Shown here: piece by piece, positions 1 to 64,000 of the stretch | Numbering within the stretch: the first letter of the stretch is position 1 | Layout of the letters: the number at the start of each line of letters is the position of its first letter | Assembly (NCBI GenBank): GCA_963820895.1 | Contig: CAWGBW010000004.1 | Span: forward strand, 10,023-74,022 | DNA: 64,000 nt | From: an uncultured Acidobacteriota bacterium | GTDB taxonomy: Bacteria; Acidobacteriota; Terriglobia; Terriglobales; Acidobacteriaceae | Reading direction: 5' to 3' | Translations under genes and position numbers: made by a program | Notes under the pieces: generated by a model | Seen by the model: the letters and a program-made list of their open reading frames with translations, nothing else | Told to the model about the DNA's origin: nothing | Databases searched by the model: none

Positions 1-133
1 TTGACGATCGGATCGAGACTCGCGCCGATGGGACAGCGACTCCATTTTCGTCGATGACTGCGACGACCGGCGGGGGAACGGACTGAGCAGCAGCGGTGCA
101 GACAACCGCGACAATAAAGAAGAAAGCACGCAT
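1..133 (-). CDS. 5' end of a secreted protein gene that runs off the left edge
   Basis: Hand translation of the minus strand: ATG at 133-131, then MRAFFFIVAVVCTAAAQSVPPPVVAVIDENG... stays open to position 1. It is absent from the ORF track because there is no stop in the window. Confidence 0.4.
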   Translation of the reverse strand, partial: MRAFFFIVAVVCTAAAQSVPPPVVAVIDENGVAVPSARVSIRSS

Positions 134-635
134 GCCCGTTTCCGGATTATGTCATGGCCGTGCGTGGGAGTCTTTTCCGGTTTTCGGAGAAGGCTGGTTG
201 GCGCAAAAGGTTCTACCGGATGATCAAGGCGGTCTGCCCGGCGTTCCACCTATTCCGGATCCGGTGAATTCGCGTTATAATTTCAGAAGGTCTACGTTTA
301 ATGCTCTCCCTGTCCTCCCGCGAAGCCCTCAACCTCACAGTGTTATTTGCCGGAATTGCCAGTCAATTGCGCGCAGCCGATGCGAATTCAGCCAAAGCCG
401 GATTGTATGAGACGGCCAGCCGCGTAGCGTTCTTGAAGGCCCACGTCCTCGCAAGTAGAGAGCGAGCCTGCCCCATATTTGGCGAACCATTCCGCGTTGC
501 TCCATGCGCAAATACGATTGTCTGAGGTCCGGCGTCCCGTTTTTCTCAACACTTTCCGCTGGAGCTTGGCTCTAACACAGCACTGGCTGGCATCAGCGCT
601 TCGGTTCAGACTGGTGTCTAAAGATAGGGATCGTT

Positions 636-1094
636 ATGCAATCTTCTGACTTCATGTTGCGAGCGATCGCTGTTTTCAAGTTCGCAAAGGCAGCCCTGCT
701 CATTGCCTTGTCTCTCGGCGCGTTCCGACTGATGAACCGGGATGTGGGGGCGGAAGCCGAGCACTGGGTTCGTGCCGTTGGCCTCGATCCGGGAAACCAC
801 TATGTCGATTCGGCGCTGACGAAGGCGTCTCTGCTGAATACCACGCAAATCAAGCATCTGGGCATGGGCGGATTGTTTTACGCTTCACTTTTCCTGACGG
901 AAGGAACGGGATTGTGGTTGCGCAAGCGGTGGGCGGAGTGGATGACGACGATCCTCACCAGCACGCTCGTGCCGGTCGAGATCTATGAGATCTGGCGGCA
1001 TCCGACCGCGGTCAAGGTGCTGGTGTTGCTGATCAATATCGGGATCGTGATTTTCCTGATCCGTCAAATCAAGGTGGAAGCTAGTTCTCGCTAG
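636..1094 (+). CDS. DUF2127-like small membrane protein
   Basis: 152-aa ORF with four hydrophobic segments. The sequence pattern matches the DUF2127 family as I remember it. Confidence 0.65.
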   Translation: MQSSDFMLRAIAVFKFAKAALLIALSLGAFRLMNRDVGAEAEHWVRAVGLDPGNHYVDSALTKASLLNTTQIKHLGMGGLFYASLFLTEGTGLWLRKRWAEWMTTILTSTLVPVEIYEIWRHPTAVKVLVLLINIGIVIFLIRQIKVEASSR

Positions 1095-2502
1095 CGGTTG
1101 GTGTCGTGGACGCTCCGGCGGTCGCAACCTCGTCTCGAATATGCCTCAACACTCTCAGGTGAATGCGATGGATAATCGCATCCGACCAGGCGCGCCAATA
1201 TCCCGACGGCCATAGGCCATGCCTGTACCAGGTGGTGCCCTCGAGATGGGTTCCTCCGTTCGCCAGGGGAATCAGCAGGAACTGACCGCCTTCCGAAACG
1301 AGGAACCCGTGCAGATGCGGAGGCTCAATGTGTGAGTACGGAGTCCATTCCTCCATCGGAGGAGGATTCGAAGTGACAGAGAATTTCAGACGGCGGGGCG
1401 CATCCCATATCTCGATGGGTTCGACAAACGACCCAGTTGAAAATACGCAGTGCCGCTCAGCGCCAACACCACTACCCAGCATCTCCGCCCGTATGGGATA
1501 CGCAATGCCGGCGCGGAACATCCATTCGGTTGGCGGCGGAATTTCTGAGAATGCGACGACTTGCTTCCAAACTCTTTCGGGCGGGGCTTGGACATCGATC
1601 GATGTGCGCACGATGTAAACGGAAGAAGGAACAGCGGCGATGTGCTCCATCCACTCCACACCAGGAGCAAACAGCAGCAACGCCGCCAGAATGACGGGGG
1701 TTTCGGTCCTCAGTTGACGTTTCTGTACCGCATAGGCGCACGCTCCTCCAAATGCAGACAGCGGGAATGCCAGCGGCGCGGCCATAATCAGGCAGAAAAA
1801 TCCTTCAAGAGCGAACGCCATAAGACCCGCTCCCAGTACGCCGACAGACAGGCAGGCGACTCCGATGCAACTCTTCAGGCTGCGCCGTTGGTGGATGCTG
1901 TAGACCAGCGCTGCGACGAAACCCATCGCAAACGGCAGGGCTATGAACATTCCCCATCCGTAGTTAAGAAGCAGCCGCGCTCCCAGCAGGGTGGTGGCAA
2001 AACCCACCGGCAGCGTGATGAGTACGGAGGAGGCCGCGCTTCCAAGGGAACTGCGGGGAACAATCCGTGAAAGGAACGCGTTTTTGGATTGTTCAAAGGT
2101 TTGTCCGGAATGGTGAGGATCGCTCTCGGGCAAAAGGCATAACACGAGGAAAAACAACAAATTCAAGACCGGAAAGAAGAACAAGGCCACCAGGTTCGCG
2201 GACAGCCCGGCGCTTCTGAGCCGCTTGACGGTCATGGCCACGCCGACCCAGATGAAGGGTAAGGCAACCCCCACCAAAGTGGCGAGAAAGACAGCGTCTT
2301 GGCTGCCGACTCGGGTGATCCTGGTGACGTCACGAACGGGGACCCAGTAGTTGAAGAATCCCCACGGCCGGTTAAATCCGAAGGTGGCGATAAGGCGATC
2401 AATATTGTGTTTGACTGCAAATCCCACAAGCCCGACTAGGGCGTAGGTGCTGCGGTTGACGGTTCCGCTCGTACTCCAAAGTTGGGAAAGATTTTTTCTC
2501 AA
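1081..2502 (-). CDS. Multi-pass membrane protein with a C-terminal SRPBCC (START/polyketide-cyclase-like) domain
   Basis: 473-aa ORF. The N-terminal two thirds are hydrophobic (DUF805-like start). The C-terminal segment SIDVQAPPERVWKQV...GGTHLEGTTWY is typical of SRPBCC. Confidence 0.7.
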   Translation of the reverse strand: MRKNLSQLWSTSGTVNRSTYALVGLVGFAVKHNIDRLIATFGFNRPWGFFNYWVPVRDVTRITRVGSQDAVFLATLVGVALPFIWVGVAMTVKRLRSAGLSANLVALFFFPVLNLLFFLVLCLLPESDPHHSGQTFEQSKNAFLSRIVPRSSLGSAASSVLITLPVGFATTLLGARLLLNYGWGMFIALPFAMGFVAALVYSIHQRRSLKSCIGVACLSVGVLGAGLMAFALEGFFCLIMAAPLAFPLSAFGGACAYAVQKRQLRTETPVILAALLLFAPGVEWMEHIAAVPSSVYIVRTSIDVQAPPERVWKQVVAFSEIPPPTEWMFRAGIAYPIRAEMLGSGVGAERHCVFSTGSFVEPIEIWDAPRRLKFSVTSNPPPMEEWTPYSHIEPPHLHGFLVSEGGQFLLIPLANGGTHLEGTTWYRHGLWPSGYWRAWSDAIIHRIHLRVLRHIRDEVATAGASTTPTASEN

Positions 2503-2645
2503 ATTCGCACCTCACCAACTTGATGTTTCTTTTAATTCTGTCGCAACAGAACATACTGTAATTAATGCACATGGTCAAGTGCAAATTTATCGTCCGCCTG
2601 ATTCGTCCTCAGGCCTGTTTCACCTTGACTGCACTGCATTGTTTT

Positions 2646-3065
2646 CTAGGCTTTGGTGGCCAGGAACTGGCAGACGCGTTCGATCGTGTCCCGCTGGCCG
2701 TCGTTCAGTGTGAGGAATTCGAATCCGTAGCGAAGGCCTTGACGGTAGCGCACGATCGCGCGGACTTTGATGGGATATGGAGTCAGCGGAAGAGGGATAT
2801 CGAGGGTGACGATCTCGCCGGGTTCCAGGCTGCCGGTCAGCGTGGCGCCGATGCCATCCTGTCCCATCTCTGTGGAGCGTCCCCAGCAAGTGCGAAACTC
2901 GCCGGCCTGGAACATCTTGACCTGGAGCCGCATATCGATCGGAAAGCGTGGAAACCGCCTCGTGTAGACCACTTTTGCCTTGCCGGGGGCTGTCTCGGAG
3001 GGGCTTGCGCTCGAGCTTGCGTCGGCGCCGGCGGCTGCGGCTAGAGCTTGCTTGTCTTTACTCAT
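2646..3065 (-). CDS. PilZ domain protein
   Basis: RRFPRFPI...(D/S)xSxxG-type PilZ motifs (RRFPRF, EMGQDGIGA). Confidence 0.8.
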   Translation of the reverse strand: MSKDKQALAAAAGADASSSASPSETAPGKAKVVYTRRFPRFPIDMRLQVKMFQAGEFRTCWGRSTEMGQDGIGATLTGSLEPGEIVTLDIPLPLTPYPIKVRAIVRYRQGLRYGFEFLTLNDGQRDTIERVCQFLATKA

Positions 3066-3132
3066 CTTCTACTCGTTCAATGTTGCGCAAGCCAACAATC
3101 TTTTGAGTCACATCTCTTGTCGAATCGCCGGC

Positions 3133-3645
3133 TCAGTTGCCGTGCAGTAAATATCCCGGCTCAAGCGGGAGCTTGCCTGCAATCTTCACTACCGAAACGC
3201 TGCTGTTGATGGCATAGACATCGACCACGCCGATTGCGCCCGGGATCGATGCAACCTTATTGACCAGCTCCTCGTCGGACTCGACGATCAGGATCGCAGG
3301 ATGTCCCATGCGCCCGTGGTTCGCCGCGGTTACGAGCTCTTTCACCTGTGATTCGGGCAGCTCGTAGACCTTCTCGAGGAACACCTTCATCTCCGAAGAG
3401 GCCGGAGCGCGCATGATAAACGTGACGGACTTTCCGTCGGCCCAACGATTGGTCTGGCCCTTTGAAACCTTTACCAGGTCGGGCACAGTGATGACGGATA
3501 CGCCGTTAGCCTTGTTAGAGACCACGGCAAGATCGCGCGCCGCCGCAAGGGAAACGGCAGACGCAAGGAACATGGTTGCGGCAATGATTCGACGGTAGAA
3601 CACACTCGCTCCCGAAAAAGGGAATCGGCCTGCCGCAATTTTCAT
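3133..3645 (-). CDS. Secreted hypothetical protein, periplasmic-binding-protein-like
   Basis: 170-aa ORF with a signal peptide. It loosely resembles a phosphate/anion substrate-binding domain. Confidence 0.5.
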   Translation of the reverse strand: MKIAAGRFPFSGASVFYRRIIAATMFLASAVSLAAARDLAVVSNKANGVSVITVPDLVKVSKGQTNRWADGKSVTFIMRAPASSEMKVFLEKVYELPESQVKELVTAANHGRMGHPAILIVESDEELVNKVASIPGAIGVVDVYAINSSVSVVKIAGKLPLEPGYLLHGN

Positions 3646-3803
3646 GGAATTTAGTCATCAGCTCAACGTAACTAAGGTCATGTCCTTGCACCAGGCCGAA
3701 CTTCCTGTTGAAAACAAGGAAGATTCACCCGGTTTTTAGGGGATTGGCAGCCGCCTTGGAATAGGTTAGGCTATGCCTTCTATTAATAAGGACTCTTTCC
3801 CCC

Positions 3804-4016
3804 ATGACGAATCGTGTCGCCTACGCTCCGCAAGACTTCCAGAAAATGTGCAAACAGGCCGAGAGAGATCAGGAATCCAGAAAGCTCGTAGCTCTGATGG
3901 AACGCGTGAAGAAGCAGATTGCCGAACGCGAACATCCGGGCCTCGTCAACACCTCGTTGGGCGCTCCGTCTGGCGTGTTGCGGCTGCCCAGCCGTTCCGT
4001 TCCCATCGAAAGATAG
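3804..4016 (+). CDS. Small charged helical hypothetical protein
   Basis: 70-aa ORF with no clear SD. A 108-aa ORF overlaps it on the opposite strand, so the strand call is uncertain. Confidence 0.3.
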   Translation: MTNRVAYAPQDFQKMCKQAERDQESRKLVALMERVKKQIAEREHPGLVNTSLGAPSGVLRLPSRSVPIER

Positions 4017-4170
4017 CTGCAGCAATTCCAACGCGACAATCCGTTTTTCCAATTCACCGAAGGAAAACTTTTTTCGTTCGTAAAGTTTTTTTGCGCTAGA
4101 ATGACTCATCGAGTTCGCCTTGAAGTGGGCGAGTGCGGGTTTGTGATTGCCTTCCCCCAGGAGGTAGTAG

Positions 4171-4614
4171 ATGTACCGGCCTTACACGAGTTCCCAAGCG
4201 GAATTTCGTACGTTTCCAGACGTTCAGTCTCAATTGCGCGAGCTCACCCAGGATTTTGCAACCTCTTTTAACACCGGCAATTACGACCAGGCTGCGATCA
4301 TGTTTGCCAGCGACGGCGTCTTGATGGCCCCGCAATATGAGGGGGCTTACGGACAGAAGTTGGTGGAGCGTCTTCTTCGCCAGTTAGGCGAAGCGGGCTA
4401 CAGCGATTTGCGCCTGGAAACTACGCGGGTGGATCATTCGGGCGACATGGCCATGGAAATCGGCCGCTTCTCCCTGGTCGTGCGTAAAGCCGATGGCACG
4501 CTCGCTCCTGAGCACGGCAAGTATGTGAAGGTGTGGCGCCGTCTCGGAGCGTGGCTCATCCTCGCGGATTGCTGGAGCCGAACCGCCGCTGCCGCGACGG
4601 ACCGGGCTGCCTGA
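4171..4614 (+). CDS. NTF2-like (DUF4440/SnoaL-like) protein
   Basis: 147-aa ORF preceded by GGAGG. Sequence pattern fits the NTF2-like fold. Confidence 0.7.
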   Translation: MYRPYTSSQAEFRTFPDVQSQLRELTQDFATSFNTGNYDQAAIMFASDGVLMAPQYEGAYGQKLVERLLRQLGEAGYSDLRLETTRVDHSGDMAMEIGRFSLVVRKADGTLAPEHGKYVKVWRRLGAWLILADCWSRTAAAATDRAA

Positions 4615-4652
4615 TCGGAACGTACGAGGTTGCAAGAGTTTGCCGTAATCTG

Positions 4653-4673
4653 CTCCGCATCTTTGATGCGGAG
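4653..4673 (+). terminator. Hairpin downstream of the NTF2-like gene
   Basis: CTCCGCATC-TTT-GATGCGGAG forms a perfect 9-bp stem. The following T-tract is weak. Confidence 0.4.
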
Positions 4674-4676
4674 TAA

Positions 4677-4859
4677 TTGTGTCCGGGCATGGACGAGCCA
4701 GAACGCGCTATGGAACCGAACGTTTCGCGTCGAGCGGACATGAAGACCGCCGATCCCGGGCAGTATTGTCCTAACTGCTCGCAAAAGCTTCACGAGAGCC
4801 GCTGCAAATTGAAGTGTCCGCAGTGCGGATTTTATTTAAGCTGCTCGGATTTCTACTGA
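4677..4859 (+). CDS. Small zinc-ribbon protein (CPNC...CPQC)
   Basis: 60-aa ORF with two CxxC pairs. The true start is probably an internal ATG. Confidence 0.4.
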   Translation: MCPGMDEPERAMEPNVSRRADMKTADPGQYCPNCSQKLHESRCKLKCPQCGFYLSCSDFY

Positions 4860-5017
4860 TTAAGAGCAACCGCCTTTTCTGCGTTCATTCCCGAAAACTT
4901 GAATTTAAATTTCTGGCGATTGGCCGTGCCAAACGGACCGCCACACGCGCGACAGAGCGGAAGCCTTCCGTCTACAATGGGTGGGCATTCGACTGAAATC
5001 ATATTGAGGAGAACGTC

Positions 5018-5440
5018 ATGCAACGCAAAGCTAGCGCAGTTTGGAAAGGTGGATTGAAGGATGGCAAGGGATCCCTTTCCGCTCCCGGTGGAGTTCTGAA
5101 CAATACGCAATATTCTTTTTCGACCCGCTTCGAGAACGCGCCGGGAACGAATCCCGAGGAATTGATTGCGGCCGCCCACGCCGGATGTTTTTCGATGGCG
5201 CTTTCAGGACAGCTCGGTGGAGCGAACCTGACAGCCGACAGTATTTCGACCACGGTCACGCTTACGCTCGAGAAACTGGATTCCGGCTGGACGATCACCA
5301 CAAGCCACATTGATGTATCCGCAAAGGTGCCCGGCGCGGACGCAGCGACATTCCAGAAGTGCGCCGAAGCGGCGGAAAAGGGCTGCCCCGTATCGAAGGT
5401 CCTGAACGCAAAGATTTCGATGAGCGCGAAATTGGAGTAG
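5018..5440 (+). CDS. osmC: OsmC family peroxiredoxin
   Basis: 140-aa ORF with a GAGGAG SD. The NPEELIAAAHAGCFSMAL and GCPVSKVL motifs are typical of OsmC. Confidence 0.9.
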   Translation: MQRKASAVWKGGLKDGKGSLSAPGGVLNNTQYSFSTRFENAPGTNPEELIAAAHAGCFSMALSGQLGGANLTADSISTTVTLTLEKLDSGWTITTSHIDVSAKVPGADAATFQKCAEAAEKGCPVSKVLNAKISMSAKLE

Positions 5441-5449
5441 TTCGAGAAT

Positions 5450-6664
5450 CTACTCTTGCTTCAGTTGCGCCAGCATCTTCTGGATCGCCTGGTCGAACTG
5501 GGCAGGGGAGTGGATCGCGAACGTCCTGCCGTCGGCTGATTTCACCAGGCGCTGGATCGCGTCGGGAAAGTCTCCGCCGATAGAAGGATAATATTCGAAA
5601 TAGAAGAACGGCGGGCTCTCCGGCTTTCTGGCCGCAAGCAGCCCGTCGTTCACCTTCACGTCCATGCGGGCATGGGGACCGAGGAAGATCACTGCGTCGG
5701 ATCGATCCGGGCCGGTGAGCTCTTTATTTGCGAGCGTCTCCAGGAATTCCGGCGAGTTGCGTCGCTTCAGAGCCTGCACCGAAACGCTTGCCGTTTCGAT
5801 TTCTTTCAGCGCATGCGAAAGTGCGAGGAACGCCTTGGCGTCGAAATGCTCTTCGTGAAAAATCTCTCTCTGCTGCTCGAGATTGAAAGCGATCACTCGA
5901 ACCGATTTGTAGGGCGTCTGCCTCAGCACCGAGAAAATACACTCGAGCAAGAAGGCACGATCCCACGCGCGCAGGACTGGCTGATACGGATAGATCGGCG
6001 CCGCGTCGATAAAAACGGTCAGATGCAGGCCGCCTCTTTCCGCTGGCGGCGTGATATTCCATGACACGCGATCAATAGGCTCGACGGTGAGCGGATCGAT
6101 TGCCAGGCGTACCTCGCGCTGGTCCTTCTTCGGAGTGACCTGCACCTTCCAGCGCCGGCGACAGGTACGGTTCTTGTCGTCGATTACAAGCGCCTCGATC
6201 GAATACTCTCCGGCGCCCACGCATATCACTCCACTCATCCCGACTTCATTCTTCATTTTCCTTACATCTTTTCCGGCAGCCTTGCGCATTGCAGGAGAGA
6301 GTTCGGGCAGGTGAAACGCAGATCCGAATAGTGTCGGAGATTTTCCTGCGGGAGTGACGCGCAGGTAGATCAGCACTCTGGCTTTCTCTCCTTCGAACTC
6401 TCCCACCGGGCAGCGAACGGCGTATCCGGTCACGAAGCGCAAAGCGAAATCGAGGCTCGGCTTCCATTCATCGATTGCGCAACGCAGGGAGTCAGGTTCG
6501 GAAGAGTCGAAGGAGGCAGTGACCTTCTCAACGTCGTCGGGCGCCAACGGTAGCTGGGCACTCGCCGCTGTTGCGGCGCAGGCGACGCACAACAAAATCG
6601 CGAAAATTCGGCGCACTGCTACGTCTCTCCCAGAAGTCAGGATTCTATCGTGAGCGGCCAGCAT
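5450..6664 (-). CDS. Secreted hypothetical protein
   Basis: ORF-track entry 5450..6871, trimmed to the ATG at 6664 (MLAAHDR...signal peptide...AQLPLAP). The upstream extension is the reverse translation of the tRNA. Confidence 0.6.
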   Translation of the reverse strand: MLAAHDRILTSGRDVAVRRIFAILLCVACAATAASAQLPLAPDDVEKVTASFDSSEPDSLRCAIDEWKPSLDFALRFVTGYAVRCPVGEFEGEKARVLIYLRVTPAGKSPTLFGSAFHLPELSPAMRKAAGKDVRKMKNEVGMSGVICVGAGEYSIEALVIDDKNRTCRRRWKVQVTPKKDQREVRLAIDPLTVEPIDRVSWNITPPAERGGLHLTVFIDAAPIYPYQPVLRAWDRAFLLECIFSVLRQTPYKSVRVIAFNLEQQREIFHEEHFDAKAFLALSHALKEIETASVSVQALKRRNSPEFLETLANKELTGPDRSDAVIFLGPHARMDVKVNDGLLAARKPESPPFFYFEYYPSIGGDFPDAIQRLVKSADGRTFAIHSPAQFDQAIQKMLAQLKQE

Positions 6665-6786
6665 CAGACCGTTCGACGAGAGCAAAGCTCGCGGGCCGGA
6701 CGTTTGACAGATGGTCGTCCGCCTGTAGAATAGAACGGTTGGTCTTCCTGTTTCAGCAGCGAAATGTCGCTGCTGCAAGTCCACTA

Positions 6787-6873
6787 GCCATCGTGGCGGA
6801 ATTGGCAGACGCGCATGGTTCAGGTCCATGTACCGGCAACGGTGTGGGGGTTCGAGTCCCTTCGATGGCACCA
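6787..6873 (+). tRNA. tRNA-Leu (anticodon CAG), CCA encoded
   Basis: Acceptor stem GCCATCG/CGATGGC, anticodon arm CATGG-TTCAGGT-CCATG, long variable arm, T-loop GGTTCGAGTCC, terminal ACCA. Confidence 0.93.
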
Positions 6874-7163
6874 GGCTCTTGACTAGCGAGGTCCCTCGCT
6901 ATGCTCGCCCGCGGTTCAGTCCCGCAAGCGCATCCAGTTTTGAATTTCTTCCATAGCATTTTCCAAAGTCTGTACACGTAGCTCGCTCCCCGCTCCTGCC
7001 AAACAGGCAAAGCCGGGAGGCACCCTTCGTGGGAATGATGCAAACGAGAAAACAAAGGCAGCCATCCACCGCGGAACGACGCTACATCGCAGAGCGTAGA
7101 ATTCTGAGGCTTCCAAAATCGCACGTCGTTTCGTGGCGTTCCGGGCACCGAGATAGGGAGTCA

Positions 7164-7568
7164 ATGATGCAAGTAAGTCAGCCTCAAGTTTGGAAAGCTA
7201 CTCCTTTCACTATCGAGCGCAAAGAAGGCAAGGCTTCCGGCACTTTGATTTTCTGTCTTCACGGACCCTTTACCGCACGCGATATGTTCGGCACTTTGGC
7301 ACCTATCGCCCTGCACAACTTATTAAGTTTCCAATCGGCGCCGAGCGATGAGATGCCGGCTCTGAACATCCTCGATCTCAGCGATGTTCCCTACATGGAT
7401 TCCACCGGCTTGGGCAGGATAGTCGGCCACTTTGTCCACTGCCGGGGTAAAGGCGTCCGGATGATTGCCGCGGGAGCGAACCCGCGCGTCCTCGAACTGT
7501 TCCGGATGACCAAGGTCGACTCGGTCATTCCCATAACCGCTACAGTCGAAGAAGCAGATATCCAGTAA
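7164..7568 (+). CDS. STAS domain protein (anti-sigma-factor antagonist-like)
   Basis: ORF 7029..7568 trimmed to the ATG at 7164 (SD GGGAG). Contains DLSDVPYMDSTGLG, typical of STAS/SpoIIAA. Confidence 0.75.
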   Translation: MMQVSQPQVWKATPFTIERKEGKASGTLIFCLHGPFTARDMFGTLAPIALHNLLSFQSAPSDEMPALNILDLSDVPYMDSTGLGRIVGHFVHCRGKGVRMIAAGANPRVLELFRMTKVDSVIPITATVEEADIQ

Positions 7569-7584
7569 CGATCTCCGTGGAAGC

Positions 7585-7649
7585 GCTCAACTGCGTTTCA
7601 AACTCCAACAAAGAATTGAAAGTGGATCCGACGCTACTGCAGGTTCGCG
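7585..7649 (+). repeat. Weak attC-like palindrome
   Basis: GCTCAAC|TGCGTTTC...GACGCTACTGCAG|GTTCGC. Only the end motifs resemble the family. Confidence 0.3.
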
Positions 7650-7711
7650 TATTCTGCTTACACTTCTCTTAGGAAGGACAGCAGTGCTTTCGTAGGTTCT
7701 TCCAGTTTTCT

Positions 7712-7797
7712 GCCGATAGTCGGTGAAACGTCGGCATGTCACTCATTGAGGGGCTGGCAGGTCAATGGGGGTAAAAGCCCGGTTTCGACAGTCTGAA
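7712..7797 (+). repeat. attC-like imperfect palindrome
   Basis: AGTCGGTGAAACGTCGGCATGTCACTCATTGAGG...GTCAATGGGGGTAAAAGCCCGGTTTCGACAG|TCTGAA. Confidence 0.6.
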
Positions 7798-7828
7798 CTA
7801 GTAGACTGCGCTACGGGGTGCAGTCACG

Positions 7829-8404
7829 GTGCGTGAGTACGACCTGATTGCGGAGTGGTACGCATCGACACGCATCGATACAACGGGAGTACATGAAGCC
7901 ACCGCGCTAGCATCATCGCTCCTGCGCGGATCGCTTGTTCTGGACATTGGGTGCGGAAATGGCATTCCACTTACGAAAGCATTGTTGAGCAGGGAACATC
8001 GTGTTGTCTCGCTTGACAGTTCTGGCGCAATGCTCCGTCATTTTCGACTCAACTACCCCGCAATGCCTGCCGTTCAGGCAATCGTGCAGTCCTGCCCATT
8101 CAGCGATAGCATCTTCGATGCAGCGGTCGCTTGGGGCATCATGTTCCATCTCAATCCGGAAGATCAGATTAGGGCAATTGCGAACGTCTCGCGTGTCCTC
8201 AAGCTCGGTGCACCCTTCCTTTTCACGTCCGGAGACGAGGACTGCCTCCACGGTAAAGTAAGCACCATGAACGGGGTGGAGTTCCGACATTTTTCCTACA
8301 GCATCGATACGTATGGGCGTTTGCTTCGGGATCACGGTTTCACATTGGCCAACGTTCATGCGGATTCTGGCAATAACCTTTACTATCTGGCGAAGAAAGG
8401 CTGA
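7829..8404 (+). CDS. Class I SAM-dependent methyltransferase (cassette ORF)
   Basis: VLDIGCGNG motif I. The stop codon overlaps the AAC end of the next repeat. Confidence 0.8.
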   Translation: MREYDLIAEWYASTRIDTTGVHEATALASSLLRGSLVLDIGCGNGIPLTKALLSREHRVVSLDSSGAMLRHFRLNYPAMPAVQAIVQSCPFSDSIFDAAVAWGIMFHLNPEDQIRAIANVSRVLKLGAPFLFTSGDEDCLHGKVSTMNGVEFRHFSYSIDTYGRLLRDHGFTLANVHADSGNNLYYLAKKG

Positions 8405-8479
8405 ACTGGCGTTATATCGCCATAATGCTCTTTGATCTTGTATCCGAAGTGAGCGTCAGGCCTTTTTCGTCAGTGCGGC
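8400..8479 (+). repeat. attC-like imperfect palindrome
   Basis: GCTGAAC|TGGCGTTATATCGCCATAATGCTCTTTGA...GTGAGCGTCAGGCCTTTTTCGTCAG|TGCGGC. It overlaps the stop codons of both flanking ORFs. Confidence 0.6.
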
Positions 8480-9811
8480 GCGAATTCGCTGCCCTACGAT
8501 GGCATCCTCGCCCGGCTGCAACATCCACACACCCACTACGAGCGTATTCGCATCCGCCGGGATGCCCTGGTTCGGCTTCTGCCCCGTGTTCGGATTCAAT
8601 TCAATCGAAGGCGTCCCATTCCGCAGCTCCTCAACGATTTGCGCAGTCGTATTGCCAATGACCGTCGGATCAAACCGTATCAGCAGATGCGGAACATGAT
8701 TCGCGATCTTCGGTACCACCGTCTCCGTCTTCACCGAAGGGATGGCCTTCACCGCATCGGCAATCAGATCAGCCCGCTTCTGATAGTCGCCCTGCATGGA
8801 CTCTTCCGTATGCGACAGCACCCAGTCGAGCGCGGCAACCATGCCCACAATCTGTTCCTTCGCCACCTTCATGCCGCGGCCGATTCCGTCTCCGGGATTA
8901 TTGTTCGCATGGGCCAGGTCCGTCAGGACTTTCCGGCCAAGCAGCAGGCCCGCGTTTTGTGGACCACGAATTCCCTTGCCTCCGGAAAAGGCCACCAAGT
9001 CAAAACCCATGCCGGTGTATTTCCATAAATTCGAAATCGGAGGCATGTCCGCCGCCGCATCCAGGTGACACGGAATGTTGTACTCGTGCGCCACGCGAAG
9101 CCACTCTTCACGGCCAATCTGCGCGGTCGCTGCGATTCCATCCTCATCCTCAGCAGCGTTGAAAAAATTCGTCATCACCGCATTGCCCGCGGCGCATGCG
9201 CGCTTGTAGTCATCGAGCGTCACCACCTCGGTCACCCGCGCTCCACACAGATACATCGCGCGGTCATATTCATAGCGATGCGCACTCTGCACAATGACCT
9301 GGTTCTTCATCCCGTCAATCGCCTGCGGCATATCCAAAATGCGCGCGTTGTTTGCATACTGCAGGCACGCAGCAGTTGCCAAAGTGATGGCGCCCGAAGC
9401 CCCCGACGTCACGACCGCTCCCTCGCACTTCAGGAGCCGGGCGATGTACTCTCCGGCCTTCTGCTGCAAATCGTGCAACCGCACCGGATGCAGCGCCGCC
9501 TTCTGCACCGCCGCCAGAACCTCCGGAGGCATACACGCCGCCGTCAGCGTTGTGTAAGTCCCAGCCGCATTGATAATGGGTCGCACGCCCAGCTTCGCGT
9601 AGTAATCCTCTCCCTCTGTCTCTGCCGGGGATGTCATCCCCGATGAAAGTCCCTTGGCGGACGAAACCAGCGGCGCCAGTCCCAGCCCCGCAGCCAGCGA
9701 GCTGGACAAGCGGAAGAAGCTCCGACGCGAAAAAAAACCTTTTAATGATTCAGCCGATCCTGACATGTGAGCGCTCCTTGAGCCCGGCAATTCGCGGACA
9801 AATTCTCGCAT
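8456..9811 (-). CDS. SelA/DgaE-like PLP-dependent enzyme with a twin-arginine signal (cassette ORF)
   Basis: SRRSFF Tat motif, and FSGGKGIRGPQNAGLLLG (a SelA-type PLP-lysine motif). The start may be the ATG at 9766. Confidence 0.75.
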   Translation of the reverse strand: MREFVRELPGSRSAHMSGSAESLKGFFSRRSFFRLSSSLAAGLGLAPLVSSAKGLSSGMTSPAETEGEDYYAKLGVRPIINAAGTYTTLTAACMPPEVLAAVQKAALHPVRLHDLQQKAGEYIARLLKCEGAVVTSGASGAITLATAACLQYANNARILDMPQAIDGMKNQVIVQSAHRYEYDRAMYLCGARVTEVVTLDDYKRACAAGNAVMTNFFNAAEDEDGIAATAQIGREEWLRVAHEYNIPCHLDAAADMPPISNLWKYTGMGFDLVAFSGGKGIRGPQNAGLLLGRKVLTDLAHANNNPGDGIGRGMKVAKEQIVGMVAALDWVLSHTEESMQGDYQKRADLIADAVKAIPSVKTETVVPKIANHVPHLLIRFDPTVIGNTTAQIVEELRNGTPSIELNPNTGQKPNQGIPADANTLVVGVWMLQPGEDAIVGQRIRAALTKKA

Positions 9812-9851
9812 GGAAGTCCGTTGCCGGGAGCAAAGAATTTGTCCCCCCTGG

Positions 9852-9927
9852 ACATAATTCTTGAAGAAGACTCCGCTGCTTTTTTTGAGTCGTTCTGAGT
9901 GTAAAGGCCTGGTTTCGTCAGTTATCG
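9852..9927 (+). repeat. attC-like palindrome with a degenerate left arm
   Basis: TTGAAGAAGACTCCGCTGC...TGAGTGTAAAGGCCTGGTTTCGTCAG|TTATCG. Confidence 0.45.
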
Positions 9928-9968
9928 TTTCGGCTAGATGGAGTCTAACGTAAGATCAGGGAACGAAG

Positions 9969-10577
9969 ATGGTTAACGACTTCTCCACCGAATATTCAGA
10001 GCGGAGCGATGACGAGCTTTTGCTGTTGGCATCTGATCGGGCTTCATTAACAACAGAAGCCGCTGCCGCTTTAGACGCTGAATTGATTCGTCGCAATCTC
10101 AGCGAGTCCGACCAAGTTAAACATCAGCAATTCGTCAAGCGGAATGAGCAGCGTGAAGCAAAGAAGCGTCGCCGGAAAATATTCGGCACCCGGAGAGACC
10201 GGGGTGCATGGCTTGACCTGCTCTGGACAATACTAGCGATGGCCCTGATTTCGTTCACCTACCTCGCGCTACCCAGCCGCTACCACATGAAACCCGATTG
10301 GCAGGAAGCGGCCGTGCATATGATGTTCGTGTCAATTTTTATCGCAGTCGTTGGCAGGTCGTGGTGGCGAAAGATCGGCTTTGGGATATCGTTGATCTTG
10401 TCGTCTGCCATCCACCTTTTCGTTGTCCATGCTTGGATACAGCGGGTCGGAAATCCCAGCCGCGGGCAAAGAAGACTCGCGATCTTGCTTGGCTTTGTGC
10501 TGTTCTTTGCTGTCTATGGACTCGGGCGCCTGTTGCGGCGGAACTTCTACGCCACAGAATCTCGTAACCACACATAA
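9969..10577 (+). CDS. Hypothetical membrane protein (cassette ORF)
   Basis: 202-aa ORF with a charged N-terminal region followed by 4 TM segments. Confidence 0.6.
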   Translation: MVNDFSTEYSERSDDELLLLASDRASLTTEAAAALDAELIRRNLSESDQVKHQQFVKRNEQREAKKRRRKIFGTRRDRGAWLDLLWTILAMALISFTYLALPSRYHMKPDWQEAAVHMMFVSIFIAVVGRSWWRKIGFGISLILSSAIHLFVVHAWIQRVGNPSRGQRRLAILLGFVLFFAVYGLGRLLRRNFYATESRNHT

Positions 10578-10580
10578 AAG

Positions 10581-10600
10581 AGAACGAGTACGTTCTTTTT
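10581..10600 (+). terminator. Small hairpin plus T-run
   Basis: AGAACG-AGTA-CGTTCT followed by TTTT. It abuts the next attC-like site. Confidence 0.4.
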
Positions 10601-10672
10601 AGTTGTTGAAAGTCGCGATTTCACTCAAAATCCTCCTCAATGAGCGCTATCGCCTGCTAACGTCAGTTGTGA
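10595..10672 (+). repeat. attC-like imperfect palindrome
   Basis: TAG|TTGTTGAAAGTCGCGATTTCACTCAAAA...CTCAATGAGCGCTATCGCCTGCTAACGTCAG|TTGTGA. Confidence 0.7.
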
Positions 10673-10673
10673 A

Positions 10674-11225
10674 TCAGGGCCGAGTTGCTGCACTACGATT
10701 CAGGGCCAGACGTACAACCGTGACACTGATCCCGAAAATGGCTAGCGCCACGCCACCCGCGATGGACAACAGCGCCCACATCCCAGCCGCTCCAATCGAA
10801 CCTTCCTGACGTGTAATAGTGATCACGGCAAGACTGATTGCTAGTGGCCCGGAACCAGAGGTCGCGACAAAAGCAGCGAAAACAAAGAGCAGGCGTTCCA
10901 CGACACCAGAGCACAAGGCTATGCGCGGCATCAGACGCCAAACAGTCACTGCCATCCCAGTTGCAATGAAAAACGGGGTGACCATGACCAGCAGGAAGAA
11001 CACGAAACCCGCTCGGCCATTCAAATTGCTTGTCAGACGAATCCCACTTGCGACCGCCACGACAGCGCAAAAAAGCGCGAGGGTGATTGCCCCTGTGGTA
11101 CCGGGGCGTGCCGGAGATTCAGGCATTTGGATGTTGCTCCGTGCATAGAAGTGTACGGCGCAGGACGGCAACGTAGTGATGACTGTCGTAACATCGCCTC
11201 TCTCACTCATCGTCCGATTACACAC
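10674..11225 (-). CDS. Hypothetical membrane protein (cassette ORF, start uncertain)
   Basis: 183-aa hydrophobic ORF. The stop lies 2 nt from the repeat end, and the start codon lies 13 nt from the next repeat. Confidence 0.5.
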   Translation of the reverse strand: MCNRTMSERGDVTTVITTLPSCAVHFYARSNIQMPESPARPGTTGAITLALFCAVVAVASGIRLTSNLNGRAGFVFFLLVMVTPFFIATGMAVTVWRLMPRIALCSGVVERLLFVFAAFVATSGSGPLAISLAVITITRQEGSIGAAGMWALLSIAGGVALAIFGISVTVVRLALNRSAATRP

Positions 11226-11237
11226 GAATCGTTCCGA

Positions 11238-11298
11238 TGTGAACTGAATCGAAAGCAGTCGAAATTTGAGCGCAAACGCCTGATTTCGTCAGCTACTC
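11238..11298 (+). repeat. Short attC-like palindrome
   Basis: TGTGAAC|TGAATCGAAAGCAG...TTGAGCGCAAACGCCTGATTTCGTCAG|CTACTC. Confidence 0.65.
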
Positions 11299-11856
11299 GT
11301 GAACCGCGGTGTCGTGAGCCGATTGCCGACCCTGACGTGAGCCTCGGGCTGCAAACCACGACAACAGGAGCGCGACGTTGCCAACGTTCAGCACTGCTAC
11401 GCTTCTATAAGAGTCCATCAATGGTAGAGACAAGAGAGCACAAATCGCGGCAAGGACAAGACAAGCCCGGTCCATTCGGGTGATGTGGGGTTTGCCCGAT
11501 GCAAAACGGACGCACAAAATGCCCATTGCAAACAGGCTCGCTGCCAGACTAAGCATGAGGAGCGGCGACACGTGCAATGAACTGGCGAATAACGTTGCTC
11601 CCAACAACCGCAATGCCGCATAGCCGACGAATCCAACGAATCCCCCAGCCCAGAACCTAACGGTAAACGCCATTATGACGATGCTGAGGATGATCAGCAG
11701 CCAGCCAATGACTATTTGAGACGAACTTGCCGCTACTTGGAGAAGTGTGCAACCGGAGAAAAAAGCAGCCGCGATGCAAATGGCGGCCACAATTTTTCCC
11801 CCGATCAGAAACCCAGATTTAACCTGCTCCTTCACCGGCCGTCTGTCGCGTTTCAC
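11293..11856 (-). CDS. Hypothetical membrane protein (cassette ORF)
   Basis: 187-aa ORF with 5-6 TM segments. The stop codon sits on the repeat boundary. Confidence 0.6.
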   Translation of the reverse strand: MKRDRRPVKEQVKSGFLIGGKIVAAICIAAAFFSGCTLLQVAASSSQIVIGWLLIILSIVIMAFTVRFWAGGFVGFVGYAALRLLGATLFASSLHVSPLLMLSLAASLFAMGILCVRFASGKPHITRMDRACLVLAAICALLSLPLMDSYRSVAVLNVGNVALLLSWFAARGSRQGRQSAHDTAVHE

Positions 11857-11887
11857 GTGGCTAATTCTATTGCTCCGAGCCTCTAAA

Positions 11888-11985
11888 GCCCAACAGGTGG
11901 CGAAAAATCGCGATTACACTCATTGACCGGAGCGGCCCATTTTCTGGGGTCAATGAGTGAAATCGCCTGGTTTCATCAATTGAGC
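11888..11985 (+). repeat. attC-like imperfect palindrome
   Basis: GCCCAAC|AGGTGGCGAAAAATCGCGATTACACTCATTGACC...GGTCAATGAGTGAAATCGCCTGGTTTCATCAA|TTGAGC. Confidence 0.75.
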
Positions 11986-12022
11986 ATCCCTCGGCAAACG
12001 CGACGAACGGTGATGCATTGGC

Positions 12023-12436
12023 CTAACGCCTAGTCCGCCTTAGGGATGCTAGGACAGGCAGTCCCCTCATGGTCAGCAACAAACCCGAACATATCAAACC
12101 GCTTAACAAACCTAGAACTCCAAGAAAGACTGACATAATCCAGTACGGCTCGTGCCACTTTATAAAATATCCCGCAATGGCAGCGAAAATGGTAAGAACA
12201 AGTGGAATTGCTAGAAGCCCAGACCACAGATATAGCCGTTTTTCATCGCTGGTCAAATGTTCCCACTCACGTCTACCGGTCTCATAGCGATTGCCGCAGA
12301 CACAAAGATAATATTCCCGCCCAATGGCCGTGTGCCGCCCATGGTGCGGCGGTGCAGCCCAAAACGTACTCCCACAACGGATGCAATGACGCCGCCGAAC
12401 CAAGATCAGAACGAGAATGTCTAAGATGCCGAACAT
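12023..12436 (-). CDS. Zinc-ribbon plus 2-3 TM hypothetical protein (cassette ORF)
   Basis: 137-aa ORF with CIRC...CVC cysteines followed by hydrophobic helices. Confidence 0.55.
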   Translation of the reverse strand: MFGILDILVLILVRRRHCIRCGSTFWAAPPHHGRHTAIGREYYLCVCGNRYETGRREWEHLTSDEKRLYLWSGLLAIPLVLTIFAAIAGYFIKWHEPYWIMSVFLGVLGLLSGLICSGLLLTMRGLPVLASLRRTRR

Positions 12437-12522
12437 CTGAGGATGTCTCCAAGTGCCATAAAGCGGAAATTGTACCGTGACTTGCCTAGTCTGGTAACGA
12501 AGAGATGGCTAGCAGAACGTAT

Positions 12523-12616
12523 GCTATTTTAATGAAATATCGCTATTACACTCATTGAGGGTTCTGGCAGTCCCGTCCGGTCAATGAGTGTAAACGGCTG
12601 ATTTCGTCAGCTACCA
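12523..12616 (+). repeat. attC-like imperfect palindrome
   Basis: TTTAATGAAATATCGCTATTACACTCATTGAGG...GGTCAATGAGTGTAAACGGCTGATTTCGTCAG|CTACCA. Confidence 0.7.
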
Positions 12617-12621
12617 TCGGC

Positions 12622-13389
12622 TCATTTTGGCGGTTCACTGCAAAACAGGTAACCAGAGCCAAGTTTTTCAACGTCCAGACGCCCGCGTGCTTCGTAGAAG
12701 TCTCTCCACGCATCTGGCATCACCTCGCAGATTTCACCACATCCCTGCTTCTGCGCAAGACACGCGAAGTCAAAGCGCGATGCACGGTGGCGCTCAGCTT
12801 GTGTTGCGCGTGGAGTCAACGATGATTGGAGACCGAAGCCATTTTTGCTTTTGAAGTCTCTGCGTTGAATGGAATAGGAATCTGAGATGTGGGCGTCAAC
12901 TCGCTCGTATTTTGGAAGAGCCTGACTCTCCCTCTGCGCAAATCCCCTCCAATTGCCATCGGACGCCTTGTACCACACCCAAAAGGAATACTGGAGAACA
13001 GTACCGTTTGCCATGTGTATTTCCGCATAACCCCACCAATCTTCAGATCCTAGACGGGGAAGGGATGGATGCCTCAGGTACACCGTTTCCATTGTGCTGT
13101 CGTTTAGGGAAATCAGGAACGTGCAGTTTTCAATGTGTTCGCGTGCTGAGCAGTTCTCTTTGTAATAGTCCCGACCGTCTGGCGGTGGCGCATTACCAAA
13201 CTCCCGTGCGATAGCCTCAGCAGCGTGGTTGTCAGACTTGCCGATTGCCAGTTGCTGAATCTCACGCACCAATTTCTGCGCCCGGCTAACGCGATAAGCG
13301 TTGTCATGCTGTGTATACGAGGCCCATGAAACGACACCCACACCGACGGCAATCGAGACAATTAAGAGTGTCAGTAAAGTCTTTCGCAT
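12622..13389 (-). CDS. Secreted or membrane-anchored hypothetical protein (cassette ORF)
   Basis: 255-aa ORF with an N-terminal signal/anchor (MRKTLLTLLIVSIAVGV). Confidence 0.6.
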   Translation of the reverse strand: MRKTLLTLLIVSIAVGVGVVSWASYTQHDNAYRVSRAQKLVREIQQLAIGKSDNHAAEAIAREFGNAPPPDGRDYYKENCSAREHIENCTFLISLNDSTMETVYLRHPSLPRLGSEDWWGYAEIHMANGTVLQYSFWVWYKASDGNWRGFAQRESQALPKYERVDAHISDSYSIQRRDFKSKNGFGLQSSLTPRATQAERHRASRFDFACLAQKQGCGEICEVMPDAWRDFYEARGRLDVEKLGSGYLFCSEPPK

Positions 13390-13431
13390 CTATCTAATTG
13401 GACACCACGCAATGGTCGGCTGGCGTCGGCA

Positions 13432-14145
13432 TCACCATCCAGCCCGTGCAGCAGGACTTCGGGTTAAGAGGACGCGGCTCACAACCACGACCCACACGAC
13501 GCCGATGATGGGCGAGACGAACCGCGAATAGGCGCCGTACGGTGACCAGAATCCGTCCCTCAGCCACGTGGTGCCGCCCAGCAAGACGAGGACGACGGCT
13601 GCGACCCCGGCCGCGAAGAGCGCATTCGAGATCAGCCGGGCCCGCCAAAGCCCGAAGGATCCGGACATGATCAGCATCGCCCGCGGGAACGAAGTCAAGA
13701 CGACGCCGGCCCACGCTAAGTCGTTCAGTCCCGATGTGAACGTCTGATTTCCTGAACCGGCGATCGAGTACGCGAGGGCTGCGACCACGGTGATGAGCAG
13801 GAGGAAAAGCGCTCCCACCGCGGCGCTGGAAGCGGTTGCCGCCGCGCCCCAGCCGTCTTGCCCGGCATCCGCCAAGGTGTTCCGAAGCGCCGCCGCGAAC
13901 CACATCAGGTTGAGGATCGCCAGCCCGGAGAACACCGCGGCGATCAGGATCCGCATGCGCTCGCCGTCGTAGAACACGACGAGTGCGTCGGGCGACGCGC
14001 CAACCTCCGGCTGATGGCCGTAGACGAGGTACGCGATGATGAAGCAGAAAATGGATTGAATTCCGCCCGTGCGCCACAAGCGTTCCCAGAACGCAGGGGT
14101 GGTGTACACGCTGGTGGAGGATGAGGCTGCGCTGGATGCACTCAT
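13432..14145 (-). CDS. Hypothetical 6-TM membrane protein, visibly more GC-rich than its neighbours
   Basis: 237-aa ORF with a strong SD (AGAGGAG). The antisense ORFs across it are typical of high-GC coding sequence. Confidence 0.65.
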   Translation of the reverse strand: MSASSAASSSTSVYTTPAFWERLWRTGGIQSIFCFIIAYLVYGHQPEVGASPDALVVFYDGERMRILIAAVFSGLAILNLMWFAAALRNTLADAGQDGWGAAATASSAAVGALFLLLITVVAALAYSIAGSGNQTFTSGLNDLAWAGVVLTSFPRAMLIMSGSFGLWRARLISNALFAAGVAAVVLVLLGGTTWLRDGFWSPYGAYSRFVSPIIGVVWVVVVSRVLLTRSPAARAGW

Positions 14146-14156
14146 GGGGATCTCCT

Positions 14157-14296
14157 CTTGAACTCAAGGTGACTTCGGACGCCCCGCGGCCCGAGACATT
14201 GCGGTAGCGCACTCTTGTTGGGCCGATTTGGGGTGAAATCTTAGCTCCAGAGCCGTCGCGAGTCAATGAGAGCGGACACTTTGGGGAAGTGCCAAC
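14157..14296 (+). repeat. Degenerate long attC-like element
   Basis: CTTGAAC|TCAAGG...GCGGTAGCGCACTCTTGTTGG...AGTCAATGAGAGCGGACACTTTGGGGAAGTG|CCAACG. It abuts the next copy. Confidence 0.4.
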
Positions 14297-14379
14297 GAAC
14301 CTGTTGGCGAAAAATTCCCATAGCACTCTTTGACGAACGAAGTGATAACGTCTGCGGCACTGACGTATGCCTGTTGAGA
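14290..14379 (+). repeat. attC-like imperfect palindrome (subtype 2)
   Basis: TGCCAAC|GAACCTGTTGGCGAAAAATTCCCATAGCACTCTTTGAC...CACTGACGTATGCCTG|TTGAGA. Confidence 0.6.
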
Positions 14380-14392
14380 TACCCAACCGGCC

Positions 14393-15097
14393 TTATTTTG
14401 TTTTGACGCGTACGACTTCGATACGCAACATCTGGCCTGGGAGGGGATGGTCCACGACACCTGGAATGATCTGCTGCCTGTCGGGGGCGGTCTTGCCATT
14501 GTCGATCTGCCGATCGTTCCCGTCGGCAACCCGGATGACAACAGTGGCACCGGCTGCTACGGCAATGGTTGCCTCGAAGTCTTCCTTGTAGATGACATGT
14601 CCTACCGAGGGATAGTGATTCAGCCAATAGGTTTGTTTGGGTTCCGAGACTTCGATTCCCCATTGGGACCAATCCACCGTGCTAACCGTACCACCGGCCT
14701 TGAAGTATGGGTGTATGGGGTCAGGCGTGTCTCCCCCAAGAATTGTGGTGGGTTCGAAAATACCGCGAATGCGAAGAGTCACGTCGTACACGGTTCCATG
14801 CTTTCCGCCAAAGGTGAATGAGCGCTCGTGTAACCGGTCATGGAGGCAGGTGTCAGGCTGGGGCGGGTATTGCGCAGTGCAATCGTCGTGCAAGAAGAAG
14901 TGCGCGAAGCCTGCGGCAACCTGCATGAGTTCGTCTGACGGCGTAGCCGGAGCAGGGACACTCATTTGCTCGAAATAAACCTTCCCATGCCCGCAACCGA
15001 AAGCTGCGAGGCAGAGAACAGTCACCGCTCCTCGGAACACCTCTGGCGTGAAGCAGAGTCGGAGCCGCCTGAAGTTTAGTGTCTTGAATGTCCGCAT
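14393..15097 (-). CDS. Secreted hypothetical protein (cassette ORF)
   Basis: ORF 14393..15136 trimmed to the ATG at 15097 (SD GAGGGG). Lipoprotein-like signal ...LCLAAFGCG. Confidence 0.6.
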   Translation of the reverse strand: MRTFKTLNFRRLRLCFTPEVFRGAVTVLCLAAFGCGHGKVYFEQMSVPAPATPSDELMQVAAGFAHFFLHDDCTAQYPPQPDTCLHDRLHERSFTFGGKHGTVYDVTLRIRGIFEPTTILGGDTPDPIHPYFKAGGTVSTVDWSQWGIEVSEPKQTYWLNHYPSVGHVIYKEDFEATIAVAAGATVVIRVADGNDRQIDNGKTAPDRQQIIPGVVDHPLPGQMLRIEVVRVKTK

Positions 15098-15102
15098 GAC
15101 CC

Positions 15103-15203
15103 CTCGGGCTTTGAAGACTGCCCCAGCGCGGTGCAATAGTCAAGGTTCGTCGGGAACTCCATCGAAAACTCCAATCGGCCTGTTAGCAACAGTTATCATT
15201 CCG
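15103..15203 (+). repeat. attC-like element with a poor left arm
   Basis: TTTGAAGACTGCC...TCCAATCGGCCTGTTAGCAACAG|TTATCA. The right arm closely matches the copies ending at 10672 and 20470. Confidence 0.45.
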
Positions 15204-15210
15204 GAGGAGT

Positions 15211-15327
15211 GTGGGGTCAACTAAGGATTCCCTACGACTGGCGTTCTTTGCTGTCCTAATCTCGATGATGGCTGTTGGATTAGTCCTTGGCGTTCTTGTC
15301 ATTCGTGTCAGCATTCGGAATGTCTGA
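15211..15327 (+). CDS. Candidate 38-aa hydrophobic mini-protein
   Basis: Hand-read: GGAGGAG then GTG, giving MGSTKDSLRLAFFAVLISMMAVGLVLGVLVIRVSIRNV. The SD-to-start spacing is short. Too small for the ORF track. Confidence 0.25.
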   Translation: MGSTKDSLRLAFFAVLISMMAVGLVLGVLVIRVSIRNV

Positions 15328-15487
15328 TGAGGCGTTAATCTTACCCCCGTCAACTGTCCTCGATGCAAACAATTGATGCCAACGGTTCGCAAGCCGAAAT
15401 CAGTGTCTCAAGCCATGTGGGGCGGCTGGACATGCGAACAATGCGGTTGTGCGATGAACAAGTGGGGACGCGAGATTAAACCTTCGT

Positions 15488-15564
15488 AGCCAATTGAAGT
15501 AACGTCCTATTACACTCATCCGATGAGAGAGGATGAGTGCAATGGCCTGGAACTTTAGGTTCGT
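15488..15564 (+). repeat. attC-like imperfect palindrome
   Basis: AGCCAAT|TGAAGTAACGTCCTATTACACTCATCC...GGATGAGTGCAATGGCCTGGAACTTTAG|GTTCGT. Confidence 0.65.
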
Positions 15565-15580
15565 CTTAGGAGTTATAGCC

Positions 15581-16492
15581 ATGGGAAACATTTTTGGCAG
15601 AGCCGCTCTAGCGGGCGTCGTAATGTTTGCTGCAAACGGTGGGCTCCTCGGCGCAGCAAATGCCGGTGGATCGTCCATTCTGGAGCCGGCGGCGGGTGCG
15701 TTGCTCGGACAGTACTACGGCGCCGGTAATCTGGCCCAGACCACGGCGAAGCTCGGGCGGACACCTCCCGTTCACCTCACGTATTACGCGTGGACCGACG
15801 ACTGGACAAGCACGGTGACCAAAGCAGATCTGGCCGCTGGACGCATCCCTCTCGTCAATTGGGAACCCCACAAGATCGACTTCACCAAGATCGTCGACGG
15901 AAGCCTCGATGCCACGATAAAGGCGCGTGCAAACAGCTCCAAAGCGCTGGGGAAGAAGTTCTTCCTCGACTTCGCAGCGGAGATGAATGGTGACGAGGCG
16001 TGGGATGGCAACAATGCTCCTCTGTACGTTGCTGCCTATCGACATATTCACGACATCTTTCTTGCTGCGGGCGCTACCAATGTGATCTGGGCGTGGTGCC
16101 CAAACGTCACGGACATCAACGGAGGTAACAAGAACACGATGGACTACTACCCAGGCGATGCCTACGTCGATTGGACTGGGGTCGATGGGTACAACTGGGG
16201 TACGACCAACGGTGGCTGGCAGACCTTCGAACAGGTTTTCCGGGAAATCTACCCGCTCCTCGCAGCCAAGAAAAAGCCGATCATGATTGGAGAGATGTCT
16301 TCTGCTCAAGTGGGGGGAGACAAGGGCAAGTGGATCGATGAAATCATTCCCACCCTTCGCGCCAGTTTCCCGCTCATCAAATGTCTCGTCTGGTTCGACA
16401 TCAACAAGGAAGCCGATTGGCGCATCAGCTCGTCTCCCGAATCGGAAGCGGCGTTCATTCGCATGGCAAGAGATCCTTATTTCAATCCGTAG
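15581..16492 (+). CDS. Glycoside hydrolase family 26-like (beta-mannanase/endoglucanase) (cassette ORF)
   Basis: ORF 15533.. trimmed to the ATG at 15581 (SD TAGGAG just after the repeat). The motifs FAAEMNGDEAW and YPGDAYVDWTGVDGYNWG are GH26-like. Confidence 0.75.
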   Translation: MGNIFGRAALAGVVMFAANGGLLGAANAGGSSILEPAAGALLGQYYGAGNLAQTTAKLGRTPPVHLTYYAWTDDWTSTVTKADLAAGRIPLVNWEPHKIDFTKIVDGSLDATIKARANSSKALGKKFFLDFAAEMNGDEAWDGNNAPLYVAAYRHIHDIFLAAGATNVIWAWCPNVTDINGGNKNTMDYYPGDAYVDWTGVDGYNWGTTNGGWQTFEQVFREIYPLLAAKKKPIMIGEMSSAQVGGDKGKWIDEIIPTLRASFPLIKCLVWFDINKEADWRISSSPESEAAFIRMARDPYFNP

Positions 16493-16549
16493 GATCCTGG
16501 GACAAGCGGCGGCTTGCACGTGTTCTCCGAGCAATTTGGGCGACTCTCG

Positions 16550-16623
16550 AGTGGCATTGTCATGGAATCAATTACACTCATCATCCAGTCAATGAGCGTT
16601 ATCGGCTGGTCTCGTAAACCATC
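16550..16623 (+). repeat. attC-like imperfect palindrome
   Basis: TTGTCATGGAATCAATTACACTCATCATCC...GTCAATGAGCGTTATCGGCTGGTCTCGTAAA|CCATCC. Confidence 0.65.
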
Positions 16624-16737
16624 CAGAGCCCCTCTCCGCGTGCGGCTTCTCTTGTGAATTGTTCTCGGTGTACCCATCATCCGGGTTCTTGGACGAAGCG
16701 TCGATTGGATGTCGTGCTTCACAGCGGGAAAAGATAA

Positions 16738-17877
16738 TCATTGTCGCGCGAGCACCCGGGAGAAAAACGGTAACACCATAGTCTCAAACCGTTCGCGTAT
16801 GTGGTCCGAATGGTCTCCCCGGTATGCCGCGAGGACGTGCGGAATCCCGAGCTGCGTGAGTTTTTCGGAGAACAACTGGGCGGTCACTGGGATATGCGAA
16901 AAATCGTCCTGCATTCCATAATCGATGACCAGCCCGCGAAGCTGCAAGAGGTTGGTCCCGTAATTCGACACGATCTCCAAGGGCATCTTCTCATGCCATT
17001 CCGTCCATGCGGGCTCATTGGGGATCAGAGCTCCATTTTGCTCACGGTAGGGAAAATCAACGAAAAGGGGAGTTCGTGATGGGTTTGGCGAGAAAGCAGC
17101 CGCTAACGAGACGAACACATCAGTCCAGAAGGGTTCGACGCTCTCCGGGTCTTTGGCGAACTGTTCCTTGTCCTTAACAGCCAAAGCGGCGTGCCACGAA
17201 GGATTAGTTGAAGTAAGATCCCCCGCCATTCCCAAGCAGCAAGGACTCATGGCGTAGACGGCTCCAAAAAGCTCCGGATGCTTCATGCCCATCACGATGG
17301 CGGCATAGCCTCCCATAGAATGCCCGGCAACTCCGCGACTTGCTGCCTGCGGGATGGTTCGGTAATGGCTGTCTATGTACGTCAATAGATCACGATCAAC
17401 AAAGTCCTCCCATCCACCTGAAACAATGGAGTTCGTATAGAAGCTACCCAAGTAGGTGTTTCTTCCGTTCGGGACAATCACGATCATCTCCCGCACTTCT
17501 CCGTCAGCAATCAATGTGTCCATGGATTGCTGCAAATTCATTTCCTGATAGCCATGGCTGGTCCAAGCACGAATATTGCTGTCAAAGCCATGTAACAAGT
17601 AGAAACTCGGATAGCGTTTAGCACTCGATGAGCGATAACTGGGCGGCAGGTATACAGCAACATCCTGATCTGCTGAATCGCCTAGTTTGTTTCTTTCCAA
17701 TGCCACAGAATGCACCTTGATGTTCTCGATTGCGCCCGGGACTTCTCTCCTCGGATTGAGTTCGGCCTTAGGCTGCTGTTGAGCCCCCGCCAACCACGAG
17801 GAACAGAGTACGACGCTTCCAATCAAGAAAACCGTAGGATTCAGTCTGCGCTTCGTCAAGTTTTTCCCCCTGACCAC
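16738..17877 (-). CDS. Secreted alpha/beta-hydrolase, putative esterase family (cassette ORF)
   Basis: 379-aa ORF with a signal peptide. Contains a GHSMGG nucleophile elbow and YLLHGF, typical of the esterase-D/PF00756-like family. Confidence 0.8.
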   Translation of the reverse strand: MVRGKNLTKRRLNPTVFLIGSVVLCSSWLAGAQQQPKAELNPRREVPGAIENIKVHSVALERNKLGDSADQDVAVYLPPSYRSSSAKRYPSFYLLHGFDSNIRAWTSHGYQEMNLQQSMDTLIADGEVREMIVIVPNGRNTYLGSFYTNSIVSGGWEDFVDRDLLTYIDSHYRTIPQAASRGVAGHSMGGYAAIVMGMKHPELFGAVYAMSPCCLGMAGDLTSTNPSWHAALAVKDKEQFAKDPESVEPFWTDVFVSLAAAFSPNPSRTPLFVDFPYREQNGALIPNEPAWTEWHEKMPLEIVSNYGTNLLQLRGLVIDYGMQDDFSHIPVTAQLFSEKLTQLGIPHVLAAYRGDHSDHIRERFETMVLPFFSRVLARQ

Positions 17878-17953
17878 CTGTTTTTGGACGCATTAATTTC
17901 GTTGGGTTTGAGACCACTGTAGTGAGGGACGTTTGTGCGGGGAAAACGTCAAC

Positions 17954-18025
17954 ATCCAACCGCTGTTGAAGCATCGCGATTACACTCAAAAGGCCTCGAT
18001 GAGCGCCTGTCCTCAACAGTTGACT
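17954..18025 (+). repeat. attC-like imperfect palindrome
   Basis: ATCCAAC|CGCTGTTGAAGCATCGCGATTACACTCAAAAGG...CTCGATGAGCGCCTGTCCTCAACAG|TTGACT. Confidence 0.7.
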
Positions 18026-18217
18026 TCGGTTCGTCCGTAATCCGTCGAACGATGAATCCGGAGTGGGCGTAAGAGCTAATGTTTAAGCAACCAGCTTCCG
18101 AGATGCTGCCAGGCGTCAGTGCCACCGACGAGGCGTCTGGTCATTTGCAAGGCAATCAGCAAGGCTCCACCCCAGAATAGTGTCGGATGATGCGTGCCTC
18201 GCGTGCGCCAATCGTAG

Positions 18218-18382
18218 GCAAGTGCGTCACGCTTGGTGTCGCAGACCCGGATCATTGCTAGCTCGTTCAGCGGGTTTCAGTACGACGTCGCGCCTGACGG
18301 CCGGTTTCTCGTCAATACTTTCACCAGCGATGCCGCGCCCTTGACCCTGATGACCGGATGGACTGCCCGATTGCAACGCTGA
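18218..18382 (+). pseudogene. C-terminal remnant of a TolB/PD40-type beta-propeller protein
   Basis: Hand translation gives ...SGFQYDVAPDGRFLVNTFTSDAAPLTLMTGWTARLQR*. There is no start codon, and stop codons lie upstream in frame. Confidence 0.45.
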
Positions 18383-18444
18383 TAAGGTCTCCGCAAGTTT
18401 CTTGTATGTGAGCGAGTACTAGGCTACTCGGAAGGTAGGATCTT

Positions 18445-18519
18445 TTCCTGATTGGCGAAAGATCTCCATGGCACTCGTTCAGGTCAATGAGCGGTATCGC
18501 GTGTTAACGACAACTGACT
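18445..18519 (+). repeat. attC-like imperfect palindrome
   Basis: CCTGAT|TGGCGAAAGATCTCCATGGCACTCGTTCAGG...TCAATGAGCGGTATCGCGTGTTAACGACAA|CTGACT. Confidence 0.65.
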
Positions 18520-18560
18520 GGAATGGCATTTGCTGGGGCATAATAGTGCCGTTGACCGCT

Positions 18561-19583
18561 GTGAGCCTATTGAAAACACACACCGATTTCTGGAATCGTC
18601 GTGCGCGCTGCGCGAAAGTTTGGCTGCCGATCATAACCCTGTTGATGTTAGCTTCCTCGGCATTTGCACAGGACACTACGGGTTCGCGCCGGGTGGTCCA
18701 CTCTCTGATCGTTAGTGTGTTTGACACGCGCGGAATAGCAATTCGTGACTTAACCAAACAGAATTTTCACGTGCGTCTGAATGGCAAGCCCGTTGTGGTA
18801 CTCAATGCTCGTTACAGCAGTGCGCCTCGGAGATTCGTTGTCCTGTTAGATATGAGCCGCAGCATGATCGATGACGACGCAAAGTGGAACAGTGCACGAG
18901 AGGCCGTCTCGAATTTGCTGACGCAGATTCCCAAGGCCGTACCGATTGCGATGCTAACCTTCACACAAGACATTCGCGATGAATTCAATTCTTCTCAGAA
19001 CCGGGAGGCCATCTCGGAGTGGCTGAACGGGCCGGGCAGGCACCCTACCCTCAAGTCCCCGGCGAAGACGGCTTTATTTGATGCGGTCGTTGATGGGTTG
19101 AATCTGCTCGGAGGGCTCCAACCCGGCGATCTCATTTATGCAATCACTGATGGTGTTGATAATGCTAGCCGCAAATCAGAAGAACAGACGAAGGCAGCTT
19201 TGGCGCAGTCGCAGGTGCGACTTTTTGCGTTCATCCTTGCGCAGCCTTTGGAGCGTCCGACTGAACCTGATCTGGAAAAGCGAGATTTGTTTCTGTCCTT
19301 GGTGAGCGAGAGTGGGGGATCTTGGGTTGGAAGTACCAGTCATGGAAACCACCTCGATCCGCGTGACACCATCAATTACTTATTCAAAGACGAATGTCGC
19401 GAAAAGGTAAGGGGCTGGACGGAATGGCTTAACCTCCAGGTAAATGGAGGCTGGACGCTGGATTTCGCGACTCCGCCCCAGGATAAGAAAAGGGACATCA
19501 AGGTGGAGATTATCAGCCAAGAGGGGAAAATAAGGAAAGACGTCAGACTTACTTATCCTCGGCTCTTACCGCCTCAGAGGTAA
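18561..19583 (+). CDS. VWA domain protein (acidobacterial VWFA-related type) (cassette ORF)
   Basis: The ORF-track start at 18468 lies inside the repeat, so I trimmed to the GTG at 18561 (start uncertain, 18546-18645). Signal peptide, then FVVLLDMSRSM, a MIDAS-like motif. Confidence 0.7.
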   Translation: MSLLKTHTDFWNRRARCAKVWLPIITLLMLASSAFAQDTTGSRRVVHSLIVSVFDTRGIAIRDLTKQNFHVRLNGKPVVVLNARYSSAPRRFVVLLDMSRSMIDDDAKWNSAREAVSNLLTQIPKAVPIAMLTFTQDIRDEFNSSQNREAISEWLNGPGRHPTLKSPAKTALFDAVVDGLNLLGGLQPGDLIYAITDGVDNASRKSEEQTKAALAQSQVRLFAFILAQPLERPTEPDLEKRDLFLSLVSESGGSWVGSTSHGNHLDPRDTINYLFKDECREKVRGWTEWLNLQVNGGWTLDFATPPQDKKRDIKVEIISQEGKIRKDVRLTYPRLLPPQR

Positions 19584-19584
19584 G

Positions 19585-19632
19585 CCGCAATGTGCGCCTT
19601 CGATCCGGCCGGAATCGGATAGAATGTTAGTA
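19585..19632 (+). repeat. Possible very short attC-like palindrome
   Basis: CCGCAAT|GTGCGCCTTCGATCCGG-CCGGAATCGGATAGAATG|TTAGTA. It could simply be a terminator hairpin. Confidence 0.3.
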
Positions 19633-19670
19633 GTCAAGCCGTCTCAATCTCGGGCTTCGGAGGCAGCACC

Positions 19671-20210
19671 ATGAAAGCAACGGTCGCGGCTCTCTTCTTC
19701 TCGTCCTTCCTTTTGGCATCCACTGCCTTTGCCCAAAACGCTTCCACAAGCACGGCCGTGGCTTCAGGCTGCGGCACAGTCGACATCAAGTTCGATGTCA
19801 AGACGGAAAAGTCCCAGCACCCCGCCGCCCAGCCGGAGCCTGGCAAGGCGGTGATCTATTTCGTCGAAGACGACACACAATTCCAATCCCGGCCCTTGCC
19901 GATCACGCGCATCGGGTTGGACGGAACCTGGGTGGGAGCGAACCATGGCAATTCCTACTTCTACCTGACCGTCGATCCCGGGGAACACCATCTCTGCGCC
20001 AATTGGCAGTCCTTCGTCGGACTCGGCGCCCACCATCAGTCGGCCGCTGCGCACTTCACCGCTGAAGCTGGACAGTCCTACTACTTCACGGTCAAGAACA
20101 CGTGGCTGCGGGAAGTGAGGATCATGAAGATCGCATTGGAGCCGCTCGACAGCGATGAAGGCCAGCTTCTGGCTAGCCGGTTCGCGTTCAGTAGTTCTCA
20201 TACGAAGTAA
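19671..20210 (+). CDS. DUF2846-like secreted protein (cassette ORF)
   Basis: 179-aa ORF with SD GGAGG and a signal peptide. Contains the pattern VIYFVED...IGLDGTWVGANHGNSYFYLTVDPGEHHL. Confidence 0.7.
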   Translation: MKATVAALFFSSFLLASTAFAQNASTSTAVASGCGTVDIKFDVKTEKSQHPAAQPEPGKAVIYFVEDDTQFQSRPLPITRIGLDGTWVGANHGNSYFYLTVDPGEHHLCANWQSFVGLGAHHQSAAAHFTAEAGQSYYFTVKNTWLREVRIMKIALEPLDSDEGQLLASRFAFSSSHTK

Positions 20211-20384
20211 ACCGCGCAGCAATTCGTTGCCGCGTTCGTTCGAACCGCAAGTACCAAACGACTTTTTCGGTATTGATTTTCGGAGTGGAAGTCCCCCGCC
20301 CGAAGAGGTTCATCGTCAGGTTCGAATCGTTTCACCAAAGTGGACCTTTTGACCGACGTTCCTCAGCCGATTGTCAGCACTGAG

Positions 20385-20470
20385 CCCTAACTGTTGATAA
20401 ATCTCCATAGCACGTTTTGACCCAACAAAGACGAATAGGCGACGCAAGCTTGTGTCGTTGCCTGTTAGCA
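20385..20470 (+). repeat. attC-like imperfect palindrome (subtype 2)
   Basis: CCCTAAC|TGTTGATAAATCTCCATAGCACGTTTTGAC...GTGTCGTTGCCTG|TTAGCA. The ends CCCTAAC and GTTAG are complementary. Confidence 0.6.
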
Positions 20471-20604
20471 GGCGTTGAGGAATAAAATAGTCCTCGTGAG
20501 CAGCAAATGCTTCGGCCTCAGCGCCACTGGACTTTCCTGCGCGACCATTCCTCTGCGGTGCAGCGTGCGATTCTTTCCTGCACTCCTATCGGCTACATTT
20601 TAGG

Positions 20605-21405
20605 ATGAAAGGAACTTTCATCCACCGGACGCTTGGCCGCCAGGCATTCGGCCGTGATCCCGCTGGCTATGATGCCGCACGTCCCCCATATCCCGAGTGG
20701 GTATTTGATTTCTTGCGCGGGCGATGTGGTCTCGCGCCGGGTACGGTCACCTTCGAGATTGGGGCTGGGACGGGAACCGCAACTCGTCACCTGCTGGAAC
20801 TAGGCGCAAACCCACTGGTGGCCGTAGAGCCGGATGAACGCCTCGCTGCCTTCCTGCGTGAAACCATTCCACACAAAGCACTCACGGTCGTCGTTACACC
20901 GTTCGAAGAGACAGTGCTGCGAGAGGCGAGTTTTGATCTGGGTCTCAGCGCCACTGCGTTCCATTGGCTAGACGAGCATTCAGCCTTAACCAAGGTGGCG
21001 AAACTACTCCGTCCATGTGGCTGGTGGGCGATGCTCTGGAACGTGTTCGGCGATTCCGGCCGCGCCGATCCCTTTCACGAAGCAACAAAATCCCTGCTCA
21101 ATACACCCTTGAGCCCTTCAGAAGGAGACGGCAACGTATCTTTCGCGCTCGATGCCGAGGCCAGGCACGCATCCTTAGAACGGACTGACGCCTTCGACAG
21201 CATTGAGCACCGGACCAGCACATGGTCGCTTCTTCTCAACGCGGATCAAACTGTTGCCCTCTACGCGACCTATTCCAATATCAACATCCGACCGGACCGG
21301 GAGGACGTTCTTAACGAGTTGCGTCGCATCGCCCACAATGAGTTCCAAGATCGCGTGACTCGCAACATGACCACAAGCCTATACGTTGCTCGACGTCGGC
21401 CTTAG
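20605..21405 (+). CDS. Class I SAM-dependent methyltransferase (cassette ORF)
   Basis: Motif I is FEIGAGTGTATRHLLELGA. Confidence 0.8.
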   Translation: MKGTFIHRTLGRQAFGRDPAGYDAARPPYPEWVFDFLRGRCGLAPGTVTFEIGAGTGTATRHLLELGANPLVAVEPDERLAAFLRETIPHKALTVVVTPFEETVLREASFDLGLSATAFHWLDEHSALTKVAKLLRPCGWWAMLWNVFGDSGRADPFHEATKSLLNTPLSPSEGDGNVSFALDAEARHASLERTDAFDSIEHRTSTWSLLLNADQTVALYATYSNINIRPDREDVLNELRRIAHNEFQDRVTRNMTTSLYVARRRP

Positions 21406-21424
21406 TCCCTCACAGTCACCACCT

Positions 21425-21638
21425 ATCGTAGATTCGCCGCAGCTCGCCAAATCGTTGATGTTCGGCGATGGGGAAACTTGAGCGCTATCGTACCCAGCTT
21501 CTGTTCCTGCAGCACTTCGCCCACTTCGTCGAGCAGACAATACCAGCTGTTGCGATCTCCCAGATCCAATCCAACGGTTAACTTCTGCCGAGAGATTTTC
21601 TTGCTCGGCCTTTGCCGCTACGGTGCTAACCTTCTTCA
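21425..21638 (-). pseudogene. N-terminal remnant of a second IS110-family transposase
   Basis: Hand translation shows an out-of-frame ATG (MKKVSTVAAKAEQENLS), then ..KLTVGLDLGDRNSWYCLLDEVGEVLQEQKLGT.., which is the DEDD N-terminal motif of IS110 transposases. It ends after about 70 codons. Confidence 0.5.
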
Positions 21639-21699
21639 TTGTCGGCCTCTTTTTTATCTGTGCCTTGAGCACGTCGATAACTTGGGAGCGTACACTGCA

Positions 21700-23157
21700 T
21701 CCCGTCCGGAGACTGGCCTTCTCCCTCGAAAACACTTGGCTCAGGCGATACGCGGCTGGAGAGTGACTGAGTGTCCGAGGCTCTCTAAACGCTTGACTAG
21801 GTATCGCTTCAAACCCTCTGCGTGGAGTCGGTCGAAGTAATTGCTGCCCAGATCGGTGTAGGCGCAGCGCTTCCGTTGCAGGTGATATCCGATCACCAGG
21901 ATGCTATGGGCAACGGCGATGATGGCGCACTTTCTGCCTCGACGAGCAGCAAGCTTCTTAAACTGAGCTGAAAGATAGGTGTTCTTCGTGCGAGCCGCAG
22001 CCCATGCGGATTGACAAGCCATACGACGCAACCAGGGACTGCCTTTACGGATCTTGCTGCTGATCCGCTTGCCTGCACTCTCGTTGTTTCCGGGACACAC
22101 CCCTGCCCAGCTAGCAAGATGTGCTGCAGTTGGGAACTGACTAACATCTGCTCCCATCTCTGCGATGAAACTCCAAGCCGCCACACGATCCACCCCGGGA
22201 ACCGTGACCCACCGATTCAATGCCTCCGCTAAGTCCAGGTGCTGTTGCCCGAGTTGCTCGAGTCGAGCGTCTAACAACTCGATTTCAGTTTCGATAAAGT
22301 ACAGTTGGCGAAGCAAGCTCTGTAGAAGAAAGCGGTGATGATCCCGCACCTGGCCTTCTAGCGCTGCCTGTAATTGTGGGATCTTGGCGCGAAGGTGCCC
22401 AAGAGCGAGGTCCGCAAGTCGTTCGCAGTTCTCTTCACCGCCGATGATAGCCGCCAGAATCGCTCTGCCACTCTTACCCAGAGTATTGCTGGCAACGCTT
22501 GCGAGCTTGAGATTGGCATCCTCGAGCACTTTCTGAATCCGGCTTGCGATACGAGAATGCTCCTGCGACAAGCTAGTTCGTGCCCTGGTGAGATCACGCA
22601 GATCGCGAATCACCAACGGGGGTATAAAGCTGCCCCGCAGCAGTCCGTGTTGCAAAAGTTCCGCGATCCACTGACAGTCCTTCGTATCCGTCTTGCGTCC
22701 CGGAACTGCCTTGATGTGCTGGGCGTTTGCCAGAACGATCTGAAAATGACTTTCGAGAACGTTCCACACCGGCTTCCAATAAACGCCCGTGGATTCCATC
22801 GCCACGTGCTCAACGCCAAACCCCTGCAACCACACGACCAACTCTCGAAGCTCGCGGGTCGTGCATCCGAAGCGGCGAATGTGCTTCAGCGGTTTGCCCG
22901 ATTGCGCTATCAGAACACAAGCAGTGATGGAGGACTTGTGCACATCCAGCCCGCAGCACCGCGGATACAAAACTTCCATAGCTGTCTCCTTCCGCCGTGC
23001 GACGTAAGGATGCACAAATCGCGAAAGTCTCCCTCGCGTGCTCCTCTCCGAAGAGAAGGCGACAGTCCGTTGTTCTCAACGGCATCCAGGGTCAAACTCA
23101 TCCGCGGGCTCTCAGGCTCCACTAAGGCGAACGACCGCGTACGTCCACGGCTCCGAT
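21700..23157 (-). mobile_element. IS110-family insertion sequence (ends not resolved)
   Basis: The transposase CDS plus about 180-230 bp of 5' leader. A 14-bp palindrome TGCTCGATCGAGCA at 23185-23198 may belong to the IS end or to the adjacent attC-like site. IS110 elements lack classical inverted repeats. Confidence 0.55.
21741..22979 (-). CDS. IS110 family transposase
   Basis: ORF trimmed to the ATG at 22979 (SD GGAGA). Contains MEVLYPRCCGLDVHK...MESTGVYW and the C-terminal ...PGVD...ASWAGVCPGNNESAGK motifs. Confidence 0.9.
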   Translation of the reverse strand: MEVLYPRCCGLDVHKSSITACVLIAQSGKPLKHIRRFGCTTRELRELVVWLQGFGVEHVAMESTGVYWKPVWNVLESHFQIVLANAQHIKAVPGRKTDTKDCQWIAELLQHGLLRGSFIPPLVIRDLRDLTRARTSLSQEHSRIASRIQKVLEDANLKLASVASNTLGKSGRAILAAIIGGEENCERLADLALGHLRAKIPQLQAALEGQVRDHHRFLLQSLLRQLYFIETEIELLDARLEQLGQQHLDLAEALNRWVTVPGVDRVAAWSFIAEMGADVSQFPTAAHLASWAGVCPGNNESAGKRISSKIRKGSPWLRRMACQSAWAAARTKNTYLSAQFKKLAARRGRKCAIIAVAHSILVIGYHLQRKRCAYTDLGSNYFDRLHAEGLKRYLVKRLESLGHSVTLQPRIA

Positions 23158-23234
23158 AGCCTAACTCGTTTTCATTGGCCGTTGTGCTCGATCGAGCATG
23201 TAGAACTCATCCCATCTGTTAGCGACAGTTGCGC
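23158..23234 (+). repeat. attC-like site abutting the IS
   Basis: GCCTAAC|TCGTTTTC...GAACTCATCCCATCTGTTAGCGACAG|TTGCGC. The right arm matches the family. The left part may be IS sequence. Confidence 0.45.
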
Positions 23235-23281
23235 GACCGTGTGGCGCGTTATCGCGATTTGCCGAAAGCCCAATCGCGGCG

Positions 23282-23791
23282 CTAGACGGTGTCGATTTGA
23301 GCCGCGACGATCTGTGCGAACCTGTCCACGAGTGGAAACGAATCGCTGCTGACTGATACGACAATCGTGCCCTTGCGGAATTGAATCTCGAATCGCCCGC
23401 CATTCTTGAATGTAGACAAGTACCCTTCATCACCAATCTTCAACCTTTCGACCTTCCATCCCCTTGCGACTTTTCCTTCGCGAACGGGGCTTAGGGACGT
23501 CTTGGCATCAGTGCTGGAATTGACTTGAAAAATCATCACCTCGACACTTTCTCGTGTGCCGCTTTTCGAGGTGTGATCCCATGCCTCCACAACGAGGGGT
23601 CTTTGGCTAGGTACGAGGGGCGGTGGCGCATTCAAAATACCCCTCGTGTACTGCCACCCAGGCTCAGTGCTTCGAATTGCGTTCTCGACTTTGGCCACCA
23701 GTGGCGTTTCGGCACGGGCGTCGTGTGTCGCGACGACAAGCATGGCGAGCGTAAGCACGACAATTGAGAGGGTCAACAAAGGGTTTCGCAT
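23282..23791 (-). CDS. Secreted hypothetical protein (cassette ORF)
   Basis: ORF trimmed to the ATG at 23791. Signal peptide MRNPLLTLSIVVLTLAMLVVA. Its 5' leader and signal peptide are paralogous to those of 12622..13389. Confidence 0.6.
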   Translation of the reverse strand: MRNPLLTLSIVVLTLAMLVVATHDARAETPLVAKVENAIRSTEPGWQYTRGILNAPPPLVPSQRPLVVEAWDHTSKSGTRESVEVMIFQVNSSTDAKTSLSPVREGKVARGWKVERLKIGDEGYLSTFKNGGRFEIQFRKGTIVVSVSSDSFPLVDRFAQIVAAQIDTV

Positions 23792-23846
23792 CGTCCTTAT
23801 TGGACACCGCGCAGAGAAAATGTGCGATGGAATCTTTTGCTGAGGG

Positions 23847-23916
23847 GTGTAACTGGCGAAAAATCGCCATATCACTCATCGTCGGGAATGAGCGTTGACG
23901 CCTGGTTCAGTTGCTT
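23847..23916 (+). repeat. attC-like imperfect palindrome
   Basis: GTGTAAC|TGGCGAAAAATCGCCATATCACTCATCG...AATGAGCGTTGACGCCTGGTTCAG|TTGCTT. Confidence 0.75.
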
Positions 23917-23960
23917 TGATCCTCGCGGCATAACAACTTAACAGCCGGACGGAGATTGCC

Positions 23961-24527
23961 TCACTTCGGCTCCATCGGCCCAAATTTGCGGTCGTAGATG
24001 TCAGGGTAGTTCTTCCGGAGGCAATCGGGACACACAGTATGGGAGAAGTCGGCCTCACTGTGCTCACGGATGTAGGTCTCCATTTGAGCCCACGTGTCGG
24101 CCTCAGTTCTGATCTGCTTGCAGTAGGAGCAGACTGGCAAAACACCACGGAGAATTCGGATTTCATTCAAGGAGGTTCTCAACTTCCTGTTCGCCTCCTC
24201 CAAGGACCAGATTGCTTGACGCCGCTGTTTTTCGAGCGATGCAACCAGCAATGACACAGAACCAAAGACCACTGCCTGGACAAGCCCGGCGAACGTAACA
24301 TCCAGAATATGGGGAGTCGGGTCAAAGAACCAGTCAAAGAGGAGAACCGAAAGAAGCGCAGCAGACAGTCCGGCCGTGGCTCCGGCATATCTTGATGCCA
24401 CGATGACCGCAGCAATAAACAACACGTCACGACTGTGGATCTCGATCCGAGAGATAGGGAAAGTCAGAAGGGTGGCGACCACGACGCTCGCCACCACAAT
24501 CGACGCCGCCCGCATCGCAGGATGCAT
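23961..24527 (-). CDS. DUF4118-like membrane sensor module with a C-terminal Cys-rich (CxxC...CxxC) tail (cassette ORF)
   Basis: ORF trimmed to the ATG at 24527 (SD GAGGG). The longer start would lie inside the repeat. Three TM segments, a coiled coil, then VCSYCKQIR...HTVCPDC. Confidence 0.6.
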   Translation of the reverse strand: MHPAMRAASIVVASVVVATLLTFPISRIEIHSRDVLFIAAVIVASRYAGATAGLSAALLSVLLFDWFFDPTPHILDVTFAGLVQAVVFGSVSLLVASLEKQRRQAIWSLEEANRKLRTSLNEIRILRGVLPVCSYCKQIRTEADTWAQMETYIREHSEADFSHTVCPDCLRKNYPDIYDRKFGPMEPK

Positions 24528-24580
24528 AAAACCCTCGGACCGAACCGAAGGGACTGGAACCACGACTACCCGCAGATACT

Positions 24581-24638
24581 CCACAACGGTTGCCGCCGAA
24601 AGTCAATGCGTGTAATCACCTGATTACATCCGTTAAGA
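24581..24638 (+). repeat. Short attC-like palindrome
   Basis: CCACAAC|GGTTGCCGCCGAAAG-TCAATGCGTGTAATCACCTGATTACATCCG|TTAAGA. Confidence 0.55.
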
Positions 24639-24673
24639 TGGCCGTTGCGAATTCAGGTCTCTGAGGGGCAGAC

Positions 24674-25093
24674 ATGAGCGTTCAAGCAGACATTTACGTC
24701 TCACGCGACGACGAGGAAGCAATCCGGTACAACAGCGAGCCAGCTACGTTCAAAGACCGCGAGCAATACACAAGTTTTACGGTGCTAGAGCTTTCGAGGT
24801 TATGGGCAGAGTTTCGAGGCGTCGAGTGGGACGTGAATTCGTTAGATGAATTTCATACGGTGCTTGTCCAAGATGGCGGCGAACGCACCATCAAACGTTT
24901 GCCGAAATCTATGACTGGTGAACTGGCGCGGTTGACACCAGACCAGATTTCGGTTGCTGCCACCAAGTGGGCAGCCACAGACGAGATGTCCTGTGAAACG
25001 GCTGATGTGCAGCCGATTATTGAAGGACTCGTGCGTTTGGCCAAGGCGGCATCTGAGACTGGCCGGAACATCTATTTCTGGAATTGCGTTTGA
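24674..25093 (+). CDS. Hypothetical cytoplasmic protein (cassette ORF)
   Basis: 139-aa ORF with SD GAGGGG. The stop codon overlaps the next repeat. Confidence 0.55.
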   Translation: MSVQADIYVSRDDEEAIRYNSEPATFKDREQYTSFTVLELSRLWAEFRGVEWDVNSLDEFHTVLVQDGGERTIKRLPKSMTGELARLTPDQISVAATKWAATDEMSCETADVQPIIEGLVRLAKAASETGRNIYFWNCV

Positions 25094-25173
25094 TGACACC
25101 GTTGGCGAAAAATCGGCGTTTCACTCATTGACGGAGCACATGGATTGTGGTTGGACTTGGTTCACAGGTGGCA
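25093..25173 (+). repeat. attC-like imperfect palindrome
   Basis: ATGACAC|CGTTGGCGAAAAATCGGCGTTTCACTCATTGACGG...TTGGACTTGGTTCACAG|GTGGCA. Confidence 0.6.
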
Positions 25174-25545
25174 CTCACCGTAATCCCGAGAAACACTGTC
25201 GACGCGAAAGGCGTGCCCCGATTCCACTTTGAACTTGTGGCCGCGCAAAGCTAAACGCTGGTGAGGCTTCACACTGCTCGGCGGATTCGACAACGCATAA
25301 ATAGTGCCATCCTTCGCGGTCAGACTCAGGCCTTTGTCGGATTCTTGGACACAGCCGTCCAGCGACGTGTGGGCACGATGCACTAGATAAATACCGACGC
25401 CCACTCCAACTCCAACCGCAATAGCGGCCCCAATAACCGCTGCTTTACAGCCTGGGCAGTAGGAGGATGCCCGCGAAGGAGACGGTGTTACCAAAACGAG
25501 TGTAATGCAACACAGAACGGCAGTTGTTCTGCTGAGTCGTTTCAT
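25162..25545 (-). CDS. Hypothetical signal-peptide/TM protein (cassette ORF)
   Basis: ORF trimmed to the ATG at 25545 (SD AGGAG). The stop codon lies inside the repeat. Confidence 0.55.
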   Translation of the reverse strand: MKRLSRTTAVLCCITLVLVTPSPSRASSYCPGCKAAVIGAAIAVGVGVGVGIYLVHRAHTSLDGCVQESDKGLSLTAKDGTIYALSNPPSSVKPHQRLALRGHKFKVESGHAFRVDSVSRDYGECHL

Positions 25546-25617
25546 CGTCGACTCCTGATCAATGGCGGTGCAAATGTTACGCCCGCCCTCATCGCAGGTC
25601 AACTCGAGTCAGGTCTC

Positions 25618-25651
25618 GGTAGTGTCCTAATTTGCAGATTAGGACACTACC
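25618..25651. promoter_or_regulatory. Perfect 14-bp inverted repeat flanked by CAGGTCTC direct repeats
   Basis: GGTAGTGTCCTAAT-TTGCAG-ATTAGGACACTACC, with CAGGTCTC at 25610-25617 and 25652-25659. It lies about 75 bp upstream of the minus-strand ORF 25162..25545. Confidence 0.4.
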
Positions 25652-25743
25652 CAGGTCTCCATGGGCGATGTCCCACTATATTCAAGACTTTATATCCCAC
25701 CGACGAATTGTCTTCATGCCACGCGAGACATCCTCCACCCACC

Positions 25744-25820
25744 TCTCCACCTGTCGTAATATCCCCATCTCACTCATTCGTCGTCAATGAGGCAATATGT
25801 CCAATACTGATCAGTTTCGC
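25744..25820 (+). repeat. attC-like imperfect palindrome
   Basis: CTCCAC|CTGTCGTAATATCCCCATCTCACTCATTCG...GTCAATGAGGCAATATGTCCAATACTGATCAG|TTTCGC. Confidence 0.7.
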
Positions 25821-25866
25821 GTGTTGGAATGTGGGACCATCCTAGTAGAATCTGCGAAGGTGGATT

Positions 25867-26136
25867 ATGGCGCTGACAATCGTGGCAGTGATCTTCGGTG
25901 TTTTCGCTATTGGTCTGATCGTCCTGCTGATCTACAAGAGCACACTCACGATGCACAGGGATGATCAGTTGTTTCTGGATGACGCGAGTTCGCACATGCA
26001 CGCGGAGCAGACAGAACTGTTGACCAAGGTCAACCGGCTTATCATCCCCACGCGCGTGTTCGGCGTCGGGTCCGGTATATTTCTTATGGTGCTCACGACG
26101 ATGTGGCTCTACGAGAAGCTGAACGCAGTACAGTAG
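25867..26136 (+). CDS. Small 2-TM membrane protein (cassette ORF)
   Basis: 89-aa ORF with SD AAGGTGG and clean hydrophobic helices. The overlapping 180-aa minus-strand ORF has an implausible composition. Confidence 0.55.
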   Translation: MALTIVAVIFGVFAIGLIVLLIYKSTLTMHRDDQLFLDDASSHMHAEQTELLTKVNRLIIPTRVFGVGSGIFLMVLTTMWLYEKLNAVQ

Positions 26137-26199
26137 CGTCGAGAGCGTGCCACTTGCTTCATCCTGCCAGCATCCTTGCGTATCCAAGATGAAACCCAG

Positions 26200-26270
26200 C
26201 TCGTAGTTGGCGAAATACTTATTACGCCCAAGACCCGTAATGAGTGAAATGGTGATTGACCAAGGCTCTC
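26200..26270 (+). repeat. attC-like imperfect palindrome
   Basis: TCGTAG|TTGGCGAAATACTTATTAC...GTAATGAGTGAAATGGTGATTGACCAA|GGCTCT. Confidence 0.5.
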
Positions 26271-26316
26271 CTGAAATGTTCCCACTCAGTACCTCGGCGC
26301 CAATGTCCTTTGACAA

Positions 26317-26511
26317 TTAGCGCGATATGTCTTTGGGAACGGGTAGGATGAGTTGGCGCCGGGCAACGATCTTCCCCGGGCCGGTAAGGGATTTGCTGAC
26401 AGCCTCAAGCTCTTCAAAAGACCTCTGAATCGTGAACAGTTCTTCCCGAGCGGCTTCCAGTTGGTCGATTAGGCGGCTGATTGTTTTGGGCGATTTATTA
26501 GACTCCCGCAT
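26317..26511 (-). CDS. Small coiled-coil hypothetical protein (cassette ORF, weak)
   Basis: MRESNKSPKTISRLIDQLEAAREELFTIQRSFEELEAV... No clear SD. Confidence 0.3.
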   Translation of the reverse strand: MRESNKSPKTISRLIDQLEAAREELFTIQRSFEELEAVSKSLTGPGKIVARRQLILPVPKDISR

Positions 26512-26580
26512 AGTGCAGGAGAATCCGCTTTTCAGGGCAGAAAGTCGATACGGCAGATGCTGTACTTGCAACCACCCAGC

Positions 26581-26657
26581 ATGACACCTGTCGAAAAATC
26601 TCTATTACACTCATCACGAGAATCCATGAGCGAAATCATCTGAAACGTCAACCTCGG
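26581..26657 (+). repeat. attC-like imperfect palindrome
   Basis: ATGACAC|CTGTCGAAAAATCTCTATTACACTCATCACG...CCATGAGCGAAATCATCTGAAACGTCAA|CCTCGG. Confidence 0.7.
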
Positions 26658-26719
26658 GATCCTAATATCTCTAAACTCGGCTCGCACGTTGTCGAGATTC
26701 GCAAACAGGCTTTGTAAAT

Positions 26720-27112
26720 ATGGGAGGCACCGTGAGAGCAATCGTGTTGGTTGCGGTGATGGCTATCTTCATTCCTTTACTTGAGGCTGGCGGGCAGCCG
26801 GTTTCAGCCTCGACTCTTGTCCAAAATGGAACTCAGGCAAGCCTGTCCACTTTGAATCGCGGATACAGACCGAAAATTACGTTGCAGGCTGCTTTAAAGA
26901 TCGCGGAAGAATACGTCGCATCTGAGCACATCAATGTGTCGAACGGCTGGCTGTCAGAGGCGCGCTTCTTTCTCTACGGGGACGCGACCCAGGGCGGAGA
27001 CAAACAGCCCAGTTGGCTTTTCGTTTGGAACACAGACCGCGGTCCAGCGCGGACGCATGTCGACGTTGCCGTTTCGATGAATGGCAAGGCCATGCTTTTA
27101 CCTGCCATGTAG
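26720..27112 (+). CDS. Small secreted PepSY-like protein (cassette ORF)
   Basis: 130-aa ORF. The likely start is the GTG at 26732, after GGGAGG. Signal peptide present. Confidence 0.5.
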   Translation: MGGTVRAIVLVAVMAIFIPLLEAGGQPVSASTLVQNGTQASLSTLNRGYRPKITLQAALKIAEEYVASEHINVSNGWLSEARFFLYGDATQGGDKQPSWLFVWNTDRGPARTHVDVAVSMNGKAMLLPAM

Positions 27113-27135
27113 ATTCGCCCACGTAGCTTTCTCTC

Positions 27136-27312
27136 TCTCGAACTGTTGATGCCTCGCGGTCGGACTCCTGAAAACGGTAAGCAATCGACTCCAACGCGAG
27201 ATTCTCGAAAAATCCCGACGGTCCGCAACTTTTCGGTTTTCCATCTTCGTGGTTGCAAAAATCTGCGCACTTCCCACAATGGATCGGCTGCCGGTACTGA
27301 CGTCTGTCCTGT
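27136..27312 (+). repeat. Cluster of 2-3 degenerate tandem attC-like elements (right edge of the array)
   Basis: CTCGAAC|TGTTGATG..., CTCCAAC|GCGAGATTCTCGAAAAATCCCGAC...TCTTCGTG|GTTGCAAAAATCTGCGCAC...GATCGGCTGCCGGTACTGACGTCTG|TCC. Confidence 0.4.
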
Positions 27313-27380
27313 ATCGCGCTTTGTCTATGCAGAATGAGGAAAATGGGGCACAATCAGGCGGGGCATGGAGGGTAGGCTGA

Positions 27381-27869
27381 TTGAAGATTTCGCAGAAGGG
27401 ACTTTATGCATTACAGGCGATGATGACGCTGGCTCGGCGCCACGACCAGGGAGCGATCAAGATTCGCGACATCGCCGCCGAAAGTGATCTGCCCGAGAAA
27501 TTCCTCGAACTGATTTTGCTGGAGCTTAAGAACGCTCGCATCGTCGACAGCGTTCGCGGAGCCCGCGGAGGCTATCAACTCCGTCGCGCTCCATCGGAAA
27601 TTCCCTTGAGCGACGTGATCCGCCTTGTCGACGGTCCGCTGGCGCCGATGGGAGATGCCGAGCAGCTTCGCGGCCTCATCGCCAAAGATGCCGACCATCG
27701 CGCGCTCTACGAAGTGTTCCTCGCCGTGCGCGACGCCGCCGCAAAAATCCTTGAACATACCACCATCGCCGACCTGGTCGAGGGAAAAGGGAAGAAATCA
27801 CCGGGCGCGAAGGGCGGTCCGACCTTGTCTAAACCGGGTCTCGGAAAGAAAAAAGCCACCGGAGCGTAA
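27381..27869 (+). CDS. Rrf2 family transcriptional regulator
   Basis: KGLYALQAMMTLA...SVRGARGGYQL, the Rrf2 wHTH signature. TTG start. Confidence 0.85.
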   Translation: MKISQKGLYALQAMMTLARRHDQGAIKIRDIAAESDLPEKFLELILLELKNARIVDSVRGARGGYQLRRAPSEIPLSDVIRLVDGPLAPMGDAEQLRGLIAKDADHRALYEVFLAVRDAAAKILEHTTIADLVEGKGKKSPGAKGGPTLSKPGLGKKKATGA

Positions 27870-27932
27870 TTCGCTCCGGGGCTTCAAGGTTCCTCCCGGC
27901 TGCCCAGGCTTCTTCGCGACACTCGGTCGCAG

Positions 27933-28397
27933 CTAGATCAGCCCTTCGAGGCGGACGTAGCTCGCTTCCATCCCGTGCTCCATTCCCGTGGCGAGCATGG
28001 CATCCAGCGTTTTCTTGTCCGGCAAGGTCATGCGCATCGTCATCAACGTCCCGGAGCCGTCGGAATCGAATCGCGTTTCAATGTGATTGTCGGGAGTAGG
28101 ATCCGGGAGATGCATCCGCTCGACGTGGACAATCTTGCTGTACGGCTTGAGTTCCACATACTCCCCGGTCAGATGGAATCCGCCGGCCCTGCCGTCCGTC
28201 CACTCGTAGCGGATCTTGCCGCCTGGCCTGGGTTCACTGATGCACACGGGCATCGTCCACCCATCGGGACCAAGCATCCACTTCTGAACGATCTTCGGAT
28301 CCGTGTGCGCCTGATATACCTACTCGGGAGGCGCGGCGAATCGCCTCGTCACCACGATATGAGTATCGCCTTCGGTCTTCAACGTCATCTTGCTCAT
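27933..28397 (-). pseudogene. SRPBCC (AHSA1/Aha1-like) gene interrupted by an in-frame TAG
   Basis: The ATG at 28397 overlaps the ArsR stop (ATGA). The product reads MSKMTLKTEGDTHIVVTRRFAAPPE-TAG(28322-28320)-VYQAHTDPKIVQKWMLGPDGW..., continuing in the same frame to 27933. Confidence 0.65.
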
Positions 28398-28729
28398 TTC
28401 TTCTCTCCTTCTTGTGCTGGTGGGGCGGCGAGAACTTCGTCCAGCCGCTCGTAGTTGCGTTGCAATGCTTTTCGAAGCATGCCTAGCCATTGATCCATCG
28501 CCTCGACCCCGGCTTTCGCCAACCGCCGGGGACGCTTCGTGCCATCAATCCGCCGAATGATCAGTCCTGCTTCCTCGAGAACTTTCAGATGTTGAGAGAT
28601 CGCCGGCTGCGTCATCTCGAACGGCTTCGCCAGTTCAGTGACAGTCGCTTCTCCTAACGCGAGGCGCGAAAGGATCGCGCGCCGCGTGGGATCGGCAAGT
28701 GCTGCGAAGGCTGAATCGAGGCGCTCCAT
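28394..28729 (-). CDS. ArsR/SmtB family transcriptional regulator
   Basis: LADPTRRAILSRLALGEATVTELAKPFEMTQPAISQHLKVL. Confidence 0.85.
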   Translation of the reverse strand: MERLDSAFAALADPTRRAILSRLALGEATVTELAKPFEMTQPAISQHLKVLEEAGLIIRRIDGTKRPRRLAKAGVEAMDQWLGMLRKALQRNYERLDEVLAAPPAQEGEKK

Positions 28730-28948
28730 ATAAAAGTAATAACTTATATAAGTAAATGACTATCGTCAAGTGGATGGATGGAGGAGGCCGATTGCCTGTC
28801 ATCCATACACATGAAAGGAAAAGGTTTGTAGGGGAATTATTGCTGTCGAATACCAGATTCACCCCGCCAACAACCAAGGTAGACGGCGTCATCTGATTTC
28901 AGGGTTGAAGAACAGCTTCTTCGAAATGAAGAACTTTGGAGGTCCGAA

Positions 28949-29923
28949 ATGAAGACGAGATTCTTACTACTGGTGGCTCTGACTGCCGCGTTGGGACTGC
29001 CTGCACTCAGTCAATCAAGCCGGCTATCTCCCGACGACCAACACGATTTCGACAAAGCCTACAACAAGTGGGTGAACGACACGCGCAAAAACGACCGAGA
29101 TGACATCGCCAAGGATATTCGCAGGATGCAGGAGATCATGGCGCGCAACAACATCCCGGCCAACGTCCCGTACGATCAACTCGCCAGCACGGGCAACGGA
29201 TACCAGCGCGGATACCAGGCGCAACTCACCGCGCAGGATCAGCAGGAGTTTGATAAGTACTACACGAAATGGGTGAACGATACGCGGAAGAATGACCGCG
29301 ACGATATCGACCGTGACATCCGCAAGATGCAGGACATCATGGCGCGTAACAACATTCCGCCGGATGTCCCGTTTAATCAGATCGCCAGCACCGGTTACAC
29401 AAGTCACGGCGCCGGATATGACAACGGTTACAACAATGCCGCGGCGTATCCGCAAAACACGCCCAGCCAGATCCGCCTGTCAGCGGAAGACCAGCGCGAC
29501 TTCGACCGCTACTACTCGCAATGGATCGACGACACGCGCCGTATGGATCGCGACAACGCCGACCGCGACGTGCGCCACATGCAGGACATTATGGCGCGGA
29601 ATAACATTCCACCCGATGTCGCGTACAACCAGGTCGCGACTCCCGGCGGATATCAGAACAATAGTGGATCTCAAAACAACAGCTACAGCAACAATAGCTA
29701 TGCGGGCGGAGGAACCGCTTACGGACAATCCAGGCTTTCGCCGGAGGACCAGCGCGAGTTCGATAAGGTCTACGCCAAGTTCGTAAACGACAGCCGCAAA
29801 AAAGATGACGATGATCTGCAAAAGGACGCGCGCAAGCTGCAGGACATCATGGTGCGGAACAACATTCCGTCAAACATTCCGTACGATCAGATCGCCTCGC
29901 CCAATGCGGGATACGGGCACTAG
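28949..29923 (+). CDS. Secreted protein made of four ~75-aa tandem repeats
   Basis: Signal peptide, then 4x (R)LSxxDQxxFDKxYxKWVNDTRKNDRDDIxxDIRxMQDIMARNNIPxxVPYxQIAS separated by N/Y/G-rich linkers. Confidence 0.75.
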   Translation: MKTRFLLLVALTAALGLPALSQSSRLSPDDQHDFDKAYNKWVNDTRKNDRDDIAKDIRRMQEIMARNNIPANVPYDQLASTGNGYQRGYQAQLTAQDQQEFDKYYTKWVNDTRKNDRDDIDRDIRKMQDIMARNNIPPDVPFNQIASTGYTSHGAGYDNGYNNAAAYPQNTPSQIRLSAEDQRDFDRYYSQWIDDTRRMDRDNADRDVRHMQDIMARNNIPPDVAYNQVATPGGYQNNSGSQNNSYSNNSYAGGGTAYGQSRLSPEDQREFDKVYAKFVNDSRKKDDDDLQKDARKLQDIMVRNNIPSNIPYDQIASPNAGYGH

Positions 29924-29941
29924 CCAGGTGAACTCTCTATC

Positions 29942-29973
29942 GGAGCACGGTTCGTCCGTGCTCCTTATTTTTT
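29942..29973 (+). terminator. Rho-independent terminator between convergent genes
   Basis: GGAGCACGG-TTCGT-CCGTGCTCC followed by TTATTTTTT. It overlaps the stop of the minus-strand ORF. Confidence 0.75.
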
Positions 29974-30969
29974 GAACCAGTACAGCAGGATGCCGTAGCC
30001 CACGCCCGCGGGATCGGTGGTGCGCGCGGTCTGGAATGCCATGAAGCGGCCATCGGTCGAAAGCACTGGATTTGACGCCTTGCCGCCCTCGTAGTCATTG
30101 AAGTGTGTCAGTCGCGTGAAGTCTTTCCCGGTGCCGTCTAGGCGTAGCTTCCAGATATCGATGTTTCCGGCACCGCGTGGTCCGCCAAGCTGTTCACACT
30201 GGCGATCGGCTTCGACAGCCGCGTACTGGCCGTCGGGAAAAATTCCTTCCACCTCGTTGTACGAGCCGGGCGCCTTCGAGAAATTCGTCACTTGCCCGCT
30301 TTGCAAATCGATTCCCATGACAGACGCGAGCCCGCCGGGCTCGTAACAAGTGAAGGTCATCTTGCTGTCATTGTCGTAGAAATCCTGCGCTTCGATTACG
30401 CAGTTTCGATCCTTACTCTCGTAGAGCGTTTTCTGATTGATCAGCCTCGGAGTTGAAGACAGATCGACGTCGGCCACGATCAGGAGGGACGCTCCCGGCG
30501 CCAGATCGGGAGCCTGCTCGGCCGTCTGTGAAAATGCGATCTTCAAGCTCTTCTTCGAGACGGCGACCCCTTCACTCATCTTCTGCCCAAACTTGACTGG
30601 CTTCGCGCCGCGCTGTTTGCTCAGGAACCACAGCTCGTTGTCACGCGTACGGCTGGCGTGGATATTCTCGAAATGATCGGGACCGATGAGGATGTAGTCG
30701 CCGGTCGTCAGATGCATCACGCGCAGAAAGACGGCAGCCGGCACATTGCAGGTCAGGCAGCGAATCTCGCGCGATTTCAAGTCGATGACCATCGCATCGC
30801 CGAAGCTCTTGGCCATGAACGCCACCCGCCGATTGTCGGGGGAGATATCGGCACGTTCTCCGAAGTGAGTGAGCACTTCGATGTTTGAGGGCAAGTGCTC
30901 CAGCGGATCAGCGGTCGATCGCTGACCCACCGGTAAAATCAGAGCCAGGATAGCGACAAGGATCCGCAT
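29965..30969 (-). CDS. Secreted beta-propeller (TolB/PD40-like) protein
   Basis: 334-aa ORF with a signal peptide and repeated ...SPDG/DGR..AF strand motifs. Confidence 0.6.
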   Translation of the reverse strand: MRILVAILALILPVGQRSTADPLEHLPSNIEVLTHFGERADISPDNRRVAFMAKSFGDAMVIDLKSREIRCLTCNVPAAVFLRVMHLTTGDYILIGPDHFENIHASRTRDNELWFLSKQRGAKPVKFGQKMSEGVAVSKKSLKIAFSQTAEQAPDLAPGASLLIVADVDLSSTPRLINQKTLYESKDRNCVIEAQDFYDNDSKMTFTCYEPGGLASVMGIDLQSGQVTNFSKAPGSYNEVEGIFPDGQYAAVEADRQCEQLGGPRGAGNIDIWKLRLDGTGKDFTRLTHFNDYEGGKASNPVLSTDGRFMAFQTARTTDPAGVGYGILLYWFKK

Positions 30970-31269
30970 TCCGGAATCCTACCAAAGGGAATCGTTGAAT
31001 TGCTCGACTGGCGCAGGAAGTGCGTGATTTTCACAGCTGAGCAAAGCAGAAAGTTCGCACGGCCAGATTGATCCTGTTCGAATACTGCGCGGAAAGCCGC
31101 GCAGAGAGCGGGTTTCACATCAAAATGAAATCCGTCTCTGCACAATTTCCGGTCACAGGCCTGTGAACGGCGTGCACTCGATTGAAAACAAGTGTAGTTA
31201 GGAAGGCGTGTTTTTCGTTGACGTAAAAGATAGAAGGAGTACAACAGGATCGTTCTTTGACAGCTTCTT

Positions 31270-31585
31270 AAGTTTTTCCGGTTGGTGCGGCGTCCGGGGC
31301 TCAAGCGAAGTCACCTTCGAAATCGCGAGATGGAGAAGGAGGGCAAGTAAGGGTCTATAGCAAAGCGCTGGTCGAGGCGAACGAAGAAGAAATGTTGAAG
31401 GCAGGATAGAGTTCCGAGGAGTAGGGTAGGTTTATCCGGTTGGCGGTGAGCCCGGAGCCCAAGCAAAGATCGCGCGCTGGTCCCCGCAAGGGAAACAGCG
31501 AAAGCAGGTCGAGCGAGGGTCATTAAGCGAGCTACTGGCCGAGACGAATGGACCCCACACCACCTCGGAACTCTCTTACTTTCCA
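31270..31585 (+). ncRNA. Candidate structured RNA (unassigned family, strand uncertain)
   Basis: No credible ORF. The plus strand is purine-rich. There are 33-nt direct repeats at 31278-31310 and 31436-31468, a perfect 12-bp complement between 31408-31419 and 31563-31574, and a 9-bp (+1 bulge) complement between 31294-31303 and 31447-31455. Confidence 0.3.
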
Positions 31586-31605
31586 GCCTTGCTTCTCTGC
31601 GTTGA

Positions 31606-32538
31606 TCACTGACGTCCTGCCATCTGGTCCGCGTGTCGTTGACTCCGCGGCAATTCAATATCAATTCCAACCATCGGGCCGTATACGTTGATGCCGTAAT
31701 TTGAATATTGCGGCGACGACAAGTTGCCGTTTGACAAGTGCATCCAGTTCAGGCCGGCGGAAATTGCATAGCGAGGGTTGATCTGGTAGCGCATCCCGGC
31801 GCCCATATTGATGTTGAAAGTGAAGTTCTGTCCTTGGGCGTAATAGACCCCTAGCGGTCCCTTGGCATTGATAAATCCCATGCCGGCGCGCACATCCCAG
31901 TAGGGCACGGCCCGCCAGTTCCGCGGAATGAAGTTGCGCCGCAGTCCCATGTCGTACGAAAAATACCGTGTCTCCGGGCCTCGCGGAATCGCAGTAGCGG
32001 ATGCCGTGAACGTGAGGTCCCAGTTGCCGCGCAAAACCGGCGGTCCCCAAATGCCACCCAGTTGCCATCGCACCGATGCCAGTACTGGAACCAGCGTGTA
32101 GCGGAGCGGGTACAAGTCATAGGGATCGCCTTCGAAAACGTCGAAGGGAAAGGGGACGTTGATGGGAAGCCATCCGACATCGAGAGAGAATTCAAGCTTG
32201 TGCCTAAAGAAGATGGTCTCGTTGAAGTCAGGCCTCGAGCGGCGTCGACTGACGACCAGCGGCGGGGTGCTGGGATTTCCCGTGGAACTCAACGTTGCCA
32301 TTGATTTCTGTCCAGGTGCGGAGCCGTTAACCTGGTCGCTGCTCAAATCCGAACTGTCGATGGAAGCCTGATCGATGCCAAGATTCGCGGCCCGATCGCC
32401 ACATCGTTGAGCTTCCGCGAGCGGCGCGAGAATGCTCAGCCCGGCCAGCAGGACGACCATGGCGACGTTGGCCCTATGGATTTCATTGTATGTACGGGAA
32501 AGTACTACGTACGCTTTTCCATCCGCCGGTGGCGTCAA
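31606..32538 (-). CDS. Acyloxyacyl hydrolase / PagL-like outer-membrane beta-barrel
   Basis: 310-aa ORF with alternating beta-strand pattern. The ...NWMHLSNGNL...YGINVYGPMVGIDIE end resembles lipid A deacylase-like proteins. Confidence 0.6.
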   Translation of the reverse strand: MTPPADGKAYVVLSRTYNEIHRANVAMVVLLAGLSILAPLAEAQRCGDRAANLGIDQASIDSSDLSSDQVNGSAPGQKSMATLSSTGNPSTPPLVVSRRRSRPDFNETIFFRHKLEFSLDVGWLPINVPFPFDVFEGDPYDLYPLRYTLVPVLASVRWQLGGIWGPPVLRGNWDLTFTASATAIPRGPETRYFSYDMGLRRNFIPRNWRAVPYWDVRAGMGFINAKGPLGVYYAQGQNFTFNINMGAGMRYQINPRYAISAGLNWMHLSNGNLSSPQYSNYGINVYGPMVGIDIELPRSQRHADQMAGRQ

Positions 32539-32678
32539 GAGCGTCGTCCTCTTTCAGCGATTCCCGGGAGGAAATCACTGCCCAGCGCCTGTTACGATGC
32601 TGGTCCAACCTGGCGAAGTTGGCTGCAAATTTCACCCGCTCCTGATATCCCGAGTCGGATTCTAGATACCCGGGAGTC

Positions 32679-33158
32679 CTATCTGTCATCTCCTGGATTT
32701 GTGACCATGATGTTCGCGCTTCCCGCGATCGGAGTTGCATCATAATCGGATACCGTGATGGTTTGATTGCCGGAGGTTACCAGTATGAGATTGGTGAAGG
32801 TGTGGGTTCCGGCATCCGCCGCGGTAAATTGGTAAAGCGTTGGGAGGACTGCAGCTTTGTCGGTTGTCGTGAAGTGTATGGGGCCATCCATCATTGTGTC
32901 GCGTTTGCCCGCAAACATTGCGGTCACGGTCACGCTAAATGGAGAGCCCGCTACGGCCGTCGCCGGAGCACTGACCTGAAGAGTTGCATGCGATGTACCA
33001 CAGCTGAGCGACCCGAGTCCAAACAGGGCGACGCCCACCGCGGACATCGATTGGATTGTACGTACATTAACGGGCATACATCCTGCCAAATTGCATTGGA
33101 ATCCGGCAAGGAAAAGCATGAAATACTGCTTTGCTTTCGCCACTTGATCGTCCCCCAT
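32679..33158 (-). CDS. Secreted Ig-like hypothetical protein (start uncertain)
   Basis: Signal peptide MSAVGVALFGLGSLSCG, then an all-beta T/S-rich domain. Confidence 0.5.
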   Translation of the reverse strand: MGDDQVAKAKQYFMLFLAGFQCNLAGCMPVNVRTIQSMSAVGVALFGLGSLSCGTSHATLQVSAPATAVAGSPFSVTVTAMFAGKRDTMMDGPIHFTTTDKAAVLPTLYQFTAADAGTHTFTNLILVTSGNQTITVSDYDATPIAGSANIMVTNPGDDR

Positions 33159-33269
33159 TGGCTGACGGCGCAGCCCGAGACTGCAGCGAACCAGGCTTTG
33201 AACGATCGATAAGATGCTAAAAAGCTCCGGAAAACTGCCATCAAAATTGAGGAACCCTGAACAGGGAAC

Positions 33270-34040
33270 TTAACTGACCGCCTTCTTATGAAACTGCCGC
33301 AAGCCAATCCATAGCAGCGCAACATCGAAGACCAGCAGCATCAGCAAGATGGCAACGGGCGAGAGGTGGGGGAACTGCGGAACCAGCGCTGCGCGCAAGC
33401 CTTCGCTGGCATAAACCAGCGGATTGATCAGAACAAGTTTTTGCAGGATAGGAAACGTGTTGAGCGCACTCCAGGGATAGTAGGCGCAGCCGAAGAAGAT
33501 CATCGGCGTGATGACCATCCCAAACATTAATCCGACGTGTTGCTGGTTGATGCTGCAACCGAGAGCGAGACCTCCGCACGCAGAGAAGATTGCAATGAGC
33601 ACAATGATCGTGATGAACTCCAATGGTTGCTTGATGCTGATATCGACGCCAGGTCGAAGCACCAGCCAGGCCATCGGTATCACGACCAAGCCGGCGACCA
33701 GAGCCTGCAGCATTCCCGCGATGACTTTCTCGATGGCGATCCACGAGATATCGATCGGAGCTAGAAGGCGGTCTTCAATTTCGCGAGTCCACTGAAATTC
33801 GGCGATCAGCGGCATGCATACAGCCCAGATCCCGGTGAATACCATGCTGATGGCGATGATGCCGGGCAATAGCAGGCTCTTGTAACTCGCCGGCATGTAC
33901 CCGCTGCCGACCATCACGCGTCCGAAGATGAAGACGAACAGTAACGGCTGCAGAAAAGTCTGAAAGAGCAGTTGCATGGCATTGCGACGCGCAACATGCG
34001 CATCGCGGGCCAGCATCGCAGTGAAAGCTTTCCAGTTCAA
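33270..34040 (-). CDS. ABC-2 type transporter permease
   Basis: 256-aa, 6-TM protein with a 4-bp overlap with the upstream ATPase gene. Confidence 0.85.
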   Translation of the reverse strand: MNWKAFTAMLARDAHVARRNAMQLLFQTFLQPLLFVFIFGRVMVGSGYMPASYKSLLLPGIIAISMVFTGIWAVCMPLIAEFQWTREIEDRLLAPIDISWIAIEKVIAGMLQALVAGLVVIPMAWLVLRPGVDISIKQPLEFITIIVLIAIFSACGGLALGCSINQQHVGLMFGMVITPMIFFGCAYYPWSALNTFPILQKLVLINPLVYASEGLRAALVPQFPHLSPVAILLMLLVFDVALLWIGLRQFHKKAVS

Positions 34041-35053
34041 TCGCGCAAACTCCTTCCCGTATGGTGCAGAAAAAGATTTTCCAGGCTGGGCTCGGAGATA
34101 TGTACGTCGCGAAGTTCCGCGCCCGGGGCAATCGCAACTGCGGCGACTTCAGGGATCAGCGAACCCCCGCGGTCGGCGTAGATGTCCGCGCCGGTTGAGT
34201 CCAAGCTCCTCACCTCACGCACACCAGCAAGTGCCTGCAGCCTTTCGAGCAGTTCCGGCGTCTGCTTGCCGAATTGCAGGCGCAGCAGAAATCCGCCGGG
34301 GATTGACTGCTTCAACTCGCCGGGCGTTCCGATTGAGATGACCTTCCCGTGATCGATGATGGCGAGCCGCTGGCAGAGAGCGTCGGCCTCTTCCATGTTG
34401 TGCGTCGTCAGCAGCACGGTTTTGCCAAGCTGGTTGTATTCGCGAATGATCTCCCACAGCAGGATGCGCGTTTGCGGATCAAGCCCGGCGCTCGGTTCGT
34501 CCAGGAAAAGAACTTGCGGATCGTGCATCATGGCCCGGGCGATCGAGAGCCGTTGCATCATGCCGCCGGAGAATCCGCGAACCATCTGATTCGCACGATC
34601 CGTCAGCTTGAATTTTTCCAGCAACAAGTCGGCGCGTTCAATGCGCTCCTTGGAGGCAATGCCGAAGTAGGCGGCGTGGAACCTGAGAATCTCACGGGCG
34701 GTCAAAGAGAAGTCGAGGGTCGGCCGCTGCGGAACCACTCCAATCAGGCGCTTCACCTTTGCCTGCTCCTGCCAGACTTCGTGGTTGCCGATCCATGCTT
34801 GCCCGCTGGTCGCGTGAACGCGCGTGGTCAGCACACCGACCGTCGTCGATTTGCCTGCGCCATTCGGCCCGAGCAAACCGAAGATTTCGCCGTGATTTAC
34901 TTCGAGCGTCAAGCCGTCAAGAGCAGTGATCTGGGGTTTGGCCGGCTTCGAATTTTTTGCGTCGGCGCGAGCGATGAATCCTCCCGCGGCTCCGAGTGGA
35001 GGCGCGGAGGTGAAGACCTTGCGTAAATCGAGCGTACGAATGCCGACGGCCAT
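34037..35053 (-). CDS. ABC transporter ATP-binding protein (DrrA/CcmA-like)
   Basis: Walker A GPNGAGKST, signature FSGGMMQRL, Walker B LFLDEP. Confidence 0.9.
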   Translation of the reverse strand: MAVGIRTLDLRKVFTSAPPLGAAGGFIARADAKNSKPAKPQITALDGLTLEVNHGEIFGLLGPNGAGKSTTVGVLTTRVHATSGQAWIGNHEVWQEQAKVKRLIGVVPQRPTLDFSLTAREILRFHAAYFGIASKERIERADLLLEKFKLTDRANQMVRGFSGGMMQRLSIARAMMHDPQVLFLDEPSAGLDPQTRILLWEIIREYNQLGKTVLLTTHNMEEADALCQRLAIIDHGKVISIGTPGELKQSIPGGFLLRLQFGKQTPELLERLQALAGVREVRSLDSTGADIYADRGGSLIPEVAAVAIAPGAELRDVHISEPSLENLFLHHTGRSLRD

Positions 35054-35247
35054 TTGAGTCTCAGGAGTACTGCTGAAGTTTTTGAAGTATAACGCAGTAG
35101 ACTCCGGGAAAGTTACGGCGCGCGCCCGCTTGTTGCAACTGGTTTATGGTAAAAGAAAGCGGCTGCAAGTTTTTCGAATTGCAACATTCCTTAGCTGTGA
35201 TGAATCTGTACTGCGGCAGCAAGTTCTGAGTTGGAGCGCGGGAACGA

Positions 35248-36012
35248 ATGGGGAAATCTTTGCAATTCGATCGCCTGTTGCCCGTGATCGTCCTTTCAAT
35301 ACTTGCGATCGCGACCCTCGGCTGCCAGTTAGCCACTGTCGATGCGGCAAGCGAGCAAAGCCAGCAATCTCAAGATCCCAGCCCCGAGGCCCAGCAGACT
35401 CCGCCAAGCGAATCGTCGGTCGTCATCGAGACGCCGTCGGAACTGGTGGAGACCTATCCCCGGGCCAATTACGAATTTCAGTTCCAGGCCCACGGCGGCG
35501 TGCCGACGCTTCATTGGAAGCTGGAAAAAGGCGCATTGCCTCCCGGACTGAGGCTCGAGGAAAACGGTTTGCTCCGTGGACAACCCGAGCGTACTGGCGA
35601 TTTCAATTTCACCTTGTCCGTGCACGACTCGAACAATCCGCCGAAATCGGCCCAAAAAGGATTTGTTCTGCGTGTGCATGCCGCACTCAGTCTCGTCTGG
35701 AAGACGGTCGCGCATGTCAGCGGCAGCCGGATCGAGGGCAGCGTCGCGGTGTCGAACACTACGGGCGACGATCTGGATTTGACGTTTGTGGTCATGGCTG
35801 TTGCTCCGAATGGCAGGGCGACAGCGATCGGGTACCAGCACTACGACCTGCGACCAGGGACGATCGGAATGGAACTGCCTTTCGGCGAAAACCTGCCTCA
35901 CGGGGAGTACGTCGTCCACGTCGACGCCGTCGGCGAGATGGCGCCGAAGAACCTTATTTATCGCCAGCGCCTGCAGACGCCGGCACCCCTCCAGATCGCG
36001 GTAGGCCCATAA
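35248..36012 (+). CDS. Secreted protein with a putative Ig (He_PIG/cadherin-like) domain
   Basis: Signal peptide. YEFQFQAHGGVPTLHWKLEKGALPPGLRLEENGLLRGQP is typical of the putative Ig domain family. Confidence 0.7.
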   Translation: MGKSLQFDRLLPVIVLSILAIATLGCQLATVDAASEQSQQSQDPSPEAQQTPPSESSVVIETPSELVETYPRANYEFQFQAHGGVPTLHWKLEKGALPPGLRLEENGLLRGQPERTGDFNFTLSVHDSNNPPKSAQKGFVLRVHAALSLVWKTVAHVSGSRIEGSVAVSNTTGDDLDLTFVVMAVAPNGRATAIGYQHYDLRPGTIGMELPFGENLPHGEYVVHVDAVGEMAPKNLIYRQRLQTPAPLQIAVGP

Positions 36013-36055
36013 TCCGCAGGCGTGGCTCCGAATCCAATGACCGTCACAACTTCTG

Positions 36056-36069
36056 GTGATCCAGATCAC
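36056..36069. promoter_or_regulatory. CRP/FNR-type palindrome
   Basis: GTGAT-CCAG-ATCAC (compare TTGAT-N4-ATCAA and TGTGA-N6-TCACA), about 215 bp upstream of the Crp/Fnr gene. Confidence 0.35.
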
Positions 36070-36281
36070 GCAGCCTTGTGCGGGAAATAACCCAAAAGAG
36101 TTGTCGTTTTATGCAAGTGCCACCCGCCGTGATCATTTGAGCCCTGTCAACCCTTGTCTTATCAAACACTTGCAGATTCGGGAATGAAACGCACAGGGCG
36201 GTCCACGTTGGCTCACAACTTGCCATATCCCAGGTGTGGGCTGAGGCGAACCGCCACAAAAGCTCGATAGGCTGTCGCCTG

Positions 36282-37010
36282 ATGGAGGATACGATGCGTG
36301 CTCCTTACGGACTTAATATCCTGGATAACTGCTTGTCGTGCCCGGTGCGAGGTGAGCACCTGTTTTGCAATACATCTCCGCAGGCTGGACAGCGCCTCAA
36401 TGACATTAAGTCGACGGCCGTCTATCCGAAGGGCACCATGCTCTTTATTGAAGGACAGCAGCCCCGTGGTGTCTTCGTGTTGTGCGTGGGAAAGGCAAAA
36501 CTGTCGACGTCGTCTCGGGAAGGGAAGACTATCATCACGAAGATTTGCGAGTCGGGCGACGTTCTTGGACTGAACGCCGTGATCTCCAATCGCCCGTACG
36601 AGGTAACCGCCGAGATGATGGAACCCGGCCAGGCCAACTTTATCCCGCGCGATTCCTTCCAGCACTTTCTTAAGGACTTTCCTGAGGTAGCGGTCCGCGT
36701 GGCGCAGCAGTTGAGCAGGAATTATTTCACTGCCTACGAAGAAATCCGCACCCTGGGACTCTCCGCGTCGCCGTCCGAGAAATTCGCAAAGCTCTTGTTG
36801 TCATGGTCGGCGAAGACCATCCAGGATGACGGATCCTCTCAGGTGAAGCTGACACTTACTCACGAGGAGATCGCCGAGATCATCGGCACGACCCGCGAGA
36901 CCGTCAGCCGGCTGTTCTCCGAATTCAAGAAGAAGCAGTTGATGCAGTTGAAGGGCGCCACCCTGGTGATTCGCAGCCGCGTCGCCCTCGAACGGATTGT
37001 GCAGTCGTAG
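36282..37010 (+). CDS. Crp/Fnr family transcriptional regulator
   Basis: cNMP-binding-like barrel plus the C-terminal HTH (THEEIAEIIGTTRETVSRL). The N-terminal segment CLSCPVRGEHLFC contains cysteines. Confidence 0.85.
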   Translation: MEDTMRAPYGLNILDNCLSCPVRGEHLFCNTSPQAGQRLNDIKSTAVYPKGTMLFIEGQQPRGVFVLCVGKAKLSTSSREGKTIITKICESGDVLGLNAVISNRPYEVTAEMMEPGQANFIPRDSFQHFLKDFPEVAVRVAQQLSRNYFTAYEEIRTLGLSASPSEKFAKLLLSWSAKTIQDDGSSQVKLTLTHEEIAEIIGTTRETVSRLFSEFKKKQLMQLKGATLVIRSRVALERIVQS

Positions 37011-37016
37011 TCGAGT

Positions 37017-38357
37017 TCAGCTTCTGGCTATCTGAAGGACGATGACACGATCGATTTCATCTTTACCAGCAGTCGGAACGTGCAAAACAAGGCCTTCCCC
37101 CGTCTGATTGAACTCGATCGATTGGTTGTCGAGCAGGGAATGGGCCGCAACGATCTTGCCTTGCATCGGTGGTAAGGCGAGCAACGGAGCGGCCCAGTTC
37201 AGAACGTGAACGTAGACATTGTCGCCCTTCTGCGTGGTGACGCCCCAGTCTGCAGGAGCCATCGGCCCGCCGCGAGTTCCATAAATCGATTCGCCGTACT
37301 TGGAGAGCCAGCTTCCGATCGCTTGCAGCCGCATGACGAATTGCGGGTCAATCTCGCCGTTTGGATACGGCCCGATGTTCATCAATAGATTCGAATTATT
37401 CCCGGCGGTTCGCACCAGCCGGCGCACCAGGTCCGGACCGCTCTTGTAGTTGCTGTCGCCGATGTTGAATCCCCAGTTATCGTTGAGCGTGTCGCAGCTT
37501 TCGAGAGGTAGTTGGTTGCTGACGTAATTGGTATTGAAGCCCGCCGTATTCTGACCGGGAAGATCGCGTTCAAAGGTTTGAACGTCTTCTCCGGGACGCG
37601 GCGTCTGGTGATGATTCGGAATGATCAACGCGGCTGGCTGTAGTTTGTGAATCAGAGCGTAGGTCTTGTCGAGATGCCAGTCGCCGTCTGGTTTGTCCCA
37701 CATACCGTCGAACCAGATTCCGCCGATCGGACCATAGTTCGTAAGAAGCTCGGTGAGTTGTCCGTCCATGTATTTGTCGAGGTAGGCATTAAAGTCGCCG
37801 TGGTCGGGCCGGCCGTTCTTCCAGTCCGTCGCGCCGCGCGGGTAGTAGTCGGGATTGTGCCAGTCGAGTTGCGAGTAGTAAAAGAAAAGCTTGATGCCCT
37901 GGCGATGACATTCTTCCGCGAGCATCTTCAGCGGATCTTTCTTGTACGGCGTGCGCTGGACGATGTTCCAGTCGGAGATCTTGGAATCGAACATCGCGAA
38001 GCCGTCGTGATGGCGCGAAGTGATCGTGATGTACTTCATGCCCGCGGCTTTGGCGAGGGAGACCCAGGCCTTGGCGTCGAATTTTTCAGGATCGAAGAAC
38101 ATCGGCAGCCGGTTGTACTCGTCGACCTTCATTTTGCGATTATGGAAGACCCATTCGCCATCGCCGAGCACGCTGTACACGCCCCAGTGAACGAACATGC
38201 CGAATTTCATGTCCTGGAACTCGCGGCGGGCTGCGATGTTCTCCGCCGAAGGCTGGTATTCACTCTGCGCGGCAACTCTGATAGAAAATAGGGCGCCGCA
38301 AACAATCGTCAGCAACAAAAAGCAGTCTGCCAGGGATGAACGTCTTCGAATGAACAT
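37017..38357 (-). CDS. Alpha-L-fucosidase (GH29)
   Basis: FGMFVHWGVYS, HHDGFAMFDS and YYSQLDWH, which are canonical GH29 motifs. Confidence 0.9.
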   Translation of the reverse strand: MFIRRRSSLADCFLLLTIVCGALFSIRVAAQSEYQPSAENIAARREFQDMKFGMFVHWGVYSVLGDGEWVFHNRKMKVDEYNRLPMFFDPEKFDAKAWVSLAKAAGMKYITITSRHHDGFAMFDSKISDWNIVQRTPYKKDPLKMLAEECHRQGIKLFFYYSQLDWHNPDYYPRGATDWKNGRPDHGDFNAYLDKYMDGQLTELLTNYGPIGGIWFDGMWDKPDGDWHLDKTYALIHKLQPAALIIPNHHQTPRPGEDVQTFERDLPGQNTAGFNTNYVSNQLPLESCDTLNDNWGFNIGDSNYKSGPDLVRRLVRTAGNNSNLLMNIGPYPNGEIDPQFVMRLQAIGSWLSKYGESIYGTRGGPMAPADWGVTTQKGDNVYVHVLNWAAPLLALPPMQGKIVAAHSLLDNQSIEFNQTGEGLVLHVPTAGKDEIDRVIVLQIARS

Positions 38358-38634
38358 GCACGGACCTCGTCGGCTGTGTGGATGACCAGCGATTCTACGA
38401 CAAGCCGGTTGATTTTGTAGACGGAGTCAGAAGGTCACCCACACTCATGCGGCGATGGTGAAGGAATTAAGATGGATGCATCAAGAAGACAGCAACTCTT
38501 CACCCCGTGATGTGTTTTGTCTGACGGTGGCTCATACCGAATACGCTCTATTGTGACCCGGAGAGACCGGGGTTCAGTCCAGACACGGATGCAAACACGC
38601 AAAAACCAAGGATGGAAAGCGGGGGTTCAAGGCC

Positions 38635-40572
38635 GTGCTCGTGGCGCTGGCTGTCACGCTAGCCGGCTGCGGAGGCAGTTCGTCCAAGACACCCGCGTCA
38701 GGGGCGACCTTGGCCTCAGTGCTTATCGCGCCAGCCGCTCCATTTCTCGCGGTCGGATCAACCAAGCAATTCGCGGCGACCGCCACCTATAGCGACAACT
38801 CCACCAAAGACGTTACTGCTTCCGCGACTTGGTCGTCGTCGAACGCGACCGTCGCATCGATCGAGACCGCCGGACAGGCCGCCCCCGGCCTGGCAACCGG
38901 AATGGCCTCAGGAACCGCGACCGTCTCCGCCTCATTTAGTGGAATGATGGGCTCGACTCTGACTGTTACGACGTCGGCAGTAGTCACATCCGTCTCGATG
39001 TCGCCGACAGCGGTCACAGTCGGGGTCGGCGCCGCCACGCAATTCAGCGCCGTTGCGGGATACAGTGACGGCTCCAGCAAGAACGTAACCACGCTGGCCA
39101 CTTGGACCTCCACCGACCCGACTGTCGTATCGATCGAATCGACTGGGCAAACGGCTCCCGGCATGGCCGCGGCTGTATCCCCGGGCGACGTAAACATCAC
39201 CGTCTCGTATGGCGGAGTGAACGCTGTCACAACCCTCAATGTTGTCACCACGACGGGCAACCTGACCGAATTCTTCATTACGCAGTTGAATCCTTCCATC
39301 GCTCCCGGCGCGACGCTGCAATTGTTCGGCAACGCCATCTACAGCGACGGTTCGAATCAATGGGTGACCGACACCACGCACTGGACTTCATCGAACCCCG
39401 CCGTGGCAACAATTGCGGACCAGGGAGCGGCTTCTCCTGGATTGATAACCGCGGGATCGACCACCGGGACGACAACCATCACCGGAAGTTTCGGCGGTTT
39501 GCAACACACGACGACCATCACAGTGGTCGCGAATGCCGTGCCCATTGATCTGATGGACATGGCTGCTTCCGATAATTATCTGCACTTCCAGGGCGGCCTG
39601 TACGAAAACAGCAGCGATGCCGTGCCGAGTGATCATGATGCGGCGGGACTCGCGGCTGCGTCGGCGACTCAGCCGCTCGATAAAAATGGAAATCCCAGTG
39701 CAGCAGGTGCCGTCGTTTTCCTCGGCATTGGCATGTCGAACGCTACGGAAGAATTCAGCGCCTTCATCAATACTGCTTCCACGAGTTCGGCCGTGAATCA
39801 CGCGACGCTGGCCATCGAGAATGGAGCCTCTGCCGCCGAAACTGCCTGCTATTGGACCGTCGCGCAGGGGCAGACCGGCAGCGCTTGCCCGTTGGCCAAA
39901 GGCGGTCTGCTCGATAACCAGTACGATCGGGTTCGCGACTCAGTTCTTGCTACGGCGACTACTGCCCCCTCCGCGCCGCCGGGATGTGGAGGTCCGCCTG
40001 CAACTCCTTGCCTCACGGAGAAGCAAGTGGAGGTGCTGTGGATCAAGAATGCGAATCCGCGGCCCGGAGTCGAAAATGAGCGGACGTTGTGCGACGCGAA
40101 CGTTTCCGGTTGTGTGAACGACATCGGTACCGAAGCCATCAATTACGAAGCGCAGCTTGCGCAAACCATTCGTGCTGCCAAGTCACGATATCCGAATCTG
40201 AAGCAGGTCTTTTTGTCGACGCGCATCTATGCCGGGTACGCACTCGATGGCCTGAACCCCGAGCCCTACGCCTACGAATATGGATATTCGGCGAAGTGGC
40301 TGGTCCAGGCGCAGGTTCTCCAGATCAGAAACGGAACCATCGATCCGATCGCGGGCGACATGAACTACTCGAATGGCACCGCGGCATGGACTGCGTGGGG
40401 AACTTACCTCTGGGCCGATGGGCTCATTCCTCGCTCTGACAATCTCATCTGGGTGCAATCCGATTTCGGTCTGGACGGAACGCATCCCGACTCCCAGGGA
40501 GTTACGAAGGTCGTCAATCTGCTGATGAACTTCTATACGACCTCGCCCTATACTCCGTGGTTCCGGCCCTGA
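38635..40572 (+). CDS. Lipoprotein with four Big_2 Ig-like repeats and a ~330-aa C-terminal domain of unknown function
   Basis: LAGCGG lipobox. Repeats of the form ...ATYSDGSSKDVT..ATWSSSNPAVATI...G.ATG...G.ATITAS. Confidence 0.75.
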   Translation: MLVALAVTLAGCGGSSSKTPASGATLASVLIAPAAPFLAVGSTKQFAATATYSDNSTKDVTASATWSSSNATVASIETAGQAAPGLATGMASGTATVSASFSGMMGSTLTVTTSAVVTSVSMSPTAVTVGVGAATQFSAVAGYSDGSSKNVTTLATWTSTDPTVVSIESTGQTAPGMAAAVSPGDVNITVSYGGVNAVTTLNVVTTTGNLTEFFITQLNPSIAPGATLQLFGNAIYSDGSNQWVTDTTHWTSSNPAVATIADQGAASPGLITAGSTTGTTTITGSFGGLQHTTTITVVANAVPIDLMDMAASDNYLHFQGGLYENSSDAVPSDHDAAGLAAASATQPLDKNGNPSAAGAVVFLGIGMSNATEEFSAFINTASTSSAVNHATLAIENGASAAETACYWTVAQGQTGSACPLAKGGLLDNQYDRVRDSVLATATTAPSAPPGCGGPPATPCLTEKQVEVLWIKNANPRPGVENERTLCDANVSGCVNDIGTEAINYEAQLAQTIRAAKSRYPNLKQVFLSTRIYAGYALDGLNPEPYAYEYGYSAKWLVQAQVLQIRNGTIDPIAGDMNYSNGTAAWTAWGTYLWADGLIPRSDNLIWVQSDFGLDGTHPDSQGVTKVVNLLMNFYTTSPYTPWFRP

Positions 40573-40649
40573 CCTGCGATCGATGAGTTGTTGAAATTTA
40601 GCGGTACTCTTCCTCGCACCAAATAGACAGCTCTACTGGAGTCTGAATC

Positions 40650-41039
40650 GTGATAACCGGAAATGGTTTAATCCAGATACCGAGCCGCCATTCATTGAAC
40701 GAAACGATGGATCGGCTTCAGAACGCATTTGCCGAAAAAGGTTTGCGAGTCTTTGCTGTGATCGATCACAGCGGCGAGGCCGAAAAAGTCGGCCTCTCGA
40801 TGCAGCCGACCAAACTCCTGATCTTCGGCAATCCTAAAGGAGGCACACCGCCCATGCTAGCCTCGCCCTCTCTCGCGATCGACCTTCCATTGAAGGCGCT
40901 GGTGGCAGAGGACACTGCGGGAAGAGTTTCGGTGACGTTTAACAGTCCGGAGTATTTGCAGGCGAGACACGGGGTTTCGCCCGAACTGATCAGGAATCTT
41001 GTCGGCGCGGGAGCGGTGATCGCGAAGGCTGTGGAATAA
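40650..41039 (+). CDS. DUF302 domain protein
   Basis: VFAVIDHSGEA...LLIFGNPKGGTP...DLPLKALV pattern. Confidence 0.8.
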   Translation: MITGNGLIQIPSRHSLNETMDRLQNAFAEKGLRVFAVIDHSGEAEKVGLSMQPTKLLIFGNPKGGTPPMLASPSLAIDLPLKALVAEDTAGRVSVTFNSPEYLQARHGVSPELIRNLVGAGAVIAKAVE

Positions 41040-41048
41040 TGCTGCGTC

Positions 41049-41438
41049 ATGGCAGACCAGATTCTCAATCCCAATCGGGCCCGCGATCACCTCGCTAACG
41101 AGCGGACATTTCTTGCCTGGGTGCGCACCGGCGCCGCCATCGTTGTCTTTGGTTTTGCCATCGGACGGTTTTCCATTGCCATGCGGCAATTGACCGCCCT
41201 CAGTGGACATCCCGTGCGCACCATCGGTTTCTCGGTTTGGATGGGCGCGAGTTCGATCATCGCCGGAGTTCTGCTGGTGCTTGCAGGTCTGGTGCGCTAT
41301 CGCAAGACAAAAGTCCAACTTGATGAAGGAAGGTTCGAGCCCGCGGGATTCATCCTCGACCTGATTACTATTCTCACAGTACTGTTCGGCATCGTCCTGG
41401 CCGGCTATTTGATTTACGCCGAACAGATGCTGGGCTGA
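41049..41438 (+). CDS. DUF202 (YidH-like) membrane protein
   Basis: LANERTFLAWVRTG motif plus 3 TM segments. Confidence 0.8.
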   Translation: MADQILNPNRARDHLANERTFLAWVRTGAAIVVFGFAIGRFSIAMRQLTALSGHPVRTIGFSVWMGASSIIAGVLLVLAGLVRYRKTKVQLDEGRFEPAGFILDLITILTVLFGIVLAGYLIYAEQMLG

Positions 41439-41572
41439 GATGTACGCCTGGCGAAGCGTTTCGAGGCCAAATCTTCCAATCAAACTCTTTTCCCACATAC
41501 CTCCATTTTGAAATCCCGGGCATCTCAATCTTGAGAAGCCAATATTCTTTGGCGGAGCGATCTAGGCATATT

Positions 41573-41869
41573 ATGAACACCATTCTCAAAACGATTTTGT
41601 TTCTTGGGCTTGCAGCCGCGCTGCTGTTCTTGCCCATGTCGGCTGCCGCCGATGAGAACGTCCTGGATCCGCCTACGGTTGCTCTGGCGGCCAGCGCTAC
41701 CATTTCCTTGAATTCCCGGGGCACGGCACAGTGCCCTGTACATGGAATATCCGTCGCCACCGTCGTTCCACGCCCGGTCTTGTTGCGCGAGACGGTGGAG
41801 CGCATCGCGACTGTTGTACCGAACGACGGACGCTCCACGCTCCTTTCCTCCTGCTTGCTTCGCTGCTAA
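41573..41869 (+). CDS. Small secreted hypothetical protein
   Basis: ORF trimmed to the ATG at 41573. Signal peptide MNTILKTILFLGLAAALLFLPMSAAA. Confidence 0.4.
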   Translation: MNTILKTILFLGLAAALLFLPMSAAADENVLDPPTVALAASATISLNSRGTAQCPVHGISVATVVPRPVLLRETVERIATVVPNDGRSTLLSSCLLRC

Positions 41870-41969
41870 CCTGCGCTCCTTTTCCAGATAGCCATTGCCG
41901 TCAATCGCTCCGCGTCCAATCTCGCCGGAGGAAACCGCAATCTTCACGTTAAGGAAGGAGCAATGTCCT

Positions 41970-42212
41970 ATGTCACGCACAGCCAGGCGGTGGTCTGACC
42001 TCTATCGAGATGCCATTCTCGAATCAGACCCGGATAGGTTGCATGCCCGTATTGACGAGGCAAGCAGCGCAATTCAAAGCCGTTCCAGAGAGTTGTGGTA
42101 TGCGGGGTCGACCGAAACTCGGGAGAGACGCGATTTGGATTCGGCTCTCCACTTTCTGAAGCTGCTCAAGGTAGTCGGCGTCGCGGAAGAGAGCCGTCAA
42201 CCCCAGCGCTAG
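41970..42212 (+). CDS. Small helical hypothetical protein
   Basis: ORF trimmed to the ATG at 41970, after GGAAGGAG. Confidence 0.45.
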   Translation: MSRTARRWSDLYRDAILESDPDRLHARIDEASSAIQSRSRELWYAGSTETRERRDLDSALHFLKLLKVVGVAEESRQPQR

Positions 42213-42332
42213 CGTCGTCGCGTTGATCAAAGTGTGCCAGAGGCATTCTGGGTTCGCGCCTCTGTCCGCCCGGTGATCGACTGCGACGCTTTCGAAACCG
42301 CGAACCCACAGCTAACAAACAGGAGAAATCAT

Positions 42333-42900
42333 ATGTTGTTCAAAAAGAACTCCATCACCTCAGGATCTATCGTGACCGTATTGCTCGTTGTCATGCTCGC
42401 TGCGGCTGCATTCGCCGACAGTCCAATGAAGACTGCCGCTGCGCAGCGAAAGGTGGCGGATCACCTCGAGAATTTCAAAACCTCAGCCATCGCGTTGCGC
42501 CACGAGGCCGACACTCTCCAGGCACCGGGGACTCGTCGCTTAACCTGGCAGACGCAAAACCAGTACCTGGGGAACATTAAGAACTCACGTGAACAAGATG
42601 GGCAAGACGCTGGCAGAACTGGAAGCCTTGAAGCCGATGGCGAACCAGACTCAGGCATTGGCGATTGAGCATTCCAGAACTCACCTGGTATCGGTCGCGG
42701 AGAACGCCACGCGTGCTCTCGACCTCATCCGGGAAAACCGCAGCAGCGTTCAGTTCAACGAGTTCGGCGAAGCAGTGAACGATATTCGCGTTCATGCCGA
42801 GGCGTTGCACACGAAACTGGATACGATCCTCGATTTCGAGGACGCGCGTATCCGTCTTGATGCTCTGGATCTGCCCACCACGTCGACCGAAGGTAGCTAA
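42333..42900 (+). pseudogene. Secreted helical protein split by a +1 frameshift near 42582-42589
   Basis: The ATG at 42333 (SD AGGAG) is followed by a signal peptide. That frame ends in low-complexity junk, while the +1 frame continues as ..HVNKMGKTLAELEALKPMANQ... to 42900. Confidence 0.5.
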
Positions 42901-43167
42901 CCTCGGCAGCAGGTCCAGTCTCCGCAGGGAAGGCGGCACTTCGTACACAGCAGCAGCGGCTGTGCGCGAGGTGGAGGAGCCTTCCCTGTGGTTTCACCTT
43001 TTGGCGCGCGACTAACCCCCTGAAGCGCTGCTTCACTTTCTCTCCGAGCCCGAACCGTCGTTTTCGTCTCCGGTTTTCACTCCTGTGGGCTACAATGCTC
43101 ACGTCAAACCAGCCTCCCCATGGCCTTTTTGATCGAGGCTTGCTGATAGTGTGGTTCCATTCCTGGA

Positions 43168-46100
43168 GTGAGACGCACCGTGAAGTGTAGGTCTGCCCAG
43201 CTCTCTAGCTCATACGCTTTCGCAATTCTCTTTTTCGCGATCCTGATGCAGAGCTTCGCATTGTCTGCACAGGACGTCGCAGCTGTCGCGACCAAACCGG
43301 CAGCCCGCATCGAGCTTTCCAAAATCGGCTACCACGAGCCTTCCCGCCTCGATCGTTTGACCGAGGACGAAGCGAGTGTTTCGCTGGCGTTCGCCGACCT
43401 AAATCATGTGCTGCTGGTTTTCAATCGCAAGGGAATCTTGCAGCGCCTTCCCGATTGTCCGCCGGACCACGACGATCGCATGATGCACGCCGTCGTTCTC
43501 GAGCTTCCAAGTGGAAGGGTTGTGAACGAAGCCGACTGGTACCTTCACGACCGGCGGCGTTTTCTATGGCAGCTCGGGCCCGGAAAGTTATTGCTGCGCC
43601 GAGGGAACGATCTTTACTCCGTCGACTCCACATTGCACCAGTCGCGATTGCTGAGTTCGTCCAGGAACTTGCTGTCGGTTTCCGTAACACCTGACGCCAG
43701 CCAGATCGTGATCGTCACGCCCGCCGTGGCGGATGCCGCCAGGGACGCAAGGCCGGCTTCCGCGGCTCCGACTCCGCCCGGTTTCGTTGCGCAGTTCCTG
43801 GATGCTACAACAATGGCTCCGCAGCAAACTGTTCCTTTGAGCAAGCCGGTACACCTCACCGCCACCAGCGCCGGATATTCCGATCTGGTGCACAAGGGCG
43901 ATGTCTGGATGCTTCGCTTCGGGGCAGGGACGGCGAAGCGCCGCAACCTGGTGCGCGTGCGCTCGCGCGTGGTGCCCGATGTGCTTTACCCCAGCAACAA
44001 CTCGTTCTTGATTGGCCGTTGTGCGACGTCGAACTGCGACTACAGCGTGACCGCGTTTTCGTTAACCGGACACCGCTTGTGGCAGCAACACTGGCCACGC
44101 TTGCGATTTTTTCCGGTGATCGCCCACACCGCCGACAACAGTCGTTTCGCGGTCAGCTCGCTGCAGCTCACTCCTTATTCAACGGTCAAAACCAACAACG
44201 ACCCTTCAAATGAAAAGGACGCTCTGCTGCCCGACGCTGCCGAAGTCGACGCCTTCCAGCAGACCGTTCAAGTCTTTGACACGGCTACCGGAGACGTTGC
44301 GTTATCGGTGCCTGTAAGCCCCGCGGTGATCGGAGAAAATTACGCATTCTCTTCCGACGGACGCCGTCTGGCGGTCCTGCAAGGCTCTGACCTGGAGTGG
44401 TTCGACGTGCCAGTCGCATCCGAACAGGAGCAGGCCAAGTTCGCTGCGCTCAAGGCCGATGTTCCCGATCTCAATGCACTCGGCATGGCTGCAGATTCCG
44501 CTTCAGCACCGGATTCCGCAACGGGCATTACATCGGCGGACGCGACGCCCGCGCCCTTAGCAACAGATTCTGCCGCGCCTCCAAATGACGCTGCTGCCGC
44601 CGCGGTAACTGCGACGGGCGTCCCACCCGCCGAGCCGCTCTCCACCATCCGGATCAGTACAAAGGCAGTCGTCGTCGATGTCGTAGTTACCGATAACCAG
44701 GGACGCCCAATCAAGGGACTGCATCAGCAGGATTTTCAGTTAGCGGAGGACGGCAAGGCTCAGGACTTGCGCTCGTTTCGGGAACTTCGCGGTCCCGACG
44801 ATCCGACTGCCGCCGACTTGGACCCTGCTCCTGCCGGTCCTCCGATGCCCAGGGCACCGTCCCCGAATGTTTTCAGCACTAGTCGCCGGATGCCCGATCC
44901 CGGATCGGTCACGATGATCCTGTTCGACATGCTCAACACACCTTCGCAGGATCAGGTGTATGCGCGGCAGCAGTTAATAAAATTTCTGCAGACGAAGCCG
45001 AAGAACATGCAGTTCGCGCTCTGCACCATGAGTGTCGGGTCGCGCCTGCGGCTGGTGCAGGGCTTTACACCGGACGAGAATGTGCTCGTGGCTGCGGCGA
45101 AAGGTAAGCGGATTTCTCCTAAAGAAGTTCGCTGGAACACTTCGACACAAGGCACCGAGAATGCCGTGACTGCGGTGAGTGCGCTCGCAGGAGATCCAAC
45201 CAGCGGGTTTCAGGGACTGCTTTCGGCATTGCAGCAAACGGAAGTACAGGAACAAGTTGCGGACACAAATGAGCGTGCGGGCATCACGATGGATTCGATG
45301 ATGCTGCTCGCTGGTTATCTCGCCGGAATTCCCGGACGCAAAAATGTAGTGTGGCTCTCCGGTTCGTTCCCCATCTCGATCACCGCGACCAACAACTCCG
45401 GTAATCCGGCCGTCGATAATCCGAACTATTCCTCGAAGATCAAACGCGTCACGAACCTGCTTGCCGAAGCCCAGATCGCCGTGTACCCGGTGGACGTTCG
45501 GGGATTGACGACCAATGGCATCGGCGCCGACAGCGCGGGAGGCATGGGAGGTCCATCCAACATGAGTCCGCAGGATTTTTCAGCGGGCAGCGTCATCTCT
45601 CCGGCTGCCGTCATTCCGCAAGACATGCAGGCTATGGGCCAGCACGCGGCTGAACGCGACACCCTGGTGCAGTTTGCGCACGCAACTGGCGGCAAGGCCT
45701 TCTACAACTCGAACGGTATTCGCGATGCCATTGCGACGGCTGCCGAGCAGGGATCGAACTACTACACGCTGTCCTACACGCCGGCGAACAAGCTCTACGA
45801 CGGAAAATTTAGAAGGATCAAAGTGCAGTTAGCAGAGAAGGGATACACGCTTCATTACCGCCAGGGATACTACGCGGACGATTCCAACTCGATTGCCAGG
45901 GATACGGTGCTTGCCCGCAGGACACGCGCGGTTGCGATGCAGCATGGCTCTCCGCCGTCGCGTCAGCTTCAGTTTGCGGCGATGGTAGCGCCCATCGGAA
46001 GCAAACGGAAGATTGACCGTGCCAAACTGGGCGACAGCCTCACCGCCGCGCAGAAAACGCCGACCCTGCCTGAGCAGGTCGAAGCCCAGCACTACATCAT

Positions 46101-46455
46101 CGATTACACGCTGGAGGGATCGGAACTGCGCTTCATCCTGCAACAGAATTCGACCTTGCGCAACTCCCTCACGTTAATGGTGGCCTCGTTCGATCGCGAT
46201 GGGAAAATGCTTAGCGGAACCTCAAGCGTCGGCATCAATGACCTGCAGCCCGCCGCTTACGAGAAAGTAATCGCCGGCGAATTCGGCGTGCAACAGGAAG
46301 TGGACGTACCCGTCGATGCAACGTCGCTTCGCATCGGCATTCAGGACCAGATGAGCAATCACATCGGCACAATCGATGTGTCGCTGCCCGTTCCGGCGAT
46401 TGCGAATTTAGCCCGTCATAATAAGAGCCCGGTGCCAGAAATCGAACCTGACTGA
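43168..46455 (+). CDS. Large secreted VWA protein (acidobacterial VWFA-related domain)
   Basis: 1095-aa ORF. After the signal peptide there is a ~480-aa N-terminal region, then STIRISTKAVVVDVVVTDNQGRPIKGL.. and a VWA-like core. The start may be the GTG at 43180. Confidence 0.85.
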   Translation: MRRTVKCRSAQLSSSYAFAILFFAILMQSFALSAQDVAAVATKPAARIELSKIGYHEPSRLDRLTEDEASVSLAFADLNHVLLVFNRKGILQRLPDCPPDHDDRMMHAVVLELPSGRVVNEADWYLHDRRRFLWQLGPGKLLLRRGNDLYSVDSTLHQSRLLSSSRNLLSVSVTPDASQIVIVTPAVADAARDARPASAAPTPPGFVAQFLDATTMAPQQTVPLSKPVHLTATSAGYSDLVHKGDVWMLRFGAGTAKRRNLVRVRSRVVPDVLYPSNNSFLIGRCATSNCDYSVTAFSLTGHRLWQQHWPRLRFFPVIAHTADNSRFAVSSLQLTPYSTVKTNNDPSNEKDALLPDAAEVDAFQQTVQVFDTATGDVALSVPVSPAVIGENYAFSSDGRRLAVLQGSDLEWFDVPVASEQEQAKFAALKADVPDLNALGMAADSASAPDSATGITSADATPAPLATDSAAPPNDAAAAAVTATGVPPAEPLSTIRISTKAVVVDVVVTDNQGRPIKGLHQQDFQLAEDGKAQDLRSFRELRGPDDPTAADLDPAPAGPPMPRAPSPNVFSTSRRMPDPGSVTMILFDMLNTPSQDQVYARQQLIKFLQTKPKNMQFALCTMSVGSRLRLVQGFTPDENVLVAAAKGKRISPKEVRWNTSTQGTENAVTAVSALAGDPTSGFQGLLSALQQTEVQEQVADTNERAGITMDSMMLLAGYLAGIPGRKNVVWLSGSFPISITATNNSGNPAVDNPNYSSKIKRVTNLLAEAQIAVYPVDVRGLTTNGIGADSAGGMGGPSNMSPQDFSAGSVISPAAVIPQDMQAMGQHAAERDTLVQFAHATGGKAFYNSNGIRDAIATAAEQGSNYYTLSYTPANKLYDGKFRRIKVQLAEKGYTLHYRQGYYADDSNSIARDTVLARRTRAVAMQHGSPPSRQLQFAAMVAPIGSKRKIDRAKLGDSLTAAQKTPTLPEQVEAQHYIIDYTLEGSELRFILQQNSTLRNSLTLMVASFDRDGKMLSGTSSVGINDLQPAAYEKVIAGEFGVQQEVDVPVDATSLRIGIQDQMSNHIGTIDVSLPVPAIANLARHNKSPVPEIEPD

Positions 46456-46538
46456 GTATCGCCGGCGTCCCGCGCTCGCGGCGAGGAAGTATCGAGAACG
46501 CGTCGAAGGTTTTCAGGGGAAACAAGCTGACAAAATGA

Positions 46539-46560
46539 AGAGGCGCCCGAGAGCGCCTCT
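46539..46560 (-). terminator. Hairpin terminator for the fasciclin gene
   Basis: AGAGGCGC-N6-GCGCCTCT. On the minus strand it is followed by TTCATTTTGT. Confidence 0.5.
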
Positions 46561-46583
46561 GGTCCGAGATGAAAGCCTTCAAA

Positions 46584-47141
46584 CTAGGGCAGCAGCACGC
46601 TATCAATCACGTGGATCACGCCGTTCGACTGCGTGACGTTTGCGATCGTAACCGTTGCGGTGCCGCCTTTCTCGTCCTTCAGCACGATGTTGCCTCCCTG
46701 CATCATGGCTTCGAGCTTGCCGCCCTCGACGGTCATCAACGTTGCCGTGCCGTGTCCTTCCTTGATCTTTTTCGCAAGATCGTCGGATGTCACTTTTCCG
46801 GCTACGACGTGATAAGTGAGAACCTTGGTCAGCTGGTCCTTGTTTTCGGGCTTCGAGAGCGTATCCACGGTGCCCGCGGGCAGCTTGGCAAAAGCTTCGT
46901 TCGTCGGAGCAAAGACGGTGAACGGTCCCGCACCTTGCAGAGTGTCAACCAATCCCGCGGTTTTCACGGCCGCGACTAAAGTCGTGTGATCATCCGAATT
47001 CACCGCATTCTGGACGATGTTCTTCATCGGAGACATGTCGTGCCCGCCCACCATGGGATTTTGCGCCAGGGTGGAACCCACGAACGTCATTGCAAACAAC
47101 ATGAGCAAACTTGCGAAAGCCCTGTTTTTCATTTTGAACAT
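46584..47141 (-). CDS. Fasciclin domain protein
   Basis: ORF trimmed to the ATG at 47141. Contains TLVAAVKTAGLVDTLQGAGPFTVFAPTNEAF and VIHVIDSVLLP. Confidence 0.85.
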   Translation of the reverse strand: MFKMKNRAFASLLMLFAMTFVGSTLAQNPMVGGHDMSPMKNIVQNAVNSDDHTTLVAAVKTAGLVDTLQGAGPFTVFAPTNEAFAKLPAGTVDTLSKPENKDQLTKVLTYHVVAGKVTSDDLAKKIKEGHGTATLMTVEGGKLEAMMQGGNIVLKDEKGGTATVTIANVTQSNGVIHVIDSVLLP

Positions 47142-47320
47142 TTCCTTTCGTTTTTCCTGCTTCGCTTCAAGTACGGGCTCTCGAGCGTGCCGGATTGCAA
47201 CTCTCAAAGTTGGAATTCTCGCAGTGAAAAAAATCTGCGCAAATTTGAAAGGATATGTCGATCGCCGTCTCTGGACCCCATGCCGAAGAGTCCGAGACGC
47301 AAAAGGAAACTGGCCGACCT

Positions 47321-47512
47321 TTATGCCGCCTTGTCCGGCTCTCCGGATTTATCTCCTGCCGGCTTCTCGTCCGTAGTCATCGCAGCTTTGAATCCGCGAA
47401 TGCTCTCGCCCAGCCCTTTGCCCAGTTCCGGCAATTTCTTCGGTCCGAAAACAAGCAGTGCGATGCCAGCGATGATGATCACGTGCATTGGTTGAAATAA
47501 GCCTTCGAGCAC
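47321..47512 (-). CDS. tatA: Twin-arginine translocase subunit TatA/E
   Basis: GTG start at 47512 after GAGGAGAG. Contains IIIAGIALLVFGPKKLPELGKGLGESIRGFK. Confidence 0.8.
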   Translation of the reverse strand: MLEGLFQPMHVIIIAGIALLVFGPKKLPELGKGLGESIRGFKAAMTTDEKPAGDKSGEPDKAA

Positions 47513-47730
47513 GATTTCTCTCCTCAATGCAGGCACGAGCGTTCCAAGGACAGGCTGGCGCCTGTTCGAAGAATTCTGCACATGCGTATGCACTTTATTG
47601 CACTCTTCTGCGACTAGGGAACCTCGTAGAAAATCTGCAACTGCTGAGCTAAACGTCCGAATCCCAGAATAATTCCATAAATTTCCGAAAGTTTAGAAAT
47701 CCAAATCGCCGTCCGCCTCGTACCCATTGA

Positions 47731-47943
47731 GCGTTACAGAAGTCTCGCGTTCCACACAGAAATTGCGCGAGGCGTGCCGGACTAGGGAATGTCGTGATCG
47801 CCGGTCATCGCGACACATTCTTTCGCCGCCTTCGCGAAGTGCAGGTCGGAGACAAGATCCTGATCCAGCGCAGCGGACACGACTACAACTATGGACCGGC
47901 GCCGAAGAGACTGGTGATCGAAGTTCGGCCTGTCTCGTCGTAG
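47731..47943 (+). pseudogene. Internally deleted sortase-like remnant
   Basis: Hand translation gives ..GLGNVVIAGHRDTFFRRLREVQVGDKILIQRSGHDY|NYGPAPKRLVIEVRP*. The catalytic TxxC region is missing, and there is no start codon. Confidence 0.45.
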
Positions 47944-48194
47944 TCGCCCGCTTGGAGTGGCGTCAAACGCTTTTGTTGGGCAAGCTAAGCTCGAACGTCC
48001 GGATCGCCGATAGTCGTAGAGAGAGTTTTAAGGGTAGTTGAACGAGATTGGGAAAGGGAGACACGGTCGCTGACACTCCCCCTCAATCCTTTGCCCGGCT
48101 GTGTGCGGCCTGTTCTGAATTCGGGGGAAGGAGGAACAGGAAAACCCAGCCGGGCGAAGGGAATCCTTCGCATTTCCCGCTTCCCCTGACGAGC

Positions 48195-48581
48195 CTAATA
48201 TTCTGCGACTCTGACGATTCGATCGTTCTTCGTTTCGAAAATGGCAACGCCATTCCGCTCGATCTTCTTCATTGCGCCGGCCTCGTCGGGCATGGAGTAG
48301 CGCAACGTCGTCTCTGCCACCGAAAAGTTCGAGCCATGAAAAATTCTCTTGATCGTGATTCTTGCGTCACGTCCTTCCCGCAAGTGCGCCACCATCCCAC
48401 TCCTCGCTTCATCGAGTGTCATGGTCACCGATGCAGCAGGATGCTCGTACTGTCCGCCATCTGCAAACAATGAGAGAAGTTCGTCAACTTTTGCCGATGT
48501 CCCCCGTTGATCGAGCAACTGCTCGCGAAGCCGAAAAAAATTCCTTATCAATTTTTCATCGGATTGCGTTCCGTGGCTCAA
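48195..48581 (-). CDS. NTF2-like (SnoaL-like) protein
   Basis: 128-aa ORF with a TTG start. A signal-peptide-like ORF lies just upstream in another frame. Confidence 0.55.
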   Translation of the reverse strand: MSHGTQSDEKLIRNFFRLREQLLDQRGTSAKVDELLSLFADGGQYEHPAASVTMTLDEARSGMVAHLREGRDARITIKRIFHGSNFSVAETTLRYSMPDEAGAMKKIERNGVAIFETKNDRIVRVAEY

Positions 48582-49006
48582 TACGAGAACTGGGTGGGCG
48601 GTTCTGGGCGTCTACGTGAGATGCGGCTGCACACAATAGAACGACGAGAATGAACCGCGATAGTTTTGCAGGCGTAAGAGGCGTCATTTGGCTTCGACGG
48701 ACCGGCCAATAATGCGTTAGCCACGAGGTCAGATTGCAGGGACAACCGGTCCAAAGCTTTTTAGAACGCATTTATCAGTTAAATCCGACCAGGGCGAAAT
48801 CTGATTCCATCGTTTCCGAGCGTGGGATAAATGTTGTTCGCAGCGAAAATCTCAACCAAAACTGCCCCTTTGCATAAAAACCGCTTTTAGCTGCTGACCT
48901 TAGGTATCTTTTTTACTCGCCGGGTTGCAAACCTTCGAGTCCACGCCACAAGTCTAGGAACTTCGCGAATCTTCCTTGATTTCGCAACCCACGGCAGCAT
49001 GGAGAG

Positions 49007-49582
49007 ATGAAGCCCTATCTGTCCCCCATCCTGCTACTTATACTCGCTTCTTCCTTCATGGAGGCCAGCATTTCGATTGTCACCAAGACTGTGCCCAACG
49101 GCACGGTGAATACCCCCTATTCTGCGGTCATCACCACCAGCAATGCGTGCGCATCCGCGTCTTGGACGATTTCTTCAGGAACACTGCCAGCCGGTATTAC
49201 GAAGAAAGCCTCAAACAAGCCGGTCTCTCTGACGCTCACCGGCACTCCCACCAACGCCGCGACATCTTCTTTCTCGGTTACAGTCACCAGTTGCGGTCAT
49301 TCGTCGACGGTAGCTTATAAGGTGACCATCCAGTCTTCAGCGAACCATGTTGTGGATCTGAGTTGGAATGCGTCCACCTCGAGCGACGTTACTGGCTACA
49401 ACGTTTATCGCAGCCCCGATGGTGCGTCATGGAAGAAGCTCAACGCCGGTCTCGTCGCGTCCACGCTCTACACCGATTCGACAGTCGCAAACCACAGCAC
49501 GTACTACTACGCAGCGACGTCCGTCAATGTGTCCGGCAAGGAAAGCAGCAAGACGCAATCCATAAAAGCAGTCGTCCCGTAA
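49007..49582 (+). CDS. Secreted protein with a putative Ig domain and a fibronectin type III domain
   Basis: Signal peptide. Contains LPNGTVNTPYSA...GTLPAGI and VDLSWNASTSSDVTGYNVYRS...YYYAATSV. Confidence 0.7.
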   Translation: MKPYLSPILLLILASSFMEASISIVTKTVPNGTVNTPYSAVITTSNACASASWTISSGTLPAGITKKASNKPVSLTLTGTPTNAATSSFSVTVTSCGHSSTVAYKVTIQSSANHVVDLSWNASTSSDVTGYNVYRSPDGASWKKLNAGLVASTLYTDSTVANHSTYYYAATSVNVSGKESSKTQSIKAVVP

Positions 49583-49749
49583 TCCTTCTGATATCGGAAG
49601 TATGAGATCGGGGTTCGAGGAGACCCGCCCAATACTTGGGCGGGGATTCGTCGCATGCTAACCTCCCAATACTTCGGACGGGGACCTCATTTTCGATCGT
49701 CTTGCGCCTGTGATTCGATTCCACCGATAGCCGAGCGAAGGTATATTGC

Positions 49750-50040
49750 ATGTTGCCGAAAAAATTCACTGCGAAACTGAAAAAGAGTTCCAGTAAAGGT
49801 GGGTGGACTTATTTGGTCTGGCCCGATTCGGTCGACTTCTTTGGAACGCGTGGCTTGGTAAAGATCAAAGGAAAGATTGATGGGCATCCCTTCCAGAGTT
49901 CTTTCATGGCGAGGGGCGACGGCACGCACATGCTGCCGGTGAAAGCTGCAACTCGCCAGGTCATCGGGAAGGACGTTGGCGATAGCGTGAATGTCCTGTT
50001 GGAGAAACTCATCGGCGCCACTCCTCGCAAGAAAAAGTGA
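49750..50040 (+). CDS. DUF1905 domain protein
   Basis: [48 protein letters not shown]. Confidence 0.75.
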
Positions 50041-50238
50041 TCTTGTTGTTGTATCGTGTGGCTGGTCCTCGCATTGATACCCCGTCCTGCCTAACCCGCA
50101 AGCTTGCCCGGATTAGAACCAGGAAGCCTAGCGTGCTCCTAAATACGCGCCCTTGACGGAAATCAGGAACTGGAGGGGCGGATGTATGGACGGTTGGCGC
50201 ATTCAAGCCGCTTTGCCGTGACTGAGGCGATTTGATAG

Positions 50239-50655
50239 CTACTGCCGCTTAGGATAGAAGTGAGCCGTCTCTTGCTTGCTGTTCGGATCGTAGTGAGTGT
50301 AGGTCACGTGATGGTCGCCGGCGGCGATCGGTTCGACGTCGGCGGGGATGATCCAGATTTTCCCGGGATCGATGGGAATAGTGTTGTCGTAGAGAATCGT
50401 CTGTCGCTCAAACCTGGCTTTGCACTGATTACGCTCTAGAGTTGCAGCCTGTAAGGCGGCCTTCGTGCTTGCCAGTTGAGCTGCCACCGGGTTTCTTGCC
50501 AGGTCAGCAGAAAATTTCTGCTGCGCTGCTTTTTCAGCGGACTCGGCCGCAGCCCGCTTCGCACTGGGTATAAGGAAGAAATAGAAGAACAGAAACGTGA
50601 TGAAGCAGCCCACTGCGAAAGCGAGCACGTACGCCTGCCACAGGGTCTTTTCCAT
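50239..50655 (-). CDS. Membrane-anchored hypothetical protein
   Basis: ORF trimmed to the ATG at 50655. One N-terminal TM segment. Confidence 0.5.
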   Translation of the reverse strand: MEKTLWQAYVLAFAVGCFITFLFFYFFLIPSAKRAAAESAEKAAQQKFSADLARNPVAAQLASTKAALQAATLERNQCKARFERQTILYDNTIPIDPGKIWIIPADVEPIAAGDHHVTYTHYDPNSKQETAHFYPKRQ

Positions 50656-51020
50656 CACATCGCCGGTTTCACTGGTTTCAAACAATTCCGCCTCCCTCGA
50701 GGCAAGTCAGGATCGCGCGAATGGAAGATCGCCCGCCATCGGCGCCAAACGCCAGAATACTGGCCAAATCGTAGGCACGTCTCCCACGCAAGTCAACGTT
50801 AACGGCATCAGGCTGATGATTCGATAGCAGTGCCGGCGGGTGGCCCGAGGGCGGGGTGGCCCATTCAAGCCTGCCTTTGGCTTGAGTGGGGCAATTCCTC
50901 TCTTTGTGACATCTTGTGACATCCGACCTTGCTTCCTGCCCCAATCGCGTCCGATCATCATCGCAGATGCAGCTAGGACGGCCACGACATCCAGGTGATC
51001 GACGCTAACTCTCAATTCCG

Positions 51021-51111
51021 CAATATTTTACGCATAAGTCCTTTGGATCCAATATTTTGCGTACGCGAAATGCGTCTCGATCGCGTAAGCCCTTAGGAAT
51101 CAATATTTTGC
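51021..51111 (+). repeat. Direct repeats upstream of rpiA
   Basis: CAATATTTT(A/G) at 51021, 51050 and 51101. The 30-nt units CGCATAAGTCCTTTGGATCCAATATTTTGC (51031-51060) and CGCGTAAGCCCTTAGGAATCAATATTTTGC (51082-51111) match at about 25 of 30 positions. Confidence 0.45.
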
Positions 51112-51186
51112 CGGAGGCAATCTCAAAAAGAAAGAAGCAGCCATCCGGATTCCACTCCGACCGCTTGCTGGTTCCCCGATGGCAAA

Positions 51187-51891
51187 GTGGCGGAGTATAT
51201 ATTGATAGGCCGAATGGGGAACGATCAGGAAAAGGAAGCGGCGGCGCGGGCGAGTTTGCAGTTTGTGCAGGACGGCCAGGTTGTCGGGCTCGGCACCGGG
51301 TCGACCGCGGCCTACTTCATCAAGCTGCTTGGCGAAAAAGTTAAGAAGGGATTTCGTGTCCGCGGAATTCCGACTTCGGTCCGCTCGCGCGATCTTGCGG
51401 AGAGTCTCGGGATTCCGCTGACCACGCTCGACGAGTGCCAGGAGATCGCGGTCACTGTCGACGGGGCCGATGAAGTCGATCCGCAGTTGCGGCTGATTAA
51501 AGGTGGTGGCGGGGCGCTGCTGCGCGAAAAGATTGTGGCCTCGGCGACCCGGCAACTCGTCATCGTTGCTGACGCTTCGAAGCAGGTGCAAAAGCTGGGC
51601 AAGTTTCCACTGCCGGTCGAGGTCATCCGATTCTCGCAGGCGCTCGTGGCAAAGCGCATTGCTGCACTCGGCGCGGACGTTCAATTGCGAGTGGATGGCG
51701 CGGGTCAGCCGTACATCACCGACGAAAACAATCACATCCTCGACTGCCGTTTTGGAGAGATCGCCGATGCGGATTTGCTCGCGCGCCAGTTGAGCGATAT
51801 GCCGGGAGTCGTCGAGCACGGGCTGTTCATCGGGATGGCCAGCGTGGTTCTGTTCGCGCGAGGATCCGAGATTGTCGAGTTGCGCCGGTAG
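51187..51891 (+). CDS. rpiA: Ribose-5-phosphate isomerase A
   Basis: VGLGTGSTAAYFI, DGADEVD and LIKGGGGALLREKIV. The start may be the ATG at 51214. Confidence 0.9.
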   Translation: MAEYILIGRMGNDQEKEAAARASLQFVQDGQVVGLGTGSTAAYFIKLLGEKVKKGFRVRGIPTSVRSRDLAESLGIPLTTLDECQEIAVTVDGADEVDPQLRLIKGGGGALLREKIVASATRQLVIVADASKQVQKLGKFPLPVEVIRFSQALVAKRIAALGADVQLRVDGAGQPYITDENNHILDCRFGEIADADLLARQLSDMPGVVEHGLFIGMASVVLFARGSEIVELRR

Positions 51892-51997
51892 GCTTGGTAC
51901 AGGCATTCTGCTAGTAGACTTCGCGGGCTGAAACAGATTTCTCGCCTCGCTCGGAATGCGGATCATTCCTGACGCGGGCAATCATCAAGCACATCAG

Positions 51998-52885
51998 ATG
52001 GCCGTGGCAGCACAGACCGGGGAATGGGTAGGGCCGTCGCGCAGACGTGTGCCCCGATTTCGCATCCAGGCGCCGCTTGACGTGAAGGTGTCCCGCTCGG
52101 GCGTCAGCGACACGGTTCCCGGCCGATCCGTAAATGTTTGTGAGCGCGGCATTGCAGCGATGCTTGCGGGAGAACTTGTGCCCGGCGAGACCGTCGAAGT
52201 TGAAGTGCAGCTTTCCTCTGCGGGTGCGCCTTTGCGGACCACTGCCACCGTTCGCTATCTCGACAAGCTGCGCTGCGGATTCGAGTTCACCGAGTTGTCC
52301 GCCGACCAGCGTGCTGCGATTCGCGATTGGGCAAAGACCGAAAAAGCCGAGACCGAAACGATATCTGTATCCACGCCATCCGTACGAACGATCAAGGTCA
52401 GGCAGGCGGGCGCAGGAGACTCGAGATCTTCGTTCGCTGGTGGCGGTTCAGGCTCGAAAAAGAAATGGCGCATGATTGCGTTGATCGCAATGGTCGTGAT
52501 CGCCGGGTTCATCCTCGGAGTCTTCTGGTGGAGATGGAATCGCGGCTGGGACGAACTCGAGTCCGGGCTGAAGATTCAACCCACAACCGAGGGTGGCAAA
52601 ACGCGGGTCCAGGTTCCGACCGAAGTCATGCAGAAGCTGCTGGTCCACCGCGTCGATCCCATTTATCCGGCGGAAGCGCGCAAGGACAGTCTGCAGGGCA
52701 TCATCGCCCTCGACATTTTTGTTTCGCAAGATGGCTCGGTCATCGGCATGCGTGCCCTCAACGGCCCGGATATCCTGGCCAAAGCCGCGATGGATGCATT
52801 GCGCTGGTGGAAATTCTCACCTTACCGTGTGAATGGAGAGCCAGTAGAAATCGAAACGACCGTTGCCGTGGAATTCAAACGCTGA
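51998..52885 (+). CDS. PilZ domain - TM - TonB C-terminal domain fusion protein
   Basis: N-terminal RRRVPRFRI...NVCERGIAA (PilZ), one TM segment (MIALIAMVVIAGFILGVFWW), and a C-terminal VDPIYPAEARKDSLQGIIALDIFVSQDGSV (TonB_C). Confidence 0.75.
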   Translation: MAVAAQTGEWVGPSRRRVPRFRIQAPLDVKVSRSGVSDTVPGRSVNVCERGIAAMLAGELVPGETVEVEVQLSSAGAPLRTTATVRYLDKLRCGFEFTELSADQRAAIRDWAKTEKAETETISVSTPSVRTIKVRQAGAGDSRSSFAGGGSGSKKKWRMIALIAMVVIAGFILGVFWWRWNRGWDELESGLKIQPTTEGGKTRVQVPTEVMQKLLVHRVDPIYPAEARKDSLQGIIALDIFVSQDGSVIGMRALNGPDILAKAAMDALRWWKFSPYRVNGEPVEIETTVAVEFKR

Positions 52886-52931
52886 TTGGGTTGGTGGCGT
52901 GCGACTTTGGTGGGGCAAGATTACGCGGGGA

Positions 52932-53333
52932 TCAACGTCTCTTCTTGCGCATGGCGTGAAGAACAACTACTCCGCTGATCCCAAAACATAAGACCGCTCC
53001 GAGCGCAGCGATCAGCATCAGGTTCGAACTCAGGTGAAGCACGTCGGCGAAGAGCGCACCGATCGCGAAGACGAGTCCGACGAAGTTGAGCGAAAGCGGT
53101 GCCTGGATAGTCGAGCCGAAATTCTTCTTGATCCGGAGCTGCAGCAGCAGCGCGACTAAACCGATCGCAGCCACGACGACGATCGCCAGCGGACTGGAAA
53201 ATGCCGACCGGCTTGTGTAGACGACTACAAGCGTCAGGGCAATGAGAAGCAGCCCGGCGAAGACGATGCTCCAGCGGCGGGATTGAGCGGACGGAGCGGA
53301 GTTAGGGGCGACGTCGGGCACGGTTTGTCCCAA
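52932..53333 (-). CDS. Hypothetical 4-TM membrane protein
   Basis: 133-aa hydrophobic ORF. Confidence 0.5.
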   Translation of the reverse strand: MGQTVPDVAPNSAPSAQSRRWSIVFAGLLLIALTLVVVYTSRSAFSSPLAIVVVAAIGLVALLLQLRIKKNFGSTIQAPLSLNFVGLVFAIGALFADVLHLSSNLMLIAALGAVLCFGISGVVVLHAMRKKRR

Positions 53334-53419
53334 GCTTTATACCGCGCCCGATAGCGTTTTTCAATTGCTGGATTCGAGTCCGCAAGGGATCACTCGAAGC
53401 GCCATCCCACCTATCGAAG

Positions 53420-54976
53420 TTAGCGGCTCCGCACCTTCAAGGCAGCCAACTTTTCTGCGGTTGAGAGCGCATCTGCGGCCTTCACCTTAACGTCCGGCTC
53501 GACGCCGGTTCCTTGCCAATCAGGAGTTGCGAAAGGATTGATTGCCTTCGCTTCAGGAACCGCAATTCCGAAATGATCGTCGATGCGGTGAAAGACCGCA
53601 GAGTGGGCGGCACCCCCGGTGGTCTCACCGATCAAAGTGGCTCGATGCAACATCTTTAAGTCATAACTAAACTGCTCGGCGCCTGACAACGTTTTGCTGG
53701 AAAGGAGCAGGTAGACGGGCTTGTCCGCCAGCCTACTACCCGGGACTGGTGACCGAGTCCAGGATTTGGCCGTCGTGTTCTCACGAGGGTTGTACCAGTA
53801 TTCGGGATGATCGAAAAGATAGGAGGCGATGAATGAAACCGTCTCAGGCATTCCGCCGCGGTTGTCGCGGAGGTCAAAGATGATCGCGTCCGCGTTGTTA
53901 ATGGAAGCCATGGCCGCCGCGGCTTTCCGTTCGCAGATCGACAAGTCTGGAAATGCGTTCATCTGGAGATAGCCGATATTGTTGGACAAAAAGCCGGAGC
54001 TCTCAAAACCGCAGTTCTCGCCTTCCAATTGGCGTCGGTATTGTGCTGCATCCCGTCCTGCTGGCAGTTCCCGCGGTTGCGGGAGAATGGTTTCGCTGTA
54101 CACGATCTCAAGATGCGGGTCGTGACTGACTTCCCGCGCCTGCCGCGTCAGAATTTCTGCGAGGGCTGCTTCATCCAAGTTGTCATACTCATGCCGCTGC
54201 GCGCCGGCTTTCAGCGCTGCTGCTACATTGCTCGCTGCTCGACGATCGATGTAATTCTCCTGCAGGTTTGTGATCACCGCGGCCAGCACTCGCTGACGCT
54301 CCTGAGGTGAAGGGACCGGCGGGACGGCGTACTGTCCCTTTGCCAAGGTCGCCGAATCGTGCACACGATCGGCGGCTGAGTTCGCCCATTCTGCGTTCGA
54401 CTTCATAGACTGTAGCGACTTGTCGGTCACAGAGGGTTCGGTCTTTCGCGCCGAGGTTGCACTCGTCTCTGCGAACCCTGACGCATGCGGCGTCAACGGA
54501 GCGGGGGCGCTGCTTGAACTCAGAAGATTTGGCGGGCTAGAACCAGGCCTATTTGCGTTCGAGATGGAACTTCCTGCAGGCGGTTCGGTGCTATTGAATT
54601 GGGCAGGAGCAATCTGAACATGCAACACACGAATCCAGCTGTATTTGATGGCGAAGCAGGTGACGCAGAAGATGAATGTTGTTAGCAGGATGCCGTTGAC
54701 GACTGCAGCGCCACTAGGCCGAAAGGCGCTGACTGTGTAAAAAGACGGAACGCCGTCGGGAATCGGGCGCGACAATGTCGAAGTTTGACGTGGAGACCAG
54801 GATTGCGGACGGAAAATCCATTGCCGCAGAAGGGAAAAAGCAGCATCCATGAGCGATTTGAGGCCACTGACGGTGCTCCGATTTTCATCGAAGATCGCGA
54901 GCATCTCGTCAGCGAAACGCTGACGGAAGTGGGGCGGATGAAGGCGTAGTGCGAGTCGATAGACGGATCGGAGCAT
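53420..54976 (-). CDS. Membrane-anchored S41 family peptidase (downstream partner of PadR)
   Basis: N-terminal LRLHPPHFRQRFADEMLAIFDE (typical of proteins downstream of PadR), one TM segment, then FDLRDNRGG...LSGAEQFSYDLK...TGGAAH (S41). Confidence 0.75.
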   Translation of the reverse strand: MLRSVYRLALRLHPPHFRQRFADEMLAIFDENRSTVSGLKSLMDAAFSLLRQWIFRPQSWSPRQTSTLSRPIPDGVPSFYTVSAFRPSGAAVVNGILLTTFIFCVTCFAIKYSWIRVLHVQIAPAQFNSTEPPAGSSISNANRPGSSPPNLLSSSSAPAPLTPHASGFAETSATSARKTEPSVTDKSLQSMKSNAEWANSAADRVHDSATLAKGQYAVPPVPSPQERQRVLAAVITNLQENYIDRRAASNVAAALKAGAQRHEYDNLDEAALAEILTRQAREVSHDPHLEIVYSETILPQPRELPAGRDAAQYRRQLEGENCGFESSGFLSNNIGYLQMNAFPDLSICERKAAAAMASINNADAIIFDLRDNRGGMPETVSFIASYLFDHPEYWYNPRENTTAKSWTRSPVPGSRLADKPVYLLLSSKTLSGAEQFSYDLKMLHRATLIGETTGGAAHSAVFHRIDDHFGIAVPEAKAINPFATPDWQGTGVEPDVKVKAADALSTAEKLAALKVRSR

Positions 54977-55324
54977 TTATGCCCTCCGTGGCTTCGGTTT
55001 TTGCAGGCGGAGCTGGCCTTCCCGGACAACCTCTGCTAGCCGGTTGATCTCAGCCTTGAGAAGAGTTCTACCCCCAGCGGTGAGCCGGTAGTAGCGCCGC
55101 CTGGGATCATCATCGTGGGGCCGATGCCCAAGTTCTTCGACCCAGCCGCGGTCGATCATTTTCTGCAGGTTGTCGTACAGCGTGCCGGGACCGATTTTGT
55201 ACTTTCCCTCGGATTGCCGCGCGACTTCCTGCATGATGGCGTATCCGTGAAGATCTTCTCCAGCCAGCGACAGCAGAATGTGAAGTACGGCAGCGGAAAG
55301 GGGTAGAAAATCTCGGCCGTTCAT
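54977..55324 (-). CDS. PadR family transcriptional regulator
   Basis: LHILLSLAGEDLHGYAIMQEV...GPGTLYDNLQKM. Confidence 0.9.
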   Translation of the reverse strand: MNGRDFLPLSAAVLHILLSLAGEDLHGYAIMQEVARQSEGKYKIGPGTLYDNLQKMIDRGWVEELGHRPHDDDPRRRYYRLTAGGRTLLKAEINRLAEVVREGQLRLQKPKPRRA

Positions 55325-55385
55325 AGTCGGAAGTCGTTATATCGGAATCCGAGTGAGTTGTCAAATTCTCTGAGTGCCCACTCGT

Positions 55386-56114
55386 TTACCCCAGCAACGC
55401 GCTGTGCGATGAACCGATGAGCCATTCGGCGCGGCGGGCATCTCCGTTGTTCAACGCGTACAGGACCAGTTCGACCCGGGTCGATATCCCTAGTTTCTCG
55501 AATACACGAAACAGATATTTCTTAATCGTGTGTTCGCTGAGATTGAGTTCGGCGGCGACCTGACGGTTGCTGAGACCTTCGGCCACCAGGGCCACTACCT
55601 GCTCTTCGCGCGGGGTCAGAAGGCGGCGTCCCTTCGAGTTGAGCACGCGCAGCGAAGGAACCTCGGTGATGAGGTCCATGATGTAGTTGAGCTGCTCGGT
55701 GTTCGCCCAGATCTGTCCCTCAGAGACCCGCAAGATGCACTTGCATAGCAAACGGAGGCTTGCGTCGGTCAGGGAAAAGATTCCTCGGGCGCCTGAACGA
55801 AAAGCGCTGATCACTACTTCGCGCTCGGTCGCGTCAACAAGAAGAACCTTGGCAATTGCCGGGTAAGCGAGATGGAACTGTCTGAGAACCGCCACCGCGG
55901 CGCCGCAATTTACCGAAGATCCGAAGGACAGCAGCGCGACCCGAGGCGATGCGGCCGCGACCGATTGCTCGATGGAGACCGCATCCATCGCACAGGTGTG
56001 CACGTGGAACTCCGGGTGCCGGCGCAGCGCGGTACTCAGCAATTGTGCCTGCATACGATTGGAATCGGCGACAAGAATACCAAGGGCTTCTGAAGTGGCA
56101 GAGGACAGACTCAT
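55386..56114 (-). CDS. LuxR-family regulator with an atypical receiver-like N-terminal domain
   Basis: C-terminal LTPREEQVVALVAEGLSNRQVAAELNLSEHTIKKYL. In the N-terminal REC-like fold, the expected phospho-acceptor Asp position reads LLSFG by eye. Confidence 0.8.
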   Translation of the reverse strand: MSLSSATSEALGILVADSNRMQAQLLSTALRRHPEFHVHTCAMDAVSIEQSVAAASPRVALLSFGSSVNCGAAVAVLRQFHLAYPAIAKVLLVDATEREVVISAFRSGARGIFSLTDASLRLLCKCILRVSEGQIWANTEQLNYIMDLITEVPSLRVLNSKGRRLLTPREEQVVALVAEGLSNRQVAAELNLSEHTIKKYLFRVFEKLGISTRVELVLYALNNGDARRAEWLIGSSHSALLG

Positions 56115-56647
56115 ACGCTTGTTTCGTGTCGATCATGGATCGCGAATTGATAGTCTGATTGTAGGAAGAGCAAATGCGGCGAAACAAGGAAGGCGATCAC
56201 AAAACCAGTTACGACTCTCAAATCGGGAATCAGTATTTCCGGTCTGCCATGAATGATTCTGAAAGCAGCCCGATCTGTTGAAATCCGAAATTGGTGCTGG
56301 TCTTTGACAACGACCAGATCGACGACAGTGCGATTACTTGGGGTGCAAGGACTCGTGAATCATCGGTTTGCTCGTTGAAACTGCGAAATTCGGATCGCTA
56401 GGACGCGAAGCGAGCGTCGGGGACTTCCATTCGTGCCCGAAGAAAATGTGATCTGGCAAACATGCAAGTCCACCTTAGTAGGTACTACGACAGGCTCCCT
56501 GCCTGAACGAAGGTCATAGCCACCACAAACGCAGACGCGTCGATAAATGAAGGGGAAAGATCGGTTTCCTGTATGCGGAACACACTCCACTTTTGTGTGT
56601 GGTACATCTCACGTCTTGTAGGGTCGCGGGCGTGCGCTTAAGTTCAG

Positions 56648-57478
56648 GTGAGAGGGCGCAGTAGGCAGCACTCAAATAAGCAAGCGGCAATGACGGGCCT
56701 CTTCATTAACGTTCGGTTGATCACAACAGCAGCAATCGTCTTATTGCAGTGTTGCGGCGTCGTACTCGCTCAAAGTGAAAAAACTAATACGAGCGGGGAC
56801 ACGGCGACCTCCCAAGCCAGCTTTACCGGAGCAGGATCAGGAGGCAGCAGTTTAACGGCCGCAAAGCCTGGCAGAGCGGATGGCACGGGAAACCCTTTAC
56901 TCGGAGGGAATCGCCGTCCGCTCTACCGGCTGAGACCAAGCGACGTCGTCGAGGTGAGCTTCACCGTTGCGCCCGAGTTCAACCAGTCTCTGACCGTGCA
57001 GCCGGACGGCTACGTGATGTTGAAGGACGCCGGCCTGGTACAGGCGCAAGACTTGAATCTCGAGGAATTTAGCCAGGCCGTTCAAGCCGCGTATCGCGGG
57101 TACCTTCACGATCCGCAGGTTGCAGTACTGCTGAAGGAGTTTGAACATCCGTTTTTTGTGGTGGGCGGACAAGTTGGCAAACCTGGTAAGTACGAGTTGC
57201 GTTCGGACACCACGGTGCTGGAAGCGGTCGAGATCGCTGGAGGTATGACGCCGCAAGCGAAGCATTCCCAGGTCGTACTTTTCCGACGGGTAGACAGCGA
57301 ACTGGTCGAGCCGCGATTGCTCAACCTGAAAAAGATGCTGAAGGAACACAACCTTCAGGAAGACGCGCATTTGCAGCCGGGCGACCTCATTTTCGTTCCG
57401 CAAAATGCGATTTCAAAGATCGCTCACTTCCTCAGCAAGCCTTCACTCAGCATGTACATGAATTCGAGCCAATTTTAG
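56648..57478 (+). CDS. Polysaccharide export protein (Wza-like: Poly_export + SLBB)
   Basis: YRLRPSDVVEVSF...PDGYVMLKDAGLVQA...VVGGQVGKPGKYEL. The start may be the ATG at 56687. Confidence 0.85.
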   Translation: MRGRSRQHSNKQAAMTGLFINVRLITTAAIVLLQCCGVVLAQSEKTNTSGDTATSQASFTGAGSGGSSLTAAKPGRADGTGNPLLGGNRRPLYRLRPSDVVEVSFTVAPEFNQSLTVQPDGYVMLKDAGLVQAQDLNLEEFSQAVQAAYRGYLHDPQVAVLLKEFEHPFFVVGGQVGKPGKYELRSDTTVLEAVEIAGGMTPQAKHSQVVLFRRVDSELVEPRLLNLKKMLKEHNLQEDAHLQPGDLIFVPQNAISKIAHFLSKPSLSMYMNSSQF

Positions 57479-57496
57479 AAAGCGCGTTCCACTGCC

Positions 57497-58996
57497 GTGC
57501 GAGACCAGCTCTCAAATCGCGGACAAATGGAGCCATCGATCCCAACCCTGCGGGAACTGGCCATGGTTGTGTTCAGGCAGAGAAAAGCATTTCTCTTCGT
57601 TTCAGCCGTGGTTTTGCTGGCAGCGATTCTCTTCGCGATCACCGGTACGAAATATCAGGCAAACATGAAGGTGCTGGTCCGCAGGGGACGGGCTGAAGCG
57701 CCGGTCAGCGCCGGTGAAAACGCGCCGCTCGATTTGACCAGGATGGCGGTTACGGAAGAGGAATTGAACTCAGAGGTGGAGCTGCTGCGCGATGATGAAG
57801 TTTTGCGGAAGGTGATCGACGAAACCGGAGTGGGAGGCCGTGACTGGCTTCACGTTCTCCATCTGGGAGAAGGACGCTCGCAGCGCGTGGAGCGGGCAGC
57901 AAGGCACCTGGCGCAGCGGCTCAGCGTCGATCCGGTGAAGAAGACGAATCTCATTGCGGTCCGCTACGTGGCATCCGACCCGGAAGGAGCAGTGAAGATA
58001 CTCCGATCCCTCGCGAATGCCTATCTGGAAAAACACACCTCTGTGCACCGTCCGACCGGAGAATTGCGCTTCTTCGAAAAACAAACCGATGAGTCAAAGC
58101 AGCAGCTGGAAGATTCAGAGAGGACGTTGCTCCAATTTACGAGCAGCCACTCGGTGGTCGCGGCTGGGCAGCAACGGGATCTCGCTCTCGACAAGCTGAG
58201 TGAGCTGGACATAAGTGCGAGGCATACAAGAATCGATTTGTCCGAGACGCGGCAGAGAGTGGGTGAGCTTGAGCAGTTGCTGTCTCGACTACCTGAGCGC
58301 ACTACCACGCAGGTTCGCACTGCGGACAATGCCGAACTGCTGAAAGCGATGAAATCGAGCTTGCTCGAACTACAACTTAAGCGGACTCAGCTTCTCACCA
58401 AGTTCGAACCGAGCCACCGCCTGGTGCAGGAGGTAGATCGACAGATCTCAGAAGCAAGCGCCGCAATCCTTGGGGAGAAAGAATCCCCGGTTCGGGACGA
58501 GACCACAGATAAGAACAGTCACTACGAGTGGGCGAAATCGGAACTGGAACGGGCGGAAGTGCAACTCAAGGGCCTGCAAGCTCGAGACGCCGCGATCAAT
58601 TCGCAAATTGCGCTCTTCCGCTCGATGACCGAGAAGCTGGGCGCCGACGCGATCACGCAAGACGATCTGACGAGCGTCAAGAAGGCCGCCGAAGACAACT
58701 ATCTGCTCTATGTGAAGAAGGAGAGGGAGGCGCGCCTGAATGATGCGCTGGACGAGGGAGGAATCGTCAACGTGGTCCTGGCCGAGCAGCCTATCGCGCC
58801 AGCCCTTCCGTTGCGATCGGCGTGGACCGTCATTGCCGTTGGCACGCTATTAGCTGGATCGGCTGGAATCGCGGCAGCATTCACTGCTGACTACTTCGAT
58901 CCAGGATTTCGCAACGCCGATGACGTGCTGGCGAGCCTCGACGTGCCAGTCCTGGCGTCGTTGCCCCGACGCTCGCTGGAGAGTCTTTCGGCATGA
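57497..58996 (+). CDS. Polysaccharide chain-length determinant (Wzz/GumC-like)
   Basis: N-terminal and C-terminal TM segments flanking a long coiled-coil periplasmic region. Confidence 0.8.
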   Translation: MRDQLSNRGQMEPSIPTLRELAMVVFRQRKAFLFVSAVVLLAAILFAITGTKYQANMKVLVRRGRAEAPVSAGENAPLDLTRMAVTEEELNSEVELLRDDEVLRKVIDETGVGGRDWLHVLHLGEGRSQRVERAARHLAQRLSVDPVKKTNLIAVRYVASDPEGAVKILRSLANAYLEKHTSVHRPTGELRFFEKQTDESKQQLEDSERTLLQFTSSHSVVAAGQQRDLALDKLSELDISARHTRIDLSETRQRVGELEQLLSRLPERTTTQVRTADNAELLKAMKSSLLELQLKRTQLLTKFEPSHRLVQEVDRQISEASAAILGEKESPVRDETTDKNSHYEWAKSELERAEVQLKGLQARDAAINSQIALFRSMTEKLGADAITQDDLTSVKKAAEDNYLLYVKKEREARLNDALDEGGIVNVVLAEQPIAPALPLRSAWTVIAVGTLLAGSAGIAAAFTADYFDPGFRNADDVLASLDVPVLASLPRRSLESLSA

Positions 58997-59709
58997 GAGA
59001 AAACGTAATCCACGACGCACCGTCATCCGCTGACGTAGTTACCGGAAGCGAGTGGTCGCCCAGCTCGCGCAAAGTTGCAACGATCAGGCCAGAAAAGAGC
59101 AGATGGGATCCCGAAAGGTTCGCACAGGAACAGATTCGCAGCCTGGTGCGGCAGATATTCACGGTGAGGATGACCCCACCGGTTCGGCAGATCGTATTCA
59201 GCGCGGTCGAGCCTCATGTCGATGTCGGATTACTGAGCCTAAGGGTCGCGGAATGCCTGGCAAAAGAGACGTCCGCAAACATCGCGGTGCTGATGCATGC
59301 ATCGCGAAGTTTCTCGAGTCGTGAGGTGGACTCAAAAGAACCAGATCATGCAAAGGGACCAGAGAGCCTTCGGCAAAACGCAAGACGATGCGGCAGCAAC
59401 CTGTGGTTGCTGAACGGCGCCGACGAAGGCCACAGATGCGACACGTCGATGCAGGCGTATCTTGCCCGGATTCGTACTGAATTTTGGTATTCGATTTTGG
59501 AAGGGCCGCCGGTAGGCGCCTCCGATGAGGCCACGGCGATGGCGCAGTTTGCAGACGGAATGATCCTCGTTCTCTCGGCGCAGCGCACGCGCCGAGCTAC
59601 CGCCATCAAGGTCAAGCAAACGTTGGAGAGGGCGAATGTGCGGCTTCTTGGAAGTGTTCTGAGCGACCGGGAGTTCCCAATTCCGGAAGGGATTTATCGA
59701 CGGCTATAG
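58993..59709 (+). CDS. BY-kinase-like P-loop domain protein with a degenerate Walker A
   Basis: Position and layout match CpsD/EpsG-type kinases (..ILEGPPV.., ..GMILVLSA..), but the Walker A position reads SAVEPHVDVGLLS rather than GxGKS/T. Confidence 0.55.
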   Translation: MRENVIHDAPSSADVVTGSEWSPSSRKVATIRPEKSRWDPERFAQEQIRSLVRQIFTVRMTPPVRQIVFSAVEPHVDVGLLSLRVAECLAKETSANIAVLMHASRSFSSREVDSKEPDHAKGPESLRQNARRCGSNLWLLNGADEGHRCDTSMQAYLARIRTEFWYSILEGPPVGASDEATAMAQFADGMILVLSAQRTRRATAIKVKQTLERANVRLLGSVLSDREFPIPEGIYRRL

Positions 59710-59718
59710 ACGCAAAGC

Positions 59719-61392
59719 TTGATGTCGCAAGACAGACGCCCGGTTCGAATGCGGGAAATCCAGTTGCAGTTCGGTAAGGGAGCTAAGGTGGGAACGGTTC
59801 TTTCGAATCCTCGATCGCAGAGTCCTACAGAAGTTGACTGGTCGCGTTTGATTCCCGGGGGAGCGGTGCCGCTCCGCAAATCGGTGAGAACACCGTCGGT
59901 GTCGGTCAGACCCTTTGCTGTCAGGAGTCAGCCGATATCTCCGGCGATGGGCGCGGAACCACATGAACACCGGTTGCGGTTTGTCGTACCACGTCCGCTC
60001 TTTGGCCGCGCGGGATTGAAGTGGTTGCGATCCATGACGGCAGATTGGGCGGCCGTCGCACTGAGCTGGCTTGCCGTGGTCAGCGTTCTGACCGGGATTC
60101 AAATCCTGTACCCGAAAGCGCACCGGTTTGCCGATACGGATCCGGCGGCGTGCGTGGGATTCGCGATCTTGCAGGCTGCACTGATCACTCTGCTGGGATA
60201 CAGCGAGGGGTTATACACGGAGCAGGTCGCGGCGAATCGCCAGGCGCGAATCCTCGCAAAGTCCGTCGCCTGGACAACGGCCGTCCTGTGCTTCGCTTAT
60301 GGATTGCAGGGAGCAGCGTGGTTCATCGCAAGTTTGTTCTTCATTACTGCCTTGCTGGACTTTGGCGGATTGTACGGCTGGAGATCGTGGAGTAGCCGCC
60401 GAGACAGCAACTCGGAAGAGAATCGTACTTCGCGAAATGTTTTGATTGTTGGAGCTGCGAGAACAGGATGCCGGATCGCGTCGTATGTGAAGCATCATCC
60501 GGAGACAAGGCGCATCGTTTGCGGATTTTTGGACGACGCAGGCCCAGTGGGCGATGACATCGTCGGACGAACTTCTGATCTCGCGCGACTGGCCCGCAAG
60601 AAGTTTATCGACGAAATAATTTTGACTGCGCCGCAAGATTCGGATACGACGCGCCGTGTGCTTGAGGATGCCCGGCGGCTTTGCCTCGACGTCCAGATTG
60701 TTCCAGAACTCTTCGGCTGTGAACCGGTCGATACCGAAATCGAACGCGTTGGGGGCATCCCGGTGATTTGTATTCACGCCGAGAGCCTGCCGGCGGCCGG
60801 ACTGGTTCTGAAACGCGGAATGGATGTGCTGGGCGCCGCAGCGGTTCTGGCGTTACTAGCGCCGGCGCTTGCTGCCATCGCTGCGCTCATCAAATTGGAG
60901 TCGCCGGGGCCAATTCTCTACAGCGCTAAGCGGGCCGGAAGAAAAGGGAAGTCTTTCCGCTGTTACAAGTTTCGAACCATGGTCGCGAACGCCGACGAAT
61001 TGAAAGAGCATTTGCGGCGGACCAATGAAAGGTCAGGTCCGTTTTTCAAAGTCAGGAACGATCCGAGAGTCACCCGGATCGGCAAGATTCTTCGACGCTA
61101 TAGTCTCGATGAACTCCCGCAGCTTTGGAACGTGGTCAAGGGCGATATGAGCCTGGTCGGGCCGAGACCGCACCCGCTCGACGATGTCGCGGGATATGAA
61201 GTCGAACACCTGGGTCGTTTGGACGTTACGCCTGGAATCACGGGGCTGTGGCAGGTGACAGCGAGGCGCGATCCATCCTTTCGACGCGGGCTCGAGTTGG
61301 ATCGCGAGTACATCCGCACTTGGAGCCTGAGCCTTGACTTCATGATTTTGTTGCGAACGTTTCGAGCCGTCCTGTGCGGGAGTGGGGATTGA
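59719..61392 (+). CDS. Exopolysaccharide polyprenyl glycosylphosphotransferase (WbaP/EpsB-like sugar transferase)
   Basis: C-terminal SPGPILYSAKRAGRKGKSFRCYKFRTM...DELPQLWNVVKGDMSLVGPRP. The start is uncertain. Confidence 0.85.
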   Translation: MMSQDRRPVRMREIQLQFGKGAKVGTVLSNPRSQSPTEVDWSRLIPGGAVPLRKSVRTPSVSVRPFAVRSQPISPAMGAEPHEHRLRFVVPRPLFGRAGLKWLRSMTADWAAVALSWLAVVSVLTGIQILYPKAHRFADTDPAACVGFAILQAALITLLGYSEGLYTEQVAANRQARILAKSVAWTTAVLCFAYGLQGAAWFIASLFFITALLDFGGLYGWRSWSSRRDSNSEENRTSRNVLIVGAARTGCRIASYVKHHPETRRIVCGFLDDAGPVGDDIVGRTSDLARLARKKFIDEIILTAPQDSDTTRRVLEDARRLCLDVQIVPELFGCEPVDTEIERVGGIPVICIHAESLPAAGLVLKRGMDVLGAAAVLALLAPALAAIAALIKLESPGPILYSAKRAGRKGKSFRCYKFRTMVANADELKEHLRRTNERSGPFFKVRNDPRVTRIGKILRRYSLDELPQLWNVVKGDMSLVGPRPHPLDDVAGYEVEHLGRLDVTPGITGLWQVTARRDPSFRRGLELDREYIRTWSLSLDFMILLRTFRAVLCGSGD

Positions 61393-62711
61393 TGGAGGTC
61401 TCCTCAGATACACTTTCGCCCGGAGTTTTCGCAGACTGGTTCGCTGCTGGCGCGATGAAGGCATTCCTCCGTCCTCTGCAGTTCCTGGCAGCGAGCCCGA
61501 CTCTTCTGTTCATCGGTGCGTTGATGGCGATGTTGTTGCGCCATCCCGATGTGCATTTCTTTGAAATCGACCGAATTGCGTTTGGGCTACTCGTCATTGG
61601 AGTGCTCACGCGAGCGGTGATCCAACGGCAGCGTATATTTGTCGCCGACAGAGCGACTTGGCCGATGGTCGGCCTGATTGCGGTCGCTGTCGCGAGCGTG
61701 ATGGGACAGGGGTTCGATCACGAGACCTGGAGCCTGTTGGCTTCGAAGTTCATTGTCCCGTTCACCCTGTTTCACCTGGCGGGATTGACATTCACTGACG
61801 AGCGACATTTTCGTCAATTTGAAAAATTTGCGCTTGTCGTGCTGGCGTACCTGAGTTTCACCGCAATTGCGTTTCTCGCCGGAGCGCATAGCCTGATCTT
61901 TCCACGATTCATTCTCGATGCCAGCGTCGGATTCCACTCCGACCGCGCCCGTGGACCTCTCCTGCAGGCGGTTGCGAATGGCGTGTCCCTGAATGTTCTA
62001 GGGCTGTTGGCGCTGCACGCGTACCGGCGAGGGAGCCTGCGCGGAGCGAAGGTTGTGCTGGTTCTGGCATCAGTGCCAATCGCTATCCTCGCGACGATGA
62101 CCCGGACGGTGTGGCTCTCGTTCGCCGGGTCGGTGCTGGCCGTAATTCTCCTATCAAAAAGCCGGGCCTTGCGGCGCGCGTGCGTGGGAGCGCTAATCGT
62201 CGCAGGGGTCGGGCTCGCTGTTGTGCTCAGCTACGATCACGTTGCTGCGGCGATCGGGGAAAGACTCGAAGAACGGGGTCCCATCGAATATCGCGAGGCT
62301 GTTTACACGGGCGGGTGGGAGATGTTTCTGCAGCATCCGCTTCTGGGCTGGGGCTTTCACCAGATGCCGTCGGAGTTGCCGCGACACGTCACGGGATATC
62401 ACCAGACGGTCCTCTATCCGCATAACACTTATCTGGAACTGGCGGTTGAGGGCGGGCTGGTTGGCCTTGCGCTCTACCTGTGGTTGATGTGGGAAATGTT
62501 GCGTCTTGCTCGCGTCCGGACGCCTGACGAAGAGGCAGGCGGATTCCTCGACAGCCATTTTCATCGTCTATGGCCGATTCTGCTCGGGGTGTATTGGATC
62601 AATGCAGCGACTGTAGTGATGAGCTACCAGTTTGTGAACGGATTGTTTTTCACCATGGCTGGAATGTTGGCGGCGCAGCGTCGGCGGTCGGAGCGTGCGC
62701 ACGCATGCTGA
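61374..62711 (+). CDS. O-antigen ligase/polymerase-like (Wzy_C) membrane protein
   Basis: About 10 TM segments plus the loop HNTYLELAVEGGLVG. The likely start is the ATG at 61392 (TGATG overlap). Confidence 0.75.
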   Translation: MREWGLMEVSSDTLSPGVFADWFAAGAMKAFLRPLQFLAASPTLLFIGALMAMLLRHPDVHFFEIDRIAFGLLVIGVLTRAVIQRQRIFVADRATWPMVGLIAVAVASVMGQGFDHETWSLLASKFIVPFTLFHLAGLTFTDERHFRQFEKFALVVLAYLSFTAIAFLAGAHSLIFPRFILDASVGFHSDRARGPLLQAVANGVSLNVLGLLALHAYRRGSLRGAKVVLVLASVPIAILATMTRTVWLSFAGSVLAVILLSKSRALRRACVGALIVAGVGLAVVLSYDHVAAAIGERLEERGPIEYREAVYTGGWEMFLQHPLLGWGFHQMPSELPRHVTGYHQTVLYPHNTYLELAVEGGLVGLALYLWLMWEMLRLARVRTPDEEAGGFLDSHFHRLWPILLGVYWINAATVVMSYQFVNGLFFTMAGMLAAQRRRSERAHAC

Positions 62712-64000
62712 CGATCGCCTATCTTGCGAATGAGTTTCCGTCGCCAGTTGAGCCTTACGTCCGTGAAGAAATCGACGAGTTGCGCAGCAGAGGCGTGCGG
62801 ATTGTCGCCGGAAGCGTGCGAAAGGTGCGTGGCGGAGGGAATCTTCCTAACGGGGACTGCGCGGAAGTTGTTGTGCAGTCGATGTCACTCGGGCTCGCGG
62901 CTCAAGCTGTGTGGCTGTGTATTCGAAGATGGGCGCAAGTCTGGATCTTAATGAAGCGGGTTCTGTCGAGTGGAAATGAATCCGTCCCACAGCGCATGAA
63001 GGCAGTGGTTCACACGTTTCTGGGAGCGTGTTACGCGGTACATCTGGAGAACCGCAGAGTCGACCACATCCATGTGCATCACGGGTATTACGGGTCGTGG
63101 ATCGCAATGACCGCAGCCTTGCTCAAGGATGTGCCGTTCAGCATGACGCTGCATGGATCGGATTTGCTGCTGCACGGCACATACCTCGACTTGAAACTCA
63201 AACACTGCGCATTTTGCCTGACTGTTTCGGAGTACAACCGGCAATTCATCCTGAGCCATTATCCGAAAGTTGATCCCAGAAAATTGTTCGTGGCGCGTCT
63301 CGGGGTGGAGTCACCGCTCCACTTGCCGCAAGCCAAGACGTCTCAACGGTGTCCTTCCAGCCTCTCGTTGTTGGCCGTGGGCCGGCTTCATCCCGTCAAG
63401 GATCACGCATTCCTCATCGACGCTTGTCAGCAATTGCGATCTTTCGATGTGCCGTTCGAATGCATGATTGCCGGCGAAGGTCCGGAGCGCAGTCATCTGG
63501 AAGCGCTTATCCAAAGGTATGGTCTCGAGGAGCGCATCACGCTGCTCGGCCACGTGCAACGCGAGCAAATGGCGTCGCTCTACGATCGCGCGGATCTGGT
63601 GGTGCTCACCAGTCGGAGCGAGGGTATTCCGTTGGTGCTTATGGAGGCGATGGGCCGGGGGAAAATCGTACTTGCGCCGGAAATCACTGGAATTCCGGAA
63701 CTGGTGATCGCGGGGCAGACCGGCTTCCTCTATCGAGCGGGATCGATCGACGATTTTGTCGATCGCCTTCTCTTCATTCACATGATGATGCGATCGCCCG
63801 CGGTGAATGAAGCACACGGCAATGGTCGCATCCGTTCGGCAAACAAGACTCTGGACTGGATTCGCCATGCCGCCCACGTCCAGGTGCTCCACAACTTCAA
63901 TCGCCAGGAAAATCTGAAATCGTTTGGAGATCTATTTCTGCGGCGAATCGAGCCGCAAAGCGAGACTACCCCCGATGAGAATTTTGTTCTGCAACAAATA
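62705..64000 (+). CDS. Glycosyltransferase family 4 (WcaL-like), runs off the right edge
   Basis: Hand translation from the ATG at 62705 (ATGCTGA overlap with the upstream stop) gives MLTIAYLANEFPSPVEPYV...GRLHPVKD...SEGIPLVLMEAMGRGKIVLAPEITGIPELV. The frame stays open to 64000 and is absent from the ORF track. Confidence 0.8.
   Translation, partial: MLTIAYLANEFPSPVEPYVREEIDELRSRGVRIVAGSVRKVRGGGNLPNGDCAEVVVQSMSLGLAAQAVWLCIRRWAQVWILMKRVLSSGNESVPQRMKAVVHTFLGACYAVHLENRRVDHIHVHHGYYGSWIAMTAALLKDVPFSMTLHGSDLLLHGTYLDLKLKHCAFCLTVSEYNRQFILSHYPKVDPRKLFVARLGVESPLHLPQAKTSQRCPSSLSLLAVGRLHPVKDHAFLIDACQQLRSFDVPFECMIAGEGPERSHLEALIQRYGLEERITLLGHVQREQMASLYDRADLVVLTSRSEGIPLVLMEAMGRGKIVLAPEITGIPELVIAGQTGFLYRAGSIDDFVDRLLFIHMMMRSPAVNEAHGNGRIRSANKTLDWIRHAAHVQVLHNFNRQENLKSFGDLFLRRIEPQSETTPDENFVLQQI

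Follow-up and report, generated by a model that had tools for sequence, protein, structure and literature searches.

Head-to-tail gene modules joined at split palindromes form a variable island next to tRNA-Leu in an uncultured Acidobacteriota bacterium

Acidobacteriota are among the most abundant bacteria of soils, and the acquisition and shuffling of genes in this group are poorly understood. The pdif modules of Acinetobacter and the IMEX arrays at dif are Xer-dependent elements (PMC6449649, PMC11705084); such dif-module arrays encode no recombinase because the host enzyme is used, and dedicated IS elements target the pdif sites (PMC10132070). Mobile insertion cassettes (MICs) and the Tn3-derived TIMEs carry a passenger gene between terminal inverted repeats and have no transposase of their own (PMC4337579, PMC3913671). 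Acinetobacter dif modules, IMEX arrays and mobile insertion cassettes are the closest analogues of the locus described here, which lies in a 64-kb window (the whole stretch of DNA analysed) from an uncultured Acidobacteriota bacterium. As with pdif and IMEX, its modules consist of one or a few genes, its imperfectly palindromic sites are split between adjacent modules, the array encodes no recombinase and dedicated IS elements target the sites; as in IMEX arrays, the hybrid sites share one orientation. Unlike pdif, a 28-bp site with a fixed 6-bp centre and alternating orientation (in Xer-dependent sites in general, XerC and XerD arms enclose a fixed centre of 6-8 bp), the sites here measure ~70-100 bp, with arms of ~35-40 bp and a centre of ~2-26 nt, and all are direct. 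The arm sequences appear unrelated to the dif consensus. The likeness to MICs and TIMEs lies in a passenger gene that is flanked by ~40-bp terminal inverted repeats and lacks its own transposase; MICs, however, insert singly at scattered sites, in random orientation and with duplication of the target, whereas here the arrays are tandem and oriented, duplications are absent and a cognate transposase was not found.

Comparison with relatives delimited a variable island containing a STAS gene and ~21 single-gene modules (Table 1). More than 30 related contigs share the tRNA-Leu sequence at the left edge of the island with 100% identity, and the alignment to them ends at 6873; homology of the right flank picks up again at 27315-27324. 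In relatives devoid of the island the distance from tRNA-Leu to the Rrf2 gene is ~280 nt, and no unoccupied palindrome was found at this locus in them. The right end of the array given by the first-pass annotation, 27312, agrees with this boundary, but on the left the variable island in fact begins at 6874, immediately behind tRNA-Leu, and not at 7.6 kb. One imperfect-palindrome family is present in ~21 copies at 7.7-27.3 kb, and a nhmmer profile built from 10 copies returned ~20 matches at 7710-26656, all on the plus strand, and no significant match in 1-7700 or 27000-64000. Adding degenerate and half copies by direct reading of the sequence raises the number of junctions to ~21-22, somewhat fewer than the 25 or so counted initially, when both the recurrence of the palindrome in the gaps at 7.6-27.3 kb and its uniform polarity had been rightly recognised. 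With up to one mismatch, the core ATTACACTCA occurs 14 times against 1.66 expected (shuffles reaching 14: 0 of 100), always within 9.9-26.6 kb, and a repeat search of the window recovers a left-arm family (11 copies) and a right-arm family (9 copies). The best copy, r06, reads ..GGCGAAAAATCGCGATTACACTCATTGA - 23-nt spacer - TCAATGAGTGAAATCGCCTGGTTTCATCA.., and spacers fall overall into two length classes. Several window copies are degenerate, so that the array may be decaying. Only the tRNA was found by Rfam searches of the whole window at the gathering threshold and of 7-28 kb at E<=1, and no description of the repeat family was found in the literature searched, the coverage of which was incomplete. 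Among motifs considered at the junctions, promoter-like TTGACC/TGTAAT was rejected for its wrong spacing, and likenesses of the arms to the 38-bp inverted repeats of the Tn3 family and of the inner part to a TA-flanked MITE were dropped as unsupported because the flanking dinucleotide is not conserved.

Table 1. Position, strand and supporting evidence of the features of the island and its flanks
Feature	Position	Strand	Evidence
tRNA-Leu(CAG)	6787..6873	+	ARAGORN and Rfam; its 3' end is the left edge of the variable island
Variable island, 20.4 kb, STAS gene and ~21 single-gene modules	6874..27320	.	Comparison with relatives
Junction palindrome r01, first of the array; left arm 7716-7750, right arm 7760-7795	7710..7801	+	nhmmer, 52 bits
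Junction palindrome r06, best copy	11887..11984	+	nhmmer, 63.5 bits; ssDNA fold -22 kcal/mol
Junction palindrome r07	12528..12619	+	nhmmer, 56 bits
Full junction copies, first five	8402-8474, 10599-10671, 15490-15553, 16557-16627, 17955-18030	+	nhmmer, anchor scans, direct reading
Full junction copies, other five	18443-18522, 23849-23916, 25745-25823, 26203-26272, 26579-26656	+	nhmmer, anchor scans, direct reading
Half or degenerate copies, one arm	9896-9926 (right arm), 24600-24637 (right arm), 25099-25131 (left arm)	+	nhmmer, anchor scans, direct reading
Further half or degenerate copies	11177-11295, 14301-14354, 20386-20482	+	nhmmer, anchor scans, direct reading
GC-rich membrane-protein module, ORF 13432-14145	13423..14315	-	Homology with L094
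~40-nt end remnant of a second IS110 group (..CATTGTCATGGAATCA)	16540..16570	+	Compared with IS ends of L002, L104 and L117
IS110/IS1111-family IS, transposase 21741-23015	21492..23215 (ends approximate)	-	Pfam DEDD_Tnp_IS110 and Transposase_20
Last three modules of the array	25109..27320	.	Homology with L001
Terminal palindrome r22, degenerate, right edge of the island	27255..27315	+	Direct reading; edge from comparison with relatives
Rrf2-family regulator, first conserved gene right of the island	27381..27869	+	

The organization of the modules emerged from genome comparison. At least eight independent module families are common to different MAGs or to two arrays of one genome, and in these homology begins at a right arm and runs on to where the next left arm ends, the spacers and the neighbours being unrelated between copies. 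Shared units run from right arm through the gene to the next left arm; therefore, the palindrome is the junction of two modules, and sequence comparison directly shows it to be a seam whose left arm comes from the upstream module and whose right arm comes from the downstream one. Modules start with the right arm (TCAATGAGYGTAATCGCCTGATTTCGTCAG..) and end with the left arm (..CTGTTGGCGAAAAATCGCCATTACACTCATTGA), its imperfect inverse, and thus, on the aligned sequences, carry terminal inverted repeats of roughly 35-40 bp, the conserved ends reading 5'-TGAG..CTCA-3', i.e. TG/CA termini. Among 242 segmented copies, those followed by the same body resemble each other in the right arm (identity 0.81-1.0, background 0.60) and not in the left, and those preceded by the same body do so in the left arm (up to 0.97-1.0) and not in the right; the spacer is usually inherited with neither and in most pairs behaves as unrelated filler DNA, and breakpoints fall at spacer edges, not inside the homologous arms. 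In the window, the GC-rich module is 91% identical to one that has other neighbours on MAG contig CAVVQB010000001 (L094), the homology stopping within the next palindrome's left arm. The last three modules are common to a related strain (L001) at 96-97% identity, and the modules that lie upstream of the r18 palindrome's centre are unrelated between the two, so that modules have been swapped at a palindrome centre between the window and a strain 97% identical to it. The initial description, in which small modules of diverse composition form an array, turn over between strains and genomes and are bounded by a structured repeat specific to the lineage, is upheld; its placing of the boundaries at an outer G|TT is contradicted by their position at the palindrome centre, which tells most decisively against the integron interpretation. 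Assembly chimeras at 40-nt repeats are unlikely because, judging by the names and sizes of their contigs, which reach 2.8 Mb, most of the MAGs compared seem to have been assembled from long reads; some others are short-read. An apparent integrase and SecDF genes beside the L001 array were disregarded because they are part of a GC-rich chimeric segment. No array pairs differing by exactly one module were found, and a single module was therefore never directly seen to excise or insert; nor was any circular form observed.

Most units of the window consist of one ORF, including methyltransferases, a GH26, an esterase, VWA proteins, DUFs and many products without a Pfam match, much as had been noted from the sequence at first, and these ORFs occupy both strands (9 plus, 12 minus). 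Two of the window cassette proteins had no record on exact-protein look-up. Cargo is similarly diverse in 120 related loci, with 95 Pfam families among 150 modules and none in more than two, and in 255 modules from these loci the ORF has the orientation of the repeat 127 times and the opposite one 128 times. Of 304 neighbouring pairs, 295 (97%) agree in the polarity of the repeats themselves, and array orientation showed no correlation with local GC skew. The family occurs throughout Terriglobia MAGs, with many arrays per genome; full palindromes are also found at array edges and as solitary copies, and at an array edge a left arm is joined to non-module DNA. The window array is thus one of the cassette-like islands that are widespread in soil Acidobacteria.

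The region had originally been interpreted as an integron with attC sites, which is contradicted by our data: it is not an integron. Even a sedentary array (CALIN) with lineage-specific attC, the folded bottom strands of which would be recombined at G|TT by an IntI encoded elsewhere, is highly improbable, notwithstanding a considerable resemblance. As in integrons, tandem single-gene units with small, diverse and mostly uncharacterised genes turn over from strain to strain, one structured imperfect palindrome of uniform polarity and variable spacer length lies between nearly all of them, the best copies fold as ssDNA into an outer stem, a bubble and an inner stem resembling R/L boxes, and the sites are targeted by IS1111-type elements, which are known to target attC sites. 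However, tblastn with a hand-typed IntI1 query revealed no IntI in the 64-kb window or in the 120 related loci (~0.95 Mb), the latter yielding only three ordinary phage- or Xer-like integrases without the extra IntI domain. For the attC sites of Acidobacteria a covariance model has been published (PMC8352920, Supplementary Data 1); its filter HMM, transcribed from this source, had zero matches in the array or the 120 loci (nhmmer --max), the positive control scoring 65 bits. Both AAC and GTT have a probability >0.99 in the model (PMC8352920), whereas AAC was found near the left end of 44 of 242 copies (18%) and GTT near the right end of 91 (38%), a minority for the outer AAC...GTT ends first put forward as the consensus. 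Nor is the pairing of the arms a conserved structure, as had been supposed: complementarity between the arms of one palindrome (5.83) equals that of shuffled arm pairs (5.61 +/- 0.14), RNAalifold on 43 copies detected only 6 invariant pairs and 0 compensatory changes (covariation term +0.03), and many window copies fold weakly (-4 to -24 kcal/mol), sequence rather than structure being conserved. Integron surveys have found cassette ORFs mostly co-oriented with attC, unlike the 50/50 orientation of the ORFs here, and several arrays per genome likewise depart from the integron pattern. In integrons the whole site travels with one cassette; here it is split at its centre and each arm is inherited with a different neighbour, so that a cassette carrying a whole attC is impossible in either orientation. 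The first-pass annotation had named as contrary evidence a lack of attC-model matches together with the repeat scattered genome-wide between ordinary core genes; matches are lacking and the repeat is genome-wide, but this picture holds only in part because the copies flank accessory modules.

Dispersed palindromes of the REP/BIME or REPIN kind, i.e. two inverted REP-like units and a linker propagated by a RAYT-type or unknown enzyme, offer a further explanation, which we regard as unlikely; copies would accumulate in accessory regions and the apparent modules would be rearrangements or horizontal replacements breaking at palindromes. Abundant lineage-specific extragenic palindromes at many loci per genome, solitary in ~20 of the 120 loci and in some cases adjoining large ordinary-looking genes such as Ser/Thr kinases, would be expected of such repeats, the architecture, an inverted pair of units around a linker that may be short or long, recalls that of BIMEs, no dedicated recombinase lies nearby, and REPs are frequent targets of IS110 elements. 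Yet the copies here are strongly clustered in accessory islands, one per gene, with 0 in the 44 kb of ordinary genes of the window; hand-typed RAYT, IS200 and IS608 query sequences had no match in the loci, and single arms have no conserved hairpin of their own. Homologous recombination would put the breakpoints within the arms instead of at the spacer edges, and the same module recurs in unrelated arrays with both its arms, which travel with the flanking genes. It is less probable still that each module is a non-autonomous transposon of the MIC type, with a DDE transposase acting in trans on its ~40-bp terminal inverted repeats and with insertion preferred beside existing ends, giving tandem arrays. 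Imperfect inverted repeats with TG/CA termini do bound the modules, the filler-like spacers of most pairs would fit, and transposase-less passenger-gene cassettes are known (PMC4337579, PMC3913671), but no target-site duplication is detectable at any offset, the 97% uniform orientation of neighbours is unexpected from ordinary transposition, no transposase, DDE or otherwise, recurs in the arrays other than the target-specific IS110, the spacers are self-complementary beyond chance, and at an array edge a left arm lies on non-module DNA.

We consider it somewhat probable that the ~21 head-to-tail modules of the variable island 3' of tRNA-Leu are moved by site-specific recombination other than that of integrons. 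As to how they move, we infer that a module would excise in circular form, its two ends joining to restore one palindrome, and that the circle would re-enter any resident palindrome by orientation-specific conservative site-specific recombination, the crossover presumably lying near the palindrome centre. The recombinase may be encoded elsewhere in the genome, by analogy with the host Xer that serves IMEX elements and Acinetobacter dif modules. Repeated rounds would generate same-polarity arrays of unrelated genes in either orientation without target duplications. Pfam scans of 295 ORFs from the loci revealed no recurrent recombinase, and no candidate recombinase for the palindromes was found in the window or the compared loci. 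An Xer-like tyrosine recombinase beside the L029 array was dropped as the enzyme of the system because its L078/L072 homologue adjoins no arm and only three loci carry the family. The spacer, of ~2-26 nt and inherited with neither arm, is a poor fit to the core site of a classical fixed-spacer tyrosine or serine recombinase.

It is tempting to speculate, although we hold it rather doubtful, that Terriglobia carry an undescribed gene-cassette system independent of integron integrases, in which single genes packaged between asymmetric half-sites would circularise and insert at palindromic junctions, with many arrays per genome. If so, the arrays would be a major store of accessory genes in dominant soil bacteria and a major means of shuffling them, would hold hundreds of uncharacterised genes per genome, and would represent a second, integrase-independent route to cassette-style genome plasticity. 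On the practical side, arrays with one palindrome per gene are at risk of being mistaken for integron CALINs, and the junction sequences provide a simple marker to map the accessory gene pool in metagenomes.

The junctions also define natural landing sites of several IS110/IS1111 elements, the IS1111 family having been reviewed elsewhere (PMC11187229), and under the recombination proposed above their abundant conserved arms would serve these elements as specific targets. IS110/IS1111 elements insert specifically into the palindrome family: the one in the window sits in the right arm of a junction palindrome and splits it into 21430-21491 and 23216-23232, in 12 loci related elements are found at this position of the arm, and the remnant of the second IS110 group replaces the outer left arm of palindrome r10.

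Repeat detection between 7.7 and 26.6 kb of the window resolved a left-arm family of 11 copies and a right-arm family of 9 copies, and a profile built from ten palindromes retrieved about 20 plus-strand matches (7710 to 26656), with no significant match in the other 44 kb of the window. The core ATTACACTCA, allowing at most one mismatch, occurred 14 times against 1.66 expected, a count equalled by none of the shuffles, and direct reading of the sequence gave about 21-22 junctions once half or degenerate copies were included, all of a single polarity. Repeat detection, profile and shuffles thus agree that one family of same-polarity imperfect palindromes places a copy between nearly all units, as the first-pass annotation had proposed when it read 7585-27312 as an integron-type cassette array with a lineage-specific attC family. 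The units mostly carry one ORF each (9 plus-strand and 12 minus-strand ORFs in the array), their products including methyltransferases, GH26, esterase, VWA and DUF proteins and one IS110-family transposase, and many lack a Pfam match; the first four functions, already listed in that annotation, were borne out by Pfam and ORF annotation. Two distinct cassette genes share a 73%-identical signal peptide and 5' leader (..TTGGACACCRCGCA; 13331-13411 and 23733-23813).

In GTDB species-representative genomes, the pattern ATTACACTCATTGA-N(4-34)-TCAATGAG was matched by at least 120 stretches (loci or contigs of other MAGs, numbered L001 onwards), and all but two of the matches listed were labelled Acidobacteriota (Acidobacteriaceae, Ca. 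Sulfotelmatobacter, Korobacteraceae and other Terriglobia). The window itself belongs to a Terriglobia (Acidobacteriota) genome. The two remaining stretches (L055 and L121), both short contigs, belong to a single MAG with the label Verrucomicrobiia (DATHOK); they carry the repeat together with an acidobacterial IS110 end and are probably mis-binned acidobacterial contigs. The listed loci hold 393 copies, with the same polarity in 295 of 304 neighbouring pairs, and some complete palindromes stand alone or mark the edge of an array. Each complete junction comprises a left arm, a spacer and a right arm, with CACTCATTGA and TCAATGAG as landmarks, the latter beginning the right arm. Spacers come in two length classes and are self-complementary above chance, but are mostly inherited with neither arm; the 189 long-spacer copies give the consensus ATAGTTGGCGAAAAATCGCCATTACACTCATTGA - spacer - TCAATGAGTGTAATCGCCTGTTTTCAACAGTT, in which the inner 14 nt of either arm are more than 90% conserved. 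Position 12 of the right arm (GTAA[T/A]CGCC) is hypervariable: of 8 module pairs with 97-100% identity elsewhere, 4 are mismatched there (L004/L072, L023/L068, L007/L105 and L004/L078), and a similar G/C toggle lies in the left arm directly before ATTACACTCA. Ser/Thr kinase genes (about 900-990 aa; e.g. L002 3413-6178 and L097 3700-6666), tentatively with a TolB/WD40-like C-terminus, lie between palindromes in 29 of the listed 120 loci, and modules of this kind may have a part in expanding that family of paralogues.

What genomes exchange is the module together with its bounding inverted repeats. All-against-all comparison of the listed loci revealed the same modules with different neighbours in separate genomes, among them a PEMT-like methyltransferase module shared at 92-97% identity by four MAGs from four samples; another module has two copies inside one genome, and the GC-rich window module at 13423-14315 is 91% identical to its counterpart in another MAG. 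In every case the shared homology begins at the right arm of the upstream palindrome (TCAATGAG...) and stops where the left arm of the downstream one ends (...CACTCA[TTGA]), spacers and neighbours being unrelated. Across 242 segmented copies, junctions with the same downstream body had right arms 0.81-1.0 identical against a background of 0.60 while their left arms stayed at background, and those with the same upstream body had the left arm in common and not the right. Since the two arms are inherited apart, the palindromes are junctions of modules with imperfect terminal inverted repeats of about 35-40 bp. Likewise, the related strain L001, 97% identical to the window, has the last three modules in common with it, and its modules on the upstream side of the r18 centre (r18 being one of the numbered palindromes) are unrelated. 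The compared MAGs are mostly long-read-like with Mb-scale contigs, as judged from contig names and sizes, so that chimeric joins at 40-nt repeats are unlikely. Positions 1-3290 of L001 (about 70% GC, with frameshifted SecDF and integrase genes) look like a chimeric join and not true context. The cargo is highly diverse, with 95 Pfam families in 150 modules and at most two modules per family.

This mode of inheritance bears directly on the integron reading. An integron cassette consists of a gene and a whole attC, with crossover at the outer G|TT; both arms would therefore be co-inherited in either orientation, and the observed arms are not. In attC sites structure is kept rather than sequence, and the present palindromes show the reverse: complementarity between a copy's own arms (5.83) is no better than for random arm pairs (5.61 +/- 0.14), and when 43 copies, each from a different locus, were given to RNAalifold, only six invariant pairs and zero compensatory changes resulted. 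Departing from the first-pass annotation, many of the window copies fold only weakly as ssDNA (-4 to -24 kcal/mol). The outer AAC...GTT ends described by the first-pass annotation are confined to a minority of copies: of the 242 segmented, 18% have AAC close to the left end and 38% have GTT close to the right. In the Acidobacteria attC consensus, GCCUAAC-AacuC-GUUgAAGCg...cGCUUAAc-UCGagC-GUUAGGC, both triplets have a probability above 0.99, and taxon-specific covariance models are available, including an Acidobacteria model from 120 sites (Ghaly et al. 2021; PMC8352920). The filter HMM of this model, transcribed from the supplement and run with nhmmer --max, scored 65 bits on the positive control and matched neither the array nor the roughly 0.95 Mb of related loci; Rfam, which lacks an attC family, reported nothing in the array region even at E<=1. 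A search with an IntI1 query found no IntI in the window or in the related 8-kb loci (120 matches listed). Three weak integrase matches in the listed loci were set aside as ordinary phage- or Xer-type enzymes lacking the IntI-specific domain. Of 255 modules, 127 have their longest ORF co-oriented with the repeat and 128 have it reversed, and arrays of a single genome can be separated by hundreds of kb of one contig (for example CAWITS010000005 at 320, 664 and 840 kb). With no IntI in the window or the listed loci, no attC-HMM match there, AAC and GTT unconserved and the arms split in inheritance, it is very unlikely that the array is an integron with attC sites.

We infer instead that modules exchange by conservative site-specific recombination that is orientation-specific and takes place close to the palindrome centre. 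A module would form a circle whose joined ends make up one palindrome, and this circle would enter a resident palindrome by Campbell-type integration, with a recombinase presumably encoded elsewhere in the genome. Such recombination would explain why the arms are inherited separately, why arrays have uniform polarity although their genes face either way at random, why complete palindromes are also seen alone and at the edges of arrays, and why duplications are absent. Against it stand the variable spacer, which mostly travels with neither arm, and three negative results: no unoccupied palindrome at the tRNA-Leu/Rrf2 locus in relatives, no single-module insertion or deletion in the array-pair comparison and no enzyme in the arrays of the listed loci. 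That the palindromes are REP/BIME-like repeats at which rearrangements happen to break is an unlikely alternative, albeit one to be taken seriously, and transposase-driven mobile insertion cassettes seem to us improbable: target-site duplications are absent from the module flanks, and Pfam together with the search of the listed loci found no recombinase or transposase recurring in arrays except the IS110 family. Mobile insertion cassettes are nonetheless close in logic to the present system (PMC4337579, PMC3913671), and closest are the dif modules of Acinetobacter and IMEX arrays, with split sites between neighbours, a host recombinase and site-specific IS (PMC6449649, PMC10132070, PMC11705084). 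The window system falls outside all of these in site size, variable centre, direct orientation and lack of duplications. No description of the repeat family was found in the literature searched, whose coverage is incomplete, and there is a real chance that the window array belongs to a distinct cassette system whose ecological reach is wide.

IS110-family elements, present in 28 of the 120 matches listed, are passengers and not drivers. The group with IS1111-type subterminal repeats (ATGAGAAGGCCGGTC/GACCGGCCTTCTCAT) occupies a single right-arm position, ..TGAGTGTAATCGCC|IS|TGATTTCG.. (also written ..GTAATCGCC|IS|TGATTTCG..), in the window and in L021, L033, L035, L050, L069, L084, L091, L104, L111, L112 and L120; this position is a naturally occurring IS110-type target of high specificity. 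A second IS110 group inserts before ATTACACTCA of the left arm, ending ..CATTGTCATGGAATCA (L002, L012, L104, L117 and L118). At one array edge (L029 6238-7341), a 367-aa Xer-like tyrosine recombinase has opposite-facing arm fragments on its sides; a homologue in another MAG (L078 7208 to L072 140) lacks adjoining arms, and a fragment lies within a third array (L091 566-715).

IS110-related features at palindrome arms in the window
Feature	Coordinates	Site	Remark
IS110/IS1111 element	21492-23215	right arm	same position as related IS
Second-group IS110 end remnant, about 40 nt	16540-16570	before ATTACACTCA	no IS attached

On its right the array adjoins an Rrf2 regulator gene, for which 80 related metagenome loci were retrieved. 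More than 15 of them have the identical tRNA-Leu upstream of Rrf2 at a distance of only about 280 nt; others have 2-10 kb of unrelated DNA in between, from which the palindrome is absent throughout. Because the alignment of relatives ends at 6873, where the tRNA has its 3' end, and restarts at 27315-27324, 6874-27320 is a variable island beside a tRNA gene, in which no tRNA 3'-end repeat and no integrase were found. The interval from tRNA-Leu (6787-6873) to Rrf2 (27381) is an integration hot spot in these relatives (L126-L197), in one of which (L185) 24 nt of the tRNA 3' end are duplicated. Elsewhere in the window, the cumulative GC skew reaches its minimum and changes sign at about 49-50 kb, which could reflect a replication landmark or local gene-strand bias, and 28949-29923 encodes a 324-aa secreted protein with four internal repeats (..DQxxFDKxYxKWVNDTRKNDRDDIxxDIRxMQxIMARNNIP..).

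Follow-up and report, generated by a model that had tools for sequence, protein, structure and literature searches.

A polar array of imperfect palindromes with genes facing both ways in an uncultured acidobacterium

Genes and repeat sites in the array

The window, by which we mean the whole 64-kb stretch of DNA analysed here, was searched with a covariance model of the repeat built from 10 copies. The model returned 13 matches with E < 1e-6 between 7716 and 26657, 13 of 13 on the plus strand. About five to six weaker or half copies (9875–9927, 14300–14360, 20387–20459, 24604–24630, 25100–25132 and 25747–25820) lie on the plus strand throughout, and the minus-strand matches are shadows of the same near-palindromic sites, scoring 20–40 bits below the plus-strand matches. 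The uniform repeat polarity described in the first-pass annotation is thus borne out by strong and weak copies alike. The features are given below, genes being termed co-oriented or opposed relative to the repeats.

6787–6873, plus: tRNA-Leu(CAG), 0.8 kb left of repeat site 1
7716–7797, plus: repeat site 1 (left arm, loop, right arm), 62.6 bits
7829–8404, plus: SAM methyltransferase gene, co-oriented (Pfam 5e-15; coding score 19)
8402–8479, plus: repeat site 2, 46.6 bits; right arm overlaps the stop of the 8456–9811 gene
8456–9811, minus: PLP-enzyme-like gene, 451 aa, opposed (coding score 88); 78–84% nt conservation in many same-genus genomes
9875–9927, plus: repeat site 3, right arm good (9896–9927), left arm degenerate
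9969–10577, plus: cassette gene, 202 aa, co-oriented; 53% aa to a cassette of locus L100, 85% nt in genome G424
10599–10672, plus: repeat site 4, 63.8 bits
10674–11225, minus: weakly supported ORF, opposed (coding score 9); listed start inside repeat site 5
11179–11298, plus: repeat site 5, long loop, 35.9 bits
11293–11856, minus: cassette gene, opposed; 74% aa paralogue in the C1 array
11893–11985, plus: repeat site 6, best copy, 75.6 bits; fold -22 kcal/mol
12023–12436, minus: weakly supported ORF, 137 aa, opposed; 71% nt match in G514, no Pfam family
12525–12616, plus: repeat site 7, 65.8 bits
12622–13389, minus: weakly supported ORF, 255 aa, opposed (coding score 9); 22% aa match in L089
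13432–14145, minus: cassette gene, opposed; gene and left arm 91% nt in common with G528
14300–14360, plus: repeat site 8, left arm only (14302–14334)
14393–15136, minus: cassette gene, 247 aa, opposed (coding score 27)
15493–15564, plus: repeat site 9, 33.6 bits
15533–16492, plus: GH26-like gene, co-oriented (coding score 65)
16556–16624, plus: repeat site 10, 52.1 bits
16738–17877, minus: esterase gene, opposed (Pfam 8e-28)
17959–18025, plus: repeat site 11, 53 bits
18448–18519, plus: repeat site 12, 62.6 bits
18468–19583, plus: VWA-like gene, co-oriented; true start probably later than listed
19671–20210, plus: DUF2846 gene, co-oriented
20387–20459, plus: weak repeat copy, 14.5 bits
20605–21405, plus: methyltransferase gene, co-oriented
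21621–23218, minus: IS110-family element of type A, transposase 21741–23015
23282–23875, minus: weakly supported ORF, opposed (coding score 9); signal-peptide-like start
23849–23912, plus: repeat site 14, 56.4 bits
23961–24584, minus: DUF4118 gene, opposed (2e-12)
24604–24630, plus: right arm alone
24674–25093, plus: cassette gene, 139 aa, co-oriented, between a lone right arm and a lone left arm
25100–25132, plus: left arm alone, 26 bits
25162–25602, minus: weakly supported ORF, 146 aa, opposed
25747–25820, plus: weak repeat copy (left arm 25751–25778)
25867–26136, plus: 89-aa gene of a multi-copy family, co-oriented; four paralogues at 72–76%
26317–26571, minus: weakly supported small ORF, opposed; DNA 91% conserved in G494
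26584–26657, plus: repeat site 18, last strong copy, 55.4 bits
26720–27112, plus: cassette gene, co-oriented; 51% aa paralogue in the C2 array

A longer ORF at 25774–26316 on the minus strand was rejected as spurious, being an antisense shadow of the gene at 25867–26136 on the plus strand. Between the ORF at 12622–13389 and the gene at 13432–14145 there is no repeat site, and the G528 counterpart of the latter is a single-gene unit. At the syntenic place in the same-genus genome G011 the array is absent.

Each site is an imperfect but polar palindrome of 67–119 nt (typically about 85 nt), reading from left to right as an arm TAGTTGGCGAAAaATCGCCATTACACTCATTGAC, a variable loop and an arm GTCAATGAGTGTAATCGCCTGtTTaCGaCAGTTA. 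The arms measure 35 nt each and differ consistently from one another, which gives the site its polarity. An outer stem is followed by a central mismatch of 3–4 nt, an inner stem and the loop; the inner 15 nt of both arms are perfect inverted repeats starting TG...CA. Across the genome copies are grouped in about nine arrays with a median spacing of 686 nt. The repeat occurs in lineages of the Terriglobia class of Acidobacteriota (Acidobacteriaceae, Candidatus Sulfotelmatobacter and relatives) and is carried by 43 of 151 genomes of the family; polarity was uniform in 60 of 65 loci with at least three copies in related genomes.

Some IS110-family elements, namely the IS1111-attC group and the REP-targeting IS110 elements, are known to insert into repeated palindromes, and a similar behavior is seen here. 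The IS110 element in the window lies directly against the outer stem of a right arm (TTAGCGACAGTTG), and four further copies of it exist in the genome. Three IS110 types are present in total; their positions in the site are fixed and their direction is without exception antisense to that of the site, and 8 of 11 copies are located no more than 2 kb from a repeat. This likeness covers the parasites of the array and not the array itself: a 40-kb array in genome G014 contains no IS110 element. Although the repeats are IS110 targets, arrays can do without IS110 elements. IS1182-type insertion sequences also land in the sites.

Gene direction and start signals

Cassette ORFs facing both ways, as proposed in the first-pass annotation, are confirmed for the window: 8–9 genes on the plus strand and at least 6 on the minus strand are supported by domains, coding statistics or paralogues. 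A further six minus-strand ORFs are weakly supported. Genome-wide we counted 22 co-oriented versus 29 opposed genes, in relatives 85 versus 79. Applying strict criteria to arrays from about 140 Terriglobia loci gave 134 co-oriented versus 124 opposed genes, or 111 versus 103 when counted by protein family (219 families; 52% co-oriented, CI 45–59%); for these large counts genes were called by a simple score of codon usage, which had been trained on this genome. In G014 the 40-kb array likewise contains domain-bearing genes in both directions. With a stricter unit definition 61 single-gene units were co-oriented versus 32 opposed, and the best-preserved units may have a mild co-orientation bias.

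When a cassette recurs, its orientation is kept in 24 of 29 multi-member families and also in the three paralogue pairs of the window; the C1 paralogue of 11293–11856 is again opposed to the C1 repeats, and the C2 paralogue of 26720–27112 is again co-oriented with those of C2. The direction of a gene is set for its unit and stays the same wherever the cassette recurs.

Cassettes of integrons as a rule lack a promoter and are transcribed from Pc (PMC11014356, PMC5027507). For some opposed genes it had been argued that gaps of 13–55 nt between start codon and neighboring repeat leave little room for a promoter. Some starts are indeed listed close to a repeat, but the short gaps are partly an artefact, since the longest ORF was chosen. 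The GTG at 11225 lies inside the long repeat copy 11179–11298, whose left arm would encode the first 15 codons of the ORF. No Shine-Dalgarno sequence precedes the GTG at 11856, whereas GGGGGA stands before another GTG in the same frame, 66 nt further into the ORF. Over 93 single-gene units the median distance from start codon to arm was 47 nt for co-oriented versus 77 nt for opposed genes. Promoter activity of the repeats themselves, also suggested earlier, gained no support: sigma-70-like sites numbered 10 versus 9.7 expected, and TTGAC...TGTAAT motifs in the palindrome are separated by 8–11, 19–24 or 28–32 nt and almost never by 16–18 nt. For an acidobacterium such a test is weak. No terminator-like enrichment was found at repeats.

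Comparison with integrons and extragenic palindromes

The first-pass annotation had treated the locus as an integron-type array. Its architecture agrees with this premise, but membership fails on the integrase and on the features of the sites. As in sedentary chromosomal integrons and CALINs, co-oriented imperfect palindromes lie less than 4 kb apart with mostly single unrelated genes between them (cassettes of about 0.7 kb), close relatives show turnover of content, cassettes recur in other arrays and IS110-family elements sit in sites. The site length is within the attC range, and the succession of outer stem, mismatch, inner stem and variable loop recalls R box, UCS, L box and VTS. CALINs are attC clusters without integrase, most published examples having no nearby intI (Cury et al. 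2016, PMC4889954). The arrays may be ordinary CALIN remnants with a divergent, homogeneous attC family, whose IntI made and recombined the sites and was lost from nearly all these genomes or visits on mobile elements. We regard this explanation as unlikely, although IntI does occur in the family and in the order, and IS110-family elements of the IS1111-attC group target attC too.

No IntI was found in this genome or in any of the 113 repeat loci. Two of the 151 family genomes contain it, neither of them together with the repeat, as does 1 of 401 genomes of the order; the repeat, in comparison, is found in 43 of the 151 family genomes, and the two do not co-occur. The arms are equal in length and leave no extrahelical bases. 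AAC/GTT is weakly conserved: the majority reading of the right end is GTT-purine, as expected for attC, but the left end reads AGTT and not AAC. Variable stem positions did not covary, whether compared over the loop, over the unit or within the left arm's own hairpin; the repeats conserve sequence, not structure. Both strands folded equally well. Two exchange points at the border of loop and outer stem in the right arm mark the place analogous to G|TT, whereas most are central and not at the 3' R' box of the site, and genes of the roughly 140 loci face either way in equal numbers. The repeat fails most tests for classical integron sites and is not a classical attC. Of the three explanations offered initially, namely promoters in the repeats, transcription reading through from both sides and an element family not used in the way of classical attC sites, the last is the one supported by these observations.

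Alternatively, the repeats could be extragenic palindromes akin to the REP/BIME and REPIN elements that go with RAYT or TIRYT transposases. They would have spread into intergenic spaces, and shuffling would be a by-product of homologous or short-homology recombination and not the work of a dedicated system. On this reading their role would be structural or regulatory, for instance insulation or termination of neighboring transcripts, stabilisation of mRNA or binding of a nucleoid protein. The paired inverted arms and short spacer of the sites resemble REP doublets; like REPs, the sites are lineage-specific and draw insertions of IS110 and IS1182-type elements. A palindrome functions either way, which fits genes of both directions, no recombinase is linked to the repeats, and many "cassettes" of relatives are large ordinary genes (kinases, regulators). 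Exchange points are distributed along the 15-nt inner repeat, the most conserved part, a pattern that short-homology recombination predicts. Nevertheless, we consider this reading unlikely as well. The arms are long and consistently different, copies are clustered in arrays and not dispersed, and uniform polarity over arrays of up to 40 kb is not predicted by random intergenic invasion; in genome G070 polarity followed no simple replichore pattern. Closely related genomes differ in array content by turnover of single units, and the terminator-like enrichment is missing. Y1 transposases with long terminal repeats have been reported in Acidobacteria (Di Nocera et al. 2013, PMC3733652), but the repeat flanks 0 of 7 Y1 (RAYT-type) transposase genes in this genome, and the Y1 transposase at locus L072 has its own, unrelated terminal repeats.

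Exchange of units between arrays

Units with 95–100% identity were found in different contexts, in other arrays as well as in other genomes. The unit 23854–24626, carrying the DUF4118 gene, is duplicated at C4:1215–1990 with 95% nt identity. In G499 and G504 the PLP-like and GH26-like genes are adjacent with one degenerate site between them, the counterpart of repeat site 9 preceding the same GH26-like gene, where the window has seven more units. Beside the same PLP-like gene G356 carries a unit that in our genome sits in the C8 array, and homologues of the window cassettes are scattered singly across different same-genus genomes. These comparisons show that units move between arrays and genomes.

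Shared DNA ends inside sites, in most cases at the inner tip of an arm; the loops of different copies are unrelated. Exchange points vary, lying in some cases at columns 19–22 of the right arm and in others at the left arm's outer end, and short-homology or homologous recombination between repeats could equally produce such variable points. No recombinase linked to the arrays was found; we infer, rather than observe, that exchange is site-specific.

Shared units that start at the inner tip of a right arm and stop at that of the following left arm (L033/L092, 99%; C4/C5, 99%) bring to mind a non-autonomous transposon, a mobile insertion cassette (MIC) or MITE-like element with right arm and next left arm as terminal inverted repeats, where arrays arise from new copies inserting beside the ends of earlier ones. 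The perfect TG...CA inverted repeats and the unit 24604–25132 with its lone right and lone left arm agree with this. We nonetheless think it very unlikely. Consistent target-site duplications were not seen, none of the 113 loci contained a transposase gene with these ends, arrays start and finish with complete and not half sites, the arms of one unit do not covary, and a further rule would be required for the uniform tandem orientation. Passenger genes of either direction between short recombination or transposition ends, without a recombinase of their own, are a trait that the arrays have in common with MICs and pdif (Xer) modules. MICs share ends with a known IS and make target duplications, neither of which is seen here, and pdif sites are 28 bp long and alternate in orientation, whereas the sites described here measure about 85 nt, have variable spacers and are all co-oriented.

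The explanation we prefer, to which we assign about even probability, is that the repeats are lineage-specific polar junction sites delimiting exchangeable units, with an integron-like outcome in the absence of an integron integrase. A unit would comprise one gene, sometimes two or three. Recombination inside the sites, chiefly in the conserved central inverted repeat or beside it, would account for units being gained, lost, duplicated or transferred from one array or genome to another. If units were added one after another at sites already present, all sites of an array would share one polarity. Gene direction would be fixed when a unit is formed and kept on moving; lacking both an integron integrase and a common upstream promoter, such arrays would be under no selection for one gene direction, and transcription of each unit would have to come from signals inside it. 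The sites would act as conserved sequence elements, probably bound as duplex by a protein provided in trans, and not as folded attC hairpins. For IS110 and IS1182-type insertion sequences they serve as landing pads. We found no published description of such an integron-like gene-shuffling array without integron integrase in a soil acidobacterium. Many copies in the window are decayed and fold poorly, and the array may therefore be a fossil.

A polar repeat family with genes on both strands

A single family of imperfect palindromes occupies positions 7.7–26.7 kb of the window, in a genome of 6.4 Mb with 57% G+C. We built a covariance model from ten aligned clear copies, whose common fold has three parts: the outer stem, then a 4-nt mismatch leading into a 5-bp stem, and finally an inner stem of 10 bp that encloses a variable loop. 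Unfiltered, the model gave 13 matches at E < 1e-6 in the window, every one on the plus strand; its minus-strand matches were weaker shadows of the same plus-strand sites. Left and right arms were also profiled separately, which revealed half copies. Across 174 full copies from the source genome and related genomes the consensus consists of the left arm TAGTTGGCGAAAaATCGCCATTACACTCATTGAC, a loop and the right arm GTCAATGAGTGTAATCGCCTGtTTaCGaCAGTTA. The two arms are equally long and align base for base with zero indels, and a symmetric 3–4-nt mismatch (aATC opposite CTGt) separates the outer from the inner stem. Each site is given a direction by a few positions at which its arms consistently differ (ATC versus CAG, plus the first bases). 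Loops fall into length classes of 8–11, 19–24 and 28–32 nt, whole sites measure 67–119 nt, and the inner 15 nt of the repeat are highly conserved.

The genes between the sites were judged by Pfam matches, by a codon-usage score for which 1746 long ORFs from the source genome served as the training set, and by paralogues.

Genes and isolated repeat arms of the array (window positions; single numbers identify genes)
7829, 9969, 15533 (GH26-like), 18468, 19671, 20605, 25867 and 26720, plus strand: solid genes
24674, plus strand: weaker gene
8456 (PLP-like), 11293, 13432, 14393, 16738 and 23961 (DUF4118), minus strand: solid genes
21741–23015, minus strand: IS110 transposase
9896–9927 and 24604–24630: right arm alone, by arm profile
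14302–14334 and 25100–25132: left arm alone, by arm profile

All three lines of evidence agree on genuine genes on both strands. Another six minus-strand ORFs are weakly supported, and ORF 25774–26316 (minus strand) was discarded as the shadow of 25867–26136 (plus strand). The first-pass annotation had remarked on uniform repeat polarity with ORFs facing both ways; this observation stands because the idea that most minus-strand ORFs are spurious fails against Pfam, coding score and paralogues. Its very short distances between gene starts and repeats are partly an artefact: the GTG at 11225 falls within the repeat copy 11179–11298, and the GTG at 11856 has no ribosome-binding site, which a later in-frame GTG does possess.

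The gene at 25867–26136 (plus strand, within 25796–26231) encodes an 89-aa product of no Pfam family and has four paralogues (72–76%) in the source genome, all outside arrays. With dozens of copies across the genus and a maximum of five per genome it represents a multi-copy small-gene family. Just to the right of the array, the 324-aa ORF 28949–29923 (plus strand) contains four tandem 164-nt units at 29022–29896, which are 65–73% identical and spaced by 201–258 nt.

Distribution, gene direction and expression

The source genome holds about 60 repeat copies in about nine clusters, with uniform polarity within each. When 185,579 species genomes were scanned for the exact pattern, the matches listed were all from Acidobacteriota (peat and soil MAGs of Terriglobia, Acidobacteriaceae and Candidatus Sulfotelmatobacter), except for two contigs of one MAG labelled Verrucomicrobiia. 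The repeat is present in 43 of the 151 same-family genomes sampled; among these 43 is the unpublished genome G025, on which no other result depends. Polarity is uniform in 60 of 65 related loci with at least three copies, and the median repeat spacing is 686 nt. No matches were found in viral contigs or plasmids, and an Rfam scan for a known RNA family returned tRNA only, leaving the repeat unmatched. As to replication direction as the cause of polarity, GC skew was too weak to say; in the near-complete genome G070 the repeat matches change strand three times. Another stretch of this array type is found upstream of the window, at the contig start (C4:1213–4526), separated from the window array by about 13 kb devoid of repeats; a longer array may therefore be truncated by the end of the contig. 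Adjoining tRNA genes were found at none of 17 other array loci.

Gene direction relative to repeat polarity
Source genome: 22 co-oriented, 29 opposed
Relatives: 85 co-oriented, 79 opposed
Strict criteria (score of at least 15 and margin of at least 10 above any antisense ORF): 134 co-oriented, 124 opposed
Strict set as 219 protein families: 111 co-oriented, 103 opposed, 5 mixed

The pattern of genes facing both ways is thus confirmed for the whole lineage. By family the co-oriented share is 52% (confidence interval 45–59%, 219 families). In a narrower set, limited to single genes with a right arm on one side and the following left arm on the other, 61 genes were co-oriented and 32 opposed, so that a mild co-orientation bias of the best-preserved units is possible. 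Orientation was kept in 24 of 29 recurring families and likewise in the window’s three paralogue pairs, so a gene moves together with the arms that flank it.

Promoters within the repeats had been offered as one explanation for the two directions. Sigma-70-like promoters and intrinsic terminators were not enriched in the array. The palindrome does bear TTGAC and TGTAAT on both strands, at spacings of 8–11, 19–24 or 28–32 nt and almost never at 16–18 nt. Given the missing enrichment and the wrong motif spacing we found no support for a promoter within the repeat, although for an acidobacterium this test is weak. The GGTGTCCAAT box was not enriched either (46 matches, 49 expected), and both of its exact copies are part of a single homologous leader. 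Upstream gaps measure 77 nt for opposed versus 47 nt for co-oriented genes, and some 5’ leaders recur, for example at 13331–13411 and 23733–23813. This 81-nt stretch (73% identity) is common to two otherwise unrelated minus-strand cassette genes and spans leader, start codon and a signal-peptide-like N-terminus. Every unit may therefore bring its own expression signals. Lacking the common integron promoter Pc, the arrays would be under no selection for one gene direction, which could explain the ratio of 1:1.

Comparison with integrons and exchange between sites

The repeat resembles attC sites in its central mismatch, variable loop and length range, and in the array rule, as neighbouring sites are co-oriented and at least two are spaced by less than 4 kb. 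We compared it with the defining attC features (PMC5027507), namely the AAC and GTT triplets of the core 5'-RYYYAAC ... GTTRRRY-3', extrahelical bases on one arm that set the recombined strand, unequal folding of the two strands, and a structure kept by compensatory pairs while the sequence varies. An attC site also has an unpaired central spacer, a variable terminal structure and a length of about 57–141 nt. Over the 174 copies the bases at the right end are G60 T66 T75 R94, and those at the left end A59 G55/A37 T67/C28 T97 G95, i.e. AGTT(G), with AAC as the minority form. AGTT is a direct and not an inverted match to the right end; a conserved pair of inverse cores is not formed. The 174-copy consensus contains no extrahelical bases, and both strands fold equally stably (-15.4 versus -15.8 kcal/mol).

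Paired cells made up 80%, the same as in shuffled controls. No covariation was detected at six variable stem positions, across either loop or unit (paired fraction 0.598 observed versus 0.615 shuffled), nor in the left arm’s own hairpin (68.5% versus 68.9% shuffled). Conservation resides in the sequence and not in the structure, which suggests that a protein recognises the sites as duplex DNA.

An integron integrase IntI (TIGR02249) was not found in the source genome, where the best match scored 66 bits (cut-off 265). Two of the 151 genomes of the family carry IntI, but neither has the repeat; IntI was also present in 1 of 401 order genomes and in 0 of 113 repeat loci; the IntI contig of the family genome G111 is too short to display its attC sites. 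Classical integrons are thus nearly absent in Terriglobia, with about 3 in about 550 genomes searched. A CALIN by definition requires no nearby IntI, and the attC-like features and array rule suit a divergent CALIN; set against the ends, extrahelical bases, folding and covariation, we judge this explanation unlikely. Integron cassettes are also mostly co-oriented and read from Pc, in contrast to the co-oriented 52% of the 219 array gene families. The array is integron-like in outcome while it fails most tests of integron membership. Among the three explanations first put forward (promoters in the repeats, read-through from both sides, use unlike classical attC sites), only the last is supported by the tests on IntI, AAC/GTT ends, extrahelical bases, folding and covariation.

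Several units have evidently moved. The DUF4118 unit (23854–24626) is duplicated at C4:1215–1990 with 95% identity, and the unit next to that copy (C4:1975–2820) recurs at C5:245500–246345 with 99% identity. Units that are 97–99% identical lie amid unrelated neighbours in different MAGs (loci L033/L092, L092/L147 and L013/L097). In two genomes of the same genus, G499 and G504, the GH26-like gene (15533–16492 in the window) comes directly after the PLP-like gene (8456–9811). One degenerate site separates them; on its left it is similar to the degenerate left arm at 9866–9890 and on its right to the right arm at 15530–15564. Compared with both genomes, the source genome holds seven extra units at this joint. 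In genome G356 the PLP-like gene is followed by a unit located in the C8 array of the source genome (96% identity). Homologues of the other window cassettes are scattered singly among different genomes of the genus, and genome G011 carries no array at the syntenic tRNA-Leu locus.

The ends of shared DNA always lie inside a site, though not at one nucleotide, and no single crossover nucleotide emerged. Most of about 13 informative ends fall at the inner arm tips, and two to three at the outer end of the left arm. Another two lie at the border of central mismatch and outer stem in the right arm (column 19–22), the place analogous to the integron exchange point between G and TT; in integrons the boundary is at the 3’ R’ box and the whole site moves with the upstream gene. 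Two apparent ends at left-arm column 22–23 proved to be insertions of IS110 type C. The commonest shared segment comprises right arm, cargo and left arm, with unrelated loops and partner arms; derived arm variants are shared in such segments, which makes the arms part of the unit by common descent. From these alignments we read the site centre as the probable usual region of exchange. Short-homology recombination in the conserved 15-nt inner repeat would give the same appearance. Arms as inverted repeats at unit ends also recall the terminal inverted repeats of non-autonomous transposons (MIC/MITE). Target-site duplications at the unit ends were not consistent, and no transposase with arm-like ends was seen in the related loci searched. 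Arrays begin and finish with complete sites, which fits a one-site circle entering a resident site better than tandem transposons.

Tentatively, and with less than even confidence, we suggest that soil Acidobacteria of the Terriglobia may possess a gene-cassette system of their own that does not depend on integron integrases. It would act on polar duplex sites of about 85 nt with exchange near the centre, by a recombinase encoded away from the arrays, and would line up and reshuffle genes that face either way and are expressed from their own signals, as the main route of cassette-type turnover in place of classical integrons. Terriglobia are among the most abundant bacteria of acidic soils and peat. 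If active, the arrays would account for accessory-gene exchange in Terriglobia genomes and would form a natural contrast to integrons, with the same array logic, no common promoter and no orientation rule. This contrast suggests that the orientation bias of integron cassettes is a product of selection through Pc, and not of the way in which arrays are assembled. If the arrays are fossil or passive repeats, they are of local interest only.

Insertion sequences and candidate recombinases

IS110-family transposases were the only recombinases enriched near repeats (15 of 113 loci), and 8 of 11 IS110 copies in the source genome lie within 2 kb of a repeat. These elements are discrete insertion sequences at fixed points of the site, always antisense to it.

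IS110 insertion points and type A copies
Type C insertion point: left arm, between ATCGCC and ATTCACTCAT
Type A insertion point: right arm, between CTG and TTAGCGACAG
Type A element, 1.6 kb, five copies of 97–99% identity: window 21621–23218; source genome C5:170072–171670, C5:227399–228996, C8:714792–716387 and C5:475496–476793

Types B and C encode 406 aa and 349 aa, respectively, and type B directly follows type A twice. We rejected IS110 as the array’s own recombinase, because genome G014 has a 40-kb array of about 35 sites and no IS110, and only 30 of the 43 repeat-bearing genomes have an IS110 element. An IS1182-like element is also inserted in repeat arms with 4-bp duplications. Two such IS1182/IS5-like elements in related MAGs (DUF772 and DDE; L009:5255–6809 and L101:3220–4776) show the duplications AGGC and GGGA, and their own terminal repeat (GTGGGTGTTGAAAAAGTC) is similar to the left arm’s outer part. 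Both IS110 and IS1182-like elements are parasites of the sites, as REPs and attC sites are likewise parasitised by insertion sequences. The sites represent natural conserved landing pads for the RNA-guided IS110 recombinases.

A link to RAYT/TIRYT (Y1) transposases, a lead taken from PMC3733652, was discarded, since none of the 7 Y1 genes in the source genome has arms within 1.5 kb. A Y1 gene is present at 1 of 113 loci, with unrelated GGGG-type terminal repeats. REPs and REPINs occur as dispersed extragenic copies, whereas the Terriglobia repeat of the source genome lies in about nine clusters.

No recombinase was common to the array flanks, where only IS110 transposases and Ser/Thr kinases recur; genes for a nitroreductase and for a PadR regulator flank the G014 array. 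The genes found most often beside the repeats encode Ser/Thr protein kinases with PD40 or TPR repeats (21 of 113 loci and four arrays of the source genome; examples are loci L010, L012, L014, L022 and others, and C1:266398–268491 of the source genome). Tyrosine recombinases were set aside, as in five array-rich genomes they were not consistently near arrays. A conserved pair of adjacent Xer-like tyrosine recombinase genes was noticed in three genomes (source genome C11:124928–126859; G044 C2:1008436–1009898; G014 C3:436975–438465). Linkage to the repeats is not evident, the pair being located 15–40 kb from the nearest ones in two of these genomes.

Follow-up and report, generated by a model that had tools for sequence, protein, structure and literature searches.

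A conserved RNA gene between two protein-coding genes

In the window, by which we mean the whole 64,000-nucleotide stretch of DNA that was analysed, two minus-strand genes (29965-30969 and 31606-32538) are separated by a gap of 636 bp that holds no credible open reading frame (ORF). The first of these genes gives a weak match to PD40 beta-propeller proteins, just below the Pfam cut-off, and the second codes for a PagL-like outer-membrane protein. An earlier reading of this DNA from its letters alone (the sequence-only reading) likewise saw no convincing ORF in the gap, and we agree: no frame is conserved among 38 genus-level copies of the element described here, and open-frame lengths differ between copies. 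The element measures 499-505 nt across genus-level copies, whose lengths differ by 1-6 nt through indels that are not multiples of three.

The same reading singled out positions 31270-31585 as a candidate structured RNA. This segment is indeed the body of an RNA gene, but the gene is larger. Judging from sequence comparison, it is as good as certain that 31139-31585 on the plus strand forms a gene in its own right, which specifies a highly structured non-coding RNA of ~335 nt that we have named twin-arm RNA. The gene is composed of a conserved upstream and promoter region (31139-31248, plus strand), delimited by its conservation, and a predicted transcript (about 31250-31585, plus strand) whose start and end are both assigned from sequence. 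Twin-arm RNA constitutes a discrete unit with sharp ends that is duplicated in this genome and in most sampled relatives. Similarity between the genomic copies ends sharply at window positions 31122/31138 and 31582, and the onset of conservation at 31138/9 is equally sharp in both genomic copies and across the family. Both conservation limits (31138 and 31582) lie well short of either flanking gene. Just outside the conserved gene there is a GC-rich 8-bp hairpin (31085-31104, GCGCGGAAAGCCGCGC), which is not part of the element because it is missing from the flank of the second copy.

Copies, loci and distribution

A whole-genome search revealed a second copy (copy B) at G000:C2:447641-448101 that is 97% identical over 461 nt. 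The genes flanking the two copies are unrelated, and no protein similarity was found between the genes on their 3′ sides. A search for homologues, one of the checks proposed with the sequence-only reading, recovered the RNA from 24 of the 24 genomes sampled for the genus, most of which carry two copies, at 80-90% identity. A feature shared at 80-97% identity by all sampled members of the genus goes far beyond chance.

At the level of the family, the RNA is present in 92 of 150 genomes, representing 86 of the 142 genera sampled. In a draw of genomes at the order level, a model of the arm (see below) matches 36 of 151 genomes and 17 of 39 genera; this tally and the family tally of 92/150 both include genomes G042, G065 and G245, which are flagged as unpublished and on which none of our claims depends. 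In a class-level draw, matches outside the family are limited to one genome. All of these counts come from sampled genomes, and absence means that the RNA was not found in those searched. Within the order-level draw, the arm model matches 0 of 38 genomes of genus g65 and 0 of 14 genomes of genus g69, and complete genomes of g65, g124 and g46 yield no match even at E values up to 1. Thus, twin-arm RNA is dispensable, since searches of complete genomes from several genera of this family did not recover it.

The 5′ signature of the RNA is carried by more than 119 genome contigs and by more than 120 metagenome contigs from soil and peat. The NCBI titles of carriers include uncultured Acidobacteriaceae, Candidatus Sulfotelmatobacter and metagenome-assembled genomes (MAGs) of Terriglobales. 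Two MAGs titled Verrucomicrobiia, L259 and L296 (DATKQB010000081.1 and DATJNK010000026.1), also have an exact 5′ signature at a contig end, and these contigs are probably mis-binned.

The genes around the RNA loci are informative with regard to the age of the duplication. For one locus, about 20 examples in the genus have cysM and a JAB-domain gene upstream. In the present genome, the region upstream of copy B (L002:2132-3347 on G000:C2) encodes a cysM-like cysteine synthase and a JAB/MPN-domain protein (desampylase/Mec-like), a pair that is conserved across the genus and looks like a thiocarboxylate-type cysteine pathway. Among loci compared at the family level, 10 of 22 adjoin an ABC-2 transporter pair, and others share further neighbours with copy B. 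Both RNA loci are evidently old, because they are syntenic across genera on the cysM-JAB side and on the ABC-2 side, respectively. In the window, the RNA is separated from an ABC-2 transporter pair (33270-35053) by the PagL-like gene. In other genera, the transporter genes are located on the upstream side of the RNA and on the opposite strand, and this placement indicates that the window locus has been rearranged. A search of these neighbourhoods for a partner protein returned housekeeping synteny only (the ABC-2 transporter, and cysM with the JAB-domain gene) and no RNA-binding candidate.

Of 16 genomes compared, 9 have copies that are 95-99% identical and closer to each other than to any copy from another species; in the other 7 the copies are about 83% identical and cluster by locus. 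The two loci are occasionally homogenised by gene conversion.

An element that occurs twice in a genome, that has sharp boundaries and within which draft contigs often break could also be regarded as a functionless mobile or decaying repeat, such as a MITE, a REP-type element or what is left of a duplicated segment. A decayed repeat was among the options listed in the sequence-only reading. We give this idea almost no credence. Most sampled genomes have two copies and none exceeds about two to three, synteny across genera is seen for both loci, the element is conserved across a bacterial family, no terminal inverted repeats were seen at the ends, and the compensatory substitutions described below imply selection on RNA structure.

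Structure and covariation of the two arms

Comparative modelling shows the RNA as a fold of two homologous hairpin arms of ~160 nt each. RNAalifold, applied to 38 and to 67 sequences, models arm 1 as a hairpin of ~157 nt (31250-31406, plus strand), and many of its pairs show compensatory changes. From base to tip, it is composed of a basal helix (31250-61/31394-406), a second helix (31264-68/31384-88), a long helix (31272-93/31360-82) in which CCGGUUGG pairs with CUGGUCGAG via conserved G-U pairs, an inner helix (31297-31312/31342-56), and a variable tip (31314-24/31329-39) capped by the GNRA loop GCGA at 31325-28. Arm 2 is modelled as a hairpin of ~167 nt (31408-31574, plus strand) on an alignment of 70 sequences (alignment A2). 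Its basal helix (31408-19/31563-74) is followed by further helices (31421-27/31552-58, 31430-47/31531-49 and inner helices) and by the tip CCC-GCAA-GGG (31483-92), and its internal-loop sequence AGCCCGGA (31449-56) is invariant. The final predicted feature is a U-rich 3′ tail (31575-31585, plus strand), which reads CUUACUUUCCA here and UUAUUUUUU in most relatives.

Both arms share the same layout, namely a basal helix, a long helix, an asymmetric internal loop with an invariant CCGG, and a GNRA tip. In the long helix of each arm, CCGGUUGG pairs with CUGG(Y)CGAG via conserved wobble pairs. The variable tips maintain a stem and a GNRA cap (GCGA, GCAA or GAAA) by compensatory changes. Moreover, the arms are homologous over their whole length: a hidden Markov model of each arm matches the other, and a covariance model trained on arm 2 alone matches arm 1 of every copy with 52-72 bits.

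Analysis of helix covariation, another of the proposed checks, gave a strong result. In the full RNA, 45 of 114 pairs covary (RNAalifold, 67 family-level sequences), and in arm 2 changes on both sides are seen at 24 of 46 pairs (alignment A2, 70 sequences). Within arm 2, 97.2% of alignment cells are paired, versus 32-45% after the partners have been shifted by 1-3 columns, and the observed values are reached in none of 500 shuffles. Several pairs are invariably or almost invariably wobble pairs (U-G in 70/70, U-G in 69/70 and G-U in 66/70 sequences).

Several features that had been picked out by eye find their place in this model. Two direct repeats were reported as 33 nt long; a repeat finder extends them to 42 nt (31269-31310 and 31427-31468, 76% identical), and they correspond to the homologous 5′ strands of the two arms. 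A perfect 12-bp complement (31408-31419 with 31563-31574) is the arm-2 basal helix, in which 8 of 12 pairs show compensatory changes among the 70 sequences. A mini-hairpin, CCC-GCAA-GGG, is real as well (31483-31492) and is the tip of arm 2, with a stem that covaries. In contrast, a suggested pairing between 31294-31303 and 31447-31455, which would join the arms, is not supported, with 32 of 67 sequences breaking the pair 31302/31448. The CCGGG/CCCGG core of this proposed pairing is invariant and therefore beyond the reach of a covariation test, and most of its bases pair within their own arm.

The strand of the RNA can be assigned with the same data. The invariant G-U pairs would be C-A mismatches on the other strand, and the assignment to the plus strand rests on covariation, GNRA loops, G-U-rich helices and the 3′ U-run. 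The minimum free energy calculated for the single sequence is −126.1 kcal/mol (z −2.14) on the plus strand and −99.5 (z −0.12) on the minus strand. According to our model, only the plus strand can form the twin-arm fold.

These observations bear on the possibility that the element regulates a neighbouring gene in cis, whether as a minus-strand leader with a tandem riboswitch or attenuator for the gene at 29965-30969 (the sequence-only reading had mentioned a tandem-aptamer leader on this strand) or as a 3′ UTR element of the gene at 31606-32538. Its location between two minus-strand genes would permit such a role, and its tandem modules do recall tandem aptamers. However, the G-U pairs and GNRA loops exist only on the plus strand, the z score of the minus strand is close to zero, the second copy and the orthologues have different neighbours (the downstream genes of the two copies being unrelated), and conservation stops before either gene is reached. 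We consider a cis-regulatory leader to be very improbable. A riboswitch or tandem aptamer read in the plus direction was also rejected; the downstream genes are convergent with it and differ between copies.

In almost all 70 sequences the U-run comes immediately 3′ of the arm-2 basal helix, and conservation ends there. Together with the arm-2 basal helix, the U-rich tail is therefore reminiscent of a terminator and is probably the end of the transcript. A simple terminator scan flagged nothing at this tail, which it missed because the ‘loop’ is about 140 nt long.

Upstream region and candidate promoter

The conserved stretch opens about 110 nt ahead of the RNA with a series of boxes (31138-31217, plus strand) that include CTGCAC (31138-43), CCTGTG (31160-65), GTGCAC (31172-77) and TTGAAAA (31182-88). 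Their information content is near 2 bits. A T-tract directly precedes the −35 element of a candidate promoter of the sigma-70 type (31218-31245, plus strand), which has TTGACG as its −35 box (31218-23), a 16-nt spacer and TACAAC as its −10 box (31240-45). The consensus of the upstream region for the family reads cTGCAC .. CCTGTG .. TGCACTC .. TGAAAA .. TTTT .. TTGACt, 16 nt, TAAAAa. Thus, the −10 consensus of the family is TAAAAa versus TACAAC here, and across the family there is little or no variation in TTGAC and TA.AA.

A start of transcription near 31250-31252 is predicted from this arrangement. The start site must be upstream of 31264, because covarying helices begin at 31264 or earlier, and this limit agrees with TTGACG at 31218, the 16-nt spacer and TACAAC at 31240. 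The sequence-only reading had already named TTGACG as a possible −35 box; the box is conserved, but its position is 31218-31223 and not 31217. A second candidate of that reading, TTGACA at 31257, can be dismissed as a −35 box. It falls inside the predicted transcript (31257-31262) and belongs to the boxA-like element discussed below. A simple promoter scan flagged nothing in the region, and it missed the candidate because the −10 box lacks the final T. Breaks in metagenome contigs fall inside the repeat and hence are uninformative regarding the start of transcription.

The upstream boxes are likely to be binding sites for regulators or UP-type sites, as judged from their sequence. In a comparison by eye with consensus sequences, none of the sigma-54, sigma-32, ECF and CRP-type patterns fits them. 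When the upstream region was compared with the whole genome by nhmmer in search of co-regulated promoters, only the two RNA copies were found. The A-tract and T-tract at 31183-31216 could form a hairpin, either as an upstream terminator or as a part of the RNA; pairing is possible, and covariation was not seen by eye.

A boxA-like element at the 5′ end

The predicted transcript carries near its 5′ end an element, ATCGTTCTTTGACAGC (31249-31264, plus strand), that resembles the boxA signal of rRNA operons and also serves as the 5′ strand of the arm-1 basal helix. The leader of the rrn operon of this genome contains the boxA GGTCTTTGACAAC, 182 nt before 16S, whose core is identical to that of the 5′ element of the RNA; the latter, CGTTCTTTGACAGC, agrees in its boxA sequence with that of its own rrn leader. 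In five other genomes of the family, the rrn boxA is GGTTCTTTGACAAC or a near-identical variant, 142-205 nt before 16S, and GGTTCTTTGACAAC itself occurs in the rrn leaders of three of these five. The published boxA consensus sequences are UGCUCUUUAACA for Escherichia coli and AUGAUCUUUGAAA for Bacillus subtilis (PMC13753749). Both have the UCUUU core in common with the element of the RNA, and that of B. subtilis also the G-A after it.

Exact TCTTTGACA is present in 72 of 78 RNA loci, and the 14 nt that follow the promoter, ATCGTTCTTTGACA, are the best conserved of the entire gene. About the first 13 nt of the RNA, which have the rrn boxA core, are frozen in sequence. Furthermore, the conservation of the arm-1 basal helix is one-sided: its 5′ strand is unchanging, and all variation in its 3′ partner consists of transitions that wobble pairing tolerates. 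In the basal helix of arm 2, both strands are freely exchanged (e.g., C-G in 37 and U-A in 33 sequences at one pair). Because the partner drifts and the arm-2 counterpart changes on both strands, the 5′ strand of arm 1 is under a sequence constraint that goes beyond pairing.

The boxA-like element is very probably transcribed, since covarying helices start at 31264 or earlier and the modelled basal helix uses 31250-61; it would occupy about +2 to +14 of the predicted transcript. Alternatively, its invariance could reflect a promoter-proximal signal in the DNA. The 12-mer boxA pattern occurs seven times in the genome, four of them beyond the named sites, and for this reason a match to boxA is by itself suggestive and not decisive. 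Between 23S and 5S of the single rRNA operon (G000:C2, about 414688), the sense strand of the spacer has a further CGTTCTTTGA string, which may be another boxA-like site.

Expanded tips and multi-arm versions

Several variations on this architecture exist among relatives. In some genera of the family, the tip of arm 1 is enlarged by 60 to about 370 nt, without extra arms. A genus of a sister family has four clear arms, and perhaps a fifth, arranged head to tail in one locus, with a single U-run after the last (multi-arm loci L121:139-932 on G031:C6 and L120 on G033:C45). The arm is thus a repeatable module, as judged by its four to five tandem occurrences with one terminal U-run. The sister-family arms have an A-rich loop in place of the invariant CCGG loop, and no boxA was seen in the 138 nt of sequence covered upstream of the first clear arm in the multi-arm locus.

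Comparison with known RNAs

At the gathering thresholds of Rfam 15, the only match in the window is a tRNA at 6787-6870, and a search of the region 30900-31700 at E values up to 10 gave only chance matches to eukaryotic families, far below threshold. Hence the Rfam comparison, also among the proposed checks, returned nothing relevant. In keeping with the impression given in the sequence-only reading, the RNA is none of RNase P, tmRNA, SRP or 6S RNA; genes for each of these, and for 16S, 23S and 5S rRNA, are found above threshold elsewhere in the genome. The proposal of that reading, an unassigned structured or large non-coding RNA, proves right. Word searches of the literature for such an acidobacterial RNA found no published description. 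Acido-1 (RF01686) and Acido-Lenti-1 (RF01687) are non-coding RNA candidates from Acidobacteria (PMC2864571), but neither model matches the region, even at E values up to 10.

Among stand-alone RNAs, 6S RNA (RF00013 and RF01685) and mycobacterial Ms1 invite comparison, as these are also rod-like, are a few hundred nucleotides long, and have their own promoter and no linked protein gene. It could be imagined that twin-arm RNA, a long and presumably stable rod of this kind, is a regulator of RNA polymerase whose arms mimic promoter DNA and sequester the holoenzyme or the core enzyme, for example during slow growth. Ms1 coexists with other systems that bind RNA polymerase. However, the 6S models do not match twin-arm RNA even at E values up to 10, and a canonical 6S gene is present above threshold elsewhere in this genome (RF00013, G000:C2:285161-285352, 58.9 bits). 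6S RNA is a single rod of ~180 nt with a large central bubble, whereas the twin-arm consensus has two arms and small loops; the largest of its conserved internal loops measure about 3 x 5 nt and, unlike the 6S bubble, have a conserved sequence. Nor does 6S RNA have two to five repeated arms. On balance, a 6S- or Ms1-like function is improbable.

Repetition of a hairpin unit is characteristic of RNAs of the CsrB/RsmZ type. These are likewise modular, and twin-arm RNA resembles them in carrying the same unit two to five times per transcript, in a number that depends on the lineage. However, its modules are about 160 nt and not about 20 nt. A role as a sponge of this type was rejected: GGA triplets are few and not conserved, and position 31403 is A or G, a variation that destroys the GGA at the junction. 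We know of no link between twin-arm RNA and CsrA.

Large RNAs such as raiA, OLE, ROOL and GOLLD share with twin-arm RNA an intricate fold, strong covariation and a restricted lineage. Twin-arm RNA differs from them in having no Rfam 15 match and in being a tandem duplication of one hairpin module combined with an rrn-type boxA.

A close parallel is the rRNA operon itself. In the predicted twin-arm transcript, as in an rRNA leader, a boxA candidate that is probably promoter-proximal and has the rrn core of the lineage, (G)TTCTTTGACA, would stand at the head of a long, untranslated and structured RNA, and the basal helices of twin-arm RNA enclose each unit much as processing stems enclose 16S and 23S. 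Unlike the boxA elements of rrn leaders, suhB and CRISPR arrays, the twin-arm candidate is followed by no rRNA, CRISPR array or protein gene, is positioned at about +2 to +14, and is also half of a helix. The arms show only short chance matches, none of them significant, to the rrn operon (16S/23S/5S and spacers). The idea that an rRNA fragment is supplied in trans was rejected; 23S matches its model over 1-2925 and 16S over 1-1533, and 5S is present. About 500 nt downstream of the genuine 5S gene, at G000:C2:413783-413894, there is another 5S-like match, which is weak (31 bits) and below threshold.

Possible functions of twin-arm RNA

Our best guess is that twin-arm RNA is a Nus-protected, abundant RNA with protein-binding arms. 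Stated in full, the proposal is that a modular RNA is transcribed in the style of rRNA under the protection of Nus factors, and that each of its arms presents a conserved surface for binding, probably of a protein. Taking the existence of this system and its mechanism jointly, we judge the proposal to be slightly better than an even bet.

The mechanism could proceed as follows. Transcription would be initiated near 31250 from the sigma-70-type promoter (TTGACG, 16 nt, TACAAC), with regulators probably bound at the upstream boxes. The nascent boxA might then recruit NusB/S10 and other Nus factors, as it does on rRNA operons. Nus loading would shield the long untranslated transcript from Rho and may aid its folding, and transcription would terminate at the U-run after arm 2. 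Each arm is envisaged as an independent module whose recognition surface would be formed by the invariant internal loops (AGCCCGGA facing GGGUCU-AAAGCGAGCU) and the conserved G-U run. If the partner of the arm is a protein, as seems most likely, then the RNA could act as a two-valent scaffold or decoy. It is also reasonable to speculate that the basal helices double as processing stems of the RNase III type, as in rRNA precursors.

Contacts with RNA or with a ligand would be just as compatible with the invariant loops as contacts with a protein. Perhaps, then, twin-arm RNA works without a protein, either as a self-assembling ‘ornate’ complex in which the palindromic CCGG loops kiss between arms or between molecules, or as a ribozyme or a ligand sensor. 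The arms have in common an invariant, unpaired CCGG at the corresponding place in an internal loop, each is capped by a GNRA loop, and conservation is very high in the non-helical parts. Furthermore, other large orphan bacterial RNAs are described as forming homo-oligomers (PMC12286853). Against this, the sister-family arms have the A-rich loop instead of CCGG, the invariant bases are beyond covariation testing, and the range of arm number (2 to 4-5) and the expandable tip of arm 1 speak against one fixed tertiary architecture. Overall, we regard a protein-free function as unlikely, if a little less so than one resembling that of 6S RNA.

Implications for the biology of Terriglobales

New here are the rrn-type boxA with its one-sided conservation, the upstream architecture, and the two old loci with their episodic gene conversion. 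To these can be added the multi-arm version in the sister family, the expandable arm-1 tip and the apparent absence of the RNA from several well-sampled genera. To our knowledge, large bacterial RNAs with so much conserved structure are rare, and each one that has been solved revealed new biology.

The host group of twin-arm RNA is the Terriglobales, which are dominant and poorly cultured bacteria of acidic soils and peat, and the RNA is represented there by two gene-converted copies and by hundreds of metagenome contigs. The boxA provides a first testable handle, as it suggests that this RNA is transcribed like rRNA under Nus-factor protection. The modular nature of the arm (about 160 nt) should ease the hunt for partners, for which a single arm should suffice, and a covariance model of the arm would let genome pipelines label what is currently a blank gap.

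A more ambitious interpretation, which we offer tentatively and consider possible but not probable, is that twin-arm RNA represents a new RNA class organised as an rRNA operon in miniature. Through a boxA of the rrn type, the Nus complex for antitermination and chaperoning would be loaded on a non-ribosomal gene, and the 160-nt arms would be released or displayed as multivalent modules, or might self-assemble. If this were true, then the control exerted by Nus factors and boxA would reach a stand-alone regulatory or structural RNA outside Proteobacteria, in abundant soil bacteria that are among the least cultured.
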